A stretch of 64,000 bases of DNA from Chloracidobacterium sp. (GTDB lineage Bacteria; Acidobacteriota; Blastocatellia; Pyrinomonadales; Pyrinomonadaceae): positions 547 to 64,546 of the forward strand of contig JANYIL010000258.1 in the NCBI GenBank assembly GCA_025362075.1, in the 5' to 3' direction. The translations under genes and the position numbers were made by a program. This document shows positions 1-64,000 of the stretch, one piece after another. Under the pieces are notes generated by a model that worked only from the letters and a program-made list of their open reading frames with translations, ran no database searches and had not been told where the DNA came from. Positions within the stretch are counted from its first letter, which is position 1, and each line of letters begins with the position of its first letter.

Positions 1-1
1 T

Positions 2-775
2 GCCGGTAAGACGACATTTTTGCGAATGCTGACGACCGAACTGAAACCGACAGCCGGCGAGGTCAATATTTTCGGCACCGACGCCATCGCCGACCCGCGA
101 AAGGCAAAGACAAAGATCGGCGTCACGCCCCAGGAAGCGGGGGTTTTTGAAACTTTGAAAGGAAACGAGCATCTCGAGCTTTTCGGCCGGCTTAAAGGGT
201 TGGCGAAAAACGAGGCCCGGTCACAGTCCGAGCGGATACTCGCCGATCTCGGTCTCTCCGAGAGTGCGAAAAAACGCGTCGGCGACCTGTCGGGCGGACA
301 GCGGCGGCGGCTGTTGATCGGCCTCGCCCTGATCGGCAATCCGCCATTGCTCATCCTGGACGAACCGACGACGGGCCTCGACCCGGTCTCGCGGAGACAG
401 GTCTGGGACCTGCTCAAACGGGTCGTGGCGGCGGGAACGACGCTCATTTTTTCGACGCATTATATGGAAGAGGCCGAGCAACTCAGCGACCGGATTGCGT
501 TAATCAACGCGGGAAAGATCGTCGCCCTCGGAACGCTGCCGGAATTGCAAAGCCGTTTTCCGCTTCGCTATCGGCTCAAGTTTACGGGCGACGCGGTAAT
601 GAGGAGCACTAAAACACTCTTTTTCGAGAAATTCGAAGAGGTTCAGAGTTTTATTGAAAATACGGCACCGGTCGAATATCAGATCTCGACGTCGTCCCTC
701 GAGGATGTCTATTTTTCAATAGTTGGCGAGGAACTTAGTTCAAACGGGAACGGCGATGGCCGTGTTAGTAAATGA
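2..775 (+). CDS. ABC transporter ATP-binding protein (5' end outside window)
   Basis: The frame enters from the window edge as AGKTTFLRML (end of Walker A). LSGGQRRRL signature and LLILDEPTTGLD Walker B are present. The stop overlaps the next start (ATGA at 772-775). Confidence 0.9.
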   Translation, partial: AGKTTFLRMLTTELKPTAGEVNIFGTDAIADPRKAKTKIGVTPQEAGVFETLKGNEHLELFGRLKGLAKNEARSQSERILADLGLSESAKKRVGDLSGGQRRRLLIGLALIGNPPLLILDEPTTGLDPVSRRQVWDLLKRVVAAGTTLIFSTHYMEEAEQLSDRIALINAGKIVALGTLPELQSRFPLRYRLKFTGDAVMRSTKTLFFEKFEEVQSFIENTAPVEYQISTSSLEDVYFSIVGEELSSNGNGDGRVSK

Positions 776-1536
776 TGAGACGTTTGTCCGACATCTACTG
801 TATTTTTCGCATTCATCTCGCCCGGCTGCGGGCCGAGAGCGGACCGTTTTTGCTGGCGGCGATCGTTTTTCCGCTCGGCATGTATTTCTTTGCCAACGGC
901 GTGGTCAGGCAAGACCCGAACGAATTCATCCCTAATTACATCAAGGTCCATTTTGTCTCAGCCTCGCTTGTATTTTCGCTCTCGCTGACGGCGATCAGTT
1001 GGTTTGGCTATCTGCTGCTTGAGAATCGGTTTACCGGACGGCTAAAGCTATTTGCCGTGCTGCCGGTCGCGTCGTCGTCGTACATTCTCGGCGTCATGGT
1101 CTTTGCCCTCGGTCAGGGTGTGGTCGGCAGCTTTTCGCTTCTGCTGGCTGCACGGCTGCTGGGTGTTGATTTTACCGTTAATAGTTTCGAAAGCGTATTT
1201 TTGCTGATAATCGTCGTTTTGCTTGCGATTTTTTCGCTGGCGGGTTTAAGCGTTGTATTGGCCCATCGCGTGCGGAGCTTTGCAGCGGGATCCCTGATGA
1301 CCGATGCCCTCGGTGGTGGACTGGTGCTGCTGGCGCCGATCTATTATCCCGCCGAAACGTTGCCGGTCGCTTTTCGTTGGGTGTCTAAGGCCCTGCCCAC
1401 CACCTATATCTTTCAGGCGATCAACAAGATATTGACGGGCGATCTCGTGATCGGGACCGAACTCACGGTCCTGTGCGGAATGGCCGCAGTTACGCTTTTT
1501 ATTGGATTTTGGCAATTGTCGTGGAGGGAGGCTTAG
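772..1536 (+). CDS. ABC-2-type transporter permease
   Basis: 254-aa polytopic membrane protein with about 6 hydrophobic helices. It is translationally coupled to the preceding ATPase, a DrrAB-like exporter arrangement. Confidence 0.8.
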   Translation: MMRRLSDIYCIFRIHLARLRAESGPFLLAAIVFPLGMYFFANGVVRQDPNEFIPNYIKVHFVSASLVFSLSLTAISWFGYLLLENRFTGRLKLFAVLPVASSSYILGVMVFALGQGVVGSFSLLLAARLLGVDFTVNSFESVFLLIIVVLLAIFSLAGLSVVLAHRVRSFAAGSLMTDALGGGLVLLAPIYYPAETLPVAFRWVSKALPTTYIFQAINKILTGDLVIGTELTVLCGMAAVTLFIGFWQLSWREA

Positions 1537-1553
1537 AGGTGGCGGAGCGAATA

Positions 1554-3860
1554 ATGGTCATCACGCTTTCTTTCGGCTCGGGCCACGTCACGGCCGCCCG
1601 CGCGGTCGCCTCGGCACTGGGCCGCGAATCCGCCGGTAGCGAGGTCCGCCTCGTCGATGCTCTGGAGAATTGCCACCCACTGTTCCGAATGTTTTACGTC
1701 TGGCCATATTGGGCGATGATCCGTTTTGCCCCGGCGTTGTGGAAACGGTTTTTCGAACGCCGCGTTGCCCAGCGAAAGGCCGGAACAGCACCGGTTTGGG
1801 CATGGTGGTTCGGGTGTAAGCGGCTGTTTCGCGAGATCGAGTCGTTCGACCCCGACGTGATCGTCTGCTGCGAGGTCGGGGCGTGCGAGATCGGCGTGAT
1901 CGCCCGGCGCAAAGGCTTAACGCAGGCATCAATCGTTAATACCATTACGGACTTCGAGGCCGAGCCGATCTGGATCCAGCCGGAGGTTTCGTCCTACGCC
2001 GTCGCAAGCGAATCGGTAGCGAGCCAACTGCGTGAGTGGGGAGCACCGGCGGATGCAATCAATTTCGTCGGCATCCCTCTGAATGAAAAATTTCGGGCGG
2101 ATGTGAATATTGACGACGCCCGGGCCTCATTTGGTTTCGATGAGCGGCCGGTCGTTTTGTTGATGGGTGGTGGAATGGGGCCGACGAATATGGACCTCGT
2201 CGCCAAAGGATTACTGGCGACCGGAAACGGTATGCAGATCGTGGCCTTGCCCGGAAAGGATAAGCGGGTGCGCCGTCGCCTCAACTATCTTAGCGGCAAT
2301 GGTGACGCACTTTTGCGAGTGCTGGATTGGACGGACGATATCGCCGCATTGATGAAGATCTCATCCGTGCTCGTCACCAAACCCGGCGGCGTGACGCTGG
2401 CCGAGGCGGCGGTTTGCGGCCGGCCGATGGTATTTTTTGACGCGATCCCGGGGCCCGAGGAGACGAACGCACGGCAGTTTGTCGAGGCCGGGGCAGCCCG
2501 ATTGACCGGCTCGGCGGCGGAAACGGTTGCTGTGGTGGCAGGTCTTTTACAGGACGATTCGACGCGTAAAAGAATGGCCGAAAACGCGGCGGCCCTCGCC
2601 CGTCCGGACGCCGCCGAACAGATCGCGAGGATCGCGCTTGAGGCAAAGAGCGACGACGGGCCGGTATTGATCGTCGCTATTTCAAACGGCGCGGGCCATA
2701 CCCGCGTCGCCAACGGCATCGCCGAGACGATCAGGCTGCGGGAACCGGGACGGCAGGTGAAGGTCGTCGATGTCGCCGATTATATGTCGCGGATCGCGCG
2801 TTTTACGCACGTCACGGCGTATCTGTGGATCGTAAAAAATGCTCCGGCGATCTGGGGGCGGATCGACCGCTATCAAAAAGGTCAGGAGAGCACGAGCCCC
2901 GACTGGTTTTACCGGCGCAATTGCCGAAAAATATTCGACCTTGCCCGGTCGATGCGTCCCTCGGCGATCGTCGCGACCGAGGTCGGCTGCTGTGAGATCG
3001 CCGCTTTGATCAAGCGTGACCTGGGCCTCGATGTGCCGCTCGTGGCCGTGAACAGCGACCCCGATACCGACAAGGCCTGGGTCAAACCCGAGGTGGACCT
3101 TTATTGTTTTGCGACGGGGACATGCGTGGACGAACTGGTAAGCCATGGCGCCCGCCGCGACCGCATCGTCGATTGGGGGCCTGTTCTGGCAAGTGGATTT
3201 GCAGGCGGACGTGACCGCGAGGCCGACCGTCTGGAGGTTTGCCGCAATTTCGCGCTCGACCCCAGCCGGCCCATCATCCTGATCGCCGGCGGAGGCGAGG
3301 GTATTGGCCGGATCGAGGAGATCGCCGGGCGTTTGGCCGAGGCACGGCTCGATACGGCTCCGCAGTTTGTGGTGCTGACCGGCACGAATGAGCGGCTGCG
3401 TGACAGATGTCTGCGGCTAATCAATCGGGAAAACGCCGACAGCCTGTGCGTTCCCGGCTGGATCGACGAACGTCAGATGCCCCGGCTCATGGGTGCGGCG
3501 GATCTGCTGGTGTCAAAGCTCGGCAATATGTTTAACGAGGCGGTCGCCTCCGAGCTGCCGCTGATCGCTCTCGAACCGCCGCCGGGGGCCGAACGGCTGC
3601 AATACAATTTGCTGGCGCAGTGGAATGTCGGACGGCCGGTCAAAACGATCGACGAGCTTGTAGAAACGGTTCTCAGGCTTCTCAATGAGCCCGGCGAGAG
3701 CGAGGAAATGCGTGAGAACGCCCGCATTTATGGCAGAAAAGATGCATCCGCGCGTCTGGCGGATTGGTTAAGTATCAATGGTCGCGGCGTGAGTTCGCGG
3801 GCGGTCGAGGAGACGGAGACTTACAGGGGCCGAGAGGTCTCGTCGGGATTGGTGGTTTAG
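1554..3860 (+). CDS. Tandemly duplicated MGDG-synthase/GT28-like glycosyltransferase (two complete GT units in one polypeptide)
   Basis: The start is moved to the ATG of MVITLSFGSGHV. Two homologous halves begin with (F/N)G(S/A)GH(V/T)..A and each carries a GGG(M/E)G loop and a C-terminal GT28-like region. The second half starts at PVLIVAISNGAGHTRVANGI. Confidence 0.75.
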   Translation: MVITLSFGSGHVTAARAVASALGRESAGSEVRLVDALENCHPLFRMFYVWPYWAMIRFAPALWKRFFERRVAQRKAGTAPVWAWWFGCKRLFREIESFDPDVIVCCEVGACEIGVIARRKGLTQASIVNTITDFEAEPIWIQPEVSSYAVASESVASQLREWGAPADAINFVGIPLNEKFRADVNIDDARASFGFDERPVVLLMGGGMGPTNMDLVAKGLLATGNGMQIVALPGKDKRVRRRLNYLSGNGDALLRVLDWTDDIAALMKISSVLVTKPGGVTLAEAAVCGRPMVFFDAIPGPEETNARQFVEAGAARLTGSAAETVAVVAGLLQDDSTRKRMAENAAALARPDAAEQIARIALEAKSDDGPVLIVAISNGAGHTRVANGIAETIRLREPGRQVKVVDVADYMSRIARFTHVTAYLWIVKNAPAIWGRIDRYQKGQESTSPDWFYRRNCRKIFDLARSMRPSAIVATEVGCCEIAALIKRDLGLDVPLVAVNSDPDTDKAWVKPEVDLYCFATGTCVDELVSHGARRDRIVDWGPVLASGFAGGRDREADRLEVCRNFALDPSRPIILIAGGGEGIGRIEEIAGRLAEARLDTAPQFVVLTGTNERLRDRCLRLINRENADSLCVPGWIDERQMPRLMGAADLLVSKLGNMFNEAVASELPLIALEPPPGAERLQYNLLAQWNVGRPVKTIDELVETVLRLLNEPGESEEMRENARIYGRKDASARLADWLSINGRGVSSRAVEETETYRGREVSSGLVV

Positions 3861-3863
3861 GCG

Positions 3864-4634
3864 ATGAATACCGTATTAATTTTCGCAATATTCGCGGTGA
3901 CGACGGCTACCCTGGTTGCGGCGCTCGTTTATTACGCGGCGTATGGTATTCGGTCGCAGCTATTCGGGCAAACGGTCTGGCGGGGGCGAACGGATACCAA
4001 TGCGGTGGCCCTGACATTCGACGACGGCCCCGGAAAGGACACGCCGGCACTGCTCGACGTTTTACGCAAACATAACGTCAAAGCCACGTTTTTCCTGATC
4101 GGCAGCCGGGTCGAGCAATTTCCACGTATCGCCCAGCGGATCGTCGCCGAAGGCCACGAGATCGGAAATCACTCGTTTTCGCACCGGATATTTTTGTACT
4201 GTTCGCGGCGGCGAACCGAATTTGAGATGAACAAGGCCCAGGAGATCATCACCAGCACGACAAAGATCGCACCGCGGATCGCGCGGCCGCCGTGCGGCGT
4301 ACGGACGCTGTCGTATTTCAATGCCACGCGAAAACTGAGGCTCAAGACCGTCCAGTGGACGACCGCCGGTTTTGACTGGAAAAAATGCACGGCCGACGAC
4401 ATTGCCAGGGCCGTGGTCGGCGATGCGACCGCCGGTTCGATCATCCTGCTCCACGACGGCGACAGCGAAGGCAAAGCGAGCCGCAAGGCGACGGTCGATT
4501 CGATCCCGCTGATCCTGGCGGCGCTGCGGGAGAAAAATCTCGAGATCGTTTCGCTGAGAAAGCTTTTATCACCACCGGAGACAAAAGAAGAGAAAGGAGA
4601 ATTGCTCCATCAAATTTCGCTTGGGAGCACCTAA
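3864..4634 (+). CDS. Polysaccharide deacetylase (NodB homology domain), N-terminal membrane anchor
   Basis: NodB motifs are present: ALTFDDGP, IGNHSFSH, RPPCG and ILLHDG. There is an N-terminal TM helix. Confidence 0.85.
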   Translation: MNTVLIFAIFAVTTATLVAALVYYAAYGIRSQLFGQTVWRGRTDTNAVALTFDDGPGKDTPALLDVLRKHNVKATFFLIGSRVEQFPRIAQRIVAEGHEIGNHSFSHRIFLYCSRRRTEFEMNKAQEIITSTTKIAPRIARPPCGVRTLSYFNATRKLRLKTVQWTTAGFDWKKCTADDIARAVVGDATAGSIILLHDGDSEGKASRKATVDSIPLILAALREKNLEIVSLRKLLSPPETKEEKGELLHQISLGST

Positions 4635-4636
4635 AT

Positions 4637-5392
4637 ATGAAAACGACCAACCTAATGAGCATTTTTGAGGGAGCGGTTCCGCCGGTCTTGTTTCTGGATT
4701 TTGACGGAACGCTGTCGAAACGCGACGTTATCGACGCGATCCTCGAAAAATTTGCCGATGAAAAATGGCTTGAGATCGAAAAAGAATGGGTCGAGGGCCG
4801 GATCGGCTCGCGCGAGTGCCTGCGGCGGCAATTTGACCTGCTGCGGGTGACGCCCTTTGTGCTCGACGGTTATCTGAGCGAATTCGAACTCGACCGGGGT
4901 GTCGTGTCGCTGCTCGATTTTTGCGGCAAAGCGGGTATTCCCGTCCATATCGTCAGCGACGGGTTTGAATATTACATCCGCCGGATGCTCAAAAAAGGCA
5001 TCGCCGATCCCGAAAAGACACAAAATATCGGTATCTGGGCAAACGAACTGACGCCCGTCGGCAAAGATCGTTGGACGACCGAATTCCCGCATACGCCTCA
5101 GGTTTGCGGTGACGGCTGCGCGACGTGCAAACCATCGGTCATCGCCAGCGAAAATCTGTTTGCCTCCCCGTCGATCTTTGTCGGTGACGGGTTGTCGGAC
5201 CGCTTTGCCGCACAGGCGGCGGACATTGTATTCGCCAAGCATAAGCTGGCCGATTTTTGCCGGACAAATGAGATCGCCCACGAAAGGTACGAGGACCTCG
5301 GCCAGGTTGCCGAATGTCTGCGACGAGCTTACGAATCTGTCAGCATCCCCGCTAATTGGGGGTTGCCGCAATTGGAGCTGATCCCGGCGTAA
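4637..5392 (+). CDS. HAD-IB family phosphatase, MtnX/PSP-like
   Basis: The ATG at MKTTNL replaces the Arg-rich upstream extension given in the ORF track. HAD motif I is LFLDFDGTL, with VSDGF and a late GDGLSD. The Cys cluster CGDGCATCKPS matches what I recall for MtnX-type enzymes. Confidence 0.7.
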   Translation: MKTTNLMSIFEGAVPPVLFLDFDGTLSKRDVIDAILEKFADEKWLEIEKEWVEGRIGSRECLRRQFDLLRVTPFVLDGYLSEFELDRGVVSLLDFCGKAGIPVHIVSDGFEYYIRRMLKKGIADPEKTQNIGIWANELTPVGKDRWTTEFPHTPQVCGDGCATCKPSVIASENLFASPSIFVGDGLSDRFAAQAADIVFAKHKLADFCRTNEIAHERYEDLGQVAECLRRAYESVSIPANWGLPQLELIPA

Positions 5393-5413
5393 GGGTCCCG
5401 GATATTTACATTT

Positions 5414-6838
5414 ATGACAACAACAAATACACAAGTGAAGCTGCACCAAATCGAACGCCGCCATACCGAGGCTGAATTGCTGGAGATGGAAAACAAATAC
5501 TGCTCGTTTGGCGACACCGTCCATTACCTCGAACCGCCAAAATTTTTTGAGCGTGCCGAAGGCAGCTATCTTTACGACAGCGACGGAACGGCGTTTCTCG
5601 ATCTGCAAATGTGGTATTCGGCGGCGAGCTTTGGCTACGGCAATCAGCGGCTCAACAACGCTCTAAAAAATCAGATCGACACGCTGCCGCAGCTCGCTTC
5701 CCAATATCTTCACACGGAAAAGGTCGAGCTGGCGACGATGATCGGACGGCTGAACGAATCGAAGTTCGGCGAAACGGGCCGCGTTCATTTCAACGTCGGC
5801 GGTTCGCAGGCCGTCGAGGACAGCTTAAAGCTTGTGCGGAATGAGACGGGCAAGAGCCTCGTGTTCGCGTTCCAGGGAGGCTATCACGGACGCACGCTCG
5901 GGGCGTCGGCGATAACGTCCAGTTTCCGCTACCGCCGCCGTTACGGCCATTTTAGCGACCGGGCCCACTTTGTTCCGTTTCCCTATTGTTTCCGCTGCCC
6001 TTACGACAAAAAGCGTGACACATGCGAGCTTTATTGCGTCGATCAGTTCGCTAAAAATTTCGACACCGAGTACAACTCGTTCTGGGACGCCAAGGCACAG
6101 GAATCCGAGTTTGCCGCATTTTATGTCGAGGCCATTCAGGGCACCGGCGGTTACGTCATCCCGCCTGACGGTTATTACCCGGCCCTTAAGAAGATCCTCG
6201 ACGAGCGAAATATTTTGATGGTCGATGACGAGATCCAGATGGGTTTCTATCGGGCGGGCAAGTTCTGGGCGATCGAAAATTTTGGTGTCACGCCCGACAT
6301 AATCGTCTTTGGCAAGGCCCTGACGAACGGGCTAAATCCGCTGTCGGGTGTCTGGGCGAAGGAAGGTTTGATCACGCCGGAGAAGTTTCCGCCGGGATCG
6401 ACCCATTCGACATTTTCGTCGAATACGCTCGGAACGGCGGTGGCTCTCGAGCTGCTCCAGATGATGGAGGAGATCGACTACGAAAAGATCACGCGTGAAA
6501 AAGGCGCCTATTTTCTCGCTCAGATCAAGGAATTGCAGCGTAAGTACCCCAAGGTCATCGGTGATACCGATGGCATGGGCATGGCCCTGCGGATCGAGAT
6601 CTGTCAGGAGGATGGCTACGCTCCCGACCGCGAGCTGTGCGACAAGATCTTTGCGGAGGGCATGAAGGGCGACCTCGATATTCGCGGCAAAAAAATGGGA
6701 TTGGTTTTGGATGTCGGCGGTTATTACAAAAACGTATTTACTCTTGCGCCGTCGTTCGAAATAACAAATGACGAGATCGACCTTTCGATGGAGATGTTCG
6801 AAATGCTGATCCGCCGCTGTGCACCGGAGAGGGTCTAG
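5414..6838 (+). CDS. Class-III (PLP-dependent) aminotransferase
   Basis: GGSQAVEDSLK, FQGGYHGRT, MVDDEIQMGFYRAG and the PLP-lysine context IIVFGKALTNG are present. The stop abuts the next start (6838/6839). Confidence 0.85.
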   Translation: MTTTNTQVKLHQIERRHTEAELLEMENKYCSFGDTVHYLEPPKFFERAEGSYLYDSDGTAFLDLQMWYSAASFGYGNQRLNNALKNQIDTLPQLASQYLHTEKVELATMIGRLNESKFGETGRVHFNVGGSQAVEDSLKLVRNETGKSLVFAFQGGYHGRTLGASAITSSFRYRRRYGHFSDRAHFVPFPYCFRCPYDKKRDTCELYCVDQFAKNFDTEYNSFWDAKAQESEFAAFYVEAIQGTGGYVIPPDGYYPALKKILDERNILMVDDEIQMGFYRAGKFWAIENFGVTPDIIVFGKALTNGLNPLSGVWAKEGLITPEKFPPGSTHSTFSSNTLGTAVALELLQMMEEIDYEKITREKGAYFLAQIKELQRKYPKVIGDTDGMGMALRIEICQEDGYAPDRELCDKIFAEGMKGDLDIRGKKMGLVLDVGGYYKNVFTLAPSFEITNDEIDLSMEMFEMLIRRCAPERV

Positions 6839-8230
6839 ATGTTGTTAGCAAAAATAACCGAGCAGGTCGAAAAATTGGCGTTGCGGACCAATCCACAGTA
6901 TGCAATTACCCTGTTGGGCAAGATGCCGCCGTCGGTAATGGCCAGCCTCCAGCGGCGGCGTTTTCGCGAGACGTTAAAAATTGCCAACCGGACGCCGTTT
7001 TACAGCAAGCAATTTCGGCGACGGAATATCGACATCCGAAAAATTTCGCATCCCGCCGAATTGGGTGATTTTTTTACGACGAGCGACGATCTGAAAGTGT
7101 ACGGCGCCGAGGCGTTTCTCGCCGGCAGGCCCGATACCGTTTTTGAGACGACCGGCACGACATCGGCTGTGCCAAAGCACATATATTTCTCAAACAGCGA
7201 GCTAAACCAGATGGGCCGGATGAGCGCTCTAGGCCTGTATCAACTCGGGCTCCGGCGTGAGGATCGGGTGCTGAGCGCCTTTGACGTGTCGTTTTGGGTG
7301 TCGCCGGCGGTCGTGCGGACGGCGTTTCAATATCTCGGCTGTTTTCACGCCGAGGCGGGCAAGATATCGCCGCTCGAATTTTATGAGCGGGCCGTGATTT
7401 ACAAGCCGACCGTAATTTTCGGTGAGCCCTCATGGCTTGTGCGGCTAACGGAGATCGCCGAAAAACGCGGCATCTGGCCGGTAAAATTTATCTTTGCGGG
7501 CGGCGAAAATATCGCCGAGGACACGCGTTCCGAGGTCGAACGCGTCTGGAATGCTCCGTTTCATCTGAATTACGGGCAGACCGAATCCTTTGGGGTGATC
7601 GGCGTCGAATGTGCCGAGCACGATGGCTATCACCGCAACGACATGAATTTCTTTTTCGAAACGCCTGAATCCAATGAGGACGGTGAAGGCGAATTAGTAT
7701 ATACAACGTTGACGCGGAACGTGATGCCGCTGATACGTTATCGCTCAACCGACGTGACGCGAATGGTCGACGAGCGTTGCAAATGCGGCCTCTTTGCCAA
7801 ACGCATCGCCAAGATCCGCGGCCGTGTCGACGAAATGATCGTGTGCGGCATGGGCAATATCAGCCCGTGGGTCTTTGCCGAGCTGATGAACGGCGTGCCG
7901 AACGCAACCGACGAATGGCAGGTTCGCATCTGGCACGAGAACCGCCGGGACGTTGTAGATATCCGCGTCGAAGCTAGCGGACTAAACGTCCCCGGCGTGC
8001 ATCAAAAGCTAATAGACGACATACGGCAGAATATGCGAATGAGATTTCCGGACTTTCAGAAGAATCTTGATATGAGGCTTTATGAGCTTCGCATTACCGG
8101 CGTCGAACGGGGCAGCTTGCGGACGGGCCGCAAACTTAGGCGGCTGATCGCTCTCGACGCGCCGCCGCGTGAGACCGAGTACGCCGATCGGGACGCTCTG
8201 GCGCAGGATATTGAGCTAGTCATTGGGTGA
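6839..8230 (+). CDS. Adenylate-forming ligase of the PaaK / coenzyme-F390-synthetase / CapK family
   Basis: The P-loop-like motif is TTGTTSAVPKHIYFS. Length (~460 aa) and layout are typical of COG1541-type ligases. This is a motif-level call only. Confidence 0.65.
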   Translation: MLLAKITEQVEKLALRTNPQYAITLLGKMPPSVMASLQRRRFRETLKIANRTPFYSKQFRRRNIDIRKISHPAELGDFFTTSDDLKVYGAEAFLAGRPDTVFETTGTTSAVPKHIYFSNSELNQMGRMSALGLYQLGLRREDRVLSAFDVSFWVSPAVVRTAFQYLGCFHAEAGKISPLEFYERAVIYKPTVIFGEPSWLVRLTEIAEKRGIWPVKFIFAGGENIAEDTRSEVERVWNAPFHLNYGQTESFGVIGVECAEHDGYHRNDMNFFFETPESNEDGEGELVYTTLTRNVMPLIRYRSTDVTRMVDERCKCGLFAKRIAKIRGRVDEMIVCGMGNISPWVFAELMNGVPNATDEWQVRIWHENRRDVVDIRVEASGLNVPGVHQKLIDDIRQNMRMRFPDFQKNLDMRLYELRITGVERGSLRTGRKLRRLIALDAPPRETEYADRDALAQDIELVIG

Positions 8231-8291
8231 GATTTTGAGGCATAATACTGGGTTAATCGTAAATTTAGCGGCAATTGATCGGCCGCAGAAT

Positions 8292-10811
8292 ATGAAGAGG
8301 CTTGTTTTAACAATTTTTGCTGCTTTGCTTTGGCTGCCCGCCCTGACGTATCAGGCCGGCGCACAGCAGGCTGTTGTTGACAAGCCGTTCCTGCGGGTGA
8401 TCGTTACTGATGCCCAAAAACAGGTCATCCCCGGTGCCGATTGCTCGCTTGTCAAAGAAAAACTCGTCGTTGCTAAACGGCAAACGGACGGAAACGGCGT
8501 GGCGGTTTTTGAGGGTATTGCTGTCGGTGATTACGAACTGCGTATCGAGAAGACCGGGTTTCAGGGTTTCGTCAAGAGCGGGGTCAAGGTCGAGGCAGCC
8601 GGATTGGAGATCTCTATTGCGATCGCCGTGGCGGATGTTGCTGCCCAGGTGACGGTCGATAATCATTCTGAGAGCGTAGTCAGCATCGATGCCGGATCGT
8701 CGCCGGCCGGGAAGATCAGCGGCCGGGCCGTCGAGCGTTTGCCGCTTGCCACACGCCGTGTAGATGAATCGATACCTCTTGTTCCGGGCGTAATACGCTC
8801 GACGAGAGGCGAGATCAGTATCAACGGCGCCTCGGAGCAGCAAAGTGCCTTTCGCGTCAACGGCGTCAGCGTGACCGACCCGGCGAGCGGAAATTTCCGG
8901 CTCAATCTACCGGTGGATGCGGTCGAATCGGTGCAGGTCTTTCGCCACCCATATTCGGCCGAGTACGGACAGTTCACCGGCGGCCTGACCGAGATCGAGA
9001 CCAAGCGGGGCGGCGATAAATGGCATTTCGAGCTGAACGATTTCCTGCCCGATTTTCGTTTCGTGAACGGCAAGATCCATGGCGTGCGGGACGATTCACC
9101 GCATCTAAATTTTAATGGCCCGCTTATCAAAGACCGACTCTCGATCTCGCAGTCGCTGGGTTACAGCGTTTCCAAGGTGCCCGTCCGCGGGCTGGAATTT
9201 CCGAACAACGAGACTGTCTCGGAATCGCAGAGCTATTTTACGCAGCTCGACCTGACCGTGTCACCGACGCATGCGATCTCGGCTACGATCGGATATTTCC
9301 CCGAACGGCAGAGCTATATCGGCCTCGATTTTTTCCGCCAGCGGCCGGTTACGCCAAACTATAAGCAGAAAGACATGGTCGCGACGATTCACGACAATTT
9401 TGCGTTTCGCAACGGCAGCCTGCTGCAATCGACCGTGTCGTACAAACACTTTAACGCCAATGTCTGGGGTCAGGGGCCGAACGACCAGACACTGACGCCC
9501 ATCGGCGAATTTGGCAATTATTTTGCGACTCAGGCACGTCACTCGACACGCACCGAGATACTCGAAACGTATGACTTTCCGGCTCTGAAATTCATGGCCG
9601 GTTCGCACAACATCAAAACCGGATTCAATTTCTCCGAAGTCAAAAACTGGATGAACTACGCAGCCCGACCGGTTAACATCAGGCGTTTTGACGGAACGCT
9701 GGCCGAGCGGACAACGTTTGAAACAGCCAATCAGAGCCGCGTCAAAAACAAGATCTATACGGGCTTTGTGCAGGACCGGTGGGCGCTCAGGCCAAATCTG
9801 AGCGTTGATCTCGGCCTGCGGATCGAGGACCAGCGAATTGCCGAGGAACGAAATTTTTCGCCGAGAGCCGGGTTCGCCTGGTCGCCCTTCAAAAACGATA
9901 AAACCATCGTTCGCGGCGGGATCGGGTATTTTTACGACAAGGTGCCGCTCAACATACGGGCCTTCAGACGCTATCCGGCGCGGACGATCACCACGTTCGG
10001 CCTCGATGGCCTGACGATTACCGGCCAGCACCGGTTCGAGAATTTGCTGGTCGATGACCCCACACTTTTCCCCCTCGACCTTTACAAGGAGCGCTCCCGT
10101 CGGGGCTTTGTGCCGTTAAACCTGACGTGGAATATGCAGGTCGACCGCGCGATAAACCCGAACCTCGATCTGCGGTTTAGCTACATGCACAGCCGCACGA
10201 GCCGCATTTATTCGGTCACGCCCGAAACCGATTATTTGGGACGAGCGGCCATCGTCCTCAGCCCGACGAGCCATGCCAGCTATGACTCCGTCGAGGTGAC
10301 CGCTAAGATAAGTCTGCCAAACGATCAGCCGTTTTATGTTTCGTACTCGCGGTCAAAGGCAAAAGGCGACCTGAACGACTTTAACAGCTTTTTCGGCGAT
10401 TTTGGCTCACCCGTGATCCGGCAAAACCAATATTCAAATCTGCCGACCGACGTGCCAAACCGTCTACTGGCGTGGGGGAGCATTTCGCTGCCAAAAAAGA
10501 TCACGCTATCACCGATTTTCGAATGGCGATCAGGATTTCCGTATTCGGTCGTCAACAACGAGCAGAATTTTGTCGGGATCCGCAACGCCGACAATCACCG
10601 GTTCCCCCAATTCATGTCGCTCGACGCGGAAATCTCAAGGGACTTTAAAGTCACCAGGCAGTACGGCCTCCGGCTCTCGTTAAAGGCCTTTAACCTGACA
10701 AACCACTTCAATCCGCGAAACATCAGAAATAATCTGAGCGATCCCGACTACGGAAAATTCATCAACAATTACCGGCGATATTTTGCCGGTGGTTTCGATA
10801 TTATTTTCTAG
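8292..10811 (+). CDS. TonB-dependent-receptor-like outer-membrane beta-barrel with N-terminal carboxypeptidase-regulatory-like domain
   Basis: The start is moved to the signal peptide MKRLVLTIFAALLWLPALTYQAGAQ. The N-terminal CarboxypepD_reg-like segment reads DGNGVAVFEGIAVGDYELRIEKTGF. A plug-like region and a long beta-rich body follow, ending in the aromatic residue of ...GGFDIIF. Confidence 0.75.
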   Translation: MKRLVLTIFAALLWLPALTYQAGAQQAVVDKPFLRVIVTDAQKQVIPGADCSLVKEKLVVAKRQTDGNGVAVFEGIAVGDYELRIEKTGFQGFVKSGVKVEAAGLEISIAIAVADVAAQVTVDNHSESVVSIDAGSSPAGKISGRAVERLPLATRRVDESIPLVPGVIRSTRGEISINGASEQQSAFRVNGVSVTDPASGNFRLNLPVDAVESVQVFRHPYSAEYGQFTGGLTEIETKRGGDKWHFELNDFLPDFRFVNGKIHGVRDDSPHLNFNGPLIKDRLSISQSLGYSVSKVPVRGLEFPNNETVSESQSYFTQLDLTVSPTHAISATIGYFPERQSYIGLDFFRQRPVTPNYKQKDMVATIHDNFAFRNGSLLQSTVSYKHFNANVWGQGPNDQTLTPIGEFGNYFATQARHSTRTEILETYDFPALKFMAGSHNIKTGFNFSEVKNWMNYAARPVNIRRFDGTLAERTTFETANQSRVKNKIYTGFVQDRWALRPNLSVDLGLRIEDQRIAEERNFSPRAGFAWSPFKNDKTIVRGGIGYFYDKVPLNIRAFRRYPARTITTFGLDGLTITGQHRFENLLVDDPTLFPLDLYKERSRRGFVPLNLTWNMQVDRAINPNLDLRFSYMHSRTSRIYSVTPETDYLGRAAIVLSPTSHASYDSVEVTAKISLPNDQPFYVSYSRSKAKGDLNDFNSFFGDFGSPVIRQNQYSNLPTDVPNRLLAWGSISLPKKITLSPIFEWRSGFPYSVVNNEQNFVGIRNADNHRFPQFMSLDAEISRDFKVTRQYGLRLSLKAFNLTNHFNPRNIRNNLSDPDYGKFINNYRRYFAGGFDIIF

Positions 10812-10860
10812 CGGAAAATTCTTGATTTTTCCGGAGGATGTCTGAAAAATCCAAATACCG

Positions 10861-10951
10861 TCCTCGGCGACCTCTGCGTAAATCTCAGCGGTCTCTGCGC
10901 TAAATTCATGTAAACGCAGAGGACACAGAGGTTTACGCAGAGTTCGCAGAG
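10861..10951. repeat. REP-like intergenic element, copy 1 (divergent)
   Basis: Nested inverted CTCTGCG/CGCAGAG motifs: ...cctctgcgtaaatctcagcggtctctgcgctaaattcatgtaaacgcagagg...cgcagag. Confidence 0.7.
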
Positions 10952-10984
10952 CCTTGAAATTATCTAATCTTAAACTCTTATCCT

Positions 10985-12511
10985 ATGTCCTTTCCTCGAT
11001 CATCAGGAATTTTGCTGCATCCGACCTGTCTACCCGGAGATTTTGGGATCGGTGATCTGGGCCCGGCGGCGTTCGCATTCATTGATTTTCTCGTCGCAAC
11101 CAAGCAAACCTATTGGCAGATACTGCCGCTCGGGCCGACGGGGTATGGAGATTCGCCGTATCAATGCTTTTCCGCGTTTGCCGGGAATACGTTGCTAATT
11201 TCGCCTGAAAAACTCGTCGAGGACGGACTCGTTTCGGCGGATGTGATTGCCGGCAAGTCTGCATTTGCGCCGGACAAGGTCGATTTTGGCGGTGTATATG
11301 CGTGGAAGAATGCATTATTGCGGCGGGCATATGCGGGCTTTCACGGGAAAAATGGTGCAGATCTGCGGGGGAAGTTCGAAATGTTTTGCCGCGAAAACGC
11401 TTTTTGGCTCGACGATTATGCGTTATTTCGGGCGATCAAGGCTGCAAATGGACATATCCCCTGGTATAAGTGGCCCAAACCGCTGAGGCTGCGGGACGAT
11501 GACGCTCTTCATCGAACCAGAGATGAACTGTCTGAAAGTATCGAGGCCGAAAAACTTTATCAGTTCCTATTCTTTCGCCAATGGTTCGCCGTCAAGGAAT
11601 ATGCGAACGGGCACGGAATACAGATCATCGGCGACATCCCGATCTTTGTCGCACTCGACTCGGCGGACGTCTGGTGCAACCGCGATAAGTTCAAACTAAA
11701 TGCCGATGGCTCGGCGGCGACTGTCGCGGGGGTTCCGCCCGACTATTTTTCAAAGACGGGCCAGCTCTGGGGCAATCCGATCTATGACTGGGATGCGATG
11801 CGGCGCGATGGATTTGGCTGGTGGGTCGCCCGCGTCCGTTCGACGCTGGCTACCGTCGATGTCGCCCGTATCGACCATTTTCGCGGTTTCGCCGCGTCGT
11901 GGGAGGTGCCGGGCAAGGATAAGACGGCGGCGAACGGTCGCTGGGTCGATGTGCCCGGGCATGAGTTATTTACAAAGCTCCAGCAATATCTGGGCACGAT
12001 GCCTTTCATCGCCGAAGATCTCGGAGCAATCACGCCGGACGTCCTGGCACTGCGCGACCGGTTCGGCTTTCCGGGTATGCGGATATTGCAATTCGGCTTT
12101 GGCGGCGACGCAAAAAGTATCGATCTGCCGCACAATTACGTCAAAAACTGTGTCGCCTACACCGGCACCCACGACAATGACACGGTCGTCGGCTGGTTTA
12201 ATTCGCGAGCCCGGACCGGGTCGACGCGTGACGCCAAGGCGATAAGACACGAGCATGAGTTTTGCTTGAAGTACCTGCCGTCCAACGGCAGCGAAATTCA
12301 ATGGGACTTTATTCGCGCGGCCTGGGCCTCGGTCGCCGATATCGCCATAGCTCCGTTGCAGGACATCTTCGGGCTGGGTACCGGTGCCCGCATGAACCTG
12401 CCGGCTTCCGCTTCAGGAAATTGGGGCTGGCGGTTTTGCGACGGGGCGATCACCGACGCGATTATCTCAAGGCTCGCCAAATTAACGGAAATTTACGGGA
12501 GGAGTGTGTAA
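10985..12511 (+). CDS. malQ: 4-alpha-glucanotransferase (amylomaltase)
   Basis: The N-terminus RSSGILLHPTCLPGDFGIGDLG is characteristic. IIGDIPIFV, IDHFRGF, IAEDLG and YTGTHDNDT are GH77 hallmarks. Confidence 0.92.
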   Translation: MSFPRSSGILLHPTCLPGDFGIGDLGPAAFAFIDFLVATKQTYWQILPLGPTGYGDSPYQCFSAFAGNTLLISPEKLVEDGLVSADVIAGKSAFAPDKVDFGGVYAWKNALLRRAYAGFHGKNGADLRGKFEMFCRENAFWLDDYALFRAIKAANGHIPWYKWPKPLRLRDDDALHRTRDELSESIEAEKLYQFLFFRQWFAVKEYANGHGIQIIGDIPIFVALDSADVWCNRDKFKLNADGSAATVAGVPPDYFSKTGQLWGNPIYDWDAMRRDGFGWWVARVRSTLATVDVARIDHFRGFAASWEVPGKDKTAANGRWVDVPGHELFTKLQQYLGTMPFIAEDLGAITPDVLALRDRFGFPGMRILQFGFGGDAKSIDLPHNYVKNCVAYTGTHDNDTVVGWFNSRARTGSTRDAKAIRHEHEFCLKYLPSNGSEIQWDFIRAAWASVADIAIAPLQDIFGLGTGARMNLPASASGNWGWRFCDGAITDAIISRLAKLTEIYGRSV

Positions 12512-12574
12512 GAAGGTATTGACGTAATCTCGTGGTGCCGTTGGGGATTTGTGGCAGTGTATAAGGTGAAGCAC

Positions 12575-12670
12575 TCTTCTCGGCGTTCTCTGCGAAAACC
12601 TTTGCGGCCTCTGCGATAAAGTGCTTCAAACGCAGAGGCCGCTTGAGGAGGACGAGAGAGAAACGCTGAG
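12575..12670. repeat. REP-like intergenic element, copy 2
   Basis: Core gcggcctctgcgataaagtgcttcaaacgcagaggccgcttgagg. It is near-identical to the core at 50.82-50.87 kb and, inverted, to the core at 63.82-63.86 kb. Confidence 0.8.
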
Positions 12671-12683
12671 GCTTTTATCCTCT

Positions 12684-13922
12684 TCAAGCCCGGCGGGGTT
12701 TAGATTTTCGGTGTAGGATCGTGCGAACGTTACCAAGGGCGTCGTCAAAGGCGGCGGGATTTGCCTGCGGGCTGCACGACACCGCGCGGTCGTCGATAAA
12801 AGCGGAAACGCGAGGTTTGCCTTGCCCAATGTAGACGTCCGTATACGGAAATTCATGTTTTTCGAGCCAGTCGATAACGTGAATCCGAAGCTGGCCGGGC
12901 GAGAGACTGGGCGGGTCGTATTCGCCGCCGGTGTCGGTCGAGCAGCGTGATGTAAAAATGACGATATCGGCGATCTCGTACAGCTCACGGACAAATTCCA
13001 GTGCACCGGGCAGCGGCGCGCCGATGTGCTCAAAGCCCTGCCATGTTTCGTATGTCGCCAGCACGCCGTCGAGGTCGAGGGCGACGCGGGGCTTGCGTTT
13101 ACGCTCGGCTTTAAGTTTTTTTACCGGAACCTCCGCGAGCGGTTTCGCTTTTGATTTCTTTGGTTTTGGCAGCTTTGCGGGGCGGGTCGCGAGCATCGCC
13201 TCGATAGCCTCGCCGCCCTCAAGCCATTCGTTTTCGTCAACAAAATCGAAATTATAGATCCGCGTGTAATGATGCCGCGAATGGTGGCGCCCCGGCAGCC
13301 GCAGCGTGTACGGCAGGTCGTCGGGGCCGACTGCCCGCTTTGGGGGAAAGACTTCGGGCTTTCGCGGCAGCCCGAACGATTGCCAGTCGGCCCGGACCGC
13401 GTCAACAAAATCGAACGTCTGATCGAGCGGATATTCCTTATCGAGCAAGACCCAGATGTGGTAACCGCCGACTCCGTTCGAATCCATCACCATCGGGTCG
13501 AATCCCTGTTCGCGAAGCCGCCCCGCCCACTCAAGCGTCGCCGTTCGGTTGGCCTCGACGATCTCGTCGGCGTTGGTGACGCCCTCGTCATGAAGGTCGA
13601 TGTCGATAGCAAACCATTTGCACGTCGCATGGTCCGAGATCGAAAACATCCCGACCAGATGACCCGGCGAGCGGCCCGAAAAATGCCGCTCAAGCTTGGT
13701 GATCGTTACCATGTCGGTGCCGAGCTTTCGCCGCTCCTTGATCGGCAGCATGACAACCCCGATCCGCCCGTCCGGCTTGACCGTATACTGGCTCCAGACA
13801 TCGCGGCGATTCACAAGCCGCTCCATCGCCCACTCCGCCAGACGCGGAGCATACCGTATCCACTCCTCCGCGATCCAGAGAAGTCGACGGTTGCCGGCAA
13901 ATTCGATAAAGGGCTGGGCCAT
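12684..13922 (-). CDS. Fusion protein: AEP-superfamily primase-polymerase (N) + capless HAD phosphatase/nucleotidase-like domain (C)
   Basis: AEP motifs: FAIDIDLHD (DxD), SNGVGGYHIWVLL (sGxxH) and LRLPGRHH. A Lys-rich linker PKPKKSKAKP...KAERKRKPR follows. The HAD motifs are I ALDLDGVLA, II FTSR, III GQGKP and IV FIDDR. The ATG lies 18 nt downstream of the higA stop. Confidence 0.75.
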   Translation of the reverse strand: MAQPFIEFAGNRRLLWIAEEWIRYAPRLAEWAMERLVNRRDVWSQYTVKPDGRIGVVMLPIKERRKLGTDMVTITKLERHFSGRSPGHLVGMFSISDHATCKWFAIDIDLHDEGVTNADEIVEANRTATLEWAGRLREQGFDPMVMDSNGVGGYHIWVLLDKEYPLDQTFDFVDAVRADWQSFGLPRKPEVFPPKRAVGPDDLPYTLRLPGRHHSRHHYTRIYNFDFVDENEWLEGGEAIEAMLATRPAKLPKPKKSKAKPLAEVPVKKLKAERKRKPRVALDLDGVLATYETWQGFEHIGAPLPGALEFVRELYEIADIVIFTSRCSTDTGGEYDPPSLSPGQLRIHVIDWLEKHEFPYTDVYIGQGKPRVSAFIDDRAVSCSPQANPAAFDDALGNVRTILHRKSKPRRA

Positions 13923-13940
13923 AGCGATATTTAGCGCGGG

Positions 13941-14216
13941 CTAGGCAGCGAGAAGCCCGACGACTTTTCGGCGGCGATTCTTTGAGGCTTGCCACAGGTC
14001 ATATTGTGACTGCATCCCGATCCAGAGTTCCGGGCTCGTTCCCAAAGCTTCGGACAGGCGGAGCGCCATCTCGGCGGATATGCCTGCATTTCCATTCAAG
14101 ATTCGCGAAAGCGCGGCCCGTGTAACGCCCAGATGCAGAGCCGCCGCCGTGACCGATACACTGTCGATATAATCCCTCAAAACTGTGCCCGGATGGGGCG
14201 GATCAAACATTCGCAT
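13941..14216 (-). CDS. higA: HigA-family antitoxin (HTH)
   Basis: HPGTVLRDYI...LGVTRAALSRILNGNAGISAEMALRLSEALGTSPELWIGMQSQYDLW is the typical HigA/VapI pattern. It lies 9 nt downstream of higB. Confidence 0.88.
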   Translation of the reverse strand: MRMFDPPHPGTVLRDYIDSVSVTAAALHLGVTRAALSRILNGNAGISAEMALRLSEALGTSPELWIGMQSQYDLWQASKNRRRKVVGLLAA

Positions 14217-14225
14217 AAAATCACC

Positions 14226-14507
14226 TCAGTGATAATCCTGATAATCAACCAATATGGCGTCTTCTCCCTCGAACGCAAAAGTCAATCGCCAATTCCCGCT
14301 GACATCGATCGACCAGTGGCCGGCGAGTTCGCCCTTCAGTTGATGTAATCGCCAACCCGGAGCATTCATGTCCTCGGCTTTCTTCGAATTGTCGAGAGCG
14401 AAAAGCTGGCGGCGCAACTTTTCGGCGTGCTTGGGTTGGATGCCGGACTTCGAACCAGTCTTAAAGAATCGCTCAATGCCGTTGTGCCTAAAGGTCTTTA
14501 TCACCAC
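14226..14507 (-). CDS. higB: HigB-like toxin (plasmid maintenance system killer family)
   Basis: IKTFRHNGIERFFKTGS...LHQLKGELAGHWSIDVSGNWRLTFAFEGEDAILVDYQDYH. GTG start. Confidence 0.88.
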   Translation of the reverse strand: MVIKTFRHNGIERFFKTGSKSGIQPKHAEKLRRQLFALDNSKKAEDMNAPGWRLHQLKGELAGHWSIDVSGNWRLTFAFEGEDAILVDYQDYH

Positions 14508-14514
14508 CCATATT

Positions 14515-14531
14515 GTATAGCATAGCTATAC
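14515..14531. promoter_or_regulatory. Perfect palindrome GTATAGC-ATA-GCTATAC just upstream of higB; candidate HigA operator
   Basis: The 7-bp arms with a 3-nt spacer start 8 nt upstream of the higB start codon. The site lies in the 134-nt divergent region shared with the DUF433 gene. Confidence 0.4.
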
Positions 14532-14641
14532 GATATATCAATGTTTTTGTGATCAGTGCCTGACCTTTTTTCGCCCTTGAGCTAACCGTCATGGTCGGTC
14601 GAAATCTCATGGTATGATGCTAGACAGGTGAGGAAGGAAAG

Positions 14642-14890
14642 ATGAACGACAACGCATTACTTGAACGTATTTCGATAAACCCCAAAGTCATGATGGGCAA
14701 GCCCGTGATTAAAGGAACCCGGCTGACGGTTGAATTCATATTGAATCTGTTAGCTCACGGCGGCACAATCGCCGAGATTCTCGACGAATATGACACCCTT
14801 ACGCCGGAAGACATACAGGCCTGTATGTTTTTTGCGGGAGCATCGCTCAGCCATAGTGAATTCATGCCGTTGGTTGTGGAGACGGCCTAA
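14642..14890 (+). CDS. DUF433-family putative antitoxin
   Basis: ISINPKVMMGKPVIKGTRLTVEFILNLLAHGGTIAEILDEYDTLTPEDIQACMFFA fits the DUF433 pattern. The stop overlaps the next start. Confidence 0.8.
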   Translation: MNDNALLERISINPKVMMGKPVIKGTRLTVEFILNLLAHGGTIAEILDEYDTLTPEDIQACMFFAGASLSHSEFMPLVVETA

Positions 14891-15234
14891 TGCGGTTTTT
14901 GGTCGACGAGTGTGCCGGGCCTAAAGTGGCAAAGTGGCTTCTCGATGACGGCCATGCGGTCTTTTCTATCTTCGATAGCGCTCGGGGAACGTCTGACGAC
15001 GAGATTCTTAACAAAGCTTTCAACGAAAACTGGATTCTGATCACGACAGACAAGGATTTTGGCGAAATGGTCTTTCGGGAACGTCGGCAACATCGTGGGG
15101 TAGTTTTCTTACGTCTCGTAGACGAAAGGGCCGTCAACAAAATCGTTGTATTACAGGAACTTCTGAAAAATCATGCTGAACGTCTACCTGAGCGATTCGT
15201 GACCGTTACCGAATCTAGGGTGCGATTTACGTGA
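14890..15234 (+). CDS. DUF5615-family PIN-like putative toxin
   Basis: MRFLVDEC...DDEILNKAFNENWILITTDKDFGEM...HRGVVFLR is the usual partner of DUF433. Confidence 0.75.
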   Translation: MRFLVDECAGPKVAKWLLDDGHAVFSIFDSARGTSDDEILNKAFNENWILITTDKDFGEMVFRERRQHRGVVFLRLVDERAVNKIVVLQELLKNHAERLPERFVTVTESRVRFT

Positions 15235-15243
15235 GGCAACCGT

Positions 15244-16704
15244 TTATTTCCCGCCTTTCTCCCAGCCCCCGATAAAATTTTCCTCGGCCATTTTTTCGAA
15301 CATTTTAAGGGCCCGTGCTTCGGTGGTGGCGATGCGGATGTCGCGTTCGAGCGGGGTTTGGCGGTTGGGGGAGAAGTCGGTGAAATAGACGACGTAGGCG
15401 GGAAAATCGGGGCGATCCTCTTTGTTGGTTTTCCAAAGCAGGAGTTTTCGGACCATGAGATTGCCGCGCATGGTTTTGGTGTAAACTGCTCGTTCAAGCA
15501 GCGTGCTGGGGTCGCCGGCGGGGTCCTCGGCTGATTTTTCCGCCGCAACGACAGGTACCATTTCGCTGACCTGGCGGATATTGACGTCCTCGACGGTCGC
15601 CTCTTTGTCGTCGCGAATGCGAATAAATTGCGGCGAGATGACGCTCACCAGCGGCATTCGCGAGAGGGCCGAGTATCGTTTGCCGTCGTACTTGAGCACC
15701 ATGCGGTTGACGGAACCGCCGCGGCCGCTCTCGGCGATGAGGTCGAGGCATGAGAGTTCGACGACGGGGCCGGGAGCGATCATTTCGTAGGCGACGTAAT
15801 CGTTGTTGACGGCGACGTAATCGGAGGGCACGATGCTCTTCTTTAGCTCCTTGACGATCTCGCGGCGGTCATCGTCGCTAAACCCGCCGCCGACGCGGGT
15901 CAGCTCCTGAAACGTCCCGTCGTTGCGCATGACCGCAACCAGCAGATCGTGGAGCATCCCTTTGCGGTCTTCGCTGCCCTCGGAAAAGCCGATGATCGCG
16001 GCGTCGAGGCTGTGCCGCAGCTTGATCTTGTACCAGTTCGCCTGATCATGCTGAAGCACCACGCCCTCGGAGCCCTCGCCGATCACCCAGTCGGCAAAGA
16101 CCTCCATAATCTTTTCCGTTTTTTCGGTGATCACATGATCGACCGGATGAACGAGTTTTCCCTTGCCAAACCATTTTTCGAGCAGCGAGAATTTCTTTTT
16201 TAGAGTCTCGACCGGTTCGCCGTCGGTCTCGACGATGTCGAAGACAGCCAGCCCAAGCCGCTCGGTTTCGGCCTCGGTTTTGGGATTGCGTAGCACACTA
16301 ACGACCTGTTGGATCGCCAGGGCCTTGGTCGGCGACACTTTCATGTAGATCTCGGCGCCGAGGACGCATGATTTGACCTTGGCGGCCTTGAGCAATTTTT
16401 CGGCTTCGGCAAAACACGGCAGGCCCATGCGGACGGTTCCGCCCGGATTTACCGAGATCAGCTTTTCGCCGTTAAAAAAGACGAGCGAAAATTCACCGTC
16501 GTACTTTCGCGTTGCGTAATAGCCGCGCTCGGCGTGGATGCGTGGGATGTCCTGTCCCGAAACGGCCCTCATGCGGCCGCTCAGGTTGCGTTTGTATTCG
16601 ACGGCGCGGGCCTGCAGCGACGGGTCGGCGAGATGGATGCTGTCGCCGAACGCATAGTCGCCCTTTTTCTTGTTCAGCCGCGAGCTGTCAAAATCAAGAT
16701 TCAT
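15244..16704 (-). CDS. ATP-dependent DNA ligase (stand-alone) with extra C-terminal domain
   Basis: The start is moved to the ATG of MNLDFDS, because the longer track ORF runs into the kinase gene. Ligase motifs are I RKYDGEF (Lys codon 16504-16506), III LGAEIY, IIIa LAVFDIV, IV EGVVLQH and V WYKIKLRHSLDAAIIGF. About 100 aa lie beyond the OB region. Confidence 0.8.
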   Translation of the reverse strand: MNLDFDSSRLNKKKGDYAFGDSIHLADPSLQARAVEYKRNLSGRMRAVSGQDIPRIHAERGYYATRKYDGEFSLVFFNGEKLISVNPGGTVRMGLPCFAEAEKLLKAAKVKSCVLGAEIYMKVSPTKALAIQQVVSVLRNPKTEAETERLGLAVFDIVETDGEPVETLKKKFSLLEKWFGKGKLVHPVDHVITEKTEKIMEVFADWVIGEGSEGVVLQHDQANWYKIKLRHSLDAAIIGFSEGSEDRKGMLHDLLVAVMRNDGTFQELTRVGGGFSDDDRREIVKELKKSIVPSDYVAVNNDYVAYEMIAPGPVVELSCLDLIAESGRGGSVNRMVLKYDGKRYSALSRMPLVSVISPQFIRIRDDKEATVEDVNIRQVSEMVPVVAAEKSAEDPAGDPSTLLERAVYTKTMRGNLMVRKLLLWKTNKEDRPDFPAYVVYFTDFSPNRQTPLERDIRIATTEARALKMFEKMAEENFIGGWEKGGK

Positions 16705-16741
16705 CGCCGGTCTCCTTTGGGGTCGTGGACTATTAGGAGGT

Positions 16742-19378
16742 TCATTTCCGCTCTTTTTCCGCAAAAAGCGGCAGGTGGATAGTAAATACCGACCCCTTTC
16801 CAAGCTCGCTCTCCATCGAAATGCTCCCGCTGTGGAGTTCGGCGATTTCGCGGGCAAATGCCAGGCCAAGCCCGGTTCCCGGTACCTCGTTATTACCTTG
16901 CCCGACGCGGTAGAATTTTTCAAAGATATGCGGCAAATGCTCGGGGCTTATGCCGCGGCCCTCGTCCGTGACGACGATCTGCAGATCGTGAGCGACGACC
17001 TTTGTTTCGACCGTGATCGTCGTTTTTGGCGGGCTGTACTTGATCGCGTTGGCCAAAATATTAGTGAGGGCCTGCGACAACCGCTCGGGGTCGGCAAGTA
17101 TCGTCGTCTGACCCGTGGGGAACCGGCCATCGAGTTTTATGCTGCTGCGTGACGCGAGCGGCTCGATCAGCAGCAGCCGCTGGCTGACGAGCGATTCGAT
17201 ATCGACGGGCACAAATTCGATCTTTTCCGAACCGGACTCGAGCCTTGTGATGTCGAGATATTGGTTTATCATTCGGGCGAGGCGTTTTGTCTCGTGATTG
17301 ATCGTTTCGAGCATTTTGCGGCGAGGTTCGGCCTCGACGTCGTGCTCGGTCAGCAGTTCGCTCATGCCCTGGATCACGGTTAGCGGGGTGCGCAGCTCAT
17401 GCGAAACCAGAGCGATGACGTCGTTCTTGGTCTGCTGCAATTGTTTTAGATATGTAACGTCCGAGAGGGTGGCGATCAGCCCGACCGATTCGTCCGATCC
17501 GCCGTCGCGGTCGACGACGGTTGAGATGCGCACGACAAAATTGCGTGATTCGCCCTTGCCGATGACCACCTCACGCTCGATGGTCTTGCGGTCGAGGATC
17601 AGGCTGGCGCGAGTTTCCTCAGACGCAAATTCGGCGGCGTTCGCATCGGCTGCGTCCCGGAGCCGTTCGAAAAGATCGCTCCCTACGAGCTTTCGTTTTG
17701 GCAGATCGAGGATCTTGAGCGTCTTTTCGTTAGCAAAGGTGATGCTGCCGTCGATGTCCGCGATCAACAGCCCGTCGTCGATCGAGCGCAGCGCCGAGTC
17801 GATGAACAACGCCCTCGCGATCAGATCGCGCGAGAGGTAACCGAGCGTCTCGGATTTCCATTCGAGGCCGTGCGGGATGAGTAGATTTTTCGAGCCGAAT
17901 TCATTTCCCGGCTCAAACCGGTCGCCGCTAACCAAACTGCGGTCGATTGGCCCCGATTTAGCCTCGTCACGTCCGTCCGTAAACAGACGTCCGCCGGCCG
18001 CGACAAGCTCCGCGATCCGCTCATCCAGTGTCGCACTGGCCGAAAGCGACCGGCGAAGCAGCGCTAGCGGCGCCGCAACAACAAAAGAAGTCACTACCGG
18101 AATAACGGGCGGGATCAGGAAAGCATAAGCGTACAAAAGGTACGATCCTCCGACGATCGCTGCAAAGACTGCCGACAATATCACGATCTGCTTTAACGCC
18201 TCAGACCTGCCCTGTGCGAGGCCGAGTAGAAAGAGGACCGCGATAGCCGTCAGCACGGCGGCAAGCCACGCCTGCCAGTCTGCTACCGGCCGGTAAAAAT
18301 GATTCTGCACGATCGTGTTTACCGAGTTTGCGAGGATCTCGACACCAGGCATCAGGTCGCCGTGCTGGTCGCCCTCGGCATTCTCGGTGTGGACAAATGG
18401 CGTCGCCAGCCGGTCGCCCAACGTCGCGGCCGTCGCACCGATAAGCACGTATTTATCACGCAATTTGTCGGGCGAAACCTTGCCGGCGAGCAGATCGGAA
18501 AAGCTGTACGTATGGTCTGCAAATGAGCCCGTCGGCCCGATGTAATCGATCCGTAACCGCAAGGGACGGGCACTCGAGATCTTACTCTCGGGGCCCGGAG
18601 TATTGATGAACAGGTTGCGCTCGTTCGATTCAAACGGCAGTCGACGCGTACCCATGCGGACAAAATTCTGCGCCTCGGAAATGTCGTCCTCAGCCAGGCC
18701 GTCGCCGGCCCGGACAGTTTCGAGGGCCAATGCCCACGCCGCATCGCCGTCATCATCGGTGATCTTTAACAGCAGTTCGCGGGCCGTTCCGTCGTGTTCG
18801 GTTTCGACATTCACATGGCCGACGCCGTTAGCCGACGATCTCAGCATCGGCATTGCACGCAGCCATTCCGAGCGGCCAAGCTCGGGCGTCTCACGGTTTT
18901 CGACAAGCTGCTCACCGATGACGACGTTGCCGCTCCGCTTGACCGCATCGGCCAGCGCTTTATCCGCATCGGCTTCGCTCGGCTCGCTGTACAAAACGTC
19001 AAGTGCGATCGCGCGCGGCTTTGCACTCGAGATAATATCGATCGCCTGTGCCGCCTGTTTCCTGTTCCACGGGAAACGGCCGAGTTTTGCGATGCTCGTC
19101 TCGTCGATCGCGACGATGACGATGTTGTCGGGCTCAGGCAGAACGCCGCGCGACCGCATCAAAAGGTCCTGGGCGTAAAGGTTTAATTCGGGAGCGCGCC
19201 ATGCGGCGATCATCCCGATCGTCGATGCCGCCGCGACTATCAGCACAAACCACGCGGCCCTGGAACCGCGCTGTTTCCTGTAATTTGTCCGGTCTATCCC
19301 CACGATACCCTTGACTGCATTAGGACACGAAATAAACTTTTTTTGTCCCCAAAGATACAATTCTACCGCAATTCGCAT
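16742..19378 (-). CDS. CHASE2-domain sensor histidine kinase (CHASE2-TM-PAS-HisKA-HATPase)
   Basis: CHASE2 signature: IVIVAIDETSIAKLGRFPWNRK...AIALDVLYSEPS. TM block. H-box ALVSHELRTPLT. N, G1 and G2 boxes NILANAIKYSPP, DEGRGI and GTGLGLA. Confidence 0.88.
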   Translation of the reverse strand: MRIAVELYLWGQKKFISCPNAVKGIVGIDRTNYRKQRGSRAAWFVLIVAAASTIGMIAAWRAPELNLYAQDLLMRSRGVLPEPDNIVIVAIDETSIAKLGRFPWNRKQAAQAIDIISSAKPRAIALDVLYSEPSEADADKALADAVKRSGNVVIGEQLVENRETPELGRSEWLRAMPMLRSSANGVGHVNVETEHDGTARELLLKITDDDGDAAWALALETVRAGDGLAEDDISEAQNFVRMGTRRLPFESNERNLFINTPGPESKISSARPLRLRIDYIGPTGSFADHTYSFSDLLAGKVSPDKLRDKYVLIGATAATLGDRLATPFVHTENAEGDQHGDLMPGVEILANSVNTIVQNHFYRPVADWQAWLAAVLTAIAVLFLLGLAQGRSEALKQIVILSAVFAAIVGGSYLLYAYAFLIPPVIPVVTSFVVAAPLALLRRSLSASATLDERIAELVAAGGRLFTDGRDEAKSGPIDRSLVSGDRFEPGNEFGSKNLLIPHGLEWKSETLGYLSRDLIARALFIDSALRSIDDGLLIADIDGSITFANEKTLKILDLPKRKLVGSDLFERLRDAADANAAEFASEETRASLILDRKTIEREVVIGKGESRNFVVRISTVVDRDGGSDESVGLIATLSDVTYLKQLQQTKNDVIALVSHELRTPLTVIQGMSELLTEHDVEAEPRRKMLETINHETKRLARMINQYLDITRLESGSEKIEFVPVDIESLVSQRLLLIEPLASRSSIKLDGRFPTGQTTILADPERLSQALTNILANAIKYSPPKTTITVETKVVAHDLQIVVTDEGRGISPEHLPHIFEKFYRVGQGNNEVPGTGLGLAFAREIAELHSGSISMESELGKGSVFTIHLPLFAEKERK

Positions 19379-19506
19379 TCCGCTAAGTATAGCGTGCGAT
19401 TTGCTGTTAATACCGGGGCCGCTCCGTCCAAATGTGCGTCAGGACGCCGCTTGCTGGGCATCGCCGCAGTGGCAAAATGCCGCCCTGCTTTCCCCCGTCC
19501 ATCGCC

Positions 19507-19537
19507 AAAAAAGAAAAGCGGCCCGTGGGGGCCGCTT
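19507..19537 (-). terminator. Intrinsic terminator copy attached to the tRNA fragment
   Basis: The minus strand reads AAGCGGCCC-CCAC-GGGCCGCTT followed by TTCTTTTTT. Confidence 0.6.
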
Positions 19538-19632
19538 GGATTATGAGGTAAGTATATTTATTTACTGCGGTTTATAGTGGAGCCGCCCAAGAGATTCGAA
19601 CTCTCGACCTTTCGATTACGAGTCGAAATGCA
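19511..19632. repeat. Left direct repeat (att-like): terminator + spacer + 3' half of tRNA-Thr
   Basis: It aligns with 50475-50597. The core is a 76-bp perfect match (19546-19621 = 50511-50586). The flanks carry a few substitutions and one 1-nt indel. Confidence 0.9.
19578..19632 (-). pseudogene. Truncated tRNA-Thr copy (anticodon arm to CCA end only; no 5' acceptor strand or D arm)
   Basis: Identical to the 3' ~44 nt of the tRNA at 50543-50618. Similarity is lost 5' of the anticodon stem. Confidence 0.85.
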
Positions 19633-20191
19633 CGCCGACTCACCACACGTCAGCAGTACACCCCCGTGTGTCAAGTATATAATCACTGAAATATTTAAGG
19701 GTTGAAATTGGTCGCCGAATTGGGGCATAGCTGTCACGGGCGGCGTCGATTCCCAACTTAAAATCCATGAAATGTAGTCACGTAGATTTCCCTTACCCTT
19801 TGCAGATGACAACGTAAGCGAGTCACCAATATTAAGGTGTTTTATTAAAGAAGTGCTTCGATTAGTGTTGTGAAACACCATTCGCAGGCTAGTGGCAATG
19901 CGTATTGCCTCATCTTCATGCCCCGCATCCTAAGCGGAACATGAACGCAGTATAAAGCCAATCTGTTCGACTAGCTTTGTGCTGAATCGTTCGTAATCTG
20001 GACTAAACTTGGGCATCTAACGAAAGTGTAGCCGCATAAAATACTCTTCGCAAAGAGTGTAACCACAGGCGCGTGATCGTTTGACGCTAATCAATTACCC
20101 AACATTCGTTCTTGTCAATTTCTGCCCTAAACGGAAATTCCGACATTGTATCTTCTACCTGTACAAATCTTGGTAGACCTTTATTCACTAG

Positions 20192-20410
20192 ACGGACTTC
20201 CCTTTTCTAGACCTGATCATGCCAAAAATGGGCGGCAGCGAATTGAGGGAAGAGATTGTTAACATAAGGCCCGCTATAAAACTATTGTTCATGTCCGGCT
20301 ACACCGGGGATTGTATGGTAAAGACATAGCGATGCCGTCAGGTTCGCCATTTATCGAGAAACCCTTCACGCCTGACGAACTGGTTAGCAAGGTTCGTGAA
20401 ATACTAATGG
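20192..20410 (+). pseudogene. Response-regulator receiver-domain remnant (N-terminally truncated, frameshifted)
   Basis: Frame A reads TDFPFLDLIMPKMGGSELREEIVNIRPAIKLLFMSGYTGD, then stops. Frame B continues GKDIAMPSGSPFIEKPFTPDELVSKVREIL. The region before the phospho-acceptor Asp is absent. Confidence 0.7.
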
Positions 20411-20611
20411 CCGGCGATTCATCATCCGCACGGCTGATGAAGATCTGTCGCGCATCCACGCTTCCAGGGCTGCCCACGGCCGGTAACGCGTTCTCCCATA
20501 AACTTGCGTCAACTTGGCAACCATTATAGTCCAGGCTTTTTGGCTCATTTGCATTCGGTAATGCCGGTTTTATGGAAATGTGCCTCGACTCCCACTTTTA
20601 CATACCTGCAT

Positions 20612-23600
20612 ATGCGGTCACAAGCGATTTCAGTCACCAACAGCGGTACCTTCACCGAAAGGTTAGAGGTTCTTTCGCCCGTCAAACGAGCGCTTCTGGA
20701 AAAAAGGCTCGGCAGGGCCCTACCCGGAGGTAATCCATTTCAGATCACGAGACGCGCCCCCGGTTCGACGGCCCCTCTGTCTTTTAGCCAGGAAGGGCTG
20801 CTCTTTATGGAGCAGCTTGAGCCGGAAACATCAAGATACAACGTATATGAGGCGATCCGGCTAAATGGCCGGTTGGATCGAACTATTCTCCAGCAGACGC
20901 TCGATGACATCGTAGCGCGGCACGAGGCGTTGCGGACGGTGTTCGAGAACGCGGGGGACGGTTGGCAGCAGGTAATCCAGCCCGCTAGTGCTGCAAGCGT
21001 AAAGCATCTCGATCTAAGGACATCTTGTGAAGGCGTCGATGCGATAGACCTCCTCCAGAAAGAGGCTGACACGCCCGTAGATATTTACCGGGGGCCGATA
21101 TTTTCAGCGCTGCTCGTAACTGCGGATGACGATGAGAGTTATCTTCTTATCAAGATGCACCACATCTTGAGCGACGGATGGTCGCTGGGCATCTATTGGA
21201 AAGAGTTCGCTGAAATATACTCTGCTCGCTCGCAAAATAGGCCCGCAGCTCTCGGCGCTCTACCGATACAATTCGGCGATTACGCAGCCTGGTCCCGTCA
21301 ATACCTGCAACGAGAGATCGATCGCCAAACAGAGTACTGGAAAAAGCAGATTGATGGATCACCCGCATTGCTCGAATTGCCCACCGACCGTCCACGCCCG
21401 GCCCTACAGACGGCAAAAGGCGCTCAGGAGTCCGTGACCTTCCCCAGAGAATTGCTCGACCGGGTAAACGAGCTTTGCAAACGCGAGGGATGCACGCTTT
21501 ACATGGCACTACTTGCGGGTTTCGACGCTTGTCTCGCGAGATACACGGACACAGAAGATCTGGTCGTTGGAACGCCGATTGCGGGACGGAGCAGGACCGA
21601 GATCGAGAATCTCGTCGGTTATTTTGTCAACACATTGCCGCTCCGAACCGACATGTCCGGCGACCCGACGTTTCGAGACCTGTTAGGACGAGTACGAGGT
21701 GCGGTGCTCGACGCGTTTTCACATCAGGACGTGCCGTTCGAACACGTGGTCGCTGCCGTAAAACCTGAGCGCAGCCTCAGCTACAACCCTATTTATCAGG
21801 TAGCGTTTGCCCTACAAGAAAGGAGACGGTCGGCGGTCAGCCTTCCGGGACTCGATGTTACGCCGGTCGAGTTGCAGCTCTCAACCTCTAAGTTCGATCT
21901 TTTTCTCTCCGCGCAAGAAGCGTCTGACGGACTCAACATCACGGTCGAATACAGTACCGACCTTTTCGACCGCGAGACCATTCAAAGATTTATCGCGCAT
22001 TACCAGAACCTGCTGGCGTCGGCTACTAACGCTCCGGAACTCCGCCTCTCTCAGATGGAACTGCTGAGTCAGGAGGAGCGGCGTCAATTGCTGACAGAGT
22101 GGAACCAGACGAGGACAGGCTACCCGAAAGAAGCTATCCACCACATATTTGCCGCTCAGTGCGAAGCATATCCTGTGCAGATCGCCGTCGCAGCGTCCGA
22201 TGAAATGTGGACCTACCGGGAGATGAACGAATGGTCAAATCGCATAGCCAATCACCTGGTCAATCTCGGGGTCGGGGCCGGCCAGCGGATAGGTATCTGT
22301 ATGGACCGGTCGCCGCTGATGATAGCCGCCATTCTGGGCGTCCTGAAATGTGGGGCGGCCTACGTTCCGATGGACACCGCAAATCCGGCATTCCGGCTCC
22401 AACAGATGGTCGCCGACGCAGAGCTGACGATCATTCTAACCTGCACTGAACACATCGCCTTAGTTTCCCAAACGCCCGTAACTGCCATTGATGTCGACGC
22501 TGAAAAAGATGCTGTCGATTCGTGCAGCAGCGTCTTCATTTCCAAAGACCGTGCATCTGATGATGATACGGCTTGTATTCTCTACACTTCAGGTTCCACA
22601 GGTCGTCCAAAAGGCGTGATGATACCGCACCGCGCAATAAGCCGTCTGGTGCGCAACACCAACTATATTGAGATAAATCGAGACGATCGTTTTGCTCACG
22701 TCGCAAACGTCGCCTTTGACCTGGCGATATTCGACATCTGGGGAGCTCTCCTCAACGGAGCGCGAACTGTCATTATCCCAAAAGACATAGTTCTTTTGCC
22801 CGAACGTTTTTCAGCCGAGGTAAAGGCGTCCGGTGTGACGACCATTTGTCTGGCAACGTCGCTCTTTCACCTGATAGCCAGAGAGAAGCCGGATGCTTTC
22901 TCGTCCGTGCAAACGCTCATAGTCGCAGGCGAAGCGTTTGACCCGGCAGCCGCACGCCAGATACTTGCATCGAACCCTCCGCAACGGCTGCTGAACGGCT
23001 ACGGGCCAACGGAATCAACCACATTTGCGACATGGAAACTCATCGACGAAGCGGCGGCGAACGAGCCGAGTCTGTCTATTGGACAGCCGGTGTCAAACAC
23101 CACGATTTTTATTCTCGACGACGATTTGAACCTGGTTCCGATCGGGGTCGCGGGCGAAGTATTTATCGGCGGTGACGGGCTCGCGACCGGTTATCTCAAC
23201 CGACCGGAGCTGAATGAGGAGAGATTTGTTAGCATCCCCTTCCAAAAGTTCCCGGACGATGCGGAAGCCGCCGAGAGCATACGGCTCTATCGCACCGGCG
23301 ACCTGGCCCGTTATCGAGCTAATGGCGAAATAGATTACATCGGACGTAAAGACAATCAGGTTAAGCTCAGGGGCTTTCGCATCGAGTTGGGTGAGATCGA
23401 GGCCATCATAGAAGCACATCGGGGCGTAGCCGAGGCAGTGGTGCTGGCAATAAAAGATTCGAATGATCACCGCCTGGCAGCTTATTACGTGGCGTCGAGC
23501 GGTGCCAAAATTTCGCCGGACGAATTGCGGAGCTATCTGCGTGAAAACCTGCCCCATTACATGGTACCGGTTTCGCTGAACGAACTGGCGGCAATGCCGC

Positions 23601-24778
23601 TTAACGGAAATGGCAAGATAGACCGGCAGCGGCTGGCCTCTCAGGTGATCGTATCGCAGCCTGTTCACGACCAGACGGAGAAGCCAAAGAATGAACTTCA
23701 GATAAAACTGACATGGATATGGCAAAAAGTACTTGGCTTGTCGTCCATCGGCATACAGGACAATTTCTTTGATCTCGGCGGCCACTCGCTTGCGGCTGTA
23801 CGCGTATTTTCAGAGATCGAGAGTGCTCTCGGCTGTCGGCTGCCGTTGGCCACTCTTTTTAAAGCACCGACGATCGAACAACTTTCAGAGTTGATCGAGG
23901 GCAGTGATTGGCGGTCAAGCTGGGCGTCAATCGTCCCGATGCGCACCGGTGGCAGCAAGCCGCCTTTCTTCTGCATCCATGCCGTCGGTGGAAACATTCT
24001 CGAGTATAACGATCTGGCAAGAAATTTAGGTCCGGACCAGCCATTTTACGGGCTACAGTCGATCGGGCTCGATGGCCGCTCGGCGCCACTTACAGATTTA
24101 GGTGCAATGGCTGATGCCTACGTCAAAGAAATTCGCAAGATTCAGCCCGTAGGCCCCTACTATCTGGGAGGCCGCTCCTTCGGTGGAACGGTTGCGTATG
24201 AAATGGCGCGACGTCTCTACGCGGAAGGTCAGGAGGTTGCGCTGCTCGCGATTTTCGACAGCTATCCCAAAGGGTGGCTCAAGCGCTTTAGCCAGGATGA
24301 GGCCCACGCGTACAGGCGTCAGTTTTTGAAGATGCGGGCGCAGCGGCATTTACAGCTTTGGATTGGTTTGAGTCTGGCAGACAAGTTTCGTTACGGTTGG
24401 ACAAAATTGGGGTACAAGAGCCGTAAATTGCGAAACATCGTTTGGCAGGTATCGCATGCGATCCGCCCCGCCACGGAGTCCGTAAGCAGCACCGTCCGCA
24501 ACATCGAGGAGATCAACTATCTGGCGATCAAGAGCTATGTGCCTGAGATCTACGATGGAAAAGTCACGTTCTTTAGCGCAGGCGAGGAAGTTTGCCCGGA
24601 AGAAAATTTGACGGGCTGGCGTGTGCTCGCAACGGGCGGTGTAGATGTCGTGGGCGTACCCGGTGATCATCAGACCATGATCAAGGAGCCGCATGTTGGC
24701 GATCTTGCCCGACTTTTGGAAGACGCAATCGGCCGGACGAGCGGGATCAAATCGCCCGAGACGGGAGGCGAAAAATGA
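20612..24778 (+). CDS. NRPS termination module C-A-T-TE
   Basis: C3 motif HHILSDG (21158-21178). A3 motif ILYTSGSTGRPKGVM (22577-22621). A8 and A10 motifs RTGDLARY...KLRGFRIELGEIE and NGKIDR. Carrier motif FFDLGGHS (Ser codon 23786). Thioesterase GGRSFGG (Ser 24176) and GDHQTM. The start is uncertain (20504, 20561 or 20612). Confidence 0.9.
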   Translation: MRSQAISVTNSGTFTERLEVLSPVKRALLEKRLGRALPGGNPFQITRRAPGSTAPLSFSQEGLLFMEQLEPETSRYNVYEAIRLNGRLDRTILQQTLDDIVARHEALRTVFENAGDGWQQVIQPASAASVKHLDLRTSCEGVDAIDLLQKEADTPVDIYRGPIFSALLVTADDDESYLLIKMHHILSDGWSLGIYWKEFAEIYSARSQNRPAALGALPIQFGDYAAWSRQYLQREIDRQTEYWKKQIDGSPALLELPTDRPRPALQTAKGAQESVTFPRELLDRVNELCKREGCTLYMALLAGFDACLARYTDTEDLVVGTPIAGRSRTEIENLVGYFVNTLPLRTDMSGDPTFRDLLGRVRGAVLDAFSHQDVPFEHVVAAVKPERSLSYNPIYQVAFALQERRRSAVSLPGLDVTPVELQLSTSKFDLFLSAQEASDGLNITVEYSTDLFDRETIQRFIAHYQNLLASATNAPELRLSQMELLSQEERRQLLTEWNQTRTGYPKEAIHHIFAAQCEAYPVQIAVAASDEMWTYREMNEWSNRIANHLVNLGVGAGQRIGICMDRSPLMIAAILGVLKCGAAYVPMDTANPAFRLQQMVADAELTIILTCTEHIALVSQTPVTAIDVDAEKDAVDSCSSVFISKDRASDDDTACILYTSGSTGRPKGVMIPHRAISRLVRNTNYIEINRDDRFAHVANVAFDLAIFDIWGALLNGARTVIIPKDIVLLPERFSAEVKASGVTTICLATSLFHLIAREKPDAFSSVQTLIVAGEAFDPAAARQILASNPPQRLLNGYGPTESTTFATWKLIDEAAANEPSLSIGQPVSNTTIFILDDDLNLVPIGVAGEVFIGGDGLATGYLNRPELNEERFVSIPFQKFPDDAEAAESIRLYRTGDLARYRANGEIDYIGRKDNQVKLRGFRIELGEIEAIIEAHRGVAEAVVLAIKDSNDHRLAAYYVASSGAKISPDELRSYLRENLPHYMVPVSLNELAAMPLNGNGKIDRQRLASQVIVSQPVHDQTEKPKNELQIKLTWIWQKVLGLSSIGIQDNFFDLGGHSLAAVRVFSEIESALGCRLPLATLFKAPTIEQLSELIEGSDWRSSWASIVPMRTGGSKPPFFCIHAVGGNILEYNDLARNLGPDQPFYGLQSIGLDGRSAPLTDLGAMADAYVKEIRKIQPVGPYYLGGRSFGGTVAYEMARRLYAEGQEVALLAIFDSYPKGWLKRFSQDEAHAYRRQFLKMRAQRHLQLWIGLSLADKFRYGWTKLGYKSRKLRNIVWQVSHAIRPATESVSSTVRNIEEINYLAIKSYVPEIYDGKVTFFSAGEEVCPEENLTGWRVLATGGVDVVGVPGDHQTMIKEPHVGDLARLLEDAIGRTSGIKSPETGGEK

Positions 24779-25620
24779 TATTTCCCGGTCTGGCGGCGAT
24801 CCTGGCACAGAGTGACTGGATCCTGAATGCCAACAATTATCTCTATCACGCGCTCAACAATCTGGCGGGCCAGTCATTTGTGTTTGACCGGCTACTCGGC
24901 CTCGGCTTGAGCAGCAATCTTGTCAAAGCGGCAATCATCGGTGCGTGCTTCATGCTGGCATGGCTGTCCGGTGCCGACGAGTCAATTACAGCAGCACGGC
25001 GAAAGATACTGCTCATAACGCTTGTGTCGTCCGTATTGGTTCTGGCGGCGACGAAAACCGTTACAAAATACGTTTTTCTTCCACGGCCCTACGTTCTCTC
25101 TGAACGTAGCTTTCATCTTAATGACCGCCAGTTAGTCGAGACTCCGCAGGTGGACTTTCGGGTGCCTTTTGACGAGGAAACCGAAAAAAACTATCACGAG
25201 TTACAGCAGGGCGAGATCATATCCAACGATCTCACTTCGTTTCCGAGCGACCATGCGGGTTTCTTCGTCTGTATAGCTCTCGGCATTTTTCTGGCGTATC
25301 GAACCGTCGGAACCCTGGCGCTGCTATGGACTATTTTCGTACCCCTTGCAGCCAAGGTGATCCTTGGTCAGCATTCTCCTCTGGACATTGTCGTAGGAGC
25401 CGGAATTGGTGCCGTGATCCTGCTGTTGACGCAGTTAGTCGCAGGCCGCTGGGCCGGCCGCGTATTCGACCCGGCCGTCAAATGGACGATGAACAACTCT
25501 GCACTATCAGCGGCACTGTTATTCATCGTCCTGTTCGAGGTTACCAACACGCTTGATGACGTTCGTCAGGTCGGAAAAGTCGGAAAGGAACTTGCCAAAC
25601 ACATGTTGGGCAAGCAATAA
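24775..25620 (+). CDS. PAP2-family lipid phosphate phosphatase (membrane)
   Basis: The ATGA overlap with the NRPS stop indicates coupling. PAP2 motifs are LPRPY, FPSDHAG and GQHSPLDIVVG. Several TM helices are present. Confidence 0.75.
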   Translation: MIFPGLAAILAQSDWILNANNYLYHALNNLAGQSFVFDRLLGLGLSSNLVKAAIIGACFMLAWLSGADESITAARRKILLITLVSSVLVLAATKTVTKYVFLPRPYVLSERSFHLNDRQLVETPQVDFRVPFDEETEKNYHELQQGEIISNDLTSFPSDHAGFFVCIALGIFLAYRTVGTLALLWTIFVPLAAKVILGQHSPLDIVVGAGIGAVILLLTQLVAGRWAGRVFDPAVKWTMNNSALSAALLFIVLFEVTNTLDDVRQVGKVGKELAKHMLGKQ

Positions 25621-25626
25621 GTTTTT

Positions 25627-26532
25627 ATGCCAAGAAAGAACCTCAAGAGAATACTACTCGCGACGATTGTCCTGGCGGTGGGATTCGTCGGCGGTGGGTG
25701 CGGTCTTGATCAAAAGGGAATGGTACTTTTTACCGACCCATCGTACCGCGCCAGCGTCGTCGGTACGGATCGCGACGGTTTTACGGTGCCCGACGGTATT
25801 CTGTGGTACCAGGGCCGCTTTCTGATTGCGGACGAGGGTGGCTCTGCTTTCCGTATCTGGAGCGGGCCAGGTCATGTAGTGACGCTTTGCGACAGCAAGA
25901 TCGGTGTCATGTCGCCTGAGGATATGGCCATAGACCCCGTTGGGAACATCTATTTTACGGATGATGACGCGGGTGGCGTTTGGAAGATCAACAACTTCGG
26001 CGAAACGAAACAACTGGTCGGTAAGGATAAAGGCCTCATTTCAACAGAAGGTATCGTGCTGGCGCCAGACGGTAATCTGCTGGTTGGAGACGGCGAATCT
26101 CACAAGGTCTTTACCGTCACGCCCGATGGCGCCGTTTCGGAGTTTTTGGGTGCTGACTCTGGCATCAGCAAAGCAGAAAGCATGGCGTTCGACGAAAAGG
26201 GCGACCTTTTTATCGCCGACAATGAGGATAAAGTCCTATATCTGCTTACGCCCGACAAAAAGCTCCATCGCCTGATCGCGAATCGGGACGGATTTTCACC
26301 TGAGACGATCTGGTACTCAAAGGGTGTTCTCTACATCACGGACAGTCAGGACGGGAAACTCTTTAAGTACACTGCCGAGGATGGGCTGAACGTAATCGCG
26401 GTTTTTGGTGGCAAGCTCCACGCTGTGAACGGCGTCACGACCGACGATAACGGGGCGATTTACGTCTCAATACAGACCGATCTGGTAAAAAAGATCGGGT
26501 ACCTTATAAAGATCGAGCAGGACCGGCCTTAA
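25627..26532 (+). CDS. Six-bladed beta-propeller lipoprotein (NHL / SMP-30-like repeats)
   Basis: Signal peptide with a Cys (LAVGFVGGGC). Six repeats of the P(D/E)G(I/M)..D..G.(L/I)(Y/F)(I/V)(A/T)D type. Confidence 0.7.
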   Translation: MPRKNLKRILLATIVLAVGFVGGGCGLDQKGMVLFTDPSYRASVVGTDRDGFTVPDGILWYQGRFLIADEGGSAFRIWSGPGHVVTLCDSKIGVMSPEDMAIDPVGNIYFTDDDAGGVWKINNFGETKQLVGKDKGLISTEGIVLAPDGNLLVGDGESHKVFTVTPDGAVSEFLGADSGISKAESMAFDEKGDLFIADNEDKVLYLLTPDKKLHRLIANRDGFSPETIWYSKGVLYITDSQDGKLFKYTAEDGLNVIAVFGGKLHAVNGVTTDDNGAIYVSIQTDLVKKIGYLIKIEQDRP

Positions 26533-26684
26533 AGCATTCTCGCCATTAATCTTCCCCGCTTTACACGTATCCGCCGGACGCCGAGAAAATTCTTGAAACT
26601 CGGCGTTATTCGGCCTTTCTTTAAGTCTGGTTACACGTCTGTCTAATGGTCAGATGTTGCGCGCATTTTAAGATACGCCCTTTG

Positions 26685-29600
26685 ATGAAGAAAAACGTCG
26701 CCATCATTTTTCTGGCTAACGCCTTTACCCTGGTATCCGGTCTGGTCACGGGTCTTTTGACCGCATGGGCACTCGGACCCGAGGGACGAGGTGATCTGGC
26801 CGTGGTGGTCCTCTATCCAAACATCGTGGCTCTCGCAGCCGGGCTCGGAATGGCGCAGGCGACGCGGTATTTTGTTGCCAACCGGCCACGGCAGACGTCA
26901 ATGCTTTTTTCAAATGCCCTCTGTTTTGCGGGCATCGTGGGTTTTGCCGCATTTTTGATCGCCGAGTTGGTTATCCCCAACCTGATAGGCACGCGGAGCG
27001 AAGCAGTAATATGGCTGGTCAAGGCGTATCTCATCAACATTCCGTTCGCTCTGCTGTATGACGTGATGATTGCCACCCTGGAGGGCGCGCGTCGATTCAG
27101 ATGGGCCGCGGTTTCGAAAATACTCTTTTTCGGTATCCAATCCGGCGCTTATCTCGTCCTATGGTTCACGGGCCATCTGACCGTCTATAGTGCCGCAGCG
27201 ACGATGGTCGTTGCACAACTTGCAAACACAACGACCGCGCTTATATGCGTTTTACTGGCCCTAAGACCTCGCTGGAGGCCCAGTCCTCGGGTCTTTAAAA
27301 GGACGCTCCGTTTTGGTTTGAAGTATTACGTAGGTGTCGTCACCTCTTTCACAACCCTGCGATTGGACCAGATGATGCTCGCCGGCATGGCGACAAGCGT
27401 GGAGCTGGGGCTTTATGTAATTGCCGTCCGGTTGTCAGAAGTAATGACCCTGCTGGCATCTTCAGTGAGTGACGTGCTCATGCCGGAGGTTGCGTCATCG
27501 AGCGGTTCCGATCGCTCGCTCAAAATCCTGACGCGGAGTCTGCGACAGACGATGTATGTCTACTTGATCCTCCTGCTGCCGCTTGTCGCTGCATCGCCGC
27601 TAGTCCTGAGCTATGGGTTTGGAAGCGATTTTATCGCTGCCGCACCTGCATTGCGTATTTTGCTGGTCGGATCAATGGTCTGGAGCGCGGCGGCGATCAT
27701 CAATAGCGGGCTGAACGGACTTGGTTATGCGGGGCTGACCACGATTTCCCGATTGAGCTCCGCGGTTATTACAGTGCTGACGCTGCTCGTTTGGCTGCCG
27801 AAATACGGCATCGTCGGAGCTGCCCTATCGTCGCTTGCGGGCTACAGCGCAATGTTCGTATTTGCATTATTTTGGCTTATTCGGAAAGAGAAACTTCGGT
27901 TTTCCGACATTTTCCGCCCACATCACGAAGATTTTGCTATGAAAAAATTGGTCTCATTTTTACGTCCATCGACCGATGTTGAACCGTTGTTTGTCGAGCA
28001 GTTGTTCGAGAATCAGGCCGCCGAAAACCCGGATCACATTGCCGTCGTTTCAAAGACCGGCCAGATCACCTACGGCGAACTGAACCGCAAGGCCAACCAG
28101 CTAGCCTGGTTTCTAAAGTCGCGGGGCGCCGGACCGGAAACCCTGGTTCCGATCACTGTAGACCGCTCGGCCGACATGGCGATCGGGATTCTCGGCATTC
28201 TCAAATCGGGCGCCGCGTTTGTTCCGATCGATCCGGGGTACCCGCAGGAGCGGATCGACTTCATGCTCGCGGATACAGAAGCTCCATTGATTGTGACACA
28301 AAAAGATCTTCTCGCGTCGTGTAGGACAGAGAGGATTTGCCTGGATGAAGACTGGCCCCAGATTAGCGAATTTCCCGAAGAAAACCCGCCATTGTCGGGG
28401 TCGGCAGAAGATCTGGCGTACGTGATCTACACATCCGGTTCCACCGGTAAGCCGAAGGGCGTGATGCTCACGAGGGGGAACCTGCGACATTATGTCCACG
28501 CTCTGCAAAGCGAATTTCGGTTAACGCGAGACGATACGTATCTGCATCTGGCGTCGATCGGGTTTTCGTCATCGAGACGGCATCTGCTGCTGCCGCTCGC
28601 CTTTGGAGCCAGCGTTGTCATCGCCGACGAATACGAGCGGCTGGACCCGTTGCCTCTCTTTGAGCTGATAAAAGGGCGGCATGTCACTGTCTTTGACGCG
28701 GTTCCTTCTTTCCAGCGGCATTGTCTAAACGCACTGCTCGAACTTGATACGCCCGTGAGGGACGCTTTAATCGACAACCTCCTTCGCCTGATCGTTTCAG
28801 CGAGCGAGCCGCTGTACTCCGACATTCCCCGCGCGTGGATGATCGAATTCAGGCATCCCGCCGAGCACATTCACATGATCGGGCAAACAGAAACCAGCGG
28901 GATAGTTTCTCTTGGCCGCCTGACCGAAGCCGATGTCACCGGCGATGTGCGAACGGCCCCGGTGGGCCTGCCCATTGCTAATACCGACATCGTGCTACTG
29001 GGAGACGATTCTAAACCTGTCGCTGACGGGGAACGCGGAGAAATCTACGTGAGCGGGGCCGGCGTCGGCCGTGGCTATCTCCGCCATCCGGAACTGACCG
29101 CCGAGAAATTCGTCGAACTTTCGATCGATGACGGACCCGTCGTCAGATATTGTAGAACCGGAGATCATGCCAAAAGGATGCCGGACGGCAGATTCGAGTG
29201 CCTCGGGCGCAGTGATTTTCAGATAAAGATCCGCGGGAACCGGGTCGAGCTAAGCGAGATCGAAGTTCTATTTCTCGGCCATCGTCAGGTACGTGAATGT
29301 GCTGTGATCGGTCGTAAAGATGAGCCGGGCGAGGTGCGGCTGGTCGCATACGTCGTTCCCGTGGGGAATGAAACGCTTCTCCCGGATGACCTGCGCGGTC
29401 TCGCGGAAACTTCACTACCCGATTACATGCAGCCTGCGGTCTTCGTTTTATTGGACAAGATGCCGCTCACGCCAAACGGTAAAGTAGATCGAAAGGCACT
29501 CCCGGCTCCGGATCAAGCCGTGCGGACGACCCCATTGGCCAGCCATGAGGCCGGGACGCCGCTGCCAGCAGCTATCGAGGCGATCTGGTGCGAGATACTC

Positions 29601-32600
29601 GGCGTTTCCGAGGTCCGCGCCGGAGACAGCTTCTTCGCTTTGGGCGGTCACTCGCTGATGGCTGCCCGCATGATTGCCCGGGTCAGGGCTTTTTCTGGCG
29701 GTCAACTTCCGATCCGGGCGATCTTCGATATGCCAACCTTCGAGAGTTTTTGTCGCGTCGTGGAGCAAACGGCGGTTTCGGGCGTTGCGGAACCACGACG
29801 CGTTTTCCCCGAGCGTCCCTCGCGAATTCCTCTTTCATTCGCCCAGCAGCGGGTGTGGTTTCTCGGTGAACTTGACCTCGGCTTAACGGCCTACAACGAG
29901 TGCGAGATACTAAAACTCAACGGTGAACTCGATCCCAACGCACTCCAGACGGCGTTAAGTCAGATGGTAAGCCGTCACGAGATGCTTCGAACATGTTTTC
30001 GGACTGAGAACGGCGAACCGTATCAAGTGGTTATTGAAGACACGAATGTCGTTCTCGAAAGAGTCGATCTAACCGACCGTACCAAAGGACAAGATGCGGC
30101 CCTGCAGATCGCTCGCGAGCGGGCAGAAAAACCTTTTGATCTGACTCAATGCCCGTTGTTCCGGGCCACGCTCGCAAAAACGGCCGAGTACGAACATTTC
30201 CTCATTCTGGTCCTTCATCACACTGTAAGCGACCAGTGGACAGTCGGTGTATTGCTCAAAGAGCTCAACGCCTTTTACTCCGCCGAGGTCACTAGAAAAC
30301 CCGCTGCATTGCCGCCGCTGCCTATTCAATACGCGGACTATGCAGCCTGGCAGCAAAACTGGCTTTCAACGGATGACTATCAAGAGCAGTTAAGCTATTG
30401 GCAGGAAGAGTTAGACGGAGCTCCAAGTCTTCTCGAACTCACGGACAAGCCGAGACCGCCGGTCCAGAGATATGAAGGGTCTCAGGCAACAACATTTCTG
30501 AACGGCGATTCTCGTGACCAGATACGCATCTTTTGTGAGCGTGAAGGCGTTACCGTTTTCATGCTTTTGCTCGCTACGTGGGAACTCCTGCTGTACCGTT
30601 ACAGTGGCCAGGACCAGATCGTCGTCGGCACGCCAATCGCGGGTCGAACATGTCCGGAGACTGAGGATCTGATCGGGTTTTTTGTGAATACGCTCGCGAT
30701 GAGGGGCGATCTGTCGGGTAACCCGACCTTTCGTGAGCTGTTACACCGCACGAGGGAGCGGGCTTTGGGCGCATATGCAAATCAGGATCTGCCGCTCGAA
30801 AAGCTTGTCGAGGAAGTCAACCCGGAACGGAATCTGAGCTACACGCCTCTGTTCCAGGTTATGTTCACGCTCCAAAATACCCCGGGTTTCTCGGATACGA
30901 TAGGTAACCTCGCCGTCGAACGCATACGGCTAAAGAAAGAATCGGCAAAGTTCGACCTAAGCCTCGACGCCTTCGAATGCCCTAACGGCTTCGATCTCCA
31001 GCTTGAGTTCAACACCGACCTGTTTTCGCAGGAAACTGCCGACAGAATGCTGTTGCATCTAAAAACTCTGATCCGGTCGGTGCTCGCAGACCCGTCGCAG
31101 CAAATCAGCGAAGCCAAATTGCTTTCCGATGGCGAACTGACGCAGATCCTTGAGGATTGGAATTCCGCGACTTTGGATGTACCGGCTGTCTGTGTTCACG
31201 AGCTAATTGAGGCTCAGGCGGCTCAGTGGCCGCAGTCAACCGCTGTCGTCTGGAACGATCAGTGCATCACATACGGCGAGCTTGACCGGAGAGCCAATCA
31301 ACTAGCCCGCTATCTCCTAAAACAAGGAGTTGCGCCCGATCAGATCGTCGGCGTACACCTCCATAAGTCGATCGAGATGATCGTCGCGGTGCTCGCGGTC
31401 ATGAAGGCCGGTGGAGCCTACCTGCCCATGGACCTAAATTATCCGGCTGAGCGATTGCAGTACATGGTCTCAGAGGCCGGCGTGAAAGTGCTGGTAACGC
31501 AAGAGGCCCTCGGCGCGTCTGCCGCAGAACTGGATTGCAAAACCGTCGTCTTCGTCGACAGCGATGAGCAAGAGATCGGAGCCGAAAGTGTAGACAGGCC
31601 ACACTCGGATGTTACGCCGCAAAACCTGATCTATGTCACCTTCACGTCAGGTTCCACCGGCCGGGCAAAAGGAGTGATGATCGAACATCGGATGGTCGTC
31701 AATGCCGTCGCCGCGTGGGAAAAGGAATATGATCTGCCATCGCTCGCGAGCCATCTGCAAATGGCGAGCTTCTCATTTGATGTCTTCACCGGCGACCTGA
31801 CGCGGGCACTGTGCAGCGGCGCGAAACTCGTGTTATGCCCCGCAGAATCCCTGCTTGAACCGTCGCACCTCGAATCGCTGATCCGTGAACACAAGATCGA
31901 ATATGCCGAGTTCGTCCCCGCGGTTGTCCGGCCCCTCATAGAACATCTCGAAGGAACGGGCCGAACCCTCGACGATCTCAAGCTCGTCGTCGTCGGCTCG
32001 GATACGTGGCAGTCGGACGAATACCGGCGGCTGCAACGCATTTGCGGCGTGGATACGAGGGTCGTCAATTCGTACGGCATCACCGAGGCCACAATCGACA
32101 GTACGTTCTATGACATGCCGGAGACGGAACAGGCGGGTGCCGAGATCGTGCCTATCGGGCGCCCGTTCCCTAACACTCAGCTATACCTTCTGGATGCCTT
32201 CGGAAACCCGGTCCCCGTCGGCATGCCGGGAGAGTTATACCAGGGCGGGAATGCTTTGGCACGCGGCTACCTGAATCGGCCCGATTTGACGGCGGAAAAA
32301 TTTGTCGAGATCGAGCTACCGTTTCCCGGCGGCGCTTCCACGCGGAGGCTCTATCGTTCCGGCGACCTCGCCCGCTTTCGGAGCGACGGGACGATCGCGA
32401 TCATCGGACGGGCCGACAATCAAATAAAACTACGCGGATACAGGATCGAGTTAGGCGAGATCGAGTCTGCCCTGTCCAGGCACGCGGATGTGAATGAATG
32501 TGTTGTAACGCTCCGGGAGGACGTGCCGGGCGACAAGCGACTGGTCGCTTATCTCACAAGTCGGTCGGGTGAGCTTAAGACCGCCGAGTTGCGGGCATTC

Positions 32601-33134
32601 CTTAAAGCAGCCCTGCCGGAATACATGGTCCCGGCCGCTTACGTCCTGATGAGCGAATGGAAACTGACTCCAAACGGAAAGATCGACCGCAAACAGCTTC
32701 CCCAACCCGAGGTCACGGCGACCTCACCCGATTCTGCATATACGGCACCTCGCAACGAAGTAGAGGCGATGCTTGCGGACATTTGGGGTCAGCTTTTGCG
32801 GGTCGAACGTGTCGGTATCGACGACAACTTCTTTGAGCTTGGCGGCCATTCTTTGCTCGCTACTCAGGCGGTATCGCGAACCCGTGATGCAGTCGGCTAC
32901 GATCTTCCCTTACGGGCTATGTTCGAGACACCGACAATCGCCGAGATAGCTGATCGGCTGGGGAGCGAATTGGCCGAGTCGAATCGTGCGAAAGAATTCC
33001 CGTCGATCACCGAAGACCAGGACGAGATCGAACGTCTCTTAGCCGAATTGGAGGGCGTTACCGACGAGGAAGCCAACCGGCTTTTGATGGATCATGACGA
33101 TCAATACTCGTCCGCCGGTATCGGCAGCAAATGA
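26685..33134 (+). CDS. Fusion: Wzx-type (MOP superfamily) flippase domain + NRPS modules A-T-C-A-T
   Basis: A single open frame. Residues ~1-430 are a polytopic flippase-like domain. A1 is VIYTSGSTGKPKGVM (28422-28466), T1 is FFALGGHS (Ser 29652), C is HHTVSDQ (30216-30236), A2 is LIYVTFTSGSTGRAKGVM (~31629-31679) and T2 is FFELGGHS (Ser 32850). The acidic C-terminal tail is probably a docking region. Confidence 0.85.
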   Translation: MKKNVAIIFLANAFTLVSGLVTGLLTAWALGPEGRGDLAVVVLYPNIVALAAGLGMAQATRYFVANRPRQTSMLFSNALCFAGIVGFAAFLIAELVIPNLIGTRSEAVIWLVKAYLINIPFALLYDVMIATLEGARRFRWAAVSKILFFGIQSGAYLVLWFTGHLTVYSAAATMVVAQLANTTTALICVLLALRPRWRPSPRVFKRTLRFGLKYYVGVVTSFTTLRLDQMMLAGMATSVELGLYVIAVRLSEVMTLLASSVSDVLMPEVASSSGSDRSLKILTRSLRQTMYVYLILLLPLVAASPLVLSYGFGSDFIAAAPALRILLVGSMVWSAAAIINSGLNGLGYAGLTTISRLSSAVITVLTLLVWLPKYGIVGAALSSLAGYSAMFVFALFWLIRKEKLRFSDIFRPHHEDFAMKKLVSFLRPSTDVEPLFVEQLFENQAAENPDHIAVVSKTGQITYGELNRKANQLAWFLKSRGAGPETLVPITVDRSADMAIGILGILKSGAAFVPIDPGYPQERIDFMLADTEAPLIVTQKDLLASCRTERICLDEDWPQISEFPEENPPLSGSAEDLAYVIYTSGSTGKPKGVMLTRGNLRHYVHALQSEFRLTRDDTYLHLASIGFSSSRRHLLLPLAFGASVVIADEYERLDPLPLFELIKGRHVTVFDAVPSFQRHCLNALLELDTPVRDALIDNLLRLIVSASEPLYSDIPRAWMIEFRHPAEHIHMIGQTETSGIVSLGRLTEADVTGDVRTAPVGLPIANTDIVLLGDDSKPVADGERGEIYVSGAGVGRGYLRHPELTAEKFVELSIDDGPVVRYCRTGDHAKRMPDGRFECLGRSDFQIKIRGNRVELSEIEVLFLGHRQVRECAVIGRKDEPGEVRLVAYVVPVGNETLLPDDLRGLAETSLPDYMQPAVFVLLDKMPLTPNGKVDRKALPAPDQAVRTTPLASHEAGTPLPAAIEAIWCEILGVSEVRAGDSFFALGGHSLMAARMIARVRAFSGGQLPIRAIFDMPTFESFCRVVEQTAVSGVAEPRRVFPERPSRIPLSFAQQRVWFLGELDLGLTAYNECEILKLNGELDPNALQTALSQMVSRHEMLRTCFRTENGEPYQVVIEDTNVVLERVDLTDRTKGQDAALQIARERAEKPFDLTQCPLFRATLAKTAEYEHFLILVLHHTVSDQWTVGVLLKELNAFYSAEVTRKPAALPPLPIQYADYAAWQQNWLSTDDYQEQLSYWQEELDGAPSLLELTDKPRPPVQRYEGSQATTFLNGDSRDQIRIFCEREGVTVFMLLLATWELLLYRYSGQDQIVVGTPIAGRTCPETEDLIGFFVNTLAMRGDLSGNPTFRELLHRTRERALGAYANQDLPLEKLVEEVNPERNLSYTPLFQVMFTLQNTPGFSDTIGNLAVERIRLKKESAKFDLSLDAFECPNGFDLQLEFNTDLFSQETADRMLLHLKTLIRSVLADPSQQISEAKLLSDGELTQILEDWNSATLDVPAVCVHELIEAQAAQWPQSTAVVWNDQCITYGELDRRANQLARYLLKQGVAPDQIVGVHLHKSIEMIVAVLAVMKAGGAYLPMDLNYPAERLQYMVSEAGVKVLVTQEALGASAAELDCKTVVFVDSDEQEIGAESVDRPHSDVTPQNLIYVTFTSGSTGRAKGVMIEHRMVVNAVAAWEKEYDLPSLASHLQMASFSFDVFTGDLTRALCSGAKLVLCPAESLLEPSHLESLIREHKIEYAEFVPAVVRPLIEHLEGTGRTLDDLKLVVVGSDTWQSDEYRRLQRICGVDTRVVNSYGITEATIDSTFYDMPETEQAGAEIVPIGRPFPNTQLYLLDAFGNPVPVGMPGELYQGGNALARGYLNRPDLTAEKFVEIELPFPGGASTRRLYRSGDLARFRSDGTIAIIGRADNQIKLRGYRIELGEIESALSRHADVNECVVTLREDVPGDKRLVAYLTSRSGELKTAELRAFLKAALPEYMVPAAYVLMSEWKLTPNGKIDRKQLPQPEVTATSPDSAYTAPRNEVEAMLADIWGQLLRVERVGIDDNFFELGGHSLLATQAVSRTRDAVGYDLPLRAMFETPTIAEIADRLGSELAESNRAKEFPSITEDQDEIERLLAELEGVTDEEANRLLMDHDDQYSSAGIGSK

Positions 33135-33889
33135 TGGTGGCATCAGCTTTTAGAGATTCAGTCACCGAACTCCGTCCACAAGAGTGGCGGACCGCCGACC
33201 GATTCCCTGCCCTGCCGTCAGGAGAACTGCACGTCTGGTTGATGCATATCGACCGGTCACGGGAGCATCTGCTCGGATCCACCCTGTCGCCTGACGAGCT
33301 TGCGCGGGCCGCGCAATTCAGGTATCCGGAACATCGTGCGGAATTCGTCGTCTGTCGGGGGGCACTCCGGAGCCTTCTCGGTCATTATGTTGGCCTCGAT
33401 CCGGCTCGGGTGCAGATCTTCTACACTGACGATGGGAAGCCATTCCTCTGTCATCGCTCATCCAGTGTTAAATTCAACGTTTCCCATGCCGGGGAGTACG
33501 CTCTTTTCGCTTTCAGCCTCGGCCTGGACGTGGGCGTGGATATCGAACGGAGAGAGGCAGGAGGGATCGACGCTGGATTGCTTAGGCACTGCCTCCACGA
33601 CAACGAGCTGGAGACATACCATGCCCTTGCCGCGGATGAACAAGGCCCTTTCTTTTTCAAATGCTGGACCCGAAAAGAAGCGTACCTAAAGTTTCGCGGC
33701 GACGGTTTCGCGGTATCTCCGACGGCGATAGATCTGCAATCGATTCGGGGAAATGAATTGGGTCCGGGAGAAAGCCGGGCGTGGTTTAGTGATCTGCCAG
33801 AAATCGACGCCTACTCTGCAGTTATTGCGACTAAGGACCAACCCGAAAGCATCGCCTGTTACAAACTTGGCTCGAGCCCTTTTAAGTAA
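33131..33889 (+). CDS. Sfp-type 4'-phosphopantetheinyl transferase
   Basis: ATGA overlap with the NRPS stop. Motifs FNVSHAGEYALFAF, GVDIE and WTRKEAYLKFRG. Confidence 0.85.
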   Translation: MMVASAFRDSVTELRPQEWRTADRFPALPSGELHVWLMHIDRSREHLLGSTLSPDELARAAQFRYPEHRAEFVVCRGALRSLLGHYVGLDPARVQIFYTDDGKPFLCHRSSSVKFNVSHAGEYALFAFSLGLDVGVDIERREAGGIDAGLLRHCLHDNELETYHALAADEQGPFFFKCWTRKEAYLKFRGDGFAVSPTAIDLQSIRGNELGPGESRAWFSDLPEIDAYSAVIATKDQPESIACYKLGSSPFK

Positions 33890-35424
33890 GGCTTATGGCT
33901 TACGGTATTTTTTGCCGTGACAGGTAGTTCCAGGCTCCTCGCGCTGACCCAGCCGAGAAGGAGCCATCCGATAGGAGCTATCGAATATATCATGAACGAC
34001 GTGCCGAAAAAGTTGTTCAGGATCAGCGTCGCCACTAATGTCATCGCGATCCTTGAGTTGGTAAACTCTCTTGAGCCACGTTCAGCCTCTCGGCAGATTC
34101 GCATGCTGCTGCGCAAGGATCTCCAAAATATCCAGATAAACAATAGCGCGGCGGGAACCCCGGCTGAGGTAGCAAGCGTGAAAAAATGATTGTCTATCGG
34201 CCGCCGGTCATTCTCATCGCTGCGGGTGCCGGCAAGAGTGCTGTCACCCAGACCGGAGCCTAGCGGATTAGATGGGATAGTCTCTAACAGGACCTGGGAC
34301 CACGTCTCAAGCCTGACCCCGAGACTGGTTTCGTTTGCCGGGTCAAGTGTTCCTTTCGTCGTATGCGATAAAAGCGTGCTTACGCTTTCGCCGCTCTTGA
34401 GATCACTCTCATCGGGAGCAAATTGTGAGGAGGCGAACAGAAAAAACCCGCATGCAACTGCAAGAGCGGCCGTCCGGGCCATGGCGCTGCCCCATGACCG
34501 GGCACCGGCCATGAAAAATACGGTGAGCCCCAGAAACAGACCGAATATTGAAGTGCGTTGACCCGTAAGAGCTATCATTACCGCCAAAACGGTCGCACAT
34601 ACGCCCCAGACCGGGCGAAACTTACCCTCCGACCGCGAAACCGCAAGTCCCACGGCGATCAGGCAGCCAAGCTCGACATAGCGGCCCCATTCCTCGGCAT
34701 TGCTGAAAGTGGCGATGGCCCGCGTGACCTTGTACACGGCGATCGATTGATAGTGGTCGGTGTTGTCGATCCAATACTGTTCAAATGCCGGATATCCGGC
34801 GACCATCTGGTAAACGCCGTAGGCTGACGCGATAATACCGAGCACGACCACCGCTCTTAAAACGCGCGGAAAAAGATCACGCGAGGCATGCTGGCCAAAG
34901 TAGAACCACGCCATCGGCACAAGAATGAACAGTGCTCCACTGAGGCCGACAAAAAGGCCGCCTTGCAGCGGATTGAATACCTGAATTAAGCAGATCAGGG
35001 CGAGCAGTGACGTGGCTTTCGCCACGGGCGTAGCTACAAACATAGCTAACTTGTGCCTGTACAGGACGATCAGAAAAGCAAACAGGGCCGCCACCGGCGT
35101 TAGGAGGTGTATCGGTTCATTGCTGCTGTACGGTACGACGAGGTACTGCATTCGCCGCACGAGGCCGCGGAATGGCTCAAAGATGACCATTGCGAGCAAC
35201 CCGGCCTCGAGCGATGCTAGGAGCGGCATCAGGATCGCTAATAGAATTGACGTCAATCCGAACGCACGAAGGATTTGTCCACCCGACGACGCAGCCCATG
35301 CGGCTCCCGCGGCCATTACCTGCAGCAGAGCGACAAAAAGGTAAGACACCTTTAACCGTGGCAATCGTTTTGTAAGCGTTCTGTTGTGCAATTGATTGTT
35401 CAAGGCCTTTCGAAGATCGGTCAA
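33859..35424 (-). CDS. O-antigen ligase/polymerase (Wzy-like) family membrane protein
   Basis: About 11-12 TM helices. The central loop region ...ALTGQRTSIFGL... is typical of the Wzy_C family. The TTG start overlaps the upstream stop. The 3' end overlaps the convergent PPTase gene by 31 nt. Confidence 0.7.
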   Translation of the reverse strand: MTDLRKALNNQLHNRTLTKRLPRLKVSYLFVALLQVMAAGAAWAASSGGQILRAFGLTSILLAILMPLLASLEAGLLAMVIFEPFRGLVRRMQYLVVPYSSNEPIHLLTPVAALFAFLIVLYRHKLAMFVATPVAKATSLLALICLIQVFNPLQGGLFVGLSGALFILVPMAWFYFGQHASRDLFPRVLRAVVVLGIIASAYGVYQMVAGYPAFEQYWIDNTDHYQSIAVYKVTRAIATFSNAEEWGRYVELGCLIAVGLAVSRSEGKFRPVWGVCATVLAVMIALTGQRTSIFGLFLGLTVFFMAGARSWGSAMARTAALAVACGFFLFASSQFAPDESDLKSGESVSTLLSHTTKGTLDPANETSLGVRLETWSQVLLETIPSNPLGSGLGDSTLAGTRSDENDRRPIDNHFFTLATSAGVPAALLFIWIFWRSLRSSMRICREAERGSREFTNSRIAMTLVATLILNNFFGTSFMIYSIAPIGWLLLGWVSARSLELPVTAKNTVSHKPYLKGLEPSL

Positions 35425-36866
35425 ACGGCGCCGCGTGCGGCTATGACAGCCGGAAGGGTCTTCAACAGAATCAACCAGTCAAGCTGCAGCGACCAGGTAT
35501 CGATGTATTCCAAATCGAGTGCGACCCATTGCTCAAAGGAAAGATTGCTTCGGCCCGATATCTGCCAAAGGCACGTTAGACCCGGTTTTACGCTGAATCT
35601 GCGTTTTTGCCAACATTCCTCGAGTCTTACCGCGTCGCGTATGGACAAGGGCCGGGGACCGACGAGGCTCATGTCGCCGAGCAGTACATTGAGGAGCTGC
35701 GGTAGCTCGTCGATGCTGAATTTTCTGAGTATTCTGCCAACCCGCGTCACCCTGGGGTCGTCCTTGATCTTAAAGATGGGCCCCTCTTTTTCGTTCAAAT
35801 GCTCCATCTCCTCCATCCGGGCTTCGGCGTCGGTGGTCATTGTCCGGAACTTGATCATCTGGAAGCGACGCTTGTTATATCCCATGCGCTCCTGAACGAA
35901 GAAAACAGGCCCTATCGAGTCAAGCTTTATCAAAACGGCGATGATCGCGAACAGCGGAGTTCCCAGCCCGGTCAGAACCGCTGAGCCGACAAAGTCGATG
36001 ATCCTTTTTACCTCGGTTCGCCAGCAGAAAGGTGGTGTGCTCGTCAGCGACAACAGCGGCATGCCGTGAAAATCGTTTGTGCGTGTTTTGGCAAGATTCC
36101 GCGGGAAAAAATCCGAAAGGAGGTGAATCGCTATCCCCTGCTCCTCAAGCCGGTCGATGGCGACTTTTATCTGGTCGTATTGCGATTTAATGGGAAGGGC
36201 AATGGCAACATCGTCAATCACACGGTCATTGAGGATTGTCGTCAGCGCGTCAAAGCCTCCAAGCCACGGATAGCCCTCGATATCACGCCGAAAATTAGTA
36301 CCGCTATCAATAAAACCGATGATCTTGTACCCAAGCTCAGGCATCCCGCCAAACACCTCGATCAGATGTTCCGCACGCATGCCGCCGCCAATGACGAGCA
36401 TGGTCTTTGTGTTCATGCCGCGCCGACGCAGCAGGTGCGAAGTACGGTAAACGATTATCCTGAGACCACTAACAAAAGCGAGGCCGACGATGAAAAAAAG
36501 AACGACCGTGAAAAGGGTGATGGTCAGCCAGCCCCCGAGCTGGGCGGCGACCAGCAACGTCAGAGAGCATAGGCCAACGCCTTTGACCGCGGCTCCAATA
36601 ACGTCTTCGATCTTCCTCAAACGATATGAGTGATAGAGGCCGTACGCCTTGAAGCAGAAATGCCACGTGATAGCCAGCACTCCGCAGAGTATCGCGTTCG
36701 ACAATTTGACCCGCGTGACCATGAAATCGGTGGTGTAATCGGTCACGCTCGACTGGTCCCCGGGCGCATAGATTATTACGATCGCCGTCGCCAATGCCAG
36801 CAGCATCAGGACGAGATCCACGCAATTAAGAAATAGGAGTGACAATTGTCCCTGCCGAAAGTTCAT
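35421..36866 (-). CDS. Polyprenyl-phosphate glycosyl-phosphotransferase (EPS priming sugar transferase, WbaP/EpsB-like)
   Basis: N-terminal TM helices plus the C-terminal bacterial sugar-transferase domain GPVFFVQERMGYNKRRFQMIKFRTM...KDDPRVTRVGRILRKFSIDELPQLLNVLLGDMSLVGPRP. Confidence 0.9.
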   Translation of the reverse strand: MNFRQGQLSLLFLNCVDLVLMLLALATAIVIIYAPGDQSSVTDYTTDFMVTRVKLSNAILCGVLAITWHFCFKAYGLYHSYRLRKIEDVIGAAVKGVGLCSLTLLVAAQLGGWLTITLFTVVLFFIVGLAFVSGLRIIVYRTSHLLRRRGMNTKTMLVIGGGMRAEHLIEVFGGMPELGYKIIGFIDSGTNFRRDIEGYPWLGGFDALTTILNDRVIDDVAIALPIKSQYDQIKVAIDRLEEQGIAIHLLSDFFPRNLAKTRTNDFHGMPLLSLTSTPPFCWRTEVKRIIDFVGSAVLTGLGTPLFAIIAVLIKLDSIGPVFFVQERMGYNKRRFQMIKFRTMTTDAEARMEEMEHLNEKEGPIFKIKDDPRVTRVGRILRKFSIDELPQLLNVLLGDMSLVGPRPLSIRDAVRLEECWQKRRFSVKPGLTCLWQISGRSNLSFEQWVALDLEYIDTWSLQLDWLILLKTLPAVIAARGAV

Positions 36867-36918
36867 GTTTTTAAAGTTAAAGTCGTCGAAAATTCATTAT
36901 TTTGTGAATGTTTCCTTC

Positions 36919-37617
36919 TCACCTGATAAGACTGCCGACCGGACCTATCAGCGGCACCAGAGCAGCAATCCGCACGAACCTCTCAATTTTGCTGAGCGTG
37001 TTTCTCGGAACGAAAACTATGTCACCGGAGCGAAGCGTCATGTCATTTTCCAGATCGGTCGTTTTCTTTATGCTTTTAAGGTTTAAGGTCCGAACCTCTG
37101 CGAATTCGTCGTTCAGCCGGCGAAAAATGACGATCTGATTACTTTTTGCCGTCTCCTTAAATCCGCCGGATATCATGATGGCCTGTAGGGCGGTGACATT
37201 CTCACGCAACTCGAACCGGCCTGCGTTTGCCACCTCGCCGGAAACAACGATGTATGGTTTTTGGAATTCGCGAAGAAAAAGGTTTACCTCGGGCTCTTTC
37301 AGGCGTACGCTCGCCTTTTCTACGATCTTCCGCAGCGCATCCTGTAGCGTTAGTCCACCCAGCTTTAAGTCCCCGACGATCTGAAGTCCGACGTATCCAT
37401 CGGGCTGTATCGTCACGGTCTGGTTAAATTCGGGCGTGTATCTGTATATAACTTCGACAACGTCACCCGGAACCAGCCGATAGCGATCCTCGGTATGCGG
37501 CTTGAGAACAGGCTTGTCCTCCGTGGGCCGCATTACGCGGGTAGTGTCCTGCGCCGAAGCCGCGCAGACGATAATCAGAAATACGACGATCGCAGTAATA
37601 AATCGCATGTTTTTCAC
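36919..37617 (-). CDS. Polysaccharide export protein (Wza/Poly_export + SLBB)
   Basis: Signal peptide. YRLVPGDVVEVIY...IQPDGYVGLQIVGDLKLGGLTLQD and a second SLBB-like block. Confidence 0.85.
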   Translation of the reverse strand: MKNMRFITAIVVFLIIVCAASAQDTTRVMRPTEDKPVLKPHTEDRYRLVPGDVVEVIYRYTPEFNQTVTIQPDGYVGLQIVGDLKLGGLTLQDALRKIVEKASVRLKEPEVNLFLREFQKPYIVVSGEVANAGRFELRENVTALQAIMISGGFKETAKSNQIVIFRRLNDEFAEVRTLNLKSIKKTTDLENDMTLRSGDIVFVPRNTLSKIERFVRIAALVPLIGPVGSLIR

Positions 37618-38226
37618 CTATATTCGTCGGTATATCCAATTCGGTATTGGATAGCGGCGCTTATTGAGCACGCAGCCGAGGACGTTCGCATCGGTCATTT
37701 CAATCGTGTTCAACGCATTGCGAACCTGCTCCTTCCTAGTATTTTCCGCCGAAACGACGAGCACTACTCCGTCGACGGCCGACGCAAAGTAGACCGCATC
37801 GCCCGATTCTTTTATCGAGGGGCAGTCCACGAGAATGTAGTCGTACATGAACCTTAGTGTTTGGAGATTGCTGATGCCCTGGTCCAACTCGCTGCCCGCC
37901 GTGACCCGAGCAAGGGTCTGGCTCTCTGACGCCTCGTCTATCAACTCATCAGCGTCTCGCCTCAGAACATGGAGGTTCGGAATGTCTGTTTTGCAGCAAA
38001 AGCGCGGCAGATCCTGATAGTTAAAGATGTCGATCTTTTGCAGCGTATCAACATCGGTAATGATCGTCCTCTTTTTTGTCCGGCCGGCAAGCTCGGTGGC
38101 AAAGGACTCAGTGACGTAACTCACACCTTCGCCCGGAACCGCCGATGTAAAAGCGATCACCTGAGAATCGACCGTTTTATGACCCGGTTTTATACTGCGT
38201 AAAAATAACTGAATGTAAGAGTTCAT
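37618..38226 (-). CDS. BY-kinase/CpsD-like P-loop protein with degenerate Walker A
   Basis: IAFTSAVPGEGVSYV occupies the position of ..GEGK(S/T).. (Val codon 38122-38124). The Walker A'-like motif is TIITDVD and the Walker B-like motif is YILVDCPS. The C-terminal tail has two Tyr residues. Confidence 0.65.
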   Translation of the reverse strand: MNSYIQLFLRSIKPGHKTVDSQVIAFTSAVPGEGVSYVTESFATELAGRTKKRTIITDVDTLQKIDIFNYQDLPRFCCKTDIPNLHVLRRDADELIDEASESQTLARVTAGSELDQGISNLQTLRFMYDYILVDCPSIKESGDAVYFASAVDGVVLVVSAENTRKEQVRNALNTIEMTDANVLGCVLNKRRYPIPNWIYRRI

Positions 38227-38241
38227 AAAACTACAATCCCA

Positions 38242-40032
38242 TCAAGACAAAACTTTCCAACGGATCTTGTGCTGCGGTTTGACTCCATGAATGAAGCGGT
38301 GATCCGTGATCTTTTTAGCGCGGACACTCTGCCGCGGTCTGTCCTCTTCAACGACCTCCAACATCACTTCCGGGCGGACACTCTCTTGCGATATGACCTC
38401 TTCGAAAAAGGCGGTGTCCCTCGCAACTTCCGGGCTGACACTCTGCGGCGGTTTGACGTCCTCGACGAAGCGCGTGTTCGTCACCGCTTTCGCACTGTCA
38501 GCAGCGATATCGTCGATCGGTTCGGATACCGAATAGGCCCTCCGCCTTGCCAGCGTTTTGTTTAGCGGCATGGTTGCAAGAACCGGATAACCTGAAAATG
38601 CCTGGAGCTCGCGAGGCGTGAGAAATGTCTCGCGGAGAAGCTCCAGAATAAATGCCGATCCGAACGCCAGCATCAGTCCCGATATCAGGCCAATGACGAG
38701 CACCAGTATCTGGTTGTTGTGATTCGGGTTCTGAGCAACAATAGGAGCCTCGGCGATTGAAATATTCGTGATCTTCTTTTGGTCCAGTGCATCCTCGATC
38801 TGGGACTCTTCCTGCTTGCGCGAATAGAGTTGGTAGGTCGCCTCGGTTTGTTTCACATGTCTTGAAAGCTCATTGTGGAGAGCGGTTGAGCCGGCAAGTT
38901 CGGCGATCCTTGCCTGATATTGCCCGACCTGCTCCTGGAGGTTCTTTCGTAAGGCCAAATTGCCGGCCTGATCTACCCTGACATTTGCAAGCTCAGTTTC
39001 GAGCGGCTGTCGTAAAGGATTTATGTCCGATGCCTGCTCGATGGCGGTCGATCCCGTCGCTTTTTGCAGCGCGCCGGTCGTTTCATTGATCTGATCGTCA
39101 ACTTCGCGGACCGCGCGGTCTTCCGGCCGAAACTTCGCCAGCATTTGGATCCGGCGGTTCTTTAACTCAACCAGCATCGTATTCAGCCGTTCAACAGAGT
39201 ATTGGTTTGGCAGCACCTTGCTTTGCGTAACCACCCGGCGATCCATGCCGGCAAGTTGGCCTTCGAGGGCGGTAATTCGCTTGTCGTCCTGGGCTATCTT
39301 TCCGTTCAGATCTTTGAGCTTTCCGCTAACATCGGTAAGCCTTGCGAGGATCAATTCTTTTTGGCGGTCAATATCGACGGCATCCTTTTGCTGTTCGAAA
39401 TTAGAGATCTTGTTCTCGGCCGTTTTCAGGTCTCCCTGATATTGGTTCGCCTGATTTTTGAAGAAATCGGAGGTGCCCGGCGGCCGGTGCATTTTCAGGT
39501 GCTTATCCAGATAGAGTTCTCCGAGCTTGTTCAGAACCAGCGCGGCGGTTTGCGGCGATGTCGAGCTGTAACTCACCTCGATAAAGTTGGCCTTTTTCAA
39601 GGGAGCGAGTATCAGGTCCTTTTCCAGCTTGTAAACAGCCGACTCAATGTCCGAGTCGGTCACGCCCTTCGACGGGTCTTTAGCTCGTGCCAGACTTGTA
39701 CTCTTTACGACATCCATAAGCAAGTCCCGGCTCTTGATCAACTCCGTCTCTGACGAGATAACCGACTCAGAAACTTCACCACCATCGGCGACCACCTGCT
39801 CATCTTTACCTGTCGTGACGGGAGTCTCGACGCGTACGTTCTTGATATAGAACTTCATCCGTGATTCGTACTTTTCAGGCGTTAGCCACGCGAATACACC
39901 GGTAGCTGTCACACTTGTAAGAAGCGTTAGAATGATCAACCACTTGCGGTTGAATAGCCCCGCGACTATGTCGCGCAGTCCCAGGCTTGAGGATGCAGGT
40001 TGCCCTGTTTGGGCGTCGTTGACGGTACTCAT
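38242..40032 (-). CDS. GumC/Wzz-family polysaccharide chain-length determinant with repeat-containing C-terminal tail
   Basis: N-terminal TM helix plus Wzz motif (KYESRMKFYIKN), a long coiled-coil periplasmic region and a second TM helix. The tail carries 18-20-aa degenerate repeats. Confidence 0.8.
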   Translation of the reverse strand: MSTVNDAQTGQPASSSLGLRDIVAGLFNRKWLIILTLLTSVTATGVFAWLTPEKYESRMKFYIKNVRVETPVTTGKDEQVVADGGEVSESVISSETELIKSRDLLMDVVKSTSLARAKDPSKGVTDSDIESAVYKLEKDLILAPLKKANFIEVSYSSTSPQTAALVLNKLGELYLDKHLKMHRPPGTSDFFKNQANQYQGDLKTAENKISNFEQQKDAVDIDRQKELILARLTDVSGKLKDLNGKIAQDDKRITALEGQLAGMDRRVVTQSKVLPNQYSVERLNTMLVELKNRRIQMLAKFRPEDRAVREVDDQINETTGALQKATGSTAIEQASDINPLRQPLETELANVRVDQAGNLALRKNLQEQVGQYQARIAELAGSTALHNELSRHVKQTEATYQLYSRKQEESQIEDALDQKKITNISIAEAPIVAQNPNHNNQILVLVIGLISGLMLAFGSAFILELLRETFLTPRELQAFSGYPVLATMPLNKTLARRRAYSVSEPIDDIAADSAKAVTNTRFVEDVKPPQSVSPEVARDTAFFEEVISQESVRPEVMLEVVEEDRPRQSVRAKKITDHRFIHGVKPQHKIRWKVLS

Positions 40033-40098
40033 CGAATTTATTCCTAACCCCTAAAAGAGTTAATAAGTGGGCTTTTCCAAGATTTCCGCGCGCGGGCA

Positions 40099-41238
40099 TC
40101 ACATCTCAGCGGCGGCCGCGCCGCTCGGTGCGCGCAGCGGAGAGGTGGATCTCTGAGCAATCTCTCCAGCCGCCGATACTGAGAGAACTGACTCAACGAA
40201 CCCGCGCATCGACGCGGCAAACACCTCTCTGGCAAAACTCGCGGCGTGTTTTTGTATAACCTCACATTCCCATGACCGCCTTTCGAAGTCCTCGATGGCC
40301 GACATTAGCGACTCCGGTTCCTGTTCGTCAAAAAACACACCGGTCTTATTTTCGATCACCGTTTCAGTTGCTCCGCCGGCACGGTACGCAATGACCGGCC
40401 GACCGGCCGCATTGATCTCGAGTGGCGTCATGCCAAAATCCTCTTCCCCAGGAAAAATGAGGGCTTTACAGCGGCTCGCGTATTCGGAAACCACCTCGTC
40501 ATCGGCGCGGCCAAGGAATTCCGTCCCTGGCCCCGCAATTCTTTCCAATTGTTGACGCGCCGGGCCATCGCCGATCACAACTAAGCGGCGGCCGAGTCTT
40601 TTGCACGCCTCAACCGCTAAATCAAGACGCTTATATGGAGCAAGCCGCGACAAGATCAGATAGAAATCCCCGTCAGTCGCCGCTCGTCGAAACCTTGTTG
40701 TGTCGATTGGCGGCGGAATCACCACGGAATCGCGGCCGTAAAACTGCCTTATCCGATCTGCCACGACCTGAGAATTCGCAACGTAATAGTCGGGCCTTCG
40801 CGACGCCGCGAGGTCCCATCGCTTTAGTAAAGCCAGGAGAGGAGGCAATATATGTCTGGTAATACCGCCAAAATTTTCCCTTTCGGCATAGGCCTCATAC
40901 CTCCAAACCCAGCGCATCGGTGTATGACAGTAGCAGATGTGGATGGCGTCCTTTCGCGTGCGAACCCCCTTTGCATAACCTGAGCTGCTACTAATGATGA
41001 GATCGTATTCGGTCAGATCCAACGCCTCGACAGCTAGTGGAAACAGGAGAAAGAAAAGGCGGTGGTTTTTTTCAGTTATCGGCAGATGACGCAGCCATGA
41101 CGTTACTATTCCGGGCCGCTCGTGAATATCGACCGTCGTTACAAGGGTTGACGAAGGAAAAATGGCGTGAAGCTCCTCTGCCACCTTCTCAGCCCCGCCT
41201 TGCTGAATGAAATAATCGTGAACTATTGCTATCTTCAT
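40099..41238 (-). CDS. GT4-family glycosyltransferase
   Basis: The Glycos_transf_1 region reads ...LILSRLAPYKRLDLAVEA...FPGEEDFGMTPLEINAAGRPVIAYRAGGATETV. Confidence 0.85.
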   Translation of the reverse strand: MKIAIVHDYFIQQGGAEKVAEELHAIFPSSTLVTTVDIHERPGIVTSWLRHLPITEKNHRLFFLLFPLAVEALDLTEYDLIISSSSGYAKGVRTRKDAIHICYCHTPMRWVWRYEAYAERENFGGITRHILPPLLALLKRWDLAASRRPDYYVANSQVVADRIRQFYGRDSVVIPPPIDTTRFRRAATDGDFYLILSRLAPYKRLDLAVEACKRLGRRLVVIGDGPARQQLERIAGPGTEFLGRADDEVVSEYASRCKALIFPGEEDFGMTPLEINAAGRPVIAYRAGGATETVIENKTGVFFDEQEPESLMSAIEDFERRSWECEVIQKHAASFAREVFAASMRGFVESVLSVSAAGEIAQRSTSPLRAPSGAAAAEM

Positions 41239-42440
41239 CTGTTTTCGTAAGCACCTGCATCCAGCCGGGGCCGAACCCCAAGCGGTGTACGGATTGCATC
41301 CGCCGCGAAAAGGACGCCGTGAAATTCGTTGGTAAACCGTTCGGCGTTAAGGTGTTTCTCTACCTTTTCTCTTCCACGGTCCGCGAAAAGCTGGCGGCGA
41401 CGCCCGTCCGCATAAATCGTTGTCATTGCGTAGATCAAGTGTTTTTCGTCGCCAAAATCAACCAAGAGGCCGCTATATTGGTGCTCGATCATTTCCCGCA
41501 TGCCGCCGACGTCCGTCGCAATCACGGGCGTGCCACACGCCATCGCCTCGATCGCAACCATGACGAACGCCTCGCTGCTGGAATTGATTACCAGGGCGTC
41601 TAATTCCTTCATGATTGCGATGGCGTCGCTTCGCTGCCCGAGAAACAGCACTCTGTCTTCAATTCCAAGTGCCCGCGCCGTTTCGACGAGTTTCTCCTGA
41701 TACAGGTGATCGTCATTGAAAATCGGGGCGCCCACGATCAAAAGCTTTGCCGCGGGCATCCGCTCCACACTACTGGCAAACGCCCTTATTAGCTCAAGCT
41801 GCCCTTTGCGCGGAGTGATCTGGCCGACGATGCCGAAAAGAAAGTCGTCGTCCCCAAATCCAAACTGATCTTTTAGTTTCCGGGGGCTGCTCACCGCATC
41901 TATCTTGTTTAGATCGACCGCGTTGTGAACGACGGTAATATTCGCTGTTTTCCAAAATCGGCCGGCGAAACTGGCAGCAGTAGCCTTTGACACGGCAACG
42001 ACGCGGCACCTTTTCGAACGGCGGACCAAAACGCGGATCGCCGTGCTTAACGGATGTGTTTTTAGCTCATCATGTACATGCCAGATGACGGGCCGTTTCG
42101 TGCCGTGGGTGGCAAACAAAGCCGCGATACCGGCTCTGATACTGTTTGCGTGGATAACGTCAGGATCCGATTCCGCAATCTTCGAACGGAGATCCAGAAC
42201 CGTACCGATTAGCGAAGCGGTATACCTAATGAGCTTGTCCGGCCGAATTGTAAAGCGGGCGTTGAGCTCACCGATCTCGAGGCAAGGGACGCCAATATCT
42301 GCGGCCTCGCGGGCGAGATCTCCGCCAGGGGCCACCAGTGTTGGCTGGATCAAATCTTTGTCGAGACTCGTCAAAGCGAGCAGGAGTACCCGCTCAGCCC
42401 CGCTTACACGGCCTGTATGATTGTAAAAAAGTACTTTCAT
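41235..42440 (-). CDS. GT4-family glycosyltransferase
   Basis: ...GQITPRKGQLELIRAF...SSSEAFVMVAIEAMACGTPVIATDVGGMREMI. It overlaps the downstream GT4 gene by 4 nt. Confidence 0.85.
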   Translation of the reverse strand: MKVLFYNHTGRVSGAERVLLLALTSLDKDLIQPTLVAPGGDLAREAADIGVPCLEIGELNARFTIRPDKLIRYTASLIGTVLDLRSKIAESDPDVIHANSIRAGIAALFATHGTKRPVIWHVHDELKTHPLSTAIRVLVRRSKRCRVVAVSKATAASFAGRFWKTANITVVHNAVDLNKIDAVSSPRKLKDQFGFGDDDFLFGIVGQITPRKGQLELIRAFASSVERMPAAKLLIVGAPIFNDDHLYQEKLVETARALGIEDRVLFLGQRSDAIAIMKELDALVINSSSEAFVMVAIEAMACGTPVIATDVGGMREMIEHQYSGLLVDFGDEKHLIYAMTTIYADGRRRQLFADRGREKVEKHLNAERFTNEFHGVLFAADAIRTPLGVRPRLDAGAYENR

Positions 42441-42441
42441 T

Positions 42442-43080
42442 TTATGGGTCTACGATCGCCCAGAGAAACGCCGTTTGAGCTACCGTTTCCGCACGTTTTT
42501 CATTTACGTCCATTGGCACAACGACATAACGTATCCGCGTGCCGTTTGTATTAAAGGCGTTTTCGTACGCCAGGTAATGCTTACCGCTTTCGAGATCGGC
42601 CAGTCGTGAGTGCAGTGACGAGTCAAGATAAACCATCACTATCGTCCCGCTTCCCATCGCCGGTCGAGGCTCTGTAGTTGCAAGAGTCCGGATTTGCTGC
42701 TGGATTACCAGATCCGTTACCGGGCCTCTCGTGCTGCTGAATGCAATTTCGACAAACGTGCCCGCTCTCGCATCGTTCTTGTTCGTTATCGCGTCCATTA
42801 TGTCAGTGCTCAAGCCCACCGGACTTGCAAACAAATTAGCCAGGGAGATCTCGAGCACGCGTAGCTTGTCGCTGCTCCAACCGTCACCGAAGAATATCGA
42901 AAACTGCTGCGGCAGATGTGAAACGCCCTTCACCTTAGAGAAAGGAGGCTGTGTTTCCGCGGATATGATATAGGCGTTTCCCCGGTCCTCATTTACAACG
43001 CGCCGATCCTCGCCAGATCGCTGGGCGTAGATGACCGGCGAAACAACGAGCAGGGCGATAATTAAAAAAACTTTATTCAT
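42442..43080 (-). CDS. Secreted hypothetical protein
   Basis: The start is moved to the signal peptide MNKVFLIIALLVVSPVIYAQ. I recognise no motif. It lies within the EPS operon. Confidence 0.55.
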   Translation of the reverse strand: MNKVFLIIALLVVSPVIYAQRSGEDRRVVNEDRGNAYIISAETQPPFSKVKGVSHLPQQFSIFFGDGWSSDKLRVLEISLANLFASPVGLSTDIMDAITNKNDARAGTFVEIAFSSTRGPVTDLVIQQQIRTLATTEPRPAMGSGTIVMVYLDSSLHSRLADLESGKHYLAYENAFNTNGTRIRYVVVPMDVNEKRAETVAQTAFLWAIVDP

Positions 43081-43094
43081 TGCGTTTCTTCCCG

Positions 43095-45269
43095 TCATGG
43101 GGTGGTTACGTTCAGGGCAAAATCGTCTAACACGAACGATGTTTTTAGACTCGAGTCTTCGACGCCGACGAAATAAATTTGTATGGTCTGGCCTTTGTAC
43201 GCCAACAGATTAAGCGCGACCTGCGAGTAGCCTGGGGCCGAGTCAAGATTTGAATAGGTAGCCATCGTAGCGAGCACCGTCCCCGAAGAGTTCCGAATCT
43301 GAAGCTTTAACGTGTCGTAGCCTGCCGTCGTTGTCGTCTCGGTCGTGTCGATGTGCCGCCAAAACGTCAGCGTGGCTGCCGTAGCTGCCGATGGAATCGA
43401 GACTTGCTGATAAAGAGTGTCCGTATGAACCGAACCGTACCCGTTCAGCCACGCTGTCCAACTACCCGAATGCGCGGCCTCAAACGCGGAGAGGTTGTTT
43501 ATCACGCCGCTGGTAACCACCCAGGGAGCAGGGCTCGCCGAGCCGTTCTCGAAACCAGTGTTGCCCAGCATCTGCGTCGTCGTCGGGCCTCCCCCTGATG
43601 CGGTCACGGTGACGGAAATACTTGCCGTCCGGTTTAGCCCTCCGCCCGATGCGGTGATCGTCACCGGATAAGTGCCCGCCGGAGTCGCCGTTGTCGCGGA
43701 CAGCGTAAGAACAGAAATACCTGACCCGGGGCTGGCGATAACCGCCGGATTGAAAACAGCAGTCGTCCCGGCCGGAACACCCGTCACTGCTAACCAAACC
43801 GCCGAGTTGAATCCGCCCGATACCGTCGAAGTTATGGTTGAGCTTGCCGAGGCGCCGTGCTGCACGCTCAGCGACAAAGGTGATGCGGAAATTGCCAGAT
43901 TCGGGTTTGTCGCTTCCGGAGTCGTGACATTCAGCGAAAAATCGTCTACGAGAAAAGATGTTTTTGCCGAGCTATTCTCTACGCCGATCAGATAAACCTG
44001 AATGGTCTGGCCTCGATAGGCAAACACATCGACCATCAACTGCGAGTAGCCTGCTGCCGCATTCAGGTTTGAGTATGTGGCAAGCGTGGTCAGCACCGTC
44101 CCAGTCGAATTTCGCAGTTGGACCTTTAGCGTATCGTTCGCCTTTGTTTTTGTTGTCTCGGCGGTATCAACATGCAGCCAGAACGACAGCTTTGCGGCAG
44201 CAGCATCCGCCGGGATACTCGCCTGCTGAAGCAGGGTATCCGTATGCGTCGCCCCAAAACCGTTGAGCCAGGCTTTCCATGAACCGGATCGCGGTGCCTG
44301 GAAAGTCGAGTTATCGATCACCCCGGATGTAGCGGTCCAGGGGGCAGGATTGGCGCCGTTTTCAAAGCCCGGGTTTCCCAATAGTTGCTGCGTTCCCCCG
44401 CCGGCCGATGTTATAGTCAACGTGACGTTCGTCGAGCGGGTTTGCGCTCCATCGGTGGCACTGATTAGCACGTTGTACGTGCCAGTCGGGGTACTTGGTC
44501 CAGTAGAAAGAGTTAGCGTCGTTGAGCCTAGTCCCGGCGGCGGAATCGTTTGTGGATCGAATGTAGGCGTAACCCCGGATGGCAGACCCGTAGCCGAGAA
44601 ATTCAAGCTTGAATTGAAGCCATTGGATATCGATGTATTTATAGTGACCGCCGGACTGTCGCCCTGTATAGCCGTAATGGACGAGGCCGATGGTGTGAGC
44701 GAGAATGTCGGACCAAAGGCGATGTCGATGATCGGGTGCAGTTCGATGCCATTGGGGGCGATGCCTTCCTGACCTTCGTTGTAGTCAAAAAAACCGACGC
44801 CGGTGATAACGACCGGCACGGACGCCGTTTTGAAACTCGACGTAGCGGTAAACATAGCGTCAAATTGCGCCCGCGCATGAGCAATTCCCAAACGAAAGCC
44901 GCTGTTTAAGCTAACGCAGCCGGGATCGGGAATTTCACCGATCATCGTCCGGCCCGCCGCGTCCTGAAATACAATATGGTAATCAGCGTCGTACGATTTG
45001 ACGTATTTGATCAGGGTCGCATTTAGTGTCCAGGTAGTTATTTCGGCCGGCTGGATCCGGTTGTTGTCAGGCAGGGTAGTCGGCTTCGGCAGCGATCTGA
45101 GACTGTCGATCGATGTAGAGTTGACGGAATTTAGGTTTACAAGGGCCGCATCTGCATCGATCCCCGTTTTTACATTCCACCTTTCCCCGCTGCATTGGGC
45201 GATCACGGCCGCCGGCAGACAGAGTCCAGCCAGGAAGCACGCCAATATCAATCCACGGACTAATCTCAT
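43095..45269 (-). CDS. Secreted protein: unknown N-terminal domain + two tandem ~265-aa (Ig-like + jelly-roll-like) units
   Basis: Signal peptide ...PAAVIAQC. The N-domain has ERWNVKT...DADYHIVF...IELHPIIDI. Unit 1 (~aa 188-451) and unit 2 (~aa 452-724) align along their full length, for example LLGNPGFENGANPAPW / MLGNTGFENGSASPAPW and VDDFSLNVTTP / LDDFALNVTTP. Confidence 0.7.
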   Translation of the reverse strand: MRLVRGLILACFLAGLCLPAAVIAQCSGERWNVKTGIDADAALVNLNSVNSTSIDSLRSLPKPTTLPDNNRIQPAEITTWTLNATLIKYVKSYDADYHIVFQDAAGRTMIGEIPDPGCVSLNSGFRLGIAHARAQFDAMFTATSSFKTASVPVVITGVGFFDYNEGQEGIAPNGIELHPIIDIAFGPTFSLTPSASSITAIQGDSPAVTINTSISNGFNSSLNFSATGLPSGVTPTFDPQTIPPPGLGSTTLTLSTGPSTPTGTYNVLISATDGAQTRSTNVTLTITSAGGGTQQLLGNPGFENGANPAPWTATSGVIDNSTFQAPRSGSWKAWLNGFGATHTDTLLQQASIPADAAAAKLSFWLHVDTAETTKTKANDTLKVQLRNSTGTVLTTLATYSNLNAAAGYSQLMVDVFAYRGQTIQVYLIGVENSSAKTSFLVDDFSLNVTTPEATNPNLAISASPLSLSVQHGASASSTITSTVSGGFNSAVWLAVTGVPAGTTAVFNPAVIASPGSGISVLTLSATTATPAGTYPVTITASGGGLNRTASISVTVTASGGGPTTTQMLGNTGFENGSASPAPWVVTSGVINNLSAFEAAHSGSWTAWLNGYGSVHTDTLYQQVSIPSAATAATLTFWRHIDTTETTTTAGYDTLKLQIRNSSGTVLATMATYSNLDSAPGYSQVALNLLAYKGQTIQIYFVGVEDSSLKTSFVLDDFALNVTTP

Positions 45270-45460
45270 AAGGTTCGTCTTCTGCTCACACTAAGGTTTC
45301 ACAGTCAAACTTGATCCTAAAGTAGGTACACGTGTCTAAATGTAGAATCGACCCCGGCTTCCAAAAATCTCGCTTTTGGTCAGCTCGGCTGGCGGTGAAA
45401 GTGGAGACGGGCAAAGATTAGACCTTTATCGGAGCAAGGTATATTGTCAGGATATTTTCG

Positions 45461-46495
45461 ATGACCGCTATGAAAGCTCTAATTCTTGCCGGAGGCCAGG
45501 GAACGCGGCTTCGCCCGTTGACCACATACACGCCTAAGCCAATAGTGCCGCTCGTAAATCGGCCGTTCGCCCTCTATCAGATTGAGTTGCTTCGACGCTC
45601 AGGTATCACCGACATAACTTTTTCGCTCAACTATCAGCCTGAGAAAATCGAGCAGACTCTCGGCGATGGCAGCAAATACGGGGTCAGGATACGTTACATA
45701 TGTGAGCCGAGTCCGATGGGTACGGGCGGGGCCTTTAGGTTCGCGATGGAGGGCTCGGACGAGCCTACCGTTGTATTAAACGGGGACATTTTGACGGATC
45801 TGCGGCTCTCTGACCTTATCGACTTTCATCAGGCGAATAACGCGCGTGTTTCCATAGGTCTCGCCCGCGTTTCCGACCCAAGCCGCTATGGCGTCGCGGA
45901 ACTGGACGTGTCGGGTCGCGTGTTGAGATTTATCGAGAAGCCCCAGGGGAAAGTTACTCCAAACACGATCAATGCCGGCATTTACATTATCGAGCCTTCG
46001 GTGCTCGAAACAATACCGGAGCGTGAAAACCGGTCGTTCGAGTACGACGTTTTCCCCAAACTGTTGGAGCAGAAAGAGCGTTTCTACGGGTATGTGATGG
46101 AAAACGCCTACTGGCGCGACATTGGAACGCTCGAAAGCTATCTGGCCGCACACCTGGATTACCTCGCTGGCCGACTAGCCCGTTTCGAATTAGAGGATCA
46201 AGGCCCTGCGACAGCGGCGCATTCCGGCGTCGACGCGGCATCGGTAATTGGCGAGGACTGCATCATTCAACCCGGTGTCGAGATAGTTAATTCGGTCATA
46301 GGGCCCGGTGTACATATTGAAGAAAAGGCCTCAGTTAAACACTCGGTCATCTGGTCGCACTCAAGAGTCGCGATCTCGGCCGACATACAGCATTCCCTCA
46401 TCGGACAGAGCTGCCACATAGGCCGTAATGCAAGGGTACGCCGGGGATCGGCACTTGGCGACAGAGCACATCTGCCGGACTATACAGTGGTCTGA
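45461..46495 (+). CDS. NDP-sugar pyrophosphorylase (mannose-1-P guanylyl- / glucose-1-P nucleotidyl-transferase family) with C-terminal LbH domain
   Basis: KALILAGGQGTRLRPLTTYTPKPIVPL, followed by hexapeptide-repeat-like VIGEDCIIQPGVEIVNSVIGPGVHIEE. Confidence 0.85.
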   Translation: MTAMKALILAGGQGTRLRPLTTYTPKPIVPLVNRPFALYQIELLRRSGITDITFSLNYQPEKIEQTLGDGSKYGVRIRYICEPSPMGTGGAFRFAMEGSDEPTVVLNGDILTDLRLSDLIDFHQANNARVSIGLARVSDPSRYGVAELDVSGRVLRFIEKPQGKVTPNTINAGIYIIEPSVLETIPERENRSFEYDVFPKLLEQKERFYGYVMENAYWRDIGTLESYLAAHLDYLAGRLARFELEDQGPATAAHSGVDAASVIGEDCIIQPGVEIVNSVIGPGVHIEEKASVKHSVIWSHSRVAISADIQHSLIGQSCHIGRNARVRRGSALGDRAHLPDYTVV

Positions 46496-46792
46496 TCTCA
46501 GGTATTTTGCACATAGCATATTGGCCGTGTGAGAGATTTCTCATACCGTCATACTTCAGGCAAAAACTTTGATATTCCTACCTGATCAAATGAAACAGCC
46601 GCGCACAGTATGATTTTTCGCATGATTACGATCTTATAACATCGCGCTCCTCGTAATCTATGCCGAGACCGTTTTCCAATGCTCTCCGGTTTTTACGTAA
46701 ACATCTATAGCGGCTCACCCCGTTTACCGTATCCTTTCCCGTCCATAAACCGGTCGCCTTAACGAGAGCGACGTTATCATATATCCGTACGT

Positions 46793-47122
46793 TTACTTCC
46801 TTGCACTAGCGATCACGGCGAGACTCCCGATGCCATCTGTACGTGCGTGGTAACCGTCGGCGGTAAGGGCCGCGCTGCCCATTTCCTTCCCGACCTTGAT
46901 ACGAAAGATCGTAACCCGTTCATTGCCGAGAAAGCCGACGAGACCGCCGACCGCAACTACCCAGAGGTATGTAACCTCGCGAGGATGAAAGAAGCGGTAT
47001 ATTGACTCGTAACCCGCAAAGGCCGCGCTCGCGAGAATTGTCAGAACGACGATGAGTCCTGCAAGGTCTTCGACGCGTCCAAATCCATAGGTGAATCGCT
47101 TGCTCGCCTTTCGATTGCTCAA
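46793..47122 (-). pseudogene. Cation-diffusion-facilitator (CDF) transporter fragment
   Basis: FTYGFGRVEDLAGL...SAALTADGYHARTDGIGSLAV corresponds to central CDF helices. The N-terminal helices and the whole C-terminal half are missing. Confidence 0.6.
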
Positions 47123-47487
47123 CAGAAAAGCAATGCCAAGCGGGAGCCCAACAGGAATTTCAATATAAATCTTTAGGAATATAAGAATTTAAACTCTTCT
47201 CTTAGTTCTTATATTTCTTTATTCTTACAATTTCTTTTAAGATTCCGTCACCTTAGCCGAGCGTCGTCCGAGGTGACACTCGGCGATATTGTATGACACA
47301 AAAGTCACCACATGATATTGGGGTGTCTAGACGGTGTGTTTCTTCATACCGTGTGTGGTCTAGTGACACTCGGACGAAACCCCCGTAAACACTGGCCAGG
47401 CCGCTGAAATCGACGCGAATATGGCCCCCTTAGCGGTGATTTTTCAAAATTTTTCACCACTAATTTGATTGAAAACTGCTGCCGTTT

Positions 47488-47600
47488 CCGCTATGGGAAA
47501 ATAGGTGCCGGCCGAAGGCCGTGCGACTTTGTTTTTCACGTTCCGTTCCCATAAATTTCCACCCAGATCTACGACCCTCGAGCTACCCGCTACGGGAAAG
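47488..47600. repeat. Iteron-like short repeats CCGCTAYGGGAAA (2 direct, 1 partial inverted)
   Basis: ccgctatgggaaa (~47488), ttcccataa (inverted, ~47546) and cccgctacgggaaag (~47586), within a 1.2-kb gene-free stretch near the RepA-like gene. Confidence 0.35.
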
Positions 47601-48010
47601 AGGGACCTCCGACTTGATCATCCACGCCTCCCACTCCGAAGGGCCATTGGCGATAATTTTTCCGGACATTAACCCCTGATCCCCGGATTTCGCTGTCAGT
47701 TTAGGGGTATAGGGGTATGTTTTTTAGAACCAACCTTTACGGCGTTTTTGATGCCTGCTCCGAATGCGTCTGATAATAACCATTAGGTTAAAGAGTCGGT
47801 GGCTACTTTATGTTCCGGCAGTCTCTTACACGTGAGAGATAGTCAAGCGGACACGGAGCTACACGATGCAACACAATTATGCAACGCCTTTCCTGGCATC
47901 GTAACAAACGATCGTCGAGAACAAACGTAGCCGCAACTATAACTAACACAGTAGGTTACGTGGAATCGCAGCCGATTTTTTTCGATTAATCGAATGGCTC
48001 TTAAAAAATT

Positions 48011-48153
48011 AACACAACACAACAGAGACAAAGCGAAAAATTACATAAGTATTATGCTATGGCATCCGCTAGCGGAAATTGGAACTGATTCTGTCGATAG
48101 TTGTTCGAGAACGAGAGGTATCAGAAAATCTCGGTTTGCTGTTGTGTTGTGTT
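48011..48153. repeat. Perfect 15-bp inverted repeat (AACACAACACAACAG ... CTGTTGTGTTGTGTT) separated by 113 nt
   Basis: Read directly from the sequence. It lies ~170 nt downstream of the RepA-like gene's stop. Confidence 0.6.
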
Positions 48154-48325
48154 TACGCTTCTGCATCGCCGAACCTTGATCTTTAGGTGCCATCAAATGC
48201 TAACTGCCATCCCGGATCCCGTAGAATAATAGAAAGGTCTAATTATTCAACCTCAAGGCAGAATAATTAGACCTCTTTTCTACTTTAATCGAAGTGCAAA
48301 AGTGTACTAACTATAAAGGCTTACA

Positions 48326-49435
48326 CTATTGCACTTTCTGATAAACGCCATGACATACTTTGACTACTGTACCTAGCTCGACCGCCCGTTTGAGCTCGTT
48401 TTTAACAGTCCGACCCAGGATCTGATCGCTCAATTTGCCTATAAGTTCTCCAGTCTTATAGGTGTGCTCTCCTTCAAACGATGAAAGAAGTTTCTGATAA
48501 GCTGATTCTACCTCGAGCTTTTGGGCAATGGGCCTCAGCCAACGGCTTTCCGCTCCGATCTGAAAGGTTGTATCGACGAACTGTTCACCTTTTACCTTGC
48601 CGCATTCTAGTTTTACCGAGTTTGTTTTCTCGTTGAACTCGAGATTCATAATCAGGTCACTGTGATCCGCAAAACAACTTGCCCCACGTCCTTTCTGGCT
48701 TTTTTCTCTGGGGGATTTGTAGTCCAGGCCTTTCTTTCCCATGTGATGGGTAGCAAGCAACGCAGAATCCGTATCTCTCGCCAAACGACGAAGAGGATTC
48801 ATGATCTTATTCTTGATTTCCGCGTTGTCGTTCTCGTTCTCTATTCGCATGGCGGAGGAAATCGTATCAACGATGATGAGATCGGGCCCAAATTCCCGAA
48901 GCCTATGCGTGATCAGCTCTCGGTGAGCGGGGTCAGAGAGGGAAAAACAGGATCCGGTCCGGTCCTGTTCTTCGCAAAAGATCAGTGCATTCTTATCAAG
49001 TAATTCATGCTCATACTCAGTTAACCCGGAAGCCATGGTCAACAAATCCGATTGTAACCGGATCTTATTGTCTTCGAAATCGAGCAAGGCGACCTTGTGA
49101 GGATGAGATTTGCAAAGGATTGGGGCAAATCCTTTGCCAGTACAGAGGCTGATCAAAAGATTTCGGCACAATGTGGATTTGTTGCCGTTCGTTATAGCAT
49201 TTAACATACCCACGTAGCCTCTCGCCAAGCCGAAAATGATCGGTTCAAACGGCGGCAACTTCAGCGATCGAAAATTTGCAAACGTTACGCCAACCGAATA
49301 ATTCTTCGGGTCGCCATCTGCGGAAAGGTGATTGGGATTTATATTGTGGGAAGTGACCTGTGTGGTCCGGTTCATATTTGTGTTCATATTTTGTGGAAGT
49401 TCTCCTTGAGATTTTGTGTCGTGCCGGTTCGGCAA
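48326..49435 (-). CDS. RepA-like RecA-fold ATPase (AAA_25-like), mobile-element replication/helicase-type protein
   Basis: GMLNAITNGNKSTL is a Walker A-like motif with Asn in place of the last Gly. DLIIVDTISS is Walker B. LLATHHMGKKG is also present. The TTG start is uncertain. Confidence 0.6.
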   Translation of the reverse strand: MPNRHDTKSQGELPQNMNTNMNRTTQVTSHNINPNHLSADGDPKNYSVGVTFANFRSLKLPPFEPIIFGLARGYVGMLNAITNGNKSTLCRNLLISLCTGKGFAPILCKSHPHKVALLDFEDNKIRLQSDLLTMASGLTEYEHELLDKNALIFCEEQDRTGSCFSLSDPAHRELITHRLREFGPDLIIVDTISSAMRIENENDNAEIKNKIMNPLRRLARDTDSALLATHHMGKKGLDYKSPREKSQKGRGASCFADHSDLIMNLEFNEKTNSVKLECGKVKGEQFVDTTFQIGAESRWLRPIAQKLEVESAYQKLLSSFEGEHTYKTGELIGKLSDQILGRTVKNELKRAVELGTVVKVCHGVYQKVQ

Positions 49436-49527
49436 GGCACGACAGATTAAAGACGGTTAACGGGGATTGGACCAGATCGAAATGGAGGTTTCCAACCTTC
49501 ATCGCGATCCGCCATGTTTCGGGTTAT

Positions 49528-49785
49528 TTAGGAATTCGCGACGGCGTATCGTTCGCGAGACGCTAAATAGTCAGTGAGATTTTTTAGCGTATAAACGACT
49601 CGGACACCTCCGACACGCGAGAAAGATACCTCGCCCCGTAATCGGATACGTTGGGGCGTTATCCGGCTTACTCTGAGCCAATCTGCGGCTTCGGGTTCGG
49701 TAAGGACCTGTGGGAATTTAGTTGAGATGCTTCTCAGTGTATCCGTAGAAGAAGCGGCGGGCGGACATAAGAAATTATCAATCAT
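49528..49785 (-). CDS. Excisionase/MerR-type HTH small DNA-binding protein
   Basis: VLTEPEAADWLRVSRITPQRIRLRGEVSFSRVGGVRVVYTLKNLTDYL fits the excisionase-family HTH pattern. Confidence 0.55.
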   Translation of the reverse strand: MIDNFLCPPAASSTDTLRSISTKFPQVLTEPEAADWLRVSRITPQRIRLRGEVSFSRVGGVRVVYTLKNLTDYLASRERYAVANS

Positions 49786-50470
49786 TCAAGTCTCCAATTG
49801 AGTGGGTGTATCTCTCGAAAGAGAATGAAACGAGACAAGACCGCAAATTGCAAGATAAACTATCTTCGCAAAATGCCTATTGTAGAAATTATTTTTATTT
49901 TATTTGTGAGATGTTAGGTTTGGGTGGTAGTTAGTTTTTTGGTAACTCACATTATTCATATAGTAGCGCAAACTTTGAATTTTTTTCAGCTCTGCGTGCC
50001 GATTTGGGCCGCATTCCGGTAGAGCTTTCGGCTCTTTCAGAGATAGACGAAAAATAATCACCTAATCGGGCGGACTCGGTTGAGGGCATATTAGCCCCGG
50101 CCGAGGTCTTGAGCCTATCTAATCGCGGTTCAAGACGCGGGCAGCGCGCGGGGTGGCCGTTACCCATGAAGCAGTCATGATTCCTTCGTCGGCTCATGTA
50201 CGGTCTGGTTTCGGCGTGGCGTTTCCGGAAATGGCGGGGTGGAGAAAGCCAATCCGGTCTGTCGTCGAAGAAATCCCGGCGTTGTAGATGAAAGATATTC
50301 GCGGCCTTACGCTCGCCCTGGGGCGGTACGGCCCAACGCGAGATCGTTGCGTCCCCTTGGCAAATCAGAATTCGAACGCTTTTAAATATTTCCGCCCGCA
50401 GATTCGCTTGTTCGCCTATTCAAAACTTTTGAAGAGTCAAAATGTGTGTAGAAATGTGTGCAGCAACTAC

Positions 50471-50501
50471 AAAAGAGAAAAGCGGCCTGTGGAGGCCGCT
50501 T
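50471..50501 (-). terminator. Intrinsic terminator of tRNA-Thr
   Basis: The minus strand reads AAGCGGCCT-CCAC-AGGCCGCTT followed by TTCTCTTTT. It lies 41 nt downstream of the tRNA 3' end. Confidence 0.7.
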
Positions 50502-50597
50502 AGGTTTATTAGGTAAGTATATTTATTTACTGCGGTTTATAGTGGAGCCGCCCAAGAGATTCGAACTCTCGACCTTTCGATTACGAATCGAATGCTC
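50475..50597. repeat. Right direct repeat (att-like) overlapping the intact tRNA-Thr
   Basis: Partner of 19511-19632, with a 76-bp perfect core. Confidence 0.9.
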
Positions 50598-50618
50598 TAC
50601 CAACTGAGCTAGGGCGGC
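50543..50618 (-). tRNA. tRNA-Thr (anticodon CGU), CCA encoded
   Basis: Manual fold of GCCGCCC-TA-GCTC-AGTTGGTA-GAGC-A-TTCGA-TTCGTAA-TCGAA-AGGTC-GAGAG-TTCGAAT-CTCTT-GGGCGGC-T-CCA. The acceptor stem is 7 bp and the anticodon loop has CGT at positions 34-36. Confidence 0.9.
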
Positions 50619-50793
50619 CTGCTGTGAAGTGCCGGCTTAACGCCGGTTCGGCCCTTTTGCAGAGCACCCTTTGCAGACCGTCTACAAAAAGCCGAATCTC
50701 AAAATATACGACGAGCCGGTTACTGTGTCAAGGCAGTGTGGGAAGATGATCTTGGGTGTCGTCTTGGTTTGTAGCTGCAAATGAGGAGCAGAA

Positions 50794-50915
50794 TTCTTCT
50801 TCGCGTCCTCTGCGTAAAACTCTGCGGCCTCTGCGTTAACCTGGCTTTGAACGCAGAGGCCGCTTGAGGAAGACGCAGTGCACGCCGAGATTTTTGCAGA
50901 GAACACGGAGAAGAA
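50794..50915. repeat. REP-like intergenic element, copy 3
   Basis: ...cctctgcgtaaaactctgcggcctctgcgttaacctggctttgaacgcagaggccgcttgaggaag... Confidence 0.8.
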
Positions 50916-51013
50916 ATACCCCTGCCAGCGGCTGCATACACCTTGGTTTTGAATTTCGCGTCCGTCTACGCTAACATTTGCTGTCAGGAACAAAACGTAC
51001 GTTGTATAATACT

Positions 51014-51544
51014 ATGGATAGAGACTTTATTGCCCGGCTCGACAAGACATTCGACGGAGCGACTATGGCTGAGGTCGCGCGGCGACTGAAGATACCGCAT
51101 GCGACCGTTAGAAATTATTATAAAGAGGCCCGTTTGCCGGCGCCTGAGGTGCTGATAAAGATTGCCAATGAAACGAGCGTGGCCCTCAACTGGCTGCTCA
51201 CCGGCTCCGGCGACATGTACGGCGGCGCCCGGCCGCCTATCGGTCTAGGCAAATTTCTTGAGGAGCGGATCGTCGAGATCGTCGATCAGCGGATCGCCGC
51301 GCTCAGCAAGGAAGCGGTGACCGAGCAGCGCTCCGTCGATATCCGCGAAACATTTGATGTCGAGGCTGCGGTATCGAAATTCGACGACCCGCAGCTCGTG
51401 ATGAGCGAGTGGTTTCGCCACGAAGGCCGCGACTACCCGCAGGACTATGGCATCGTCTTTTTCCGCGGCTGGGAGACGTTTTCTCAGGAAGACAAGATTG
51501 CGGCCTTGCATGACGCGAAAAGGGTGCTTGACCGGTCGTTGTAG
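51014..51544 (+). CDS. XRE/CI-type HTH transcriptional regulator
   Basis: MAEVARRLKIPHATVRNYYKEARLPAPEVLIKIANETSVALNWLLTGSG is a phage-repressor-type HTH. The start is moved to the first ATG. Confidence 0.75.
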   Translation: MDRDFIARLDKTFDGATMAEVARRLKIPHATVRNYYKEARLPAPEVLIKIANETSVALNWLLTGSGDMYGGARPPIGLGKFLEERIVEIVDQRIAALSKEAVTEQRSVDIRETFDVEAAVSKFDDPQLVMSEWFRHEGRDYPQDYGIVFFRGWETFSQEDKIAALHDAKRVLDRSL

Positions 51545-51745
51545 GCTAAAGCGAACGATCATTGCAGAAAGGGCGTAACACGAACGATGAATGTTATGCC
51601 CTTGCTCACGCGCGGGACTTCTGCATCCGGAACACGGGCCAACCATTTTTTCGCACAAGATTAGGCTACTACCAAAAATTCCACTTGCGTTTTCAGGCAT
51701 CTGTGTTACAATGTTGCATTGACAGTACATCCGCTCTCGTCTCTT

Positions 51746-52192
51746 ATGCGGTTCGCTATAGAAAAAATCTCGCAGCTTAGGACCGGTTGGAACGAGCGCC
51801 CGCTTGGTGAGGACGATGTTTACCGGCTATGTAAACGGTACAAGGTGACTGTGCAGGAAATGCCGCTGCGCGTTGGCGGGTTTTATTACCGCGTGATGGG
51901 GCGGGATTTTATCGCGGTTGACAGCCGGCTGGCCGGGCCGCAAAAGCTAGCTGTGCTGTTTCACGAACTCGGCCATTTTCTGCTCCACATGCCCGAATCG
52001 GGTGCGACCGCCAATTTTCACGGCGTCGGGCTGCCCACGCGAAAGGAGCACGAGGCAGACGTGTTTGCGTCATGTGCTCTGATCCCGCGCACCCTCATCG
52101 AGTGTCGGACGGCCCAGGAGCTGATCGAAGATGGTTTCCCCGCCGAGATGGTGGCCGAGAGGTTTGCGATCTTTGAGCGTTACGCGATTTGA
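51746..52192 (+). CDS. ImmA/IrrE-family metallopeptidase
   Basis: HEXXH motif in LFHELGHFLLH, followed by EHEADVFASCALIP. It pairs with the upstream XRE gene. Confidence 0.75.
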   Translation: MRFAIEKISQLRTGWNERPLGEDDVYRLCKRYKVTVQEMPLRVGGFYYRVMGRDFIAVDSRLAGPQKLAVLFHELGHFLLHMPESGATANFHGVGLPTRKEHEADVFASCALIPRTLIECRTAQELIEDGFPAEMVAERFAIFERYAI

Positions 52193-52413
52193 CCCTAACG
52201 GGACGTTTCTTAACCTTATCTTTACAACACTCTTCGCCATATTCATCCAGAACTGCGTCATAATCCTAAACAAATACAAGCGGTGTCCGGTATCGATGCG
52301 TTCCGGGCGATTTCGTTATTTTTGAAGGAGTAAAATGATGCGGCCTGGAAAGCTTTTTTCTTTGATTTAACTTAATGGCCGTCAAATTAGCGTAAAATTG
52401 CCGTCACGGAAGA

Positions 52414-53334
52414 TCATTCCAAACCGACAAAATCGGTCAGCGTCAGGTTGTCGTCTACTTGCACCGTTTTCGTGCCAAAGCGGAAGAGTCTTGATGATAC
52501 GCGGAAAACGTAGGTCGATCCGGCGGCGACATTGTCAAATGTATAAAACCCGAACGAGCTGGTCGTCGTGGTCCGGACGACGTTGTTTGGAGCGGTCATC
52601 GAAACCGTGGCGTTTCGCAGGCCGCGGCCGTCGGATGTGAGGACCTGGCCGCTGACGGTTACGAGCCTTGGGGTAGGCGTAGGCGTAGGCGTCGGAGTTT
52701 CCGTTGGGCTTGGAGTCGGCGTCGGCGTTGGCGTCGGGGTCGCGGCATTTGACTCGACCGTCGCTGAGGTGCCGTAAGGCTGATCGCCGTTGCTCGTGCC
52801 GTCGTTATTTGCCTGATTTCCGTAGGCGTAAAATGTAACCTGGCCCATATCCGTGGCCGGAGCTGTCCAGTTAAATACCCATTGAGCCCCGCCCATCTGG
52901 CCGGCAAACGTGCCGATCTGGTTGTGTTCAATATAATTTCGGTCAAAATCGTTGTTGTGAAACGTCTGCGTAAACGGCGACAGGTTTGCGAACGACCCCG
53001 CCGCCACACCCGAAGCACCGAGCGCCGTCAACTGAAACCCCCAACGCCGCCGCGACGAATCGGGTGTCGTGTGGCGGGCGATGATTTGATAGGTCTGGCC
53101 CGGGTCATAGCTGGCCGGAGCGATGATTACAAAACTCCCGAAACCGGGAACCGGGGCGTGGCAAAAGGCACAGTTTTCCTCACCGGGGGCCCCGGTCACG
53201 CCGGGCGGCGGGCCGTTGATGTTCGATTCGACCGTGCGGACCGTTCGCAGGCTTGTCAGGACGCCGACCATGCCCATTGCCGCAAAGCAAAGTACCAGTA
53301 CCAACTTCACCTGTTTGAGTCTGATCTTACTCAT
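52414..53334 (-). CDS. Secreted protein: CxxCH-containing N-domain, Pro/Thr linker, conserved C-terminal CarboxypepD_reg-like domain ending GLE
   Basis: Signal anchor. GVTGAPGEENCAFCH. Linker PTPTPTPTPSPTETPTPTPTPTP. C-terminal domain VSGQVLTSDGRGLRNATV...FGFYTFDNV...VSSRLFRF...TDFVGLE. Confidence 0.7.
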   Translation of the reverse strand: MSKIRLKQVKLVLVLCFAAMGMVGVLTSLRTVRTVESNINGPPPGVTGAPGEENCAFCHAPVPGFGSFVIIAPASYDPGQTYQIIARHTTPDSSRRRWGFQLTALGASGVAAGSFANLSPFTQTFHNNDFDRNYIEHNQIGTFAGQMGGAQWVFNWTAPATDMGQVTFYAYGNQANNDGTSNGDQPYGTSATVESNAATPTPTPTPTPSPTETPTPTPTPTPRLVTVSGQVLTSDGRGLRNATVSMTAPNNVVRTTTTSSFGFYTFDNVAAGSTYVFRVSSRLFRFGTKTVQVDDNLTLTDFVGLE

Positions 53335-53642
53335 ATTACCCGTCGGGCTGACATATTAGACGCAACTCGCAAGTCCCGTGCCTTAATTTTTTGACCACCC
53401 CCAACTCGTCGTTTTACGGCTAAGTCATTAAGGCGGGTAACTATCGACGGCGAAAAAACGGCCCGACGTGATCCGAGGATCAACGAAAATTATGTAGTGA
53501 TTTCCAATTATTTGGATTATCAAAGTCGATCTCGGCCGGTACCTCGTTGCGTGTCTCGTGCGGATCGTCGTAGCTGCTTCTATTTACTATGATATACTTT
53601 TTGCGCGATCCGGTACCAATTTATTTTTTAGGAGGCCACCCC

Positions 53643-55508
53643 ATGAGATCTCGCGTTCTCGCCCTGTCCTTAATAGCTTTAGTGCAATTCTGCGCGCTCG
53701 CCGTTGCCCAAACCCAGCCGACCGACGCTGACGCCGAAAAAGAAAAAAAGAAAAAAGAGGAAAACGAACGCATTGTAAAAATGCTCGACCATATCATCGA
53801 CGACGGCTCGTCCTTACGCCTGGCAAACAACCGCGCCATCGTTTTCGCGGGCGCCGGTGACCTCTACTGGCAATTTGACGAAAAACAGGCCCGCAAACTC
53901 TTTCGCGACGCGGCGGGTGAGTTGCTCACCTACAACCAGGAAATCGAAAAAGAACGAAAGGAAAATCCCGATCCGTATGCGGATCTCTATACGGGCCAGA
54001 GCGATGTTCGCGGCGAGGTGCTGCCGCTTGTCGCCAAGCATGACGCCGAAATGGCTCTCGACATGCTCTTGCAGACGCGCCCCGCCAAGGTGACCGACGC
54101 AATGGCCCGTGTGGGCGCCGCCAAAGGAAAAGCGACGAACGACATGATGAGCTGGAACCCCGATCGGCAAAAGGCCGATCAGGAGATCGCCCTCGAGCAG
54201 CGTTTTGCATTGCTGGCGGCGGACGAAAACCCGGAAAAAGCGATCAAGCTAATCAAGGACAGCATGGCCAAAGGCATTTCGTACAACGTTATGCCGCTGC
54301 TCCAAAAACTCAATAAAAAAGACGAAAAGAAAGCGGGCGAATTGGCCGGAGATATTATTAAGAAGATCATCGACCTCGACCTCGCCAAAAATCAGGCCGA
54401 CATGGGCACCGCCCTTCGCTTTTTGCAGTACGCATTTAAGCCCGAGCTGCCGGACAATTCCACCGGCGTCAAGGACCCGAGAGAAAAGCTTTTCAAATTT
54501 TCCGACGATCAGGGCCGCGACCTCGGACGCCGGATAGCCGACGTGCTTTCCGAGCCGTCAAAATCGATGACAATCGCGATGGCCCTAAACCAGGCGATGC
54601 CAATGCTCGAAAAATTTGTCCCGGAAAAGATCCTTCTGCTCAAGCTACGCGAGGGCGAAAATCAAACCAACATGCCGCCCGAGGTCAAAAAAATGCAGGA
54701 GCGGCAAAAGGTCTGGGACAAAAACGCCACCGCCGACGAACTGCTTGCCTACGTTGCAAAAACGGATAACGAGTATGAAAAGGCGAACGCCTATTATTAC
54801 CTCTCCCGAAAGATAAATGAGATCGAGGATGACACCCGCGCGAAAAAGCTGATCGAGCAAATCCCAGACGAAAAGGCCCGGACGAACGCTCTCGAACAGT
54901 ACGAGGCGGCCCGCATAACCCGCACGGCGATTACCGGCAAGCTCGACGATGCCCGCAAGATGATTGGCGGCCTGACAAAAAAGAAGACGCAGATCCAGCG
55001 TCTGGTCGCTCTTGCACTTGAGTTTAAAAAGAAAGGAACTGAAAAGGACATCGCAAACGCGAAAGGCTTGATGAAAGACGCTAAAGCCCTCACCAACGAC
55101 CTCGCCGAAAGCGATGAGGACATCGCCGACGTAATGGAGGTCGTAAAGGGCTATGCAAAGGTCGACCCCGATGTTGCATTTCGGATTATTGAGCCGGTCA
55201 TCGATCAGATAAACGATTACGTTCAGGCAAGCTCCGTCACCGCGAGATACAACGTCAGGTCTGGCTCGTTCAAAAAGGGCGAGCTGATCCTGCAGGTAGC
55301 CGGCAATCAATGGGATATGCCCCTCTATCGATACATCCCTCAAATGCAGCTCCTCGGCAAGGCCGATCTCGACCGGATGAACACCCTCGCCGACCATTTT
55401 GCCCGAACCGACACGCGGCTGATCGTCAAGCTCTACGTTCTGCAAGGCTTTCTCAAGGACGACAAAAAGCCCGACGAACCGGAGCAGCAGTATTATGGGT
55501 ATTGGTGA
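53643..55508 (+). CDS. Secreted helical-repeat protein, paralogue A (function unknown)
   Basis: The start is moved to the signal peptide MRSRVLALSLIALVQFCALAVAQ. It aligns along its full length with 55726-57612. Confidence 0.7.
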   Translation: MRSRVLALSLIALVQFCALAVAQTQPTDADAEKEKKKKEENERIVKMLDHIIDDGSSLRLANNRAIVFAGAGDLYWQFDEKQARKLFRDAAGELLTYNQEIEKERKENPDPYADLYTGQSDVRGEVLPLVAKHDAEMALDMLLQTRPAKVTDAMARVGAAKGKATNDMMSWNPDRQKADQEIALEQRFALLAADENPEKAIKLIKDSMAKGISYNVMPLLQKLNKKDEKKAGELAGDIIKKIIDLDLAKNQADMGTALRFLQYAFKPELPDNSTGVKDPREKLFKFSDDQGRDLGRRIADVLSEPSKSMTIAMALNQAMPMLEKFVPEKILLLKLREGENQTNMPPEVKKMQERQKVWDKNATADELLAYVAKTDNEYEKANAYYYLSRKINEIEDDTRAKKLIEQIPDEKARTNALEQYEAARITRTAITGKLDDARKMIGGLTKKKTQIQRLVALALEFKKKGTEKDIANAKGLMKDAKALTNDLAESDEDIADVMEVVKGYAKVDPDVAFRIIEPVIDQINDYVQASSVTARYNVRSGSFKKGELILQVAGNQWDMPLYRYIPQMQLLGKADLDRMNTLADHFARTDTRLIVKLYVLQGFLKDDKKPDEPEQQYYGYW

Positions 55509-55515
55509 ATGGGAA

Positions 55516-55662
55516 GGCGACTGGAGTGGCAAGCATCCTGCTTGCCATCGGTCGATAGACCGACTATGCGCTGGGTTTCTCCATCCCTCGTGAAAATGTG
55601 AACTTTTTACGCCTTCGGAAGCCCTCGGCGTGGCAAGCAGGATGCTCGCCGCTCCAGTCGTT
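55516..55662. repeat. MITE-like element with ~31-bp terminal inverted repeats
   Basis: The left arm is ggcgactggagtggcaagcatcctgcttgcca. The right arm is tggcaagcaggatgctcgccgctccagtcgtt. Each arm also folds into its own hairpin. Confidence 0.65.
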
Positions 55663-55725
55663 CCAAAACCTGTGATATAATTCACATCGCCTAAAATCGA
55701 TTATTTTTCTAAGGAGTACCCCGCG

Positions 55726-57612
55726 ATGCGGCTGCGAAGGCTTGTCTTTTTAACGTCAACATTGTTACTTTTGTGCGCCTTTGCGGCGGCGCAGACGCTA
55801 GGGGGCGAGTCGGCGGACGATAAGGCCAGGAAAAAGAAGGCGATGGACGAGCTGGTCGTGCAGATGCTCGACGGGGCTGTCAATGACGCTGGCGGGCTGC
55901 GGCTGCCGGGGAACCGCGCCGTGATCGACGCGATGGCGGCCGATCTTTACTGGAAATTTGACGAAAAACGCGCCCGCGAACTTTTCCACAACGCCGCCAG
56001 CGAGATCGTTAACTACAATACCGAAACCGAAAAGGAACGTGCAGAGAGCACCACGCCCGATTACAATGTTTTCGATCAAGACGACCCTCGCAACGAAATT
56101 TTACAGTTGATTGCGAAGCACGACGCCGGCCTCGCTCTTGAGGTTCTTCTCCAGACACGTTCGGCCAGACTGGCTGATTCGATGGCAAGAGCTGCTGCTG
56201 CCGGCGGCGTTGTCGAGGTTTCCAATTCAACCAGCTCCATTGACAATGCCCGGAGCATGCAGGAAACGCAGCTTGAAGAAAATTTCTCCCAGCGAGCCGC
56301 CGCGAACGACCCGGATAAAATCATTAAGATTATCAAGGACAGCATGGCAAAGGGCGTGACAACCGGCCTGATACAGATGCTGCAAAACCTGAATCAGAAA
56401 GACGCAAAAAAAGCCGCCGACCTAGGGTCAGATGTGATCGCGAAACTATCGGACGCGGATATGGTCAAGAATCAGAACGACATGCGGACCGCTCTCAGCT
56501 ATCTGCAATACGCCGCTCGGCCGGTCGCTCCGCCGGGGTCACCAGGCGCGGCCTATAAGACGTTTGCCTTTGCCGATGCTCAGGTGAAAAATCTTGCGGG
56601 TAAGATGGTCGACGCTTTGCTAGTGCCGTCAAAGTCGATGATGGCAATGACGATGATCACGCAGGCTATACCGACGCTCGAAAAATTTGTCCCCGAGCGC
56701 GTGCCCGCGCTCAAGGCCCGCGACGCCGAGAACAAGAAAAGTCTGCCGACCGAGATGAAAGCTGGCGTCAACCAGGCCACCTTGGGGAATGCCACCACGA
56801 CCCCCGAGGACATTTTGGCCCAGCTGCCCAAGATCGCCAACGAAAACGACAAGCGCAACGCCCTTTCGATACTGGCCAGCAAGATCGGCCAGATCCCCGA
56901 TGAGGCCCGGGCCAAAAAACTGATCGACCAGATACCGGACGATAAAATACGGACCCAGGCGCAGGAGCAGTTTGACGCAAACCGGGCGGGACGTGCGATC
57001 TCCGCCGGCAAGGTGGACGAAGCCCGCCGGCTGATCGGCCAGATGACCAACCGCCGCCAGGAGATACCGCTACTTGTCGGCCTCGCCACCCAGATGCAGC
57101 GCAAGGGCACCGAAAAGGACATTGCGACAGCCAAAGAGATGATGTCGGACGCCAAGCGTTTGGTAAAAGATTTCCCCGACGACGAAGACGACATGGCCGA
57201 CCTCATGACGGTAGTTAGGGGATATGGAGCGGTCGATCCGGACACCGCCTTTCGCCTCTTTGAACCGCTGGTCGAGGAATTTAACAGCACGATCCAGGCC
57301 GCCGCCGTCCTCAGCAAATACAACAAACGCGATCGCACATTCAAACGCGGCGAACTCGTCCTGCGGGCCGGTAATGGCGGATTTAACCCCGCTAACGTCA
57401 TGCTTTTCAGATACACGCAGCAGTTACAGGCACTCGGCAAGGCCGATCTCGAACACATGAGCCAGATCGCCGACCGCTTCACCCGCAGCGATGTGCGCAC
57501 CATCGTCCGGCTATTTGTCCTGCAGGGCTACATGACCCCGGATCCGAAACCGGCTCCGCCGCCACCCCCGGCAGGCATCCCCGGATTGGGCAGCGGAACC
57601 GTCAGACCGTAA
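55726..57612 (+). CDS. Secreted helical-repeat protein, paralogue B (function unknown)
   Basis: Signal peptide MRLRRLVFLTSTLLLLCAFAAAQ. Colinear similarity to paralogue A, for example DLYWKFDEKRARELF / DLYWQFDEKQARKLF. Confidence 0.7.
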   Translation: MRLRRLVFLTSTLLLLCAFAAAQTLGGESADDKARKKKAMDELVVQMLDGAVNDAGGLRLPGNRAVIDAMAADLYWKFDEKRARELFHNAASEIVNYNTETEKERAESTTPDYNVFDQDDPRNEILQLIAKHDAGLALEVLLQTRSARLADSMARAAAAGGVVEVSNSTSSIDNARSMQETQLEENFSQRAAANDPDKIIKIIKDSMAKGVTTGLIQMLQNLNQKDAKKAADLGSDVIAKLSDADMVKNQNDMRTALSYLQYAARPVAPPGSPGAAYKTFAFADAQVKNLAGKMVDALLVPSKSMMAMTMITQAIPTLEKFVPERVPALKARDAENKKSLPTEMKAGVNQATLGNATTTPEDILAQLPKIANENDKRNALSILASKIGQIPDEARAKKLIDQIPDDKIRTQAQEQFDANRAGRAISAGKVDEARRLIGQMTNRRQEIPLLVGLATQMQRKGTEKDIATAKEMMSDAKRLVKDFPDDEDDMADLMTVVRGYGAVDPDTAFRLFEPLVEEFNSTIQAAAVLSKYNKRDRTFKRGELVLRAGNGGFNPANVMLFRYTQQLQALGKADLEHMSQIADRFTRSDVRTIVRLFVLQGYMTPDPKPAPPPPPAGIPGLGSGTVRP

Positions 57613-57629
57613 GAATTGAGGTCAAACGC

Positions 57630-57822
57630 GTAGTCCCTGAAAGGGACTACTGCAATAGCGTCGGGAGTATCCCGACGACCAGTTGCCCAAACCAATTTTT
57701 GTCCCTGAAAGGGACAAATGGGTGCATCGGTAGAAATTCGTCCCCTTCAGGGACGGGCGGGCAGCTGAACCGAAGCTCGTCGGGATGCTCCCGACGCTAT
57801 TATATTTGTCCCTTTCAGGGAC
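57630..57822. repeat. Hairpin-array / MITE-like element (six short palindromes arranged as a larger inverted repeat)
   Basis: GTCCCTGAAAGGGAC occurs twice, with GTCCCTTTCAGGGAC, CGTCCCCTTCAGGGACG, CGTCGGGAGTATCCCGACG and CGTCGGGATGCTCCCGACG. The outer ~45 nt arms are mutually reverse-complementary. Confidence 0.75.
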
Positions 57823-57841
57823 TTCCGAGCGAAAAAATATT

Positions 57842-58576
57842 ATGGCAATGAACGACCCCTATGACTGGCGTGTCTCCGACCGCAGGCTGTTTGCGGCGAT
57901 CGCGATACTTTTTCCGACGATCATATTGATCGGTTTTGCGCGGACGTATTATCTCAAGTTCGCATTCGACAACCCGCCGTTGCCGGGCCTGCTCGTACAT
58001 GTTCATGGACTGTTGATGACGACGTGGATCGCCTTTTTCATCACGCAGGTCTGGCTGATCCGCTCGAAACGGCCAAAGGTTCACATGAATCTCGGTGTGC
58101 TTGGCATTGCGCTAGCCATAGCAATTATCGCCGCCGGATTTTTTACGGCTGTTTCGGCCGCTAAATACGGTTCGGCCTCGACGCCGCCAAACATTCCGCC
58201 GCTTGCGTTTCTGGTCGTGCCGCTCTTTGACTTGCTTGTATTTGCGGGACTTTTTGGGGCCGCGATCTACTATCGAAAACGCCTCGCCGATCACAAACGC
58301 TTGATGCTGCTGACGGCGCTAAATTTCCTCCCGCCGGGGCTGGGCCGCTTTCCTTTTGCCTCGCTGCAGACGCTGGGGCCTCTCTTCTTTTTCGGCGTCC
58401 CGACCGTGCTCGCCATCAGCATCCTGATCTACGACACGTGGCGTAACCGCAAGCTCAACGTCGTCTTCCTCATTGGGGCCCTGTTCATGATCGCGTCGTT
58501 TCCGTTGCGAATTATGATCTCTGGAACCGACGTGTGGATGCGATTTGCGACATGGCTGACGACCTGGCCGGTCTAA
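57842..58576 (+). CDS. Polytopic membrane protein, unknown function
   Basis: The start is moved to the ATG outside the hairpin array (MAMNDPYDW). About 6-7 TM helices. Confidence 0.6.
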   Translation: MAMNDPYDWRVSDRRLFAAIAILFPTIILIGFARTYYLKFAFDNPPLPGLLVHVHGLLMTTWIAFFITQVWLIRSKRPKVHMNLGVLGIALAIAIIAAGFFTAVSAAKYGSASTPPNIPPLAFLVVPLFDLLVFAGLFGAAIYYRKRLADHKRLMLLTALNFLPPGLGRFPFASLQTLGPLFFFGVPTVLAISILIYDTWRNRKLNVVFLIGALFMIASFPLRIMISGTDVWMRFATWLTTWPV

Positions 58577-58586
58577 CAATAGGAGT

Positions 58587-59582
58587 ATGAAATATCTAAA
58601 GTTAATTTCAGCGGTTTTGTTTGCTTTAACTATTTTTGTATCTGCCGCGATCGCCCAGACATTCGACAAAGACGAGCCGATCAAGATTAATACGGTGCTG
58701 GTGAATATTCCCGTCATCGCCAGCGACCGACAGGGGCGATACGTCGCGGGTTTGAAAAAAGAAAATTTTACGCTCACGCAGGACGGCGAGCGGCAGGAGA
58801 TCGAGTTTTTTGCCGACGAAAAGGCTCCGATGAACGTCGTTATCCTGATCGATGTCAGCGGCAGCACGGTACCGTTTTTGGGCGACATCAAGAGCGCGGC
58901 CCGCGATTTTGTCAAGATCTTTCGCCCCGAAGACCAGGGGATGATCGTCACGTTTGACGGGGCAATGAAGACGCTGCAGGAATTTACCTCCGATCAGAAA
59001 AAGCTTAGCAAAGCGATCAACAATGCCAGTCTTTACGGAGTTCCGGGGTCGAATATGCAGGATGCGATGTACGAGATCGCGACCCGCGGCTTTGCCGGAG
59101 TTCAGGGCAGAAAGGCGATCATAGTGCTGACAGATGGGTTTGTACGGGGCAGGATCGTCTCCGACAAGGCTCTGCTCGACACGCTTTCGGCGTCGGACAT
59201 CCTCGTCTACCCGATCCTGTTTGGCAAACGCGAGATAAGGATTGACGTCGACAGGCTGCCTAAAATGGTCAGAACCCACGATGGATTGGAAATTACCCGC
59301 GAGGAAGCCGTCAAACGAATTATTGAGGATGCCAACGCCCAATTGCGTTATATGTACGCACTCGGAATCGTGACCGGCGGCAAACTGATCGAAAGCAAAT
59401 CGCACGATTTCAAAGCGTCCTTTCAAAACATCGCCGACGAACTAAAAAACCAATACCTCATCGGCTTTTACCCCCAGCTCACGGGCAGTGGAAAGATCCC
59501 GAGTATCGCGCTCAAAGTAGATCAAACCGATGTCGTGCTCCGCAGCAAGAGGAGCATTAAGTTAAAGTCCTCCAGCAATTGA
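58587..59582 (+). CDS. Secreted von Willebrand factor A (VWFA)-domain protein
   Basis: Signal peptide. The MIDAS-like motif is VVILIDVSGST. The layout resembles the VWFA-related proteins I recall as common in Acidobacteria. Confidence 0.75.
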   Translation: MKYLKLISAVLFALTIFVSAAIAQTFDKDEPIKINTVLVNIPVIASDRQGRYVAGLKKENFTLTQDGERQEIEFFADEKAPMNVVILIDVSGSTVPFLGDIKSAARDFVKIFRPEDQGMIVTFDGAMKTLQEFTSDQKKLSKAINNASLYGVPGSNMQDAMYEIATRGFAGVQGRKAIIVLTDGFVRGRIVSDKALLDTLSASDILVYPILFGKREIRIDVDRLPKMVRTHDGLEITREEAVKRIIEDANAQLRYMYALGIVTGGKLIESKSHDFKASFQNIADELKNQYLIGFYPQLTGSGKIPSIALKVDQTDVVLRSKRSIKLKSSSN

Positions 59583-59591
59583 GTCGCGAAC

Positions 59592-60842
59592 CTATTCCAA
59601 GCCGATAAAATCGATATTCGAGAGGCTGTTGTCGACCTGCAAGGTGCGAGATGCATATCGATAGCGCCGCGACGAGACCGCGAGCGTGTACGACGATCCG
59701 GTCTGGACATTATCGAACGAATAGAATCCAAATGAGCCTGTGGTGGTTGTTCGCACGACGCCCTGGGTGTCGGTGAGTGTGACAGCGGCGTTTCGCAAGC
59801 CGTTCCCGTCGGGCGTCATTACTCTGCCGGATACCGAGACAAGCGTCTGTGCCGGATCGTTGAGATATCGGGCCATCGAGATAAACGCGACGTTTTCGCT
59901 TCGCGTAACACCGACGGCGAGAACCTTTCCATCCGGCTGGGTGACCATGCCGAGGATCGAGGTTATCCTTGACGGCTCGCCGATTGGCGTGGTGGTAACG
60001 CCCCTTGCGCCAAAAGACGGGTCAATCGATCCATTTTCGTTAAGCCTTGTAATAGAGAACTTGGAATCGGTCACTCCCCCAAGCAAAATGGCTCCGCCGG
60101 ACAGAACATTAAGTGCCGCCGCCGCGCCGCGAAAATCGGCTGGCCTCGATTCAATGACCAGTTTTCCATTTTTGCCAAAAGTCGGATCGATCGTTCCGTT
60201 GCTATTCAGCCGCGACACGCCCGTGGAGGACGGGCCGAAACCCCAGCCGATCGTGGCACCGCTTACCACAAACTGTCCGTTCGGCAGCATCGACAAGCCG
60301 AACGAAATAGTATCGCCGTAGAATATGCTCGAATCGACGTTAACTGTCGCATAGCCGCCGATTCCGAAACCACCGTCTATCGTCCCGTCGGCGTTTTGCC
60401 GGGCGACAAAATAACTGTCCGACCAATCGCCATTGAGACCATAGACGATCTTGCCGTCGGGCTGGATCAGGATATCGCCAAAGCCATCGGTTATCAGATC
60501 ACTATTGGTTATCAGGTAAGCGAAATCGACGCCCCACCCGTAAGCGACTCCGCCTGAGCCAAATGAGCTGTCCGGTATCCCATTCGAATTCATTCTCGCT
60601 ATCAGCGTTGGCGATTTTGTCGCAGCCAGCACGACGATCTTCCCGTCCGGCCCGCTCTGAATACGTCGCCCTTCGGCGCGACCGTCCGTGCTCGAAAAAG
60701 ATGTGCTCCCGTTGGTACCAAAAGTAGAATCAGCTTGGCCATTTGCTGTGTAACCCCGCACCATTATGATCGACCCGCCAGCGGCATATTGCGTCACGAC
60801 AACTATGATCCGGCCATCCGGCAGCAAGGTAAAATCGCGCAT
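59592..60842 (-). CDS. Delta-60-repeat beta-propeller-like protein with conserved GLE C-terminal domain; 5'-truncated (no signal peptide)
   Basis: Repeats of the NG(T/S)(I/L)D..FG..G type occur at least five times. The C-terminal domain reads VSGRVMTPDGNGLRNAAVTL...IDFIGLE. The ORF's upstream part overlaps an opposite-strand TPR fragment, so the start is uncertain. Confidence 0.6.
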   Translation of the reverse strand: MRDFTLLPDGRIIVVVTQYAAGGSIIMVRGYTANGQADSTFGTNGSTSFSSTDGRAEGRRIQSGPDGKIVVLAATKSPTLIARMNSNGIPDSSFGSGGVAYGWGVDFAYLITNSDLITDGFGDILIQPDGKIVYGLNGDWSDSYFVARQNADGTIDGGFGIGGYATVNVDSSIFYGDTISFGLSMLPNGQFVVSGATIGWGFGPSSTGVSRLNSNGTIDPTFGKNGKLVIESRPADFRGAAAALNVLSGGAILLGGVTDSKFSITRLNENGSIDPSFGARGVTTTPIGEPSRITSILGMVTQPDGKVLAVGVTRSENVAFISMARYLNDPAQTLVSVSGRVMTPDGNGLRNAAVTLTDTQGVVRTTTTGSFGFYSFDNVQTGSSYTLAVSSRRYRYASRTLQVDNSLSNIDFIGLE

Positions 60843-60845
60843 AAA

Positions 60846-61580
60846 CCCGCTGGATATGCTTCCGAACGAACCACCGCGCTCGAATTGGACGTTGCCAGCT
60901 CGTACGCCCACACGCTTCTGTGCCGTATCAAGGCGACGTACGACTGGGATTTCCCCGGTGCCGGAAAGGAATGCGCCCGGGCGATCGAGCTCGATCCCGG
61001 CAGCCACGAGGCTCACAAGGAAATGGCCTTTTACCTCAATTCGATGGGCCGCGAAGGTGAGGCCCTGCGCGAAATGGACGCGGCGGTCGCCCTCGCTCCA
61101 ACCTCATTCAACAAACGCTCGCGCGGCGTGATCCTGTATTATTCCCGCCGCTATGATGAGGCGATCGAGCAGTTCAAAAACGTCAAGGAGACCGATCGAG
61201 GGTTTAGCGAGGTACGAAACTGGCTAATGAGTTGTTATGAGCTGAAAAAAGACTACCAACATGCTTTCGACGCCCGAATTCGTCAGTTGGAAGAGAGCGG
61301 AGCGCCGCCGGAGGAGATCGAGGCGACGAAATCGGCATTTAACAAGGACGGCTGGCCCGGCGTATTAAGGCGCATCGTCGAACCCAACCCGCCGGACGGT
61401 CCCAGGGGCGCTATGGTTTATTCGCAGCTCGGAGAAACGGACAAGGCATTTGAAGTACTTGATAAGGTCTTCGAGCGGCACGGGATCATGCTCATTCAGA
61501 CGACTCGCGAACCCCTGTATGACCCGATACGAAACGATCCGCGATTCGACGCCCTGCTCAAACGCATCGGGCTGAAATGA
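60846..61580 (+). pseudogene. C-terminal TPR-tail fragment of a larger regulator/kinase-type protein (5'-truncated)
   Basis: ...YDWDFPGAGKECARAIELDPGSHEAH...RRYDEAIEQF...LYDPIRNDPRFDALLKRIGLK is a typical C-terminal TPR tail. No N-terminal domain and no plausible start are present. Confidence 0.55.
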
Positions 61581-61581
61581 T

Positions 61582-63675
61582 CTATTCCAACCCGACAAAA
61601 TCGATATTCGCGAGATCGCCGGATGGCTGCACCGTTTGCGATTGGTAGCGAAACCGGCGAGATGAGACGCGGATGGTGTAGGCCGCGCCGGGAGTGACAT
61701 TATCAAACGCGTAAAACCCGAACGAGCTGGTTGTTGCGGTTCGCACGACGCCCAGGCTGTCGGTCAGCGTGACGCCCGCGTTTCTGAGGCCCGTCGCGCC
61801 GTCCGAAGTGAAGATTCGTCCCGATATCGAAACCGGCTGGCTCACCTGAAAATAGGTGCGAAACGTGTTCGCCGTGCCGTAACCGGCGATATTGTGCGAA
61901 CTCATATTCCAGCGGTATTGGGCGTTTGTTTGCAGAATGCCTGCGGGCAGCGGAAAGCTCGTGCCTTGGATCGGCTGGCCGAGGGCGGTTTCGGAATTGA
62001 AGACCAGATCGTAAGTCGAGCCGTTAAATTTGCTGATATATAGCCCGTAGCCGTCCGATCCGGCGACCGGCTGCCAGTCGAAAACGGGCGTCAGCGTCGT
62101 CACGGTTGAACCCGGAGCGGCATTGTCAACTCCCGGACCATTCAACGTCGGCGGCGGCAGGACGGAGTTGGAACCGCTCTGCAAAACACCGACCCGAAGC
62201 TGAGTTCCCGCACCGTTGTTGTTGTAATAATGGTTGACGATCCAGACATAATCCTTGCCCTGATTGATCGACCAACGCTGCGTTCCCCACTGGCACATCC
62301 CGCGTCCGTGGCCGTTAAACGTCTGTCCCGCATCGACCATGTCGCTCATGCAGGGCCACGTGCCGTTGTTGCCGGTCATGCCGTCGGGACACAGGTTGGC
62401 ATTATTCTCGGCGGCGTATTCGGCAAAAAATGGATTGTTCCCGGCGGCGTCCGTGACGATCGAACCCGTCGTCTGGGCCGTCGCGAGGTCAACGCTCGCG
62501 GCCGAATCGTTAGGGTCGATCACCTGACACGAGGTCGTACTGCAAATGTCGTACGTGGCCGTTTTTGGATGAAACACGTGATAAACGCCATAGCTGCGAA
62601 ACGCGATCGCCCCCGCCTTTAGCGAGTTGGTGTTCCACGACGAGATCCATTCGTCATCAAGCCCGAGCCTGACATAGGTGTCGAGAGCGTAAACCTGAAC
62701 CGTCGAGCACGTCGTGCTGGTCGGACAGGTAAATCCGACGCGGATGCTGGTCGGGACGGTCACCGCCCCCAGCCCAAACGGAGCGTTGACCGTCGCGGCG
62801 GCCAAGTCAGAACCGCCTGCGTAAGTGGGCGGCCAGGTCGCTGATACTGCGTCACGCTGATCGATAGCAACGTCGTTGCCACTAAATTGAACTTCGGGTG
62901 CAAGACTGGCCGCCCGCTCACGCAGGCGGTTCTGACTCGCGGCCAACATCTTGTGTGTCCCATCGACAGTCCTTGCCGTCTCTCGATCGACATCGATAAT
63001 AAAATGGGTCGCCCCCTCGGCAACAAATGTGTTCGTCCGTCGATAGACGACCTTGCCGCCCGATTCGACCACGAGATCGTCACTGCCCGGCAGATCTCCG
63101 GCCGGATCAATCGGCGGCGTCGGTACATTCATCTGAAAATATCCGCGAGCGTCGGAAACTGTCTCGGTCCTGGCGTTCGCAAGATAAACCCGCGCACCCG
63201 CAAGCGGCTTACCGTTCTTATCGTCAATAATATGCCCATGAACAAACGTCGTCCCGGCCCGCAAACGCGACGCGATCGCTTCACGCCGCATCTCGCCGGG
63301 AATAACAACGGGATCGAGCCAAACGGTCACATCGAGCATAGGCTGCCCACCCTCGAAATACGTGTCCAGAGCGTTGTAACCGGGAGCAGAGACATGAAGA
63401 TCGTTCCGCCCGCCCACCAGCCGAAAACCGCCGCGTCCCGCATCGTCAGTCGCAAATGTGTCAGTCGAATCATTACCGGCAACGGCAACAGTTCCCGAAA
63501 TTCGATTTCCAGTAACGCTGTCGCGGAGCGTGATTTGCAGGTTTGTGGTTGATGCAGCAGAACTCCCGATCCAGGAGCCGCCATAAGGGAAGACCTTACT
63601 TGCGGACACGACGAGCAAAAAAATAAATAATGATCGGCAGACTGCGGCGGAAAGACCTTTCAGTATCATTCTCAT
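61582..63675 (-). CDS. Secreted multidomain protein: CarboxypepD_reg-like repeats + SpoIID/LytB-like domain + FN3-like + conserved GLE C-terminal domain
   Basis: Signal peptide. SpoIID-like block YVRLGLDDEWISSWNTNSLKAGAIAFRSYGV...YDICSTTSCQV. C-terminal domain ISGRIFTSDGATGLRNAGVTL...IDFVGLE. Confidence 0.65.
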   Translation of the reverse strand: MRMILKGLSAAVCRSLFIFLLVVSASKVFPYGGSWIGSSAASTTNLQITLRDSVTGNRISGTVAVAGNDSTDTFATDDAGRGGFRLVGGRNDLHVSAPGYNALDTYFEGGQPMLDVTVWLDPVVIPGEMRREAIASRLRAGTTFVHGHIIDDKNGKPLAGARVYLANARTETVSDARGYFQMNVPTPPIDPAGDLPGSDDLVVESGGKVVYRRTNTFVAEGATHFIIDVDRETARTVDGTHKMLAASQNRLRERAASLAPEVQFSGNDVAIDQRDAVSATWPPTYAGGSDLAAATVNAPFGLGAVTVPTSIRVGFTCPTSTTCSTVQVYALDTYVRLGLDDEWISSWNTNSLKAGAIAFRSYGVYHVFHPKTATYDICSTTSCQVIDPNDSAASVDLATAQTTGSIVTDAAGNNPFFAEYAAENNANLCPDGMTGNNGTWPCMSDMVDAGQTFNGHGRGMCQWGTQRWSINQGKDYVWIVNHYYNNNGAGTQLRVGVLQSGSNSVLPPPTLNGPGVDNAAPGSTVTTLTPVFDWQPVAGSDGYGLYISKFNGSTYDLVFNSETALGQPIQGTSFPLPAGILQTNAQYRWNMSSHNIAGYGTANTFRTYFQVSQPVSISGRIFTSDGATGLRNAGVTLTDSLGVVRTATTSSFGFYAFDNVTPGAAYTIRVSSRRFRYQSQTVQPSGDLANIDFVGLE

Positions 63676-63796
63676 TACTCCCGGAAACTCTTTGCAACAT
63701 TATGTTCCGCCGTAACGTCAAAATCAAATTTTCCGCGCAATCGGAGCACTGCGGTAGTTTCTAATCCTGTGGTGCTGGGCAGAAATGGGAAGGGGG

Positions 63797-63895
63797 GCTC
63801 GGCGTTTCTCGGCGTCCTCCTCAAGCGGCCTCTGCGTTCAAGCCCTGGTAAACGCAGAGGCCGCAGAGATTTTCGAGAGAGGACGCGGAGGAGAT
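63797..63895. repeat. REP-like intergenic element, copy 4 (inverted orientation)
   Basis: cctcaagcggcctctgcgttcaagccctggtaaacgcagaggccgcagag. The flank is the reverse complement of the ggccgcttgagg flank of copies 2 and 3. Confidence 0.8.
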
Positions 63896-63907
63896 TACTT
63901 TCTCCAG

Positions 63908-64000
63908 CTATTCCAGCCCGATAAAATCGACATTCGCGAGGTCGCCGGTCGGCACGACCGTCTGGGATTGATAGCGAAAACGCCGTGACGAAATTCGCAT
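63908..64000 (-). CDS. 3' end of a fourth gene encoding the conserved GLE C-terminal domain (5' part outside window)
   Basis: The reverse translation ends ...RRFRYQSQTVVPTGDLANVDFIGLE*. Confidence 0.7.
   Translation of the reverse strand: MRISSRRFRYQSQTVVPTGDLANVDFIGLE

Follow-up and report, generated by a model that had tools for sequence, protein, structure and literature searches.

Results

Genes and features of the locus

The window, i.e., the whole stretch of 64,000 nucleotides that was analysed, contains an intact tRNA-Thr(CGU) gene on the minus strand (50618..50543), which is called by ARAGORN and scores 71.2 bits against the Rfam tRNA model. Part of this gene is repeated, in direct orientation, at the other end of a 31-kb interval. 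Comparison of the window with itself by MAFFT and BLAST matches 19506-19627 with 50470-50592 over 123 columns at 94.3% identity (E 2e-47), and the two copies of about 123 bp, spanning 19506-19632 and 50470-50597 (both minus strand), start 30,965 bp apart and share an exact run of 76 bp (19546-19621 = 50511-50586). The left copy (19654..19578) is also called tRNA-Thr by ARAGORN, but against the Rfam model it reaches 25.5 bits, below the gathering score of 29 bits. It lacks the D arm, two of its acceptor pairs are broken and no cloverleaf results on folding; therefore, it is only a tRNA-Thr 3' fragment (19578-19632, anticodon arm to CCA), fused to an unrelated or degenerate 5' part. The repeat continues for about 65-70 nt beyond the tRNA end and takes in a terminator, which consists of a 9-bp G+C hairpin followed by a T run. 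The left hairpin (19516-19537, with its T run reaching to about 19507, minus strand) and the right hairpin (50480-50501) differ by one compensatory C-G to T-A change. The original prediction had already described the repeats of about 120 bp with their 76-bp perfect core, the intact tRNA in the right copy and the partial tRNA plus terminator in the left copy. All three descriptions hold, and the strand, on which it was silent, is the minus strand.

Outside the repeats, a CHASE2/PAS histidine kinase gene (16742..19378, minus strand; Pfam CHASE2, PAS, HisKA and HATPase_c) occupies the chromosomal flank downstream of the tRNA. Genes for a CI-like repressor and an ImmA/IrrE-type M78 protease (50978..52192, plus strand; Pfam, PHROGs) lie on the 5' side of the tRNA.

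Between the repeats, a cargo block of about 26 kb (20558..46514; annotated with Pfam and NCBIfam) begins with a non-ribosomal peptide synthetase (NRPS) of domain order C-A-T-TE (20612-24778). PAP2 and then NHL genes separate it from a second NRPS gene (26646-33134), where an N-terminal Polysacc_synt_3 domain is followed by A-T-C-A-T. Next come a PPTase gene and the exopolysaccharide (EPS) genes, in the order Wzy_C, Bac_transf, Poly_export, tyrosine-kinase-like, Wzz/GNVR, two GT4, a 218-aa ORF, a 724-aa ORF and NTP_transferase. From these domains, the cargo is predicted to encode a three-module NRPS, a PPTase and an exopolysaccharide pathway. More than 5000 homologues exist for the 724-aa protein; the top-scoring ones are 55-91% identical, and those that carry a name are annotated as Blastocatellia or Pyrinomonadaceae. 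EPS loci of this type are therefore common in the clade, a point that speaks against the island reading.

The cargo is enclosed by two ends of low GC. The left end (19633..20557, GC 0.466), which has no counterpart in relatives, holds the degenerate tRNA-like 5' part (19633-19654) and, on the plus strand at about 20195-20415, a frameshifted and N-terminally truncated response-regulator remnant that corresponds to positions 45-111 of the 111 in the Response_reg profile. The right end (46515..50474, minus strand, GC 0.470, with values of 0.45-0.47 across 46.5-50.5 kb) resembles a decayed mobility backbone. It comprises a cation-efflux fragment (46793-47122; Pfam Cation_efflux), about 1.2 kb without ORFs, a gene for an AAA_25 RepA/DnaB-like ATPase with its P-loop glycine replaced (48326-49375; Pfam E 6.5e-23) and a weak HTH_17-like gene (49528-49785; Pfam E 0.007), the product of which is 41% identical to the HTH protein of a related element (E 1e-6). 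When 46500-50620 was scanned in six frames with Pfam, Cation_efflux and AAA_25 were the only matches at E<=1, with no recombinase among them, and the island has no relaxase, integrase or other transfer gene. Pfam and GC content in this way confirm what had been read from the letters: an excisionase-like HTH gene, a RepA-like ATPase gene, gene fragments and AT-richer DNA beside the tRNA, a truncated response regulator at the opposite end, and no recombinase.

An empty site in a sister strain

Two freshwater-sediment metagenomes (runs X5 and X6) hold a strain that is 96-98% identical to the one in the window. In this strain the CHASE2 kinase gene, which does not belong to the island, is contiguous with tRNA-Thr: the kinase gene, a terminator of the left type and a tRNA-Thr of the intact type share one contig, and the right flank lies on the next contigs. 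The X5 contig (5783 nt, depth 9.4) covers 17500-19627, and its last 94 nt are the right copy 50506-50599 with one mismatch; in X6 the same junction is found on a contig of 952 nt. The contigs that follow cover 50589-53396 at 96-100% identity, with about 96% for the repressor and protease flank. The island interval 19644-50503 has no coverage in these runs at a flank depth of 8-13, the contigs that match within it being mostly 35-120 nt and never longer than about 240 nt, at conserved motifs, where it should be kept in mind that contig data show presence better than absence. In the attB site of the sister strain, one side has the outer arm of the left repeat and the other side that of the right repeat, which is the combination predicted for recombination within the 76-bp core. 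Since the same site is empty in the sister strain, the 31-kb block is a genuine genomic island in the tRNA-Thr gene. A tRNA-Thr followed directly by the CHASE2 kinase gene is the empty site that the original prediction had proposed to look for; among 13 more distant relatives, none has a tRNA-Thr upstream of the kinase gene, which counts against the island reading.

The calling of tRNA-Thr in both copies could also suggest a local duplication of the tRNA-Thr region, unrelated to the intervening DNA. This is scarcely credible: the left copy lacks the 5' half of the tRNA, mobility genes adjoin the intact tRNA, and what is missing from the empty site is exactly the inter-repeat DNA plus one repeat copy.

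A more serious case is that the island is ancestral in the species and was lost from the sister strain by homologous or site-specific recombination between the repeats. RecA-dependent deletion can act on a perfect repeat of 76 bp, the attB of X5 and X6 exactly matches the expected product, and a backbone as decayed as this one (integrase absent, genes in fragments, P-loop changed) argues for long residence. Such a loss is compatible with an island origin and does not contradict it. The arms of the repeats, however, differ by the compensated terminator change and the degenerate 5' part, as expected for attP and attB of separate descent and unlike a local duplication. We consider ancestral presence with later loss possible but somewhat unlikely, and gain rather than loss as the probable direction of the event.

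Related elements and the missing integrase

Apart from the protein of the window itself, the AAA_25 ATPase has 32 homologues at E<=1e-10, which are 30-47% identical over the aligned part. To exemplify their surroundings, consider two loci. In L080, the att site is followed by integrase, orf, HTH_17, AAA_25 and DUF6371, which are enclosed by repeats of 20 nt at the start of lepA, and in L113 the order is tRNA-Glu, integrase, HTH_17, DUF3854 (a primase-like gene) and AAA_25. Of the related loci that were scanned, seven have a tRNA gene no more than a few kb from AAA_25, each tRNA being of a different kind, adjacency of the tRNA to the element itself having been inspected for L113 and L112. These gene orders support the assignment of both island ends to an int / HTH_17 / AAA_25 backbone family. 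They also support a loss of the integrase from the island, because L113 and L080 carry an integrase in the place where, in the window, the repeat and the HTH gene are just 690 bp apart and no recombinase signal is seen.

The cargo in a relative and in other contexts

The closest genome, the Pyrinomonadales MAG GCA_038227175.1 (about 80-88% nucleotide identity), has the same 26-kb NRPS+EPS block at another locus, integrated within a 240-kb contig. This unit of 26.6 kb (JBBRPZ010000003.1, about 19.9-46.6 kb) is bounded by direct repeats of about 149 bp (85% identity, E 1e-45), made up of a tRNA(CAT) 3' fragment, as read by eye, and downstream DNA to about 95 nt past CCA. A repeat that extends beyond the tRNA, which had been called unusual, is accordingly not peculiar to the present locus. 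One of the two copies is adjoined by a truncated tyrosine integrase, of which a C-terminal Phage_integrase remnant is left (E 1.5e-14). That the closest relative has the block in another unit bounded by tRNA fragments, with an integrase remnant, supports the view that the cargo has been mobile.

The cargo is colinear with the relative L085/L081 at 79-88% nucleotide identity, a divergence equal to that of flanking core genes (82-87%). This equality, together with the nearly host-like GC, would also fit a long residence in the lineage.

The composition of the island is uneven. GC is 0.545 in the cargo, 0.56 in the host and 0.47 in both ends, and the tetranucleotide correlation with the flanks is 0.14 and 0.53 for the ends, 0.84-0.93 for cargo windows and 0.93-0.98 for flank windows. 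The deviation from the flanks that the original prediction had anticipated is thus seen in the ends and hardly in the cargo, and because the cargo is nearly host-like, composition by itself would not have revealed the island.

This sharp contrast between ends and cargo is what one would expect if the island had been assembled in two steps: a small element of the int / HTH_17 / AAA_25 type, about 10-15 kb long, would first have entered tRNA-Thr, and the NRPS+EPS block would later have recombined into it from another island or from the chromosome and replaced its middle, so that the repeats would mark the ends of the small element and not the arrival of the cargo. Consistent with this, genes are broken in both low-GC ends, with the cation-efflux fragment about 280 bp from the right edge of the cargo, the truncated N-terminal side of the response-regulator remnant points away from the cargo, and related elements are about 12 kb. 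Furthermore, both the relative and runs X7-X9 have the cargo but not the present backbone, and the left edge of the cargo lies at the identical point in four different contexts. On the other hand, backbone and cargo are missing together from the empty-site strain, and a backbone-only intermediate was found in no run. Since the cargo of the relative itself fills a unit that has att repeats at its ends and an integrase remnant, integrative elements that carry the cargo are the simpler pattern. Two-step assembly is therefore judged rather improbable, and the island would more probably have arrived in a single step.

Discussion

Probable integration and decay

The most probable reading, to which we assign a probability of about 0.8, is that 19633-50597 (30,965 bp) is a genomic island that site-specific recombination placed in the 3' part of tRNA-Thr(CGU) in a bacterium of the Pyrinomonadales (Acidobacteriota). 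The attP of the island would have looked like a complete but degenerate tRNA-Thr gene followed by a terminator of its own. A crossover, which must fall within the 76 bp shared with the chromosome, would have regenerated the tRNA at 50.5 kb, with its 3' part and a new terminator supplied by the island and its 5' part, the beginning of which still falls within the right repeat copy, by the chromosome. The original 3' fragment would have been pushed to 19.5 kb, beside the kinase gene, together with the chromosome's own terminator, which is of the type present in the empty-site contigs. The island itself would be a composite, with two low-GC backbone ends enclosing the cargo. The backbone would descend from a family of small integrative elements with a tyrosine integrase, an HTH_17 (Xis/AlpA-like) gene, a RepA/DnaB-like AAA_25 ATPase and a primase-like gene. 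The integrase, which relatives carry on the att side of the HTH gene, would then have been deleted, other backbone genes reduced to fragments and the P-loop glycine of the ATPase lost, so that the island would no longer be mobile unless a related integrase were supplied in trans. The backbone genes that remain have probably lost their function. As the island lacks integrase, relaxase and any other transfer gene, its mobility is historical rather than demonstrated. Horizontal arrival of an integrative element that has since lost its integrase, as originally predicted, is supported by the empty site, by the integrases of the relatives and by the cargo of the relative; that the whole locus came jointly is plausible.

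The integrated topology is taken from a single assembly, in which the 64.6-kb source contig passes across the 76-bp exact repeat. If the chromosome had attB and the 31 kb formed a separate circle with attP, an assembler could have threaded the circle through this repeat. Logan unitigs break at both copies, with the core unitig at double depth (19.4 versus about 10), so that the two topologies give one and the same k=31 graph; in Logan contigs (k=31) from runs that hold the island, attL plus attR looks the same as attB plus a circular attP. The depth of the island equals that of the chromosome, which fits an integrated and a circular form alike. However, the island lacks an integrase, no replication initiator or partition genes by which a plasmid would persist can be recognised in it, reads of 100-150 nt bridge the 76-bp core and ordinary assemblers resolve such repeats, and the island of the relative is integrated. 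We regard an assembly artefact as very improbable, and even if it were real, the element would still have an attP for tRNA-Thr.

Comparison with known systems

The ends of islands in tRNA genes are marked by a regenerated tDNA and a displaced fragment (PMC4383910). With islands defined in this way by Islander/TIGER, the present one shares an intact tRNA at one end that is matched by a displaced, directly oriented 3' fragment at the opposite end, a block of identity from the anticodon loop to the tRNA 3' end (here with the anticodon stem also kept), a tRNA-restoring sequence supplied by the island, and absence from a conspecific genome. It differs in that it has no integrase gene, and so would fail the integrase filter of Islander, in that its repeat, with a compensated-stem terminator, extends beyond the tRNA by about 65-70 nt, and in that its attP side retains the degenerate shape of a whole tRNA.

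The L080 and L113 elements, which by their layout we take to be like P4-type satellites and integrative mobilisable elements, have AAA_25 proteins 43-46% identical to the one here, an HTH gene directly upstream of AAA_25, a site beside a tRNA and a GC that is low relative to the host. In contrast to them, the present island lacks integrase and primase-like gene, its P-loop glycine is replaced, and it carries 26 kb of biosynthetic cargo, whereas the relatives examined span about 12 kb and contain restriction-modification or small genes.

Cis-mobilisable elements (CIMEs) of streptococci are att-flanked islands without recombination or transfer genes. The present island similarly encodes no recombinase and has two att-type repeats, which here share a long perfect core, although it belongs to another phylum and its likeness to CIMEs comes from att repeats and gene content, not from mobilisation in trans or a partner element.

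The unit in GCA_038227175.1 has the same NRPS+EPS gene order (79-88% nucleotide identity), long direct repeats of a tRNA 3' fragment with downstream DNA and a degraded recombinase. There, however, the repeats come from another tRNA (anticodon CAT, read by eye) that is intact in neither copy, the integrase remnant lies directly against the cargo with no HTH_17 / AAA_25 module, and the chromosomal neighbours are different ones (ABC-F and his genes, sugar ABC and gal genes). The locus is an ordinary kind of mobile island, met here in a sediment acidobacterium and thus in a little-studied phylum.

The tRNA-Derived Repeats and Their Terminators

When the window is compared with itself by BLAST, 19506-19627 aligns with 50470-50592 as a direct repeat with 94.3% identity over 123 columns (E 2e-47), and MAFFT agrees. 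The two copies are 30,965 bp apart, start to start, and they share an exact run of 76 bp (19546-19621 = 50511-50586), so that both the places of the repeats and the perfect core were given correctly by the original prediction. The right copy belongs to an intact tRNA-Thr(CGU) on the minus strand (50618..50543), which is found by ARAGORN and scores 71.2 bits with the Rfam tRNA model. The left copy, also on the minus strand (19506-19632), contains a displaced tRNA fragment in direct orientation (19578-19632). ARAGORN calls it a tRNA (19654..19578), yet its Rfam score of 25.5 bits is below the gathering score (29), its D arm is absent, two of its acceptor pairs are broken and no cloverleaf is obtained on folding. 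From this follows that the left copy consists of the portion from anticodon arm to CCA together with a degenerate 5' part, which agrees with the earlier description of it as a 3' fragment only. A regenerated tRNA gene at one end and a displaced fragment at the other are, as a standard principle, the marks of island ends (PMC4383910).

Downstream of each repeat copy there is a terminator hairpin (19516-19537 and 50480-50501) with a 9-bp G+C stem, followed by a T run. The stems of the left and right copies differ by one compensated change, from C-G to T-A, which means that the repeat arms are homologous but of separate descent, and not the outcome of a fresh duplication. The compensated change also suggests that the two terminators have stayed functional during their divergence. 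Left of the core the copies are told apart by these terminator variants, and right of it by a G/A difference and an indel. A dispersed intergenic repeat of about 100 bp, REP- or MITE-like in appearance, occurs in both orientations and with 73-85% identity at 10863-10951, 12548-12670, 50768-50889 and 63798-63900, one of its copies being just upstream of the tRNA-Thr gene.

An Empty Site in a Closely Related Strain

The form of the locus seen in the window is present in four sediment metagenome runs (X1-X4). Of the words sampled about the left junction, 40% occur in two freshwater-sediment runs from another study (X5 and X6). A contig of 5783 nt at depth 9.4 in X5 covers 17500-19627 with 38 differences, none of which lies past 19292, and the contig therefore includes the left-type terminator. 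Its final 94 nt, to the last base, equal 50506-50599 of the right copy with one mismatch, so that it runs on as the true tRNA and not as the degenerate 5' part. The same is found in X6 through a contig of 952 nt, where the loose end before 50506 reads as the left-type terminator. The tRNA is carried on the first contig to about position 20, and the overlapping contigs that follow in the two runs match 50589-50845 without mismatch and 50851-53396 with about 96% identity at similar depth. Over the island itself (19644-21500, 21000-40999, 41000-48600 and 48500-50503), the two runs give only pieces, mostly of 35-120 nt and the longest of 240 nt, which correspond to conserved NRPS or glycosyltransferase motifs. 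A strain whose flanks are 96-98% identical thus has the CHASE2 kinase gene, the terminator, tRNA-Thr and the flank with the CI and ImmA genes in one apparently unbroken stretch, and the whole 31 kb are absent from it. The contiguity is seen at the level of contigs, its last link passing through the conserved tRNA, and the neighborhood of tRNA-Thr and the kinase gene that was proposed as a check on relatives is hereby found.

The arrangement in X5 and X6 also tells how the repeats are to be divided. Their attB is made up of the outer arms of both repeats, left and right, which locates the crossover within the core of 76 bp. From this follows further that the attP of the island consisted of the inner arms, with the terminator of right type and the degenerate 5' part of the tRNA. 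In the runs that carry the island, the contigs, built from 31-mers, break at both repeat copies, and the depth of the core is doubled, so that the integrated form and a mixture of attB with circular attP are not separable in them. It is the 64.6-kb source contig that supports the integrated form, and with either topology the island is an element with an attachment site for tRNA-Thr.

Among 13 relatives with kinase orthologues, identified in a scan of species-representative genomes, none has a tRNA-Thr within 10 kb upstream of the kinase. In the closest of these (L006), homology to the window ends 30 bp from the repeat, and the order of the ligase/primase block and the kinase is opposite to that in the window; the empty site was therefore not found among the 13 relatives and is seen in sequencing runs only. 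An exact pattern of 23 nt across the tRNA end and the downstream DNA has no match in metagenome contigs, and exact look-up of the kinase protein gives nothing on record. The rearrangement in L006 can be described as a circular permutation of two blocks with one breakpoint 30 bp from the left repeat: a block with an ATP-dependent ligase and an AEP-primase-like gene stands before the kinase in L006 (6553-12628) and after it in the window (12684-19481). The kinase-X-S order shared by L006 and a further locus, L007, is inverted in the window.

Directly 5' of the tRNA, outside the island and present also in the empty-site strain, are genes for a CI-like repressor and an ImmA/IrrE-type M78 protease (50978-52192, plus strand), a pair that is typical of mobile elements. 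Further on, 53589-55508 and 55726-57612 (plus strand) encode tandem paralogues of about 630-640 amino acids with no Pfam match, the DNA of which is 65-74% identical in several segments.

Content and Composition of the Island

The gene content of the island was obtained from Pfam, NCBIfam and PHROGs scans. The left end (19633-20557) has a GC content of 0.466 and contains the truncated response-regulator remnant noticed previously, which is not only without its N-terminal half but frameshifted as well. It is followed by the cargo (20558-46514), with an NRPS of the C-A-T-TE type, a PAP2 gene, an NHL gene, a second NRPS, a phosphopantetheinyl transferase and an EPS locus comprising Wzy_C, Bac_transf, Poly_export, a tyrosine-kinase-like protein, Wzz/GNVR, two GT4 glycosyltransferases, two ORFs of unknown type and NTP_transferase. 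The right end (46515-50474; GC 0.470) has a cation-efflux fragment, a stretch of about 1.2 kb that is free of ORFs, an AAA_25 ATPase gene, an HTH_17-like gene and 690 bp up to the repeat. Neither relaxase nor type IV secretion genes, as used to recognize an ICE, occur among the island ORFs scanned with Pfam. Capsid, packaging and helper-interaction genes are absent from Pfam scans of island ORFs of at least 90 amino acids and of all six frames of 46500-50620, and phage genes of these kinds are absent also from PHROGs matches to the AAA_25 protein, the HTH_17 protein and one 81-aa ORF.

In the second NRPS (26646-33134, plus strand), an N-terminal Polysacc_synt_3 domain, of the flippase-type membrane kind, is fused to A-T-C-A-T modules. 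The fusion suggests that polysaccharide export is coupled to decoration with a peptide or an acyl-amino acid, and it is kept, as a protein of 2155 amino acids, in the relative discussed below. A 724-aa protein of the EPS locus contains an internal duplication (43099-43567 and 43918-44380, minus strand) of about 470 nt with 67% identity; it has more than 5000 homologues, of which the best-scoring are 55-91% identical and those with names belong to Blastocatellia or Pyrinomonadaceae.

In 4-kb windows, the flanks have GC contents of 0.55-0.56 and tetranucleotide correlations with the flanks of 0.93-0.98, values that are slightly flattered since the flank windows belong to their own reference. The cargo, analyzed in the same way, has GC 0.545 and correlations of 0.84-0.93, while the correlation is 0.53 for the right end and 0.14 for the left end. 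The two ends are accordingly alike in composition and unlike the cargo. The compositional comparison proposed for the whole island thus gives a clear contrast at its ends and only a slight one in its cargo.

A Backbone Without Its Integrase

The two ends of low GC content are here referred to as the backbone. Its AAA_25 protein (48326-49375, minus strand) is a RepA/DnaB-like ATPase (Pfam E 6.5e-23; primase/helicase in PHROGs) with 32 homologues besides itself, 30-47% identical over the aligned part. In its Walker A motif the glycine before the lysine is replaced by Asn (NGNKST, compared with xGK[ST]T), the sole such case among 20 aligned homologues, and this loss of the P-loop glycine may be compatible with decay. 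The HTH_17 gene directly upstream of the ATPase gene (49528-49785) has weak Pfam support (E 0.007), and its product is 41% identical (E 1e-6) to the HTH_17 protein of a related element, L113.

The organization of such elements is exemplified by two loci. In L080, from a Pyrinomonadaceae genome, the order is integrase, orf, HTH_17, AAA_25, DUF6371 and restriction-modification genes of type I/IIG, the element, which is intact, occupying 11.8 kb between direct repeats of 20 nt (7520-7539 and 19318-19337) that share bases with the lepA start codon. L113 has, in this order, tRNA-Glu, integrase, HTH_17, DUF3854 and AAA_25. Seven of the related metagenome loci that were scanned have a tRNA gene no more than a few kb from AAA_25, with seven different kinds of tRNA, the adjacency of tRNA and element having been examined only for L113 and a further locus, L112.

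In both L080 and L113 the integrase sits in the interval that in the window separates the att site from the HTH gene, where the 690 bp carry no integrase signal. No recombinase domain is found by Pfam in the scanned window ORFs of at least 90 amino acids, and a six-frame Pfam search of 46500-50620 at E<=1 returns Cation_efflux and AAA_25 as its sole matches. There is no tblastn match in the window to three tyrosine integrases (from L080, L113 and the relative discussed below) or to two primase-like proteins, and comparison of the non-coding island ends by tblastx with all the loci retrieved reveals no remnant of integrase or primase. That the island is without a recombinase, as predicted, is hereby confirmed by profile and by protein comparison. 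The primase-like gene by the ATPase (DUF6371 or DUF3854) is absent too, and 47123-48325 has no ORF of more than 62 amino acids and no similarity to genes of this kind. The window thus retains the middle of an int / HTH_17 / AAA_25 backbone, with the integrase missing exactly where only 690 bp remain.

The Cargo in Relatives

The host taxon is a Pyrinomonadales bacterium, and in the closest available genome, GCA_038227175.1, the kinase is 86% identical in amino acids and the flanks are 82-87% identical in nucleotides. The cargo is colinear there, in two stretches, with L085 corresponding to window 20568-34761 at 79% and L081 to window 46514-33102 at 88%. Its neighbors differ from those in the window: ABC-F, HAD, VWA and his genes adjoin one end, and at the other end there are an antitoxin, a sugar ABC transporter and gal genes. 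A tRNA(CAT)-like 3' part (T arm, acceptor strand, ACCA) lies 167 bp left of the cargo, with a twin just past the other end, its identity having been read by eye from T arm, acceptor strand and CCA, as Rfam gave no match. The two belong to direct repeats of about 149 bp with 85% identity (E 1e-45) on contig JBBRPZ010000003.1 (L081 8296-8437 and L085 9641-9789), about 26.6 kb apart, and neither copy qualifies as an intact tRNA. Beside one of them lies a tyrosine recombinase reduced to its C-terminal half (L081 ~8347-8700), which matches positions 93-170 of 172 of Phage_integrase (E 1.5e-14). Since these repeats extend about 95 nt past the CCA, the extension of the window's repeat beyond the tRNA end, previously taken as unusual, is no separate oddity.

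The left edge of the cargo has the same position in four genomes, each with other neighbors (window 20558, L085 9957, and 685-723 and 2122-2167 in two further loci, L084 and L166), and precedes the first NRPS gene by about 50-130 bp. The cargo sequences of L084 and L166 are 98% identical while their flanks differ, with a Usp-like gene as neighbor in L084 and a transporter in L166. The EPS half of the cargo is found at about 93-94% identity, without the backbone of the window, in three additional runs (X7-X9). The host-like GC content of the cargo and its equal divergence from the relative had suggested that the cargo is native and that only about 4 kb are foreign. This view was dropped when the empty site and the att-bounded copy of the relative were found.

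Discussion

These results fit a composite genomic island, probably integrated at tRNA-Thr(CGU). Its backbone would come from the int / HTH_17 / AAA_25 family and its cargo from related acidobacteria, and the integrase would have been lost after integration. Of the original proposal, that the whole NRPS and EPS locus arrived as an integrative element that has since lost its integrase, the island is upheld by the empty site and by the comparison with the family, while backbone and cargo may have arrived jointly or one after the other. The difference between strains may likewise stem from a gain in one of them or from a loss in the other.

There are two more far-reaching readings: that the island is still mobile as a passenger, with the integrase for its excision and transfer supplied by some related element in the same genome or in the community, and, more broadly, that the 26-kb NRPS and EPS block is a discrete cassette swapped between different integrative backbones and tRNA targets in Pyrinomonadales. 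Mobility in trans, which characterizes CIME-like elements (att-flanked, recombinase-less), is conceivable because the island retains both att sites, with their perfect core of 76 bp, and an HTH gene of Xis-like type, and the cassette is suggested by the same left edge in four contexts together with two different tRNA-derived att pairs. These readings are improbable. If the second were true, a surface-polymer and lipopeptide-like trait would spread between acidobacteria of soils and of sediments.

Acidobacteriota abound in soils and sediments, yet they are poorly represented in culture, and their gene exchange is little understood. Within one species, strains either have or lack a whole NRPS and exopolysaccharide pathway at an exact tRNA site, and the pathway is found also inside a second unit bounded by tRNA fragments in a sister species. 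This makes the island a concrete and testable case of biosynthetic and surface-polymer traits that move on integrative islands in Acidobacteriota. A literature search returned nothing specific on this particular island. In kind it is an ordinary tRNA-associated genomic island, and its importance is modest, the main point being an NRPS/EPS trait that varies among strains and is carried by an island, in a phylum of which little is known.

Compared with the int / HTH_17 / AAA_25 family, the window has the AAA_25 gene and the HTH_17 gene upstream of it, while the integrase and the primase-like gene, two of the four defining features, are missing. The Islander-type pipeline (PMC4383910) demands an integrase, which the island does not have, and islands of this sort escape finders that depend on one. 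For these reasons the island is described as a decayed member of the backbone family. In three other respects it resembles the Islander-type tRNA islands: the intact target tRNA is at one end, a displaced fragment of the same tRNA is in direct orientation at the other, and an uninterrupted attB is seen, on contig-level evidence, in the island-free X5 and X6. The island of the window behaves as a tRNA-associated genomic island and in most respects is one.

Follow-up and report, generated by a model that had tools for sequence, protein, structure and literature searches.

Architecture of the flippase-NRPS fusion gene

We analyzed a window of 64,000 nt from contig JANYIL010000258.1 of the soil acidobacterium Chloracidobacterium sp. 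(assembly GCA_025362075.1). Its ORF list contains an open frame on the forward strand (26646-33134), which encodes 2162 amino acids when counted from the first ATG and 2149 when translation starts at the ATG at 26685. The latter start is conserved in relatives (MKKN...) and is also used in P0121, an identical protein in a public collection. As the original prediction had it, ORF list and translation give an uninterrupted frame of 2149 codons, in which the quoted motifs VIYTSGSTGKPKGVM and HHTVSDQ are found from positions 28422 and 30216, respectively. The encoded protein (26685-33134, forward strand) consists of a MOP/Wzx flippase, a linker, and the nonribosomal peptide synthetase (NRPS) domains A1-T1-C2-A2-T2. 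Pfam analysis of the whole protein returned Polysacc_synt_3 at residues 30-319 (46.9 bits, cut-off 23), two stretches each of AMP-binding, AMP-binding_C, and PP-binding, and a single Condensation match at residues 1048-1488. The domain order is MOP-A-T-C-A-T, and the proposed NRPS order A-T-C-A-T thereby stands.

The N-terminal portion (26685-27899) is a Wzx-type MOP flippase domain, as assigned by PF13440, a transmembrane scan, an AF2 model, and Foldseek. About 12 transmembrane segments were located within residues 7-399 in a hydropathy scan, and loops rich in Lys and Arg alternate between the two sides, giving an N-in/C-in topology that would place the NRPS part in the cytoplasm. The AF2 model of the domain (pLDDT 85.4, pTM 0.82) matches MurJ (6nc9) and WzxE (9g95/9g9o) with TM scores of 0.72-0.79 in Foldseek, with ClbM also among the structural matches. 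The domain retains 62 of the 62 columns that are invariant among 27 free-standing relatives. Pfam, the match to WzxE and MurJ, orthology, and synteny all identify the Wzx-type flippase that had been proposed, rather than an unrelated transporter family. The flippase is followed by a cytoplasmic linker of ~35 residues (27900-28004), which junction peptides identify as the former C-terminal tail of the flippase. This segment is predicted to be disordered (pLDDT <50 at residues 425-445) and is poorly conserved, and its length varies among fused orthologs by whole codons, every indel being a multiple of three. Inside the linker, an in-frame ATG (27939) could also give rise to a free NRPS isoform.

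NRPS modules and predicted product

The first adenylation domain, A1 (28005-29483; AMP-binding at residues 441-799, AMP-binding_C at 858-933), is a non-canonical starter domain. Its A4 motif reads FSSS in place of FDxS, and its signature SSRDISMGIK is identical in the related loci L006, L009, L004, L011, and L001. Asp-235 of adenylation domains binds the α-amino group of the substrate. In our HMMER alignment to LgrA, a serine stands where this residue is expected in A1, and we thus read the first unit as a starter that is not an α-amino acid. A1 is followed by the carrier domain T1 (approximately 29562-29774, by Pfam PP-binding and its motif), with the serine in GGHS at residues 987-990, and by the condensation domain C2 (29826-31148, by Pfam and HHTVSDQ). 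The second adenylation domain, A2 (approximately 31206-32699), has the ornithine-like signature DVGEVVSIDK, compared with a reported ornithine signature of DVGEIGSIDK (PMC3992020). The second carrier domain, T2 (32772-32960; PP-binding at residues 2030-2092), is followed in the translation by an acidic C-terminal tail, which may be a docking region. LgrA is the best PDB sequence match, and DltA models match the adenylation domains.

A third module with the order C-A-T-TE is encoded at the operon head (20612-24778, forward strand), as identified by Pfam Condensation, AMP-binding, PP-binding, and Thioesterase matches. Its frame opens at a TTG at 20504, with the ATG at 20612 as the likely start; the protein contains the motifs HHILSDG, GGHS, and GRSFG, and its relatives are 1374-1382 residues long. 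The A3 signature is DLFCIAGTFK, and all A-domain signatures were read by alignment to a GrsA segment, a reading that passed a self-check. Downstream, the fusion gene shares the 4 nt at its stop codon end with a gene for an Sfp/HetI-type 4'-phosphopantetheinyl transferase (PPTase) (33131-33889, forward strand; Pfam ACPS and AASDHPPT_N, NCBIfam HetI-like at 135 bits). Together, the domain assignments define a putative three-module line, in which the fusion provides modules 1 and 2, the C-A-T-TE protein completes the chain in trans, and the co-encoded PPTase primes the carriers. The predicted product would be a three-unit chain of a non-α-amino-acid starter, an ornithine-like basic residue, and a Val-like hydrophobic residue.

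Two further genes lie between the C-A-T-TE gene and the fusion. The first (24775-25620, forward strand) overlaps the C-A-T-TE gene by 4 nt and encodes a PAP2-family membrane phosphatase (Pfam PAP2, 48.7 bits) with ~6 transmembrane segments and weak NCBIfam matches to PgpB and undecaprenyl-diphosphate phosphatase. The second (25627-26532, forward strand) encodes an NHL-repeat β-propeller with weak matches to Pfam NHL, SGL, and Vgb_lyase and to the ScyD/ScyE family. We take it to be extracytoplasmic because its N terminus, MPRKNLKRILLATIVLAVGFVGGGCG, resembles a signal or lipoprotein peptide. The PAP2 and NHL genes are syntenic in cassette-bearing relatives, namely in L028/L029 and in the clade of the window. 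The completion by C-A-T-TE, the non-canonical starter domain, and the PAP2 protein, NHL lipoprotein, and PPTase as conserved cassette members extend the original prediction.

The flippase is displaced from an exopolysaccharide operon

Convergent to the NRPS genes, an exopolysaccharide (EPS) operon on the reverse strand encodes a Wzy-type polymerase (33859-35424; Pfam Wzy_C; 93% identical to its ortholog in L006), a priming polyprenyl glycosylphosphotransferase (PGT) (35421-36866; Pfam Bac_transf; TIGR03025 at 397.8 bits, cut-off 295.55), a Wza/OPX-type polysaccharide export protein (36919-37617; Pfam Poly_export and SLBB, NCBIfam), a BY-kinase-like P-loop protein (37618-38226; TIGR01007 at 64.8 bits, under the cut-off), a Wzz/PCP chain-length determinant (38242-40032; Pfam Wzz and GNVR, TIGR03007 at 159 bits), and two GT4 glycosyltransferases (40099-41238 and 41235-42440; Pfam). 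Two proteins of 218 and 724 residues with signal-peptide-like N termini, encoded at the head of the operon (42442-45269), gave no significant match in a family search. A sugar-1-phosphate nucleotidyltransferase gene follows on the forward strand (45461-46495; Pfam NTP_transferase and hexapeptide repeats) and is syntenic in L001.

In agreement with the original prediction, this operon lacks a separate Wzx: when the large ORFs of the 64-kb window were scanned with Pfam, no second MOP-family gene was revealed. The PGT and Wzy genes overlap by 4 nt, and the canonical Wzx slot is therefore empty in the window. In related EPS clusters, orthologs of the fusion flippase (40-52% identity) occur in the gene order Wzz-kinase-Wza-PGT-FLIP-Wzy. 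On the basis of orthology and gene order, the fusion flippase is the displaced ortholog of the Wzx normally located between PGT and Wzy. Cassettes that share the FSSS starter domain are attached to such EPS clusters in several gene orders, and EPS genes are found on the cassette flanks wherever these are visible. In L028/L029 the NRPS cassette is present and the flippase still resides between PGT and Wzy; in L024 and L052 we see just the FSSS-headed NRPS beside the flippase.

The flippase could have been recruited as an exporter or anchor for a free peptide that is not linked to a glycan, with processing by the NHL and PAP2 proteins in the periplasm and another flippase serving the EPS. ClbM is a MATE protein that exports precolibactin, and the MOP fold is common to MATE drug exporters; ClbM appears among our structural matches. 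The move of the flippase gene from the EPS slot into the NRPS operon, the two extracytoplasmic proteins conserved in the cassette, and the presence of L054, another flippase of this family, in one related MAG would also fit free-peptide export. However, the domain is the ortholog of the canonical EPS Wzx and keeps all family-invariant residues, and the Wzy, PGT, Wzz, and Wza genes would be left without a Wzx in the window. In addition, the slot position in L028/L029 indicates that the NRPS requires no adjacent exporter, and the cassette is bordered by EPS genes wherever its surroundings can be seen. We thus consider recruitment for free-peptide export unlikely. Coupling of peptide assembly to flipping of a lipid-linked glycan is favored over a pure anchor or exporter role, because the flippase is the displaced ortholog of the canonical Wzx and this NRPS cassette accompanies EPS clusters of this type in several gene orders.

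Conservation and origin of the fusion

The same in-frame fusion is present in at least seven further contigs, assembled independently, from uncultured Pyrinomonadales/Pyrinomonadaceae, with 59-82% identity over the junction segment among fused contigs. The closest relatives, L006 (2155 residues, 80% identity) and L009 (2163 residues, 67%), are fused, as are L004 (2175 residues), L005, L007 (2710 residues), L011 (2186 residues), L084 (a 2206-codon open frame), and L085. All carrier organisms are uncultured MAGs. The contig of the window is itself metagenome-assembled, the exact protein is recorded from this contig only, and our search found no second assembly of this strain made independently, as might be expected if a missed base or a chimeric join had merged two genes. 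Such an artifact is nevertheless extremely improbable: the in-frame fusion recurs in L006 and in six further lineages from other samples, ~26 nt, not a single base, are missing at the junction compared with split relatives, and protein homology runs in one frame across both sides of the junction. The comparison of homologs indicates that the gene encodes one real polypeptide kept by evolution, in which Wzx is joined at its predicted cytoplasmic C terminus, via the flexible linker, to NRPS modules 1 and 2.

Adjacency of the flippase and NRPS genes is conserved throughout a clade of ~25 loci. Within it, the subclade containing the fused forms has 60/60 bootstrap support, and in its sister lineages the two genes adjoin yet remain separate. 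The flippase tail (..IP[ML]KK..RFN) is homologous between fused and split forms, and in L012 the genes are parted by one in-frame stop and two codons. These alignments argue that the fusion arose through loss of the stop codon between adjacent genes. A few lineages in the fused subclade have been re-split through frameshifts; the split L001 and L086 form a nested group with the fused L011 (60/60 bootstrap), and the split L003 lies near the fused L007. The original prediction named a junction stop or frameshift in close relatives as a sign of two separate genes. Such interruptions occur, but only in relatives further removed from the window (L001, L003, L086, and all of the sister clade), whereas the closest, L006 and L009, are fused.

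The split pairs indicate that covalent linkage is not obligatory for the pathway. Linkage may then be a near-neutral by-product of abutting or overlapping genes in one pathway or operon, with no channeling or mechanistic coupling. Interconversion of fused and split states within one subclade, the minimal spacing in L012, and the weakly conserved, predicted disordered linker are consistent with such neutrality. It is compatible with the pathway assignment and disputes the importance of tethering only. On the other hand, the fusion has been kept in at least eight contigs at 59-82% identity with all indels in multiples of three, and gene adjacency persists over the whole clade. We regard a near-neutral linkage as somewhat unlikely.

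A model for peptide decoration before flipping

In the model that we propose, and to which we give about even chances, lipid-linked EPS repeat units are decorated at the membrane by the NRPS and only then flipped by the Wzx attached to it. The chain would be built on carrier domains held at the inner membrane face, and the TE would transfer it to an undecaprenyl-diphosphate-linked repeat unit made by PGT and the two GT4 enzymes. The peptide-bearing unit would then be flipped by the attached Wzx, and polymerized and exported by Wzy, Wzz, and Wza. The PAP2 phosphatase and NHL lipoprotein may act outside, for example by recycling Und-PP or trimming the product. The tether would concentrate modified substrate locally, where it enters the flippase; since split versions survive in relatives, we regard the tether as an aid and not as a requirement. 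Precedents are lipid II, an Und-PP-saccharide that bears a peptide and is flipped by MurJ, itself a MOP protein, and MprF, in which a synthase and a flippase are fused.

By the logic of MprF, the product could instead be placed on a membrane lipid, as an ornithine lipopeptide or head-group modification, and translocated outward by the MOP domain. The ornithine-like A2 signature, the non-amino-acid starter, and a PAP2-family protein acting on lipid phosphates would be in line with transfer to a lipid. The operon contains no starter C domain, acyl-ligase, or lipid-synthesis gene, however, Pfam detects no MprF-type domains in the fusion protein, and the flippase is orthologous to EPS Wzx, making a lipid acceptor very unlikely. 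Some observations count against our model of EPS decoration: we see no evident gene in the cluster for forming an acceptor, such as an amino-sugar pathway, and we identified no transferase besides the TE. A second Wzx may also lie outside the 64 kb covered here, and one related MAG does carry another flippase of this family, L054. Among precedents for the model, the TE of Pks13 unloads its product onto trehalose ahead of membrane translocation (PMC12933137), and carenaemin production in Collimonas requires a PKS/NRPS locus plus a Wzx/Wzy-type locus (PMC8313283). We found no published description of a flippase-NRPS fusion. Its conservation suggests an undescribed peptide-bearing surface polymer.

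Comparison with known systems

We compared the fusion to known transporters and synthases. Like Wzx flippases (PST family, MOP superfamily), such as the E. coli lipid III flippase WzxE, it contains Polysacc_synt_3 and a 12-transmembrane MOP fold and neighbors Wzy, PGT, Wzz, and Wza genes. Unlike these proteins, the predicted flippase bears a cytoplasmic C-terminal NRPS extension of ~1700 residues, and its gene lies outside the canonical slot, within an NRPS operon. The extension resembles modular type I NRPSs such as LgrA in its canonical A, T, C, and TE domains, whose core motifs are intact, its TE partner in trans, and its dedicated Sfp/HetI-type PPTase, but it is membrane-anchored via a polytopic transporter domain, its starter A domain has Ser for Asp-235, and its genes sit inside a Wzx/Wzy polysaccharide cluster instead of a typical secondary-metabolite cluster.

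In the lysyl-phosphatidylglycerol synthase-flippase MprF, an N-terminal flippase is combined with a cytoplasmic enzyme, and the latter loads a basic amino acid onto a membrane-bound substrate. MprF shares with the fusion a single polypeptide for synthesis and, as we propose, coupled translocation, but it uses aminoacyl-tRNA and a phospholipid, and the domains are not homologous. In the Dlt system (DltA/DltC/DltB/DltD), adenylation and carrier chemistry supplies aminoacyl groups to a surface glycopolymer across the membrane. Here, in contrast to the fusion, a single D-Ala is handled by separate proteins with no condensation or TE domain, and the partner, DltB, is an MBOAT protein, not a MOP flippase. 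For MmpL7, contact between synthase and transporter has been proposed. In the mycobacterial pairs Pks13/MmpL3 and PpsE/MmpL7, a TE passes the megasynthase product to a sugar acceptor, and a membrane transporter then translocates it (PMC12933137), as may happen in the fusion, but the product is a polyketide or fatty acid, the transporter belongs to the RND family, and the two proteins are not covalently joined. Collimonas carenaemin is again a three-residue PKS/NRPS product dependent on a separate Wzx/Wzy-type glycan locus (PMC8313283); it is, however, a diffusible antifungal of a proteobacterium, made from two unlinked loci with no fusion. Finally, public data contain Wzx-Wzy (P0180, P0189, and P0242) and Wzx-GT4 (P0251) fusions, in which Wzx is likewise covalently tied to an enzyme of its own pathway, but there the partner is a polymerase or glycosyltransferase and not a peptide synthetase.

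One reading frame joins a flippase to NRPS modules

The frame encoding the fusion is open from 26646 to 33134 on the + strand, contains no internal stop in the ORF list or in its translation, and specifies 2149 residues when counted from the ATG at 26685. This start (MKKN...) is kept in relatives and is used in an identical database entry (P0121). Pfam detects Polysacc_synt_3 (PF13440) at residues 30-319 (46.9 bits, cut-off 23), two AMP-binding, two AMP-binding_C and two PP-binding domains and one Condensation domain (residues 1048-1488), a placement that gives the order MOP-A-T-C-A-T. The original prediction of a single uninterrupted 2149-codon frame carrying A-T-C-A-T modules is thus borne out, and the motifs that it quoted are found at the coordinates it gave. 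A tryptic peptide spanning the junction is, for example, LVSFLRPSTDVEPLFVEQLFENQAAENPDHIAVVSK, and an in-frame Met is located at M419.

We searched public sequences for the same architecture. An exhaustive HMMER search covering 1.84 billion representative proteins returned two fused entries, the window protein and P0122 (MBA2736797.1) from a Pyrinomonadaceae MAG, which is 65% identical to it and whose cluster includes a second full-length member (2175 aa) from another sample. The flippase alignment was run against GTDB species-representative genomes and the frames of the matches were extended by script; this produced the closest relative, a single-ORF fusion of 2155 aa with 80% identity (L006), and further single-ORF fusions of 2163 (L009), 2710 (L007) and 2186 aa (L011). 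In metagenomes, an alignment spanning the junction picked up two more, one with a frame open for 2206 codons (L084) and one open up to the contig end (L085). The architecture thus extends to other Pyrinomonadales/Pyrinomonadaceae lineages, and the idea that it is unique to the window was rejected after the HMMER search and genome survey. The lack of fused matches in a word-indexed protein search carries no weight, because the listed matches were all of ≤~510 aa and the 1514-, 2149- and 2175-aa homologs were missed.

An exact look-up finds the window protein in no other contig on record, and the exact 36-nt junction sequence has no match in metagenomes; no independent assembly of the window strain was consequently found. 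The fused lineages are 59-82% identical over the junction segment, and length differences among their linkers are always whole codons. Since independent lineages share this in-frame junction, an error in the window assembly is very unlikely, and we rejected the artefact explanation, which retains a negligible probability.

Variants of the architecture were observed as well. In L005 (GCA_013698085.1, JACCVO010000439.1; 4733-4758) the fused ORF ends after C2 (1514 aa) and A2 restarts 25 nt on. The near-identical ENA contig L004 encodes an uninterrupted 2175-aa protein, and the interruption is either recent or due to an error of local assembly. The 2710-aa protein at L007:2979-11111 has the order MOP-A-T-C-A-T-C-T, with an extra C-T didomain at its end. 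A split version with extra C-T (2276 aa) is located at L015:9306-16136, where a Laminin_G_3 plus metallophosphoesterase gene lies between the NHL and flippase genes.

The membrane domain and its place among EPS genes

A hydropathy scan locates ~12 TM segments between residues 7 and 399. The N-terminus and the even-numbered, alternate loops are rich in Lys/Arg, with nine such residues in loop 194-229, and from this pattern the topology is predicted to be N-in/C-in, which would place the NRPS part in the cytoplasm. PF01943 is also matched by the fused ortholog L007 and by free-standing relatives of the flippase. Searching PDB sequences with the membrane domain returned no match. An AlphaFold2 model of the domain, built from 28 sequences, has a pLDDT of 85.4, a pTM of 0.82 and a confident TM core, with confidence dropping below 50 at residues 425-445, the linker. 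Foldseek aligns this model to MurJ (6nc9, E 5e-11), to MATE transporters (MurJ/MATE range 1e-9 to 5e-11) and to the lipid III flippase WzxE (9g95 and 9g9o, TM-score 0.72-0.79, TMt 0.76-0.79, rmsd 4.2-4.6 Å). When aligned with 27 free-standing relatives, the window domain retains all family-invariant columns (62/62).

We considered two other identities for this domain. MurJ was rejected, as the NCBIfam MurJ model scores 31.7 bits, far under its cut-off of 235.55. A MATE drug/metabolite exporter resembling ClbM was rejected because the MatE profiles are not satisfied (TIGR00797, 22.7 bits, cut-off 147.4; no Pfam MatE match to the fusion protein) and the fold likeness is at superfamily level only. 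With PF13440 above its cut-off and the MurJ and MatE models below theirs, the domain does not score as an unrelated transporter family.

Gene order was compared in a synteny table made by tblastn. Family flippases without an adjoining NRPS (40-52% identity) are found in the order Wzz, kinase, Wza, PGT, flippase, Wzy, GT4, GT4 (L025, L050, L053, L057, L058, L060, L065 and L070). L028 and L029 keep this canonical order, with PAP2, NHL and NRPS genes directly downstream of the EPS genes. In the split relative L001, as in the window, PGT directly abuts Wzy, so that the flippase slot is empty, and the window flippase is instead positioned between NHL and NRPS. Synteny and the empty slot together identify the fused domain as a displaced ortholog of the pathway Wzx. 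EPS genes border the NRPS cassette wherever flanks are visible (L001, L004, L006, L009, L011, L043, L084 and L086), and on this gene order the cassette is a recurrent part of this EPS cluster type in Blastocatellia. Profile, predicted fold and the Wzy, PGT, PCP and OPX partners all agree with the Wzx-type N-terminus of the original prediction and place the domain in the Wzx/PST family, with a putative flipping activity.

Other long MOP proteins in public data are Wzx-Wzy and Wzx-GT4 fusions, showing a tendency of Wzx toward fusion with partners from its own pathway; P0180, P0189, P0242 and P0251 are of this kind (800-980 aa, ~30% identity to the flippase). Seven Pyrinomonadaceae loci (L035, L036, L039-L041, L045 and L061) contain a family flippase among GT4 genes and, on the other strand ~7 kb upstream, a gene for a free-standing A-T didomain; in L035, L036, L039, L041 and L061 a PPTase is found ~3-4.5 kb downstream. 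These EPS clusters therefore seem often to be accompanied by carrier-protein chemistry.

Organization of the window locus

The + strand operon encodes a C-A-T-TE NRPS (20504/20612-24778; Pfam, motifs), a PAP2 membrane phosphatase (24775-25620; profile matches, TM scan), an NHL propeller with a signal or lipoprotein-like N-terminus (25627-26532; profile matches, N-terminus), the fusion (26685-33134; Pfam) and a HetI/Sfp-type PPTase (33131-33889; Pfam, NCBIfam). Several of these genes overlap their neighbours by 4 nt. On the − strand, the convergent operon encodes, in order of transcription, two putative secreted proteins, two GT4 enzymes, Wzz/PCP, a BY-kinase-like P-loop protein, Wza/OPX, PGT (TIGR03025, 397.8 bits, cut-off 295.55) and Wzy. 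Its Wzy_C, Bac_transf, Wzz/GNVR and Poly_export genes are located at 33.9-40.0 kb by Pfam and NCBIfam, in agreement with the EPS operon of Wzy, PGT, Wza, Wzz, kinase-like and GT4 genes that had been predicted. The operon had also been described as having no separate Wzx, and Pfam scans of large ORFs across the 64-kb window indeed found no second MOP-family gene. No RNA elements were detected in the cluster by an Rfam scan, and upstream of the operon the scans for promoters and terminators stayed at chance level.

Directly downstream of the EPS/NRPS locus, a segment of low GC (46500-52200; 0.45-0.50 versus ~0.55) beside a tRNA gene (50546-50618, − strand) encodes an AAA_25 protein (48326-49435), a CI-like repressor (50978-51544) and an M78/IrrE-type peptidase (51719-52192), and looks like an integrated mobile element or prophage remnant. 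At 53589-57612, two large ORFs (639 and 628 aa) without a Pfam match lie in a stretch of strong AT skew (+0.17 to +0.20). On the − strand at 12684-16923, an archaeo-eukaryotic-primase-like protein (weak match, TOTE conflict-system AEP domain) adjoins an ATP-dependent DNA ligase; the two could serve in repair as a LigD-like pair, or in a module linked to defence. Genes for an ABC ATPase and an ABC-2 permease occur at 20-8230 in a separate envelope-glycan cluster. This cluster also includes genes for a double glycosyltransferase of 795 aa (MGDG_synth-like plus GT1), a polysaccharide deacetylase, a class III aminotransferase, a HAD hydrolase and a weak AMP-binding-like protein.

The assembly line and its predicted substrates

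The fusion (A1-T1-C2-A2-T2) and the upstream gene (C3-A3-T3-TE) make up the line, and Pfam finds no starter C domain and no E domain in either protein. The A domains of the fusion contain the A3 core motifs TSGSTGKPKG and TSGSTGRAKG, with the A10 motif PLTPNGKVDR in A1; the T motif GGHS occurs twice, the C motif reads HHTVSDQ, with Q replacing G, and the partner TE carries GRSFG. Collinear A, T and C domains with core motifs, a releasing TE and the PPTase at 33131-33889 are those of a modular NRPS.

In amino-acid-activating A domains, Asp235 binds the substrate alpha-amino group. HMMER alignment to LgrA reveals that this residue is absent from A1, where FSSS replaces FDxS. A2 and A3 do have Asp235. 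The FSSS motif is common to all orthologs examined and is also present at the NRPS head in L024, L028, L029 and L052; the remaining A1 core motifs are all intact. A1 is thus probably functional, with a substrate that has no alpha-amino group, and would load a non-alpha-amino acid, the protein still being an NRPS. A1 thereby flags a conserved A-domain type without the alpha-amino-binding Asp.

Substrate signatures were read by alignment to a GrsA segment, which as a self-check returned DAWTIAAICK. The A1 signature SSRDISMGIK is identical in five orthologs, and that of A3, DLFCIAGTFK, resembles the valine signature. The A2 signature DVGEVVSIDK is identical in 8 of 10 positions to the ornithine signature DVGEIGSIDK (PMC3992020).

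Origin of the fusion

All NRPS-adjacent family flippases group together in a first NJ tree, with weak bootstrap (27 of 60 replicates). The subclade holding all fused forms is recovered in 60/60 replicates, as are the window protein with L006 and L009, and the fused L011 with the split L001 and L086. Flippase and NRPS are separate genes in the sister group (L012-L020, L043 and L056). One in-frame stop and two codons lie between them in L012 (..RFNL*IAMSS..), whose flippase tail ..IPLSKLLANFRLRFN* is homologous to the fused-form linker ..IPMKKFITVLSSRFNLE... A 1-nt indel in AAGAAAAG sets L001, present in two assemblies (L001 and L002), apart from the fused forms; the former flippase tail is consequently now the N-terminus of a separate NRPS whose gene overlaps the flippase gene by 53 nt. 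No canonical slippery site for programmed frameshifting is visible in L001, and L003 is frameshifted in much the same way. A stop or frameshift at the junction in relatives had been named as a sign of two separate genes: the single frame stands for the closest relatives, L006 and L009, but not for the frameshift-split L001 and L003 or for the sister group.

The most parsimonious history is a single loss of the stop at the subclade's base and, later, two or more secondary splits; the fusion is therefore favoured but not obligatory. An origin of the P0122-type and window fusions in two independent events with different junctions was rejected, since the flippase tails align collinearly across the sister clade and every fused form, and the split L001 and L003 derive from frameshifts. 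The fusion could also be selectively neutral. The secondary splits speak for this reading and the fused lineages that keep the frame against it, and we find neutrality rather unlikely.

Proposed function and relation to known systems

Wzx flippases and NRPS megasynthases are well studied apart, the former in cell-envelope glycans and the latter in soluble secondary metabolism. In line with the original prediction, literature searches found no description of a Wzx-NRPS fusion, nor of a membrane-anchored NRPS or an NRPS forming part of an acidobacterial Wzx/Wzy EPS cluster. The one public source name recorded for a fused homolog, that of MBA2736797.1, is 'amino acid adenylation domain-containing protein' and leaves the flippase domain unmentioned; current annotation misses the flippase-NRPS architecture. 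The conserved covalent fusion is Rosetta-stone evidence that Wzx and NRPS share one substrate stream, and the same NRPS cassette joins one EPS cluster type in several gene orders. There is a substantial chance that the fusion marks a new product class.

In the mechanism that we envisage, the Wzx domain would hold the cytoplasmic NRPS at the membrane, and the partner-protein TE would pass a three-unit chain to the Und-PP-linked repeat unit. The attached flippase would then move the peptide-bearing unit across for polymerization and export by Wzy, Wzz and Wza, with PAP2 and the NHL lipoprotein working on the outer side. We regard this mechanism as about as likely as not. A bolder reading would be NRPS-based lipid II-like chemistry in a lineage of soil Acidobacteriota, in which a membrane-tethered NRPS puts a short peptide with a basic, ornithine-like residue directly on the Und-PP-linked EPS unit and the flippase is part of the same polypeptide. 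The product would be a cationic, possibly cross-linkable peptide exopolymer, a new product class made by the first Wzx-coupled assembly line. We put this bolder reading forward tentatively, as possible rather than probable. A flippase domain serving as exporter or anchor for a free peptide is, set against the empty Wzx slot among the EPS genes, unlikely.

Pyrinomonadaceae and other Blastocatellia have been surveyed mainly via metagenome-assembled genomes. If the peptide is placed on the lipid-linked unit, they would harbour a new class of peptide-decorated exopolysaccharide, a natural example of channeling from assembly line to transporter, and a new offloading chemistry for TE domains.

The proposed mechanism has precedents. 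Lipid II is a peptide-bearing MOP substrate, MprF is a fused synthase-flippase, and the Dlt system aminoacylates a surface polymer by way of a carrier protein. MprF serves here solely as an analogy: Pfam finds neither the LPG synthase (DUF2156) nor the MprF flippase domain in the fusion, and a lipid modification of the MprF type is highly improbable. The window also differs from the Dlt system with its DltB MBOAT, DltD, single A domain and free carrier, as Pfam scans gave no MBOAT or DltD match among the window's large ORFs and the fusion A domains match DltA models as generic adenylation domains only. Two further precedents come from other systems: a Collimonas PKS/NRPS product depends on a Wzx/Wzy-type locus (PMC8313283), and the Pks13 TE releases its product onto a sugar (PMC12933137).
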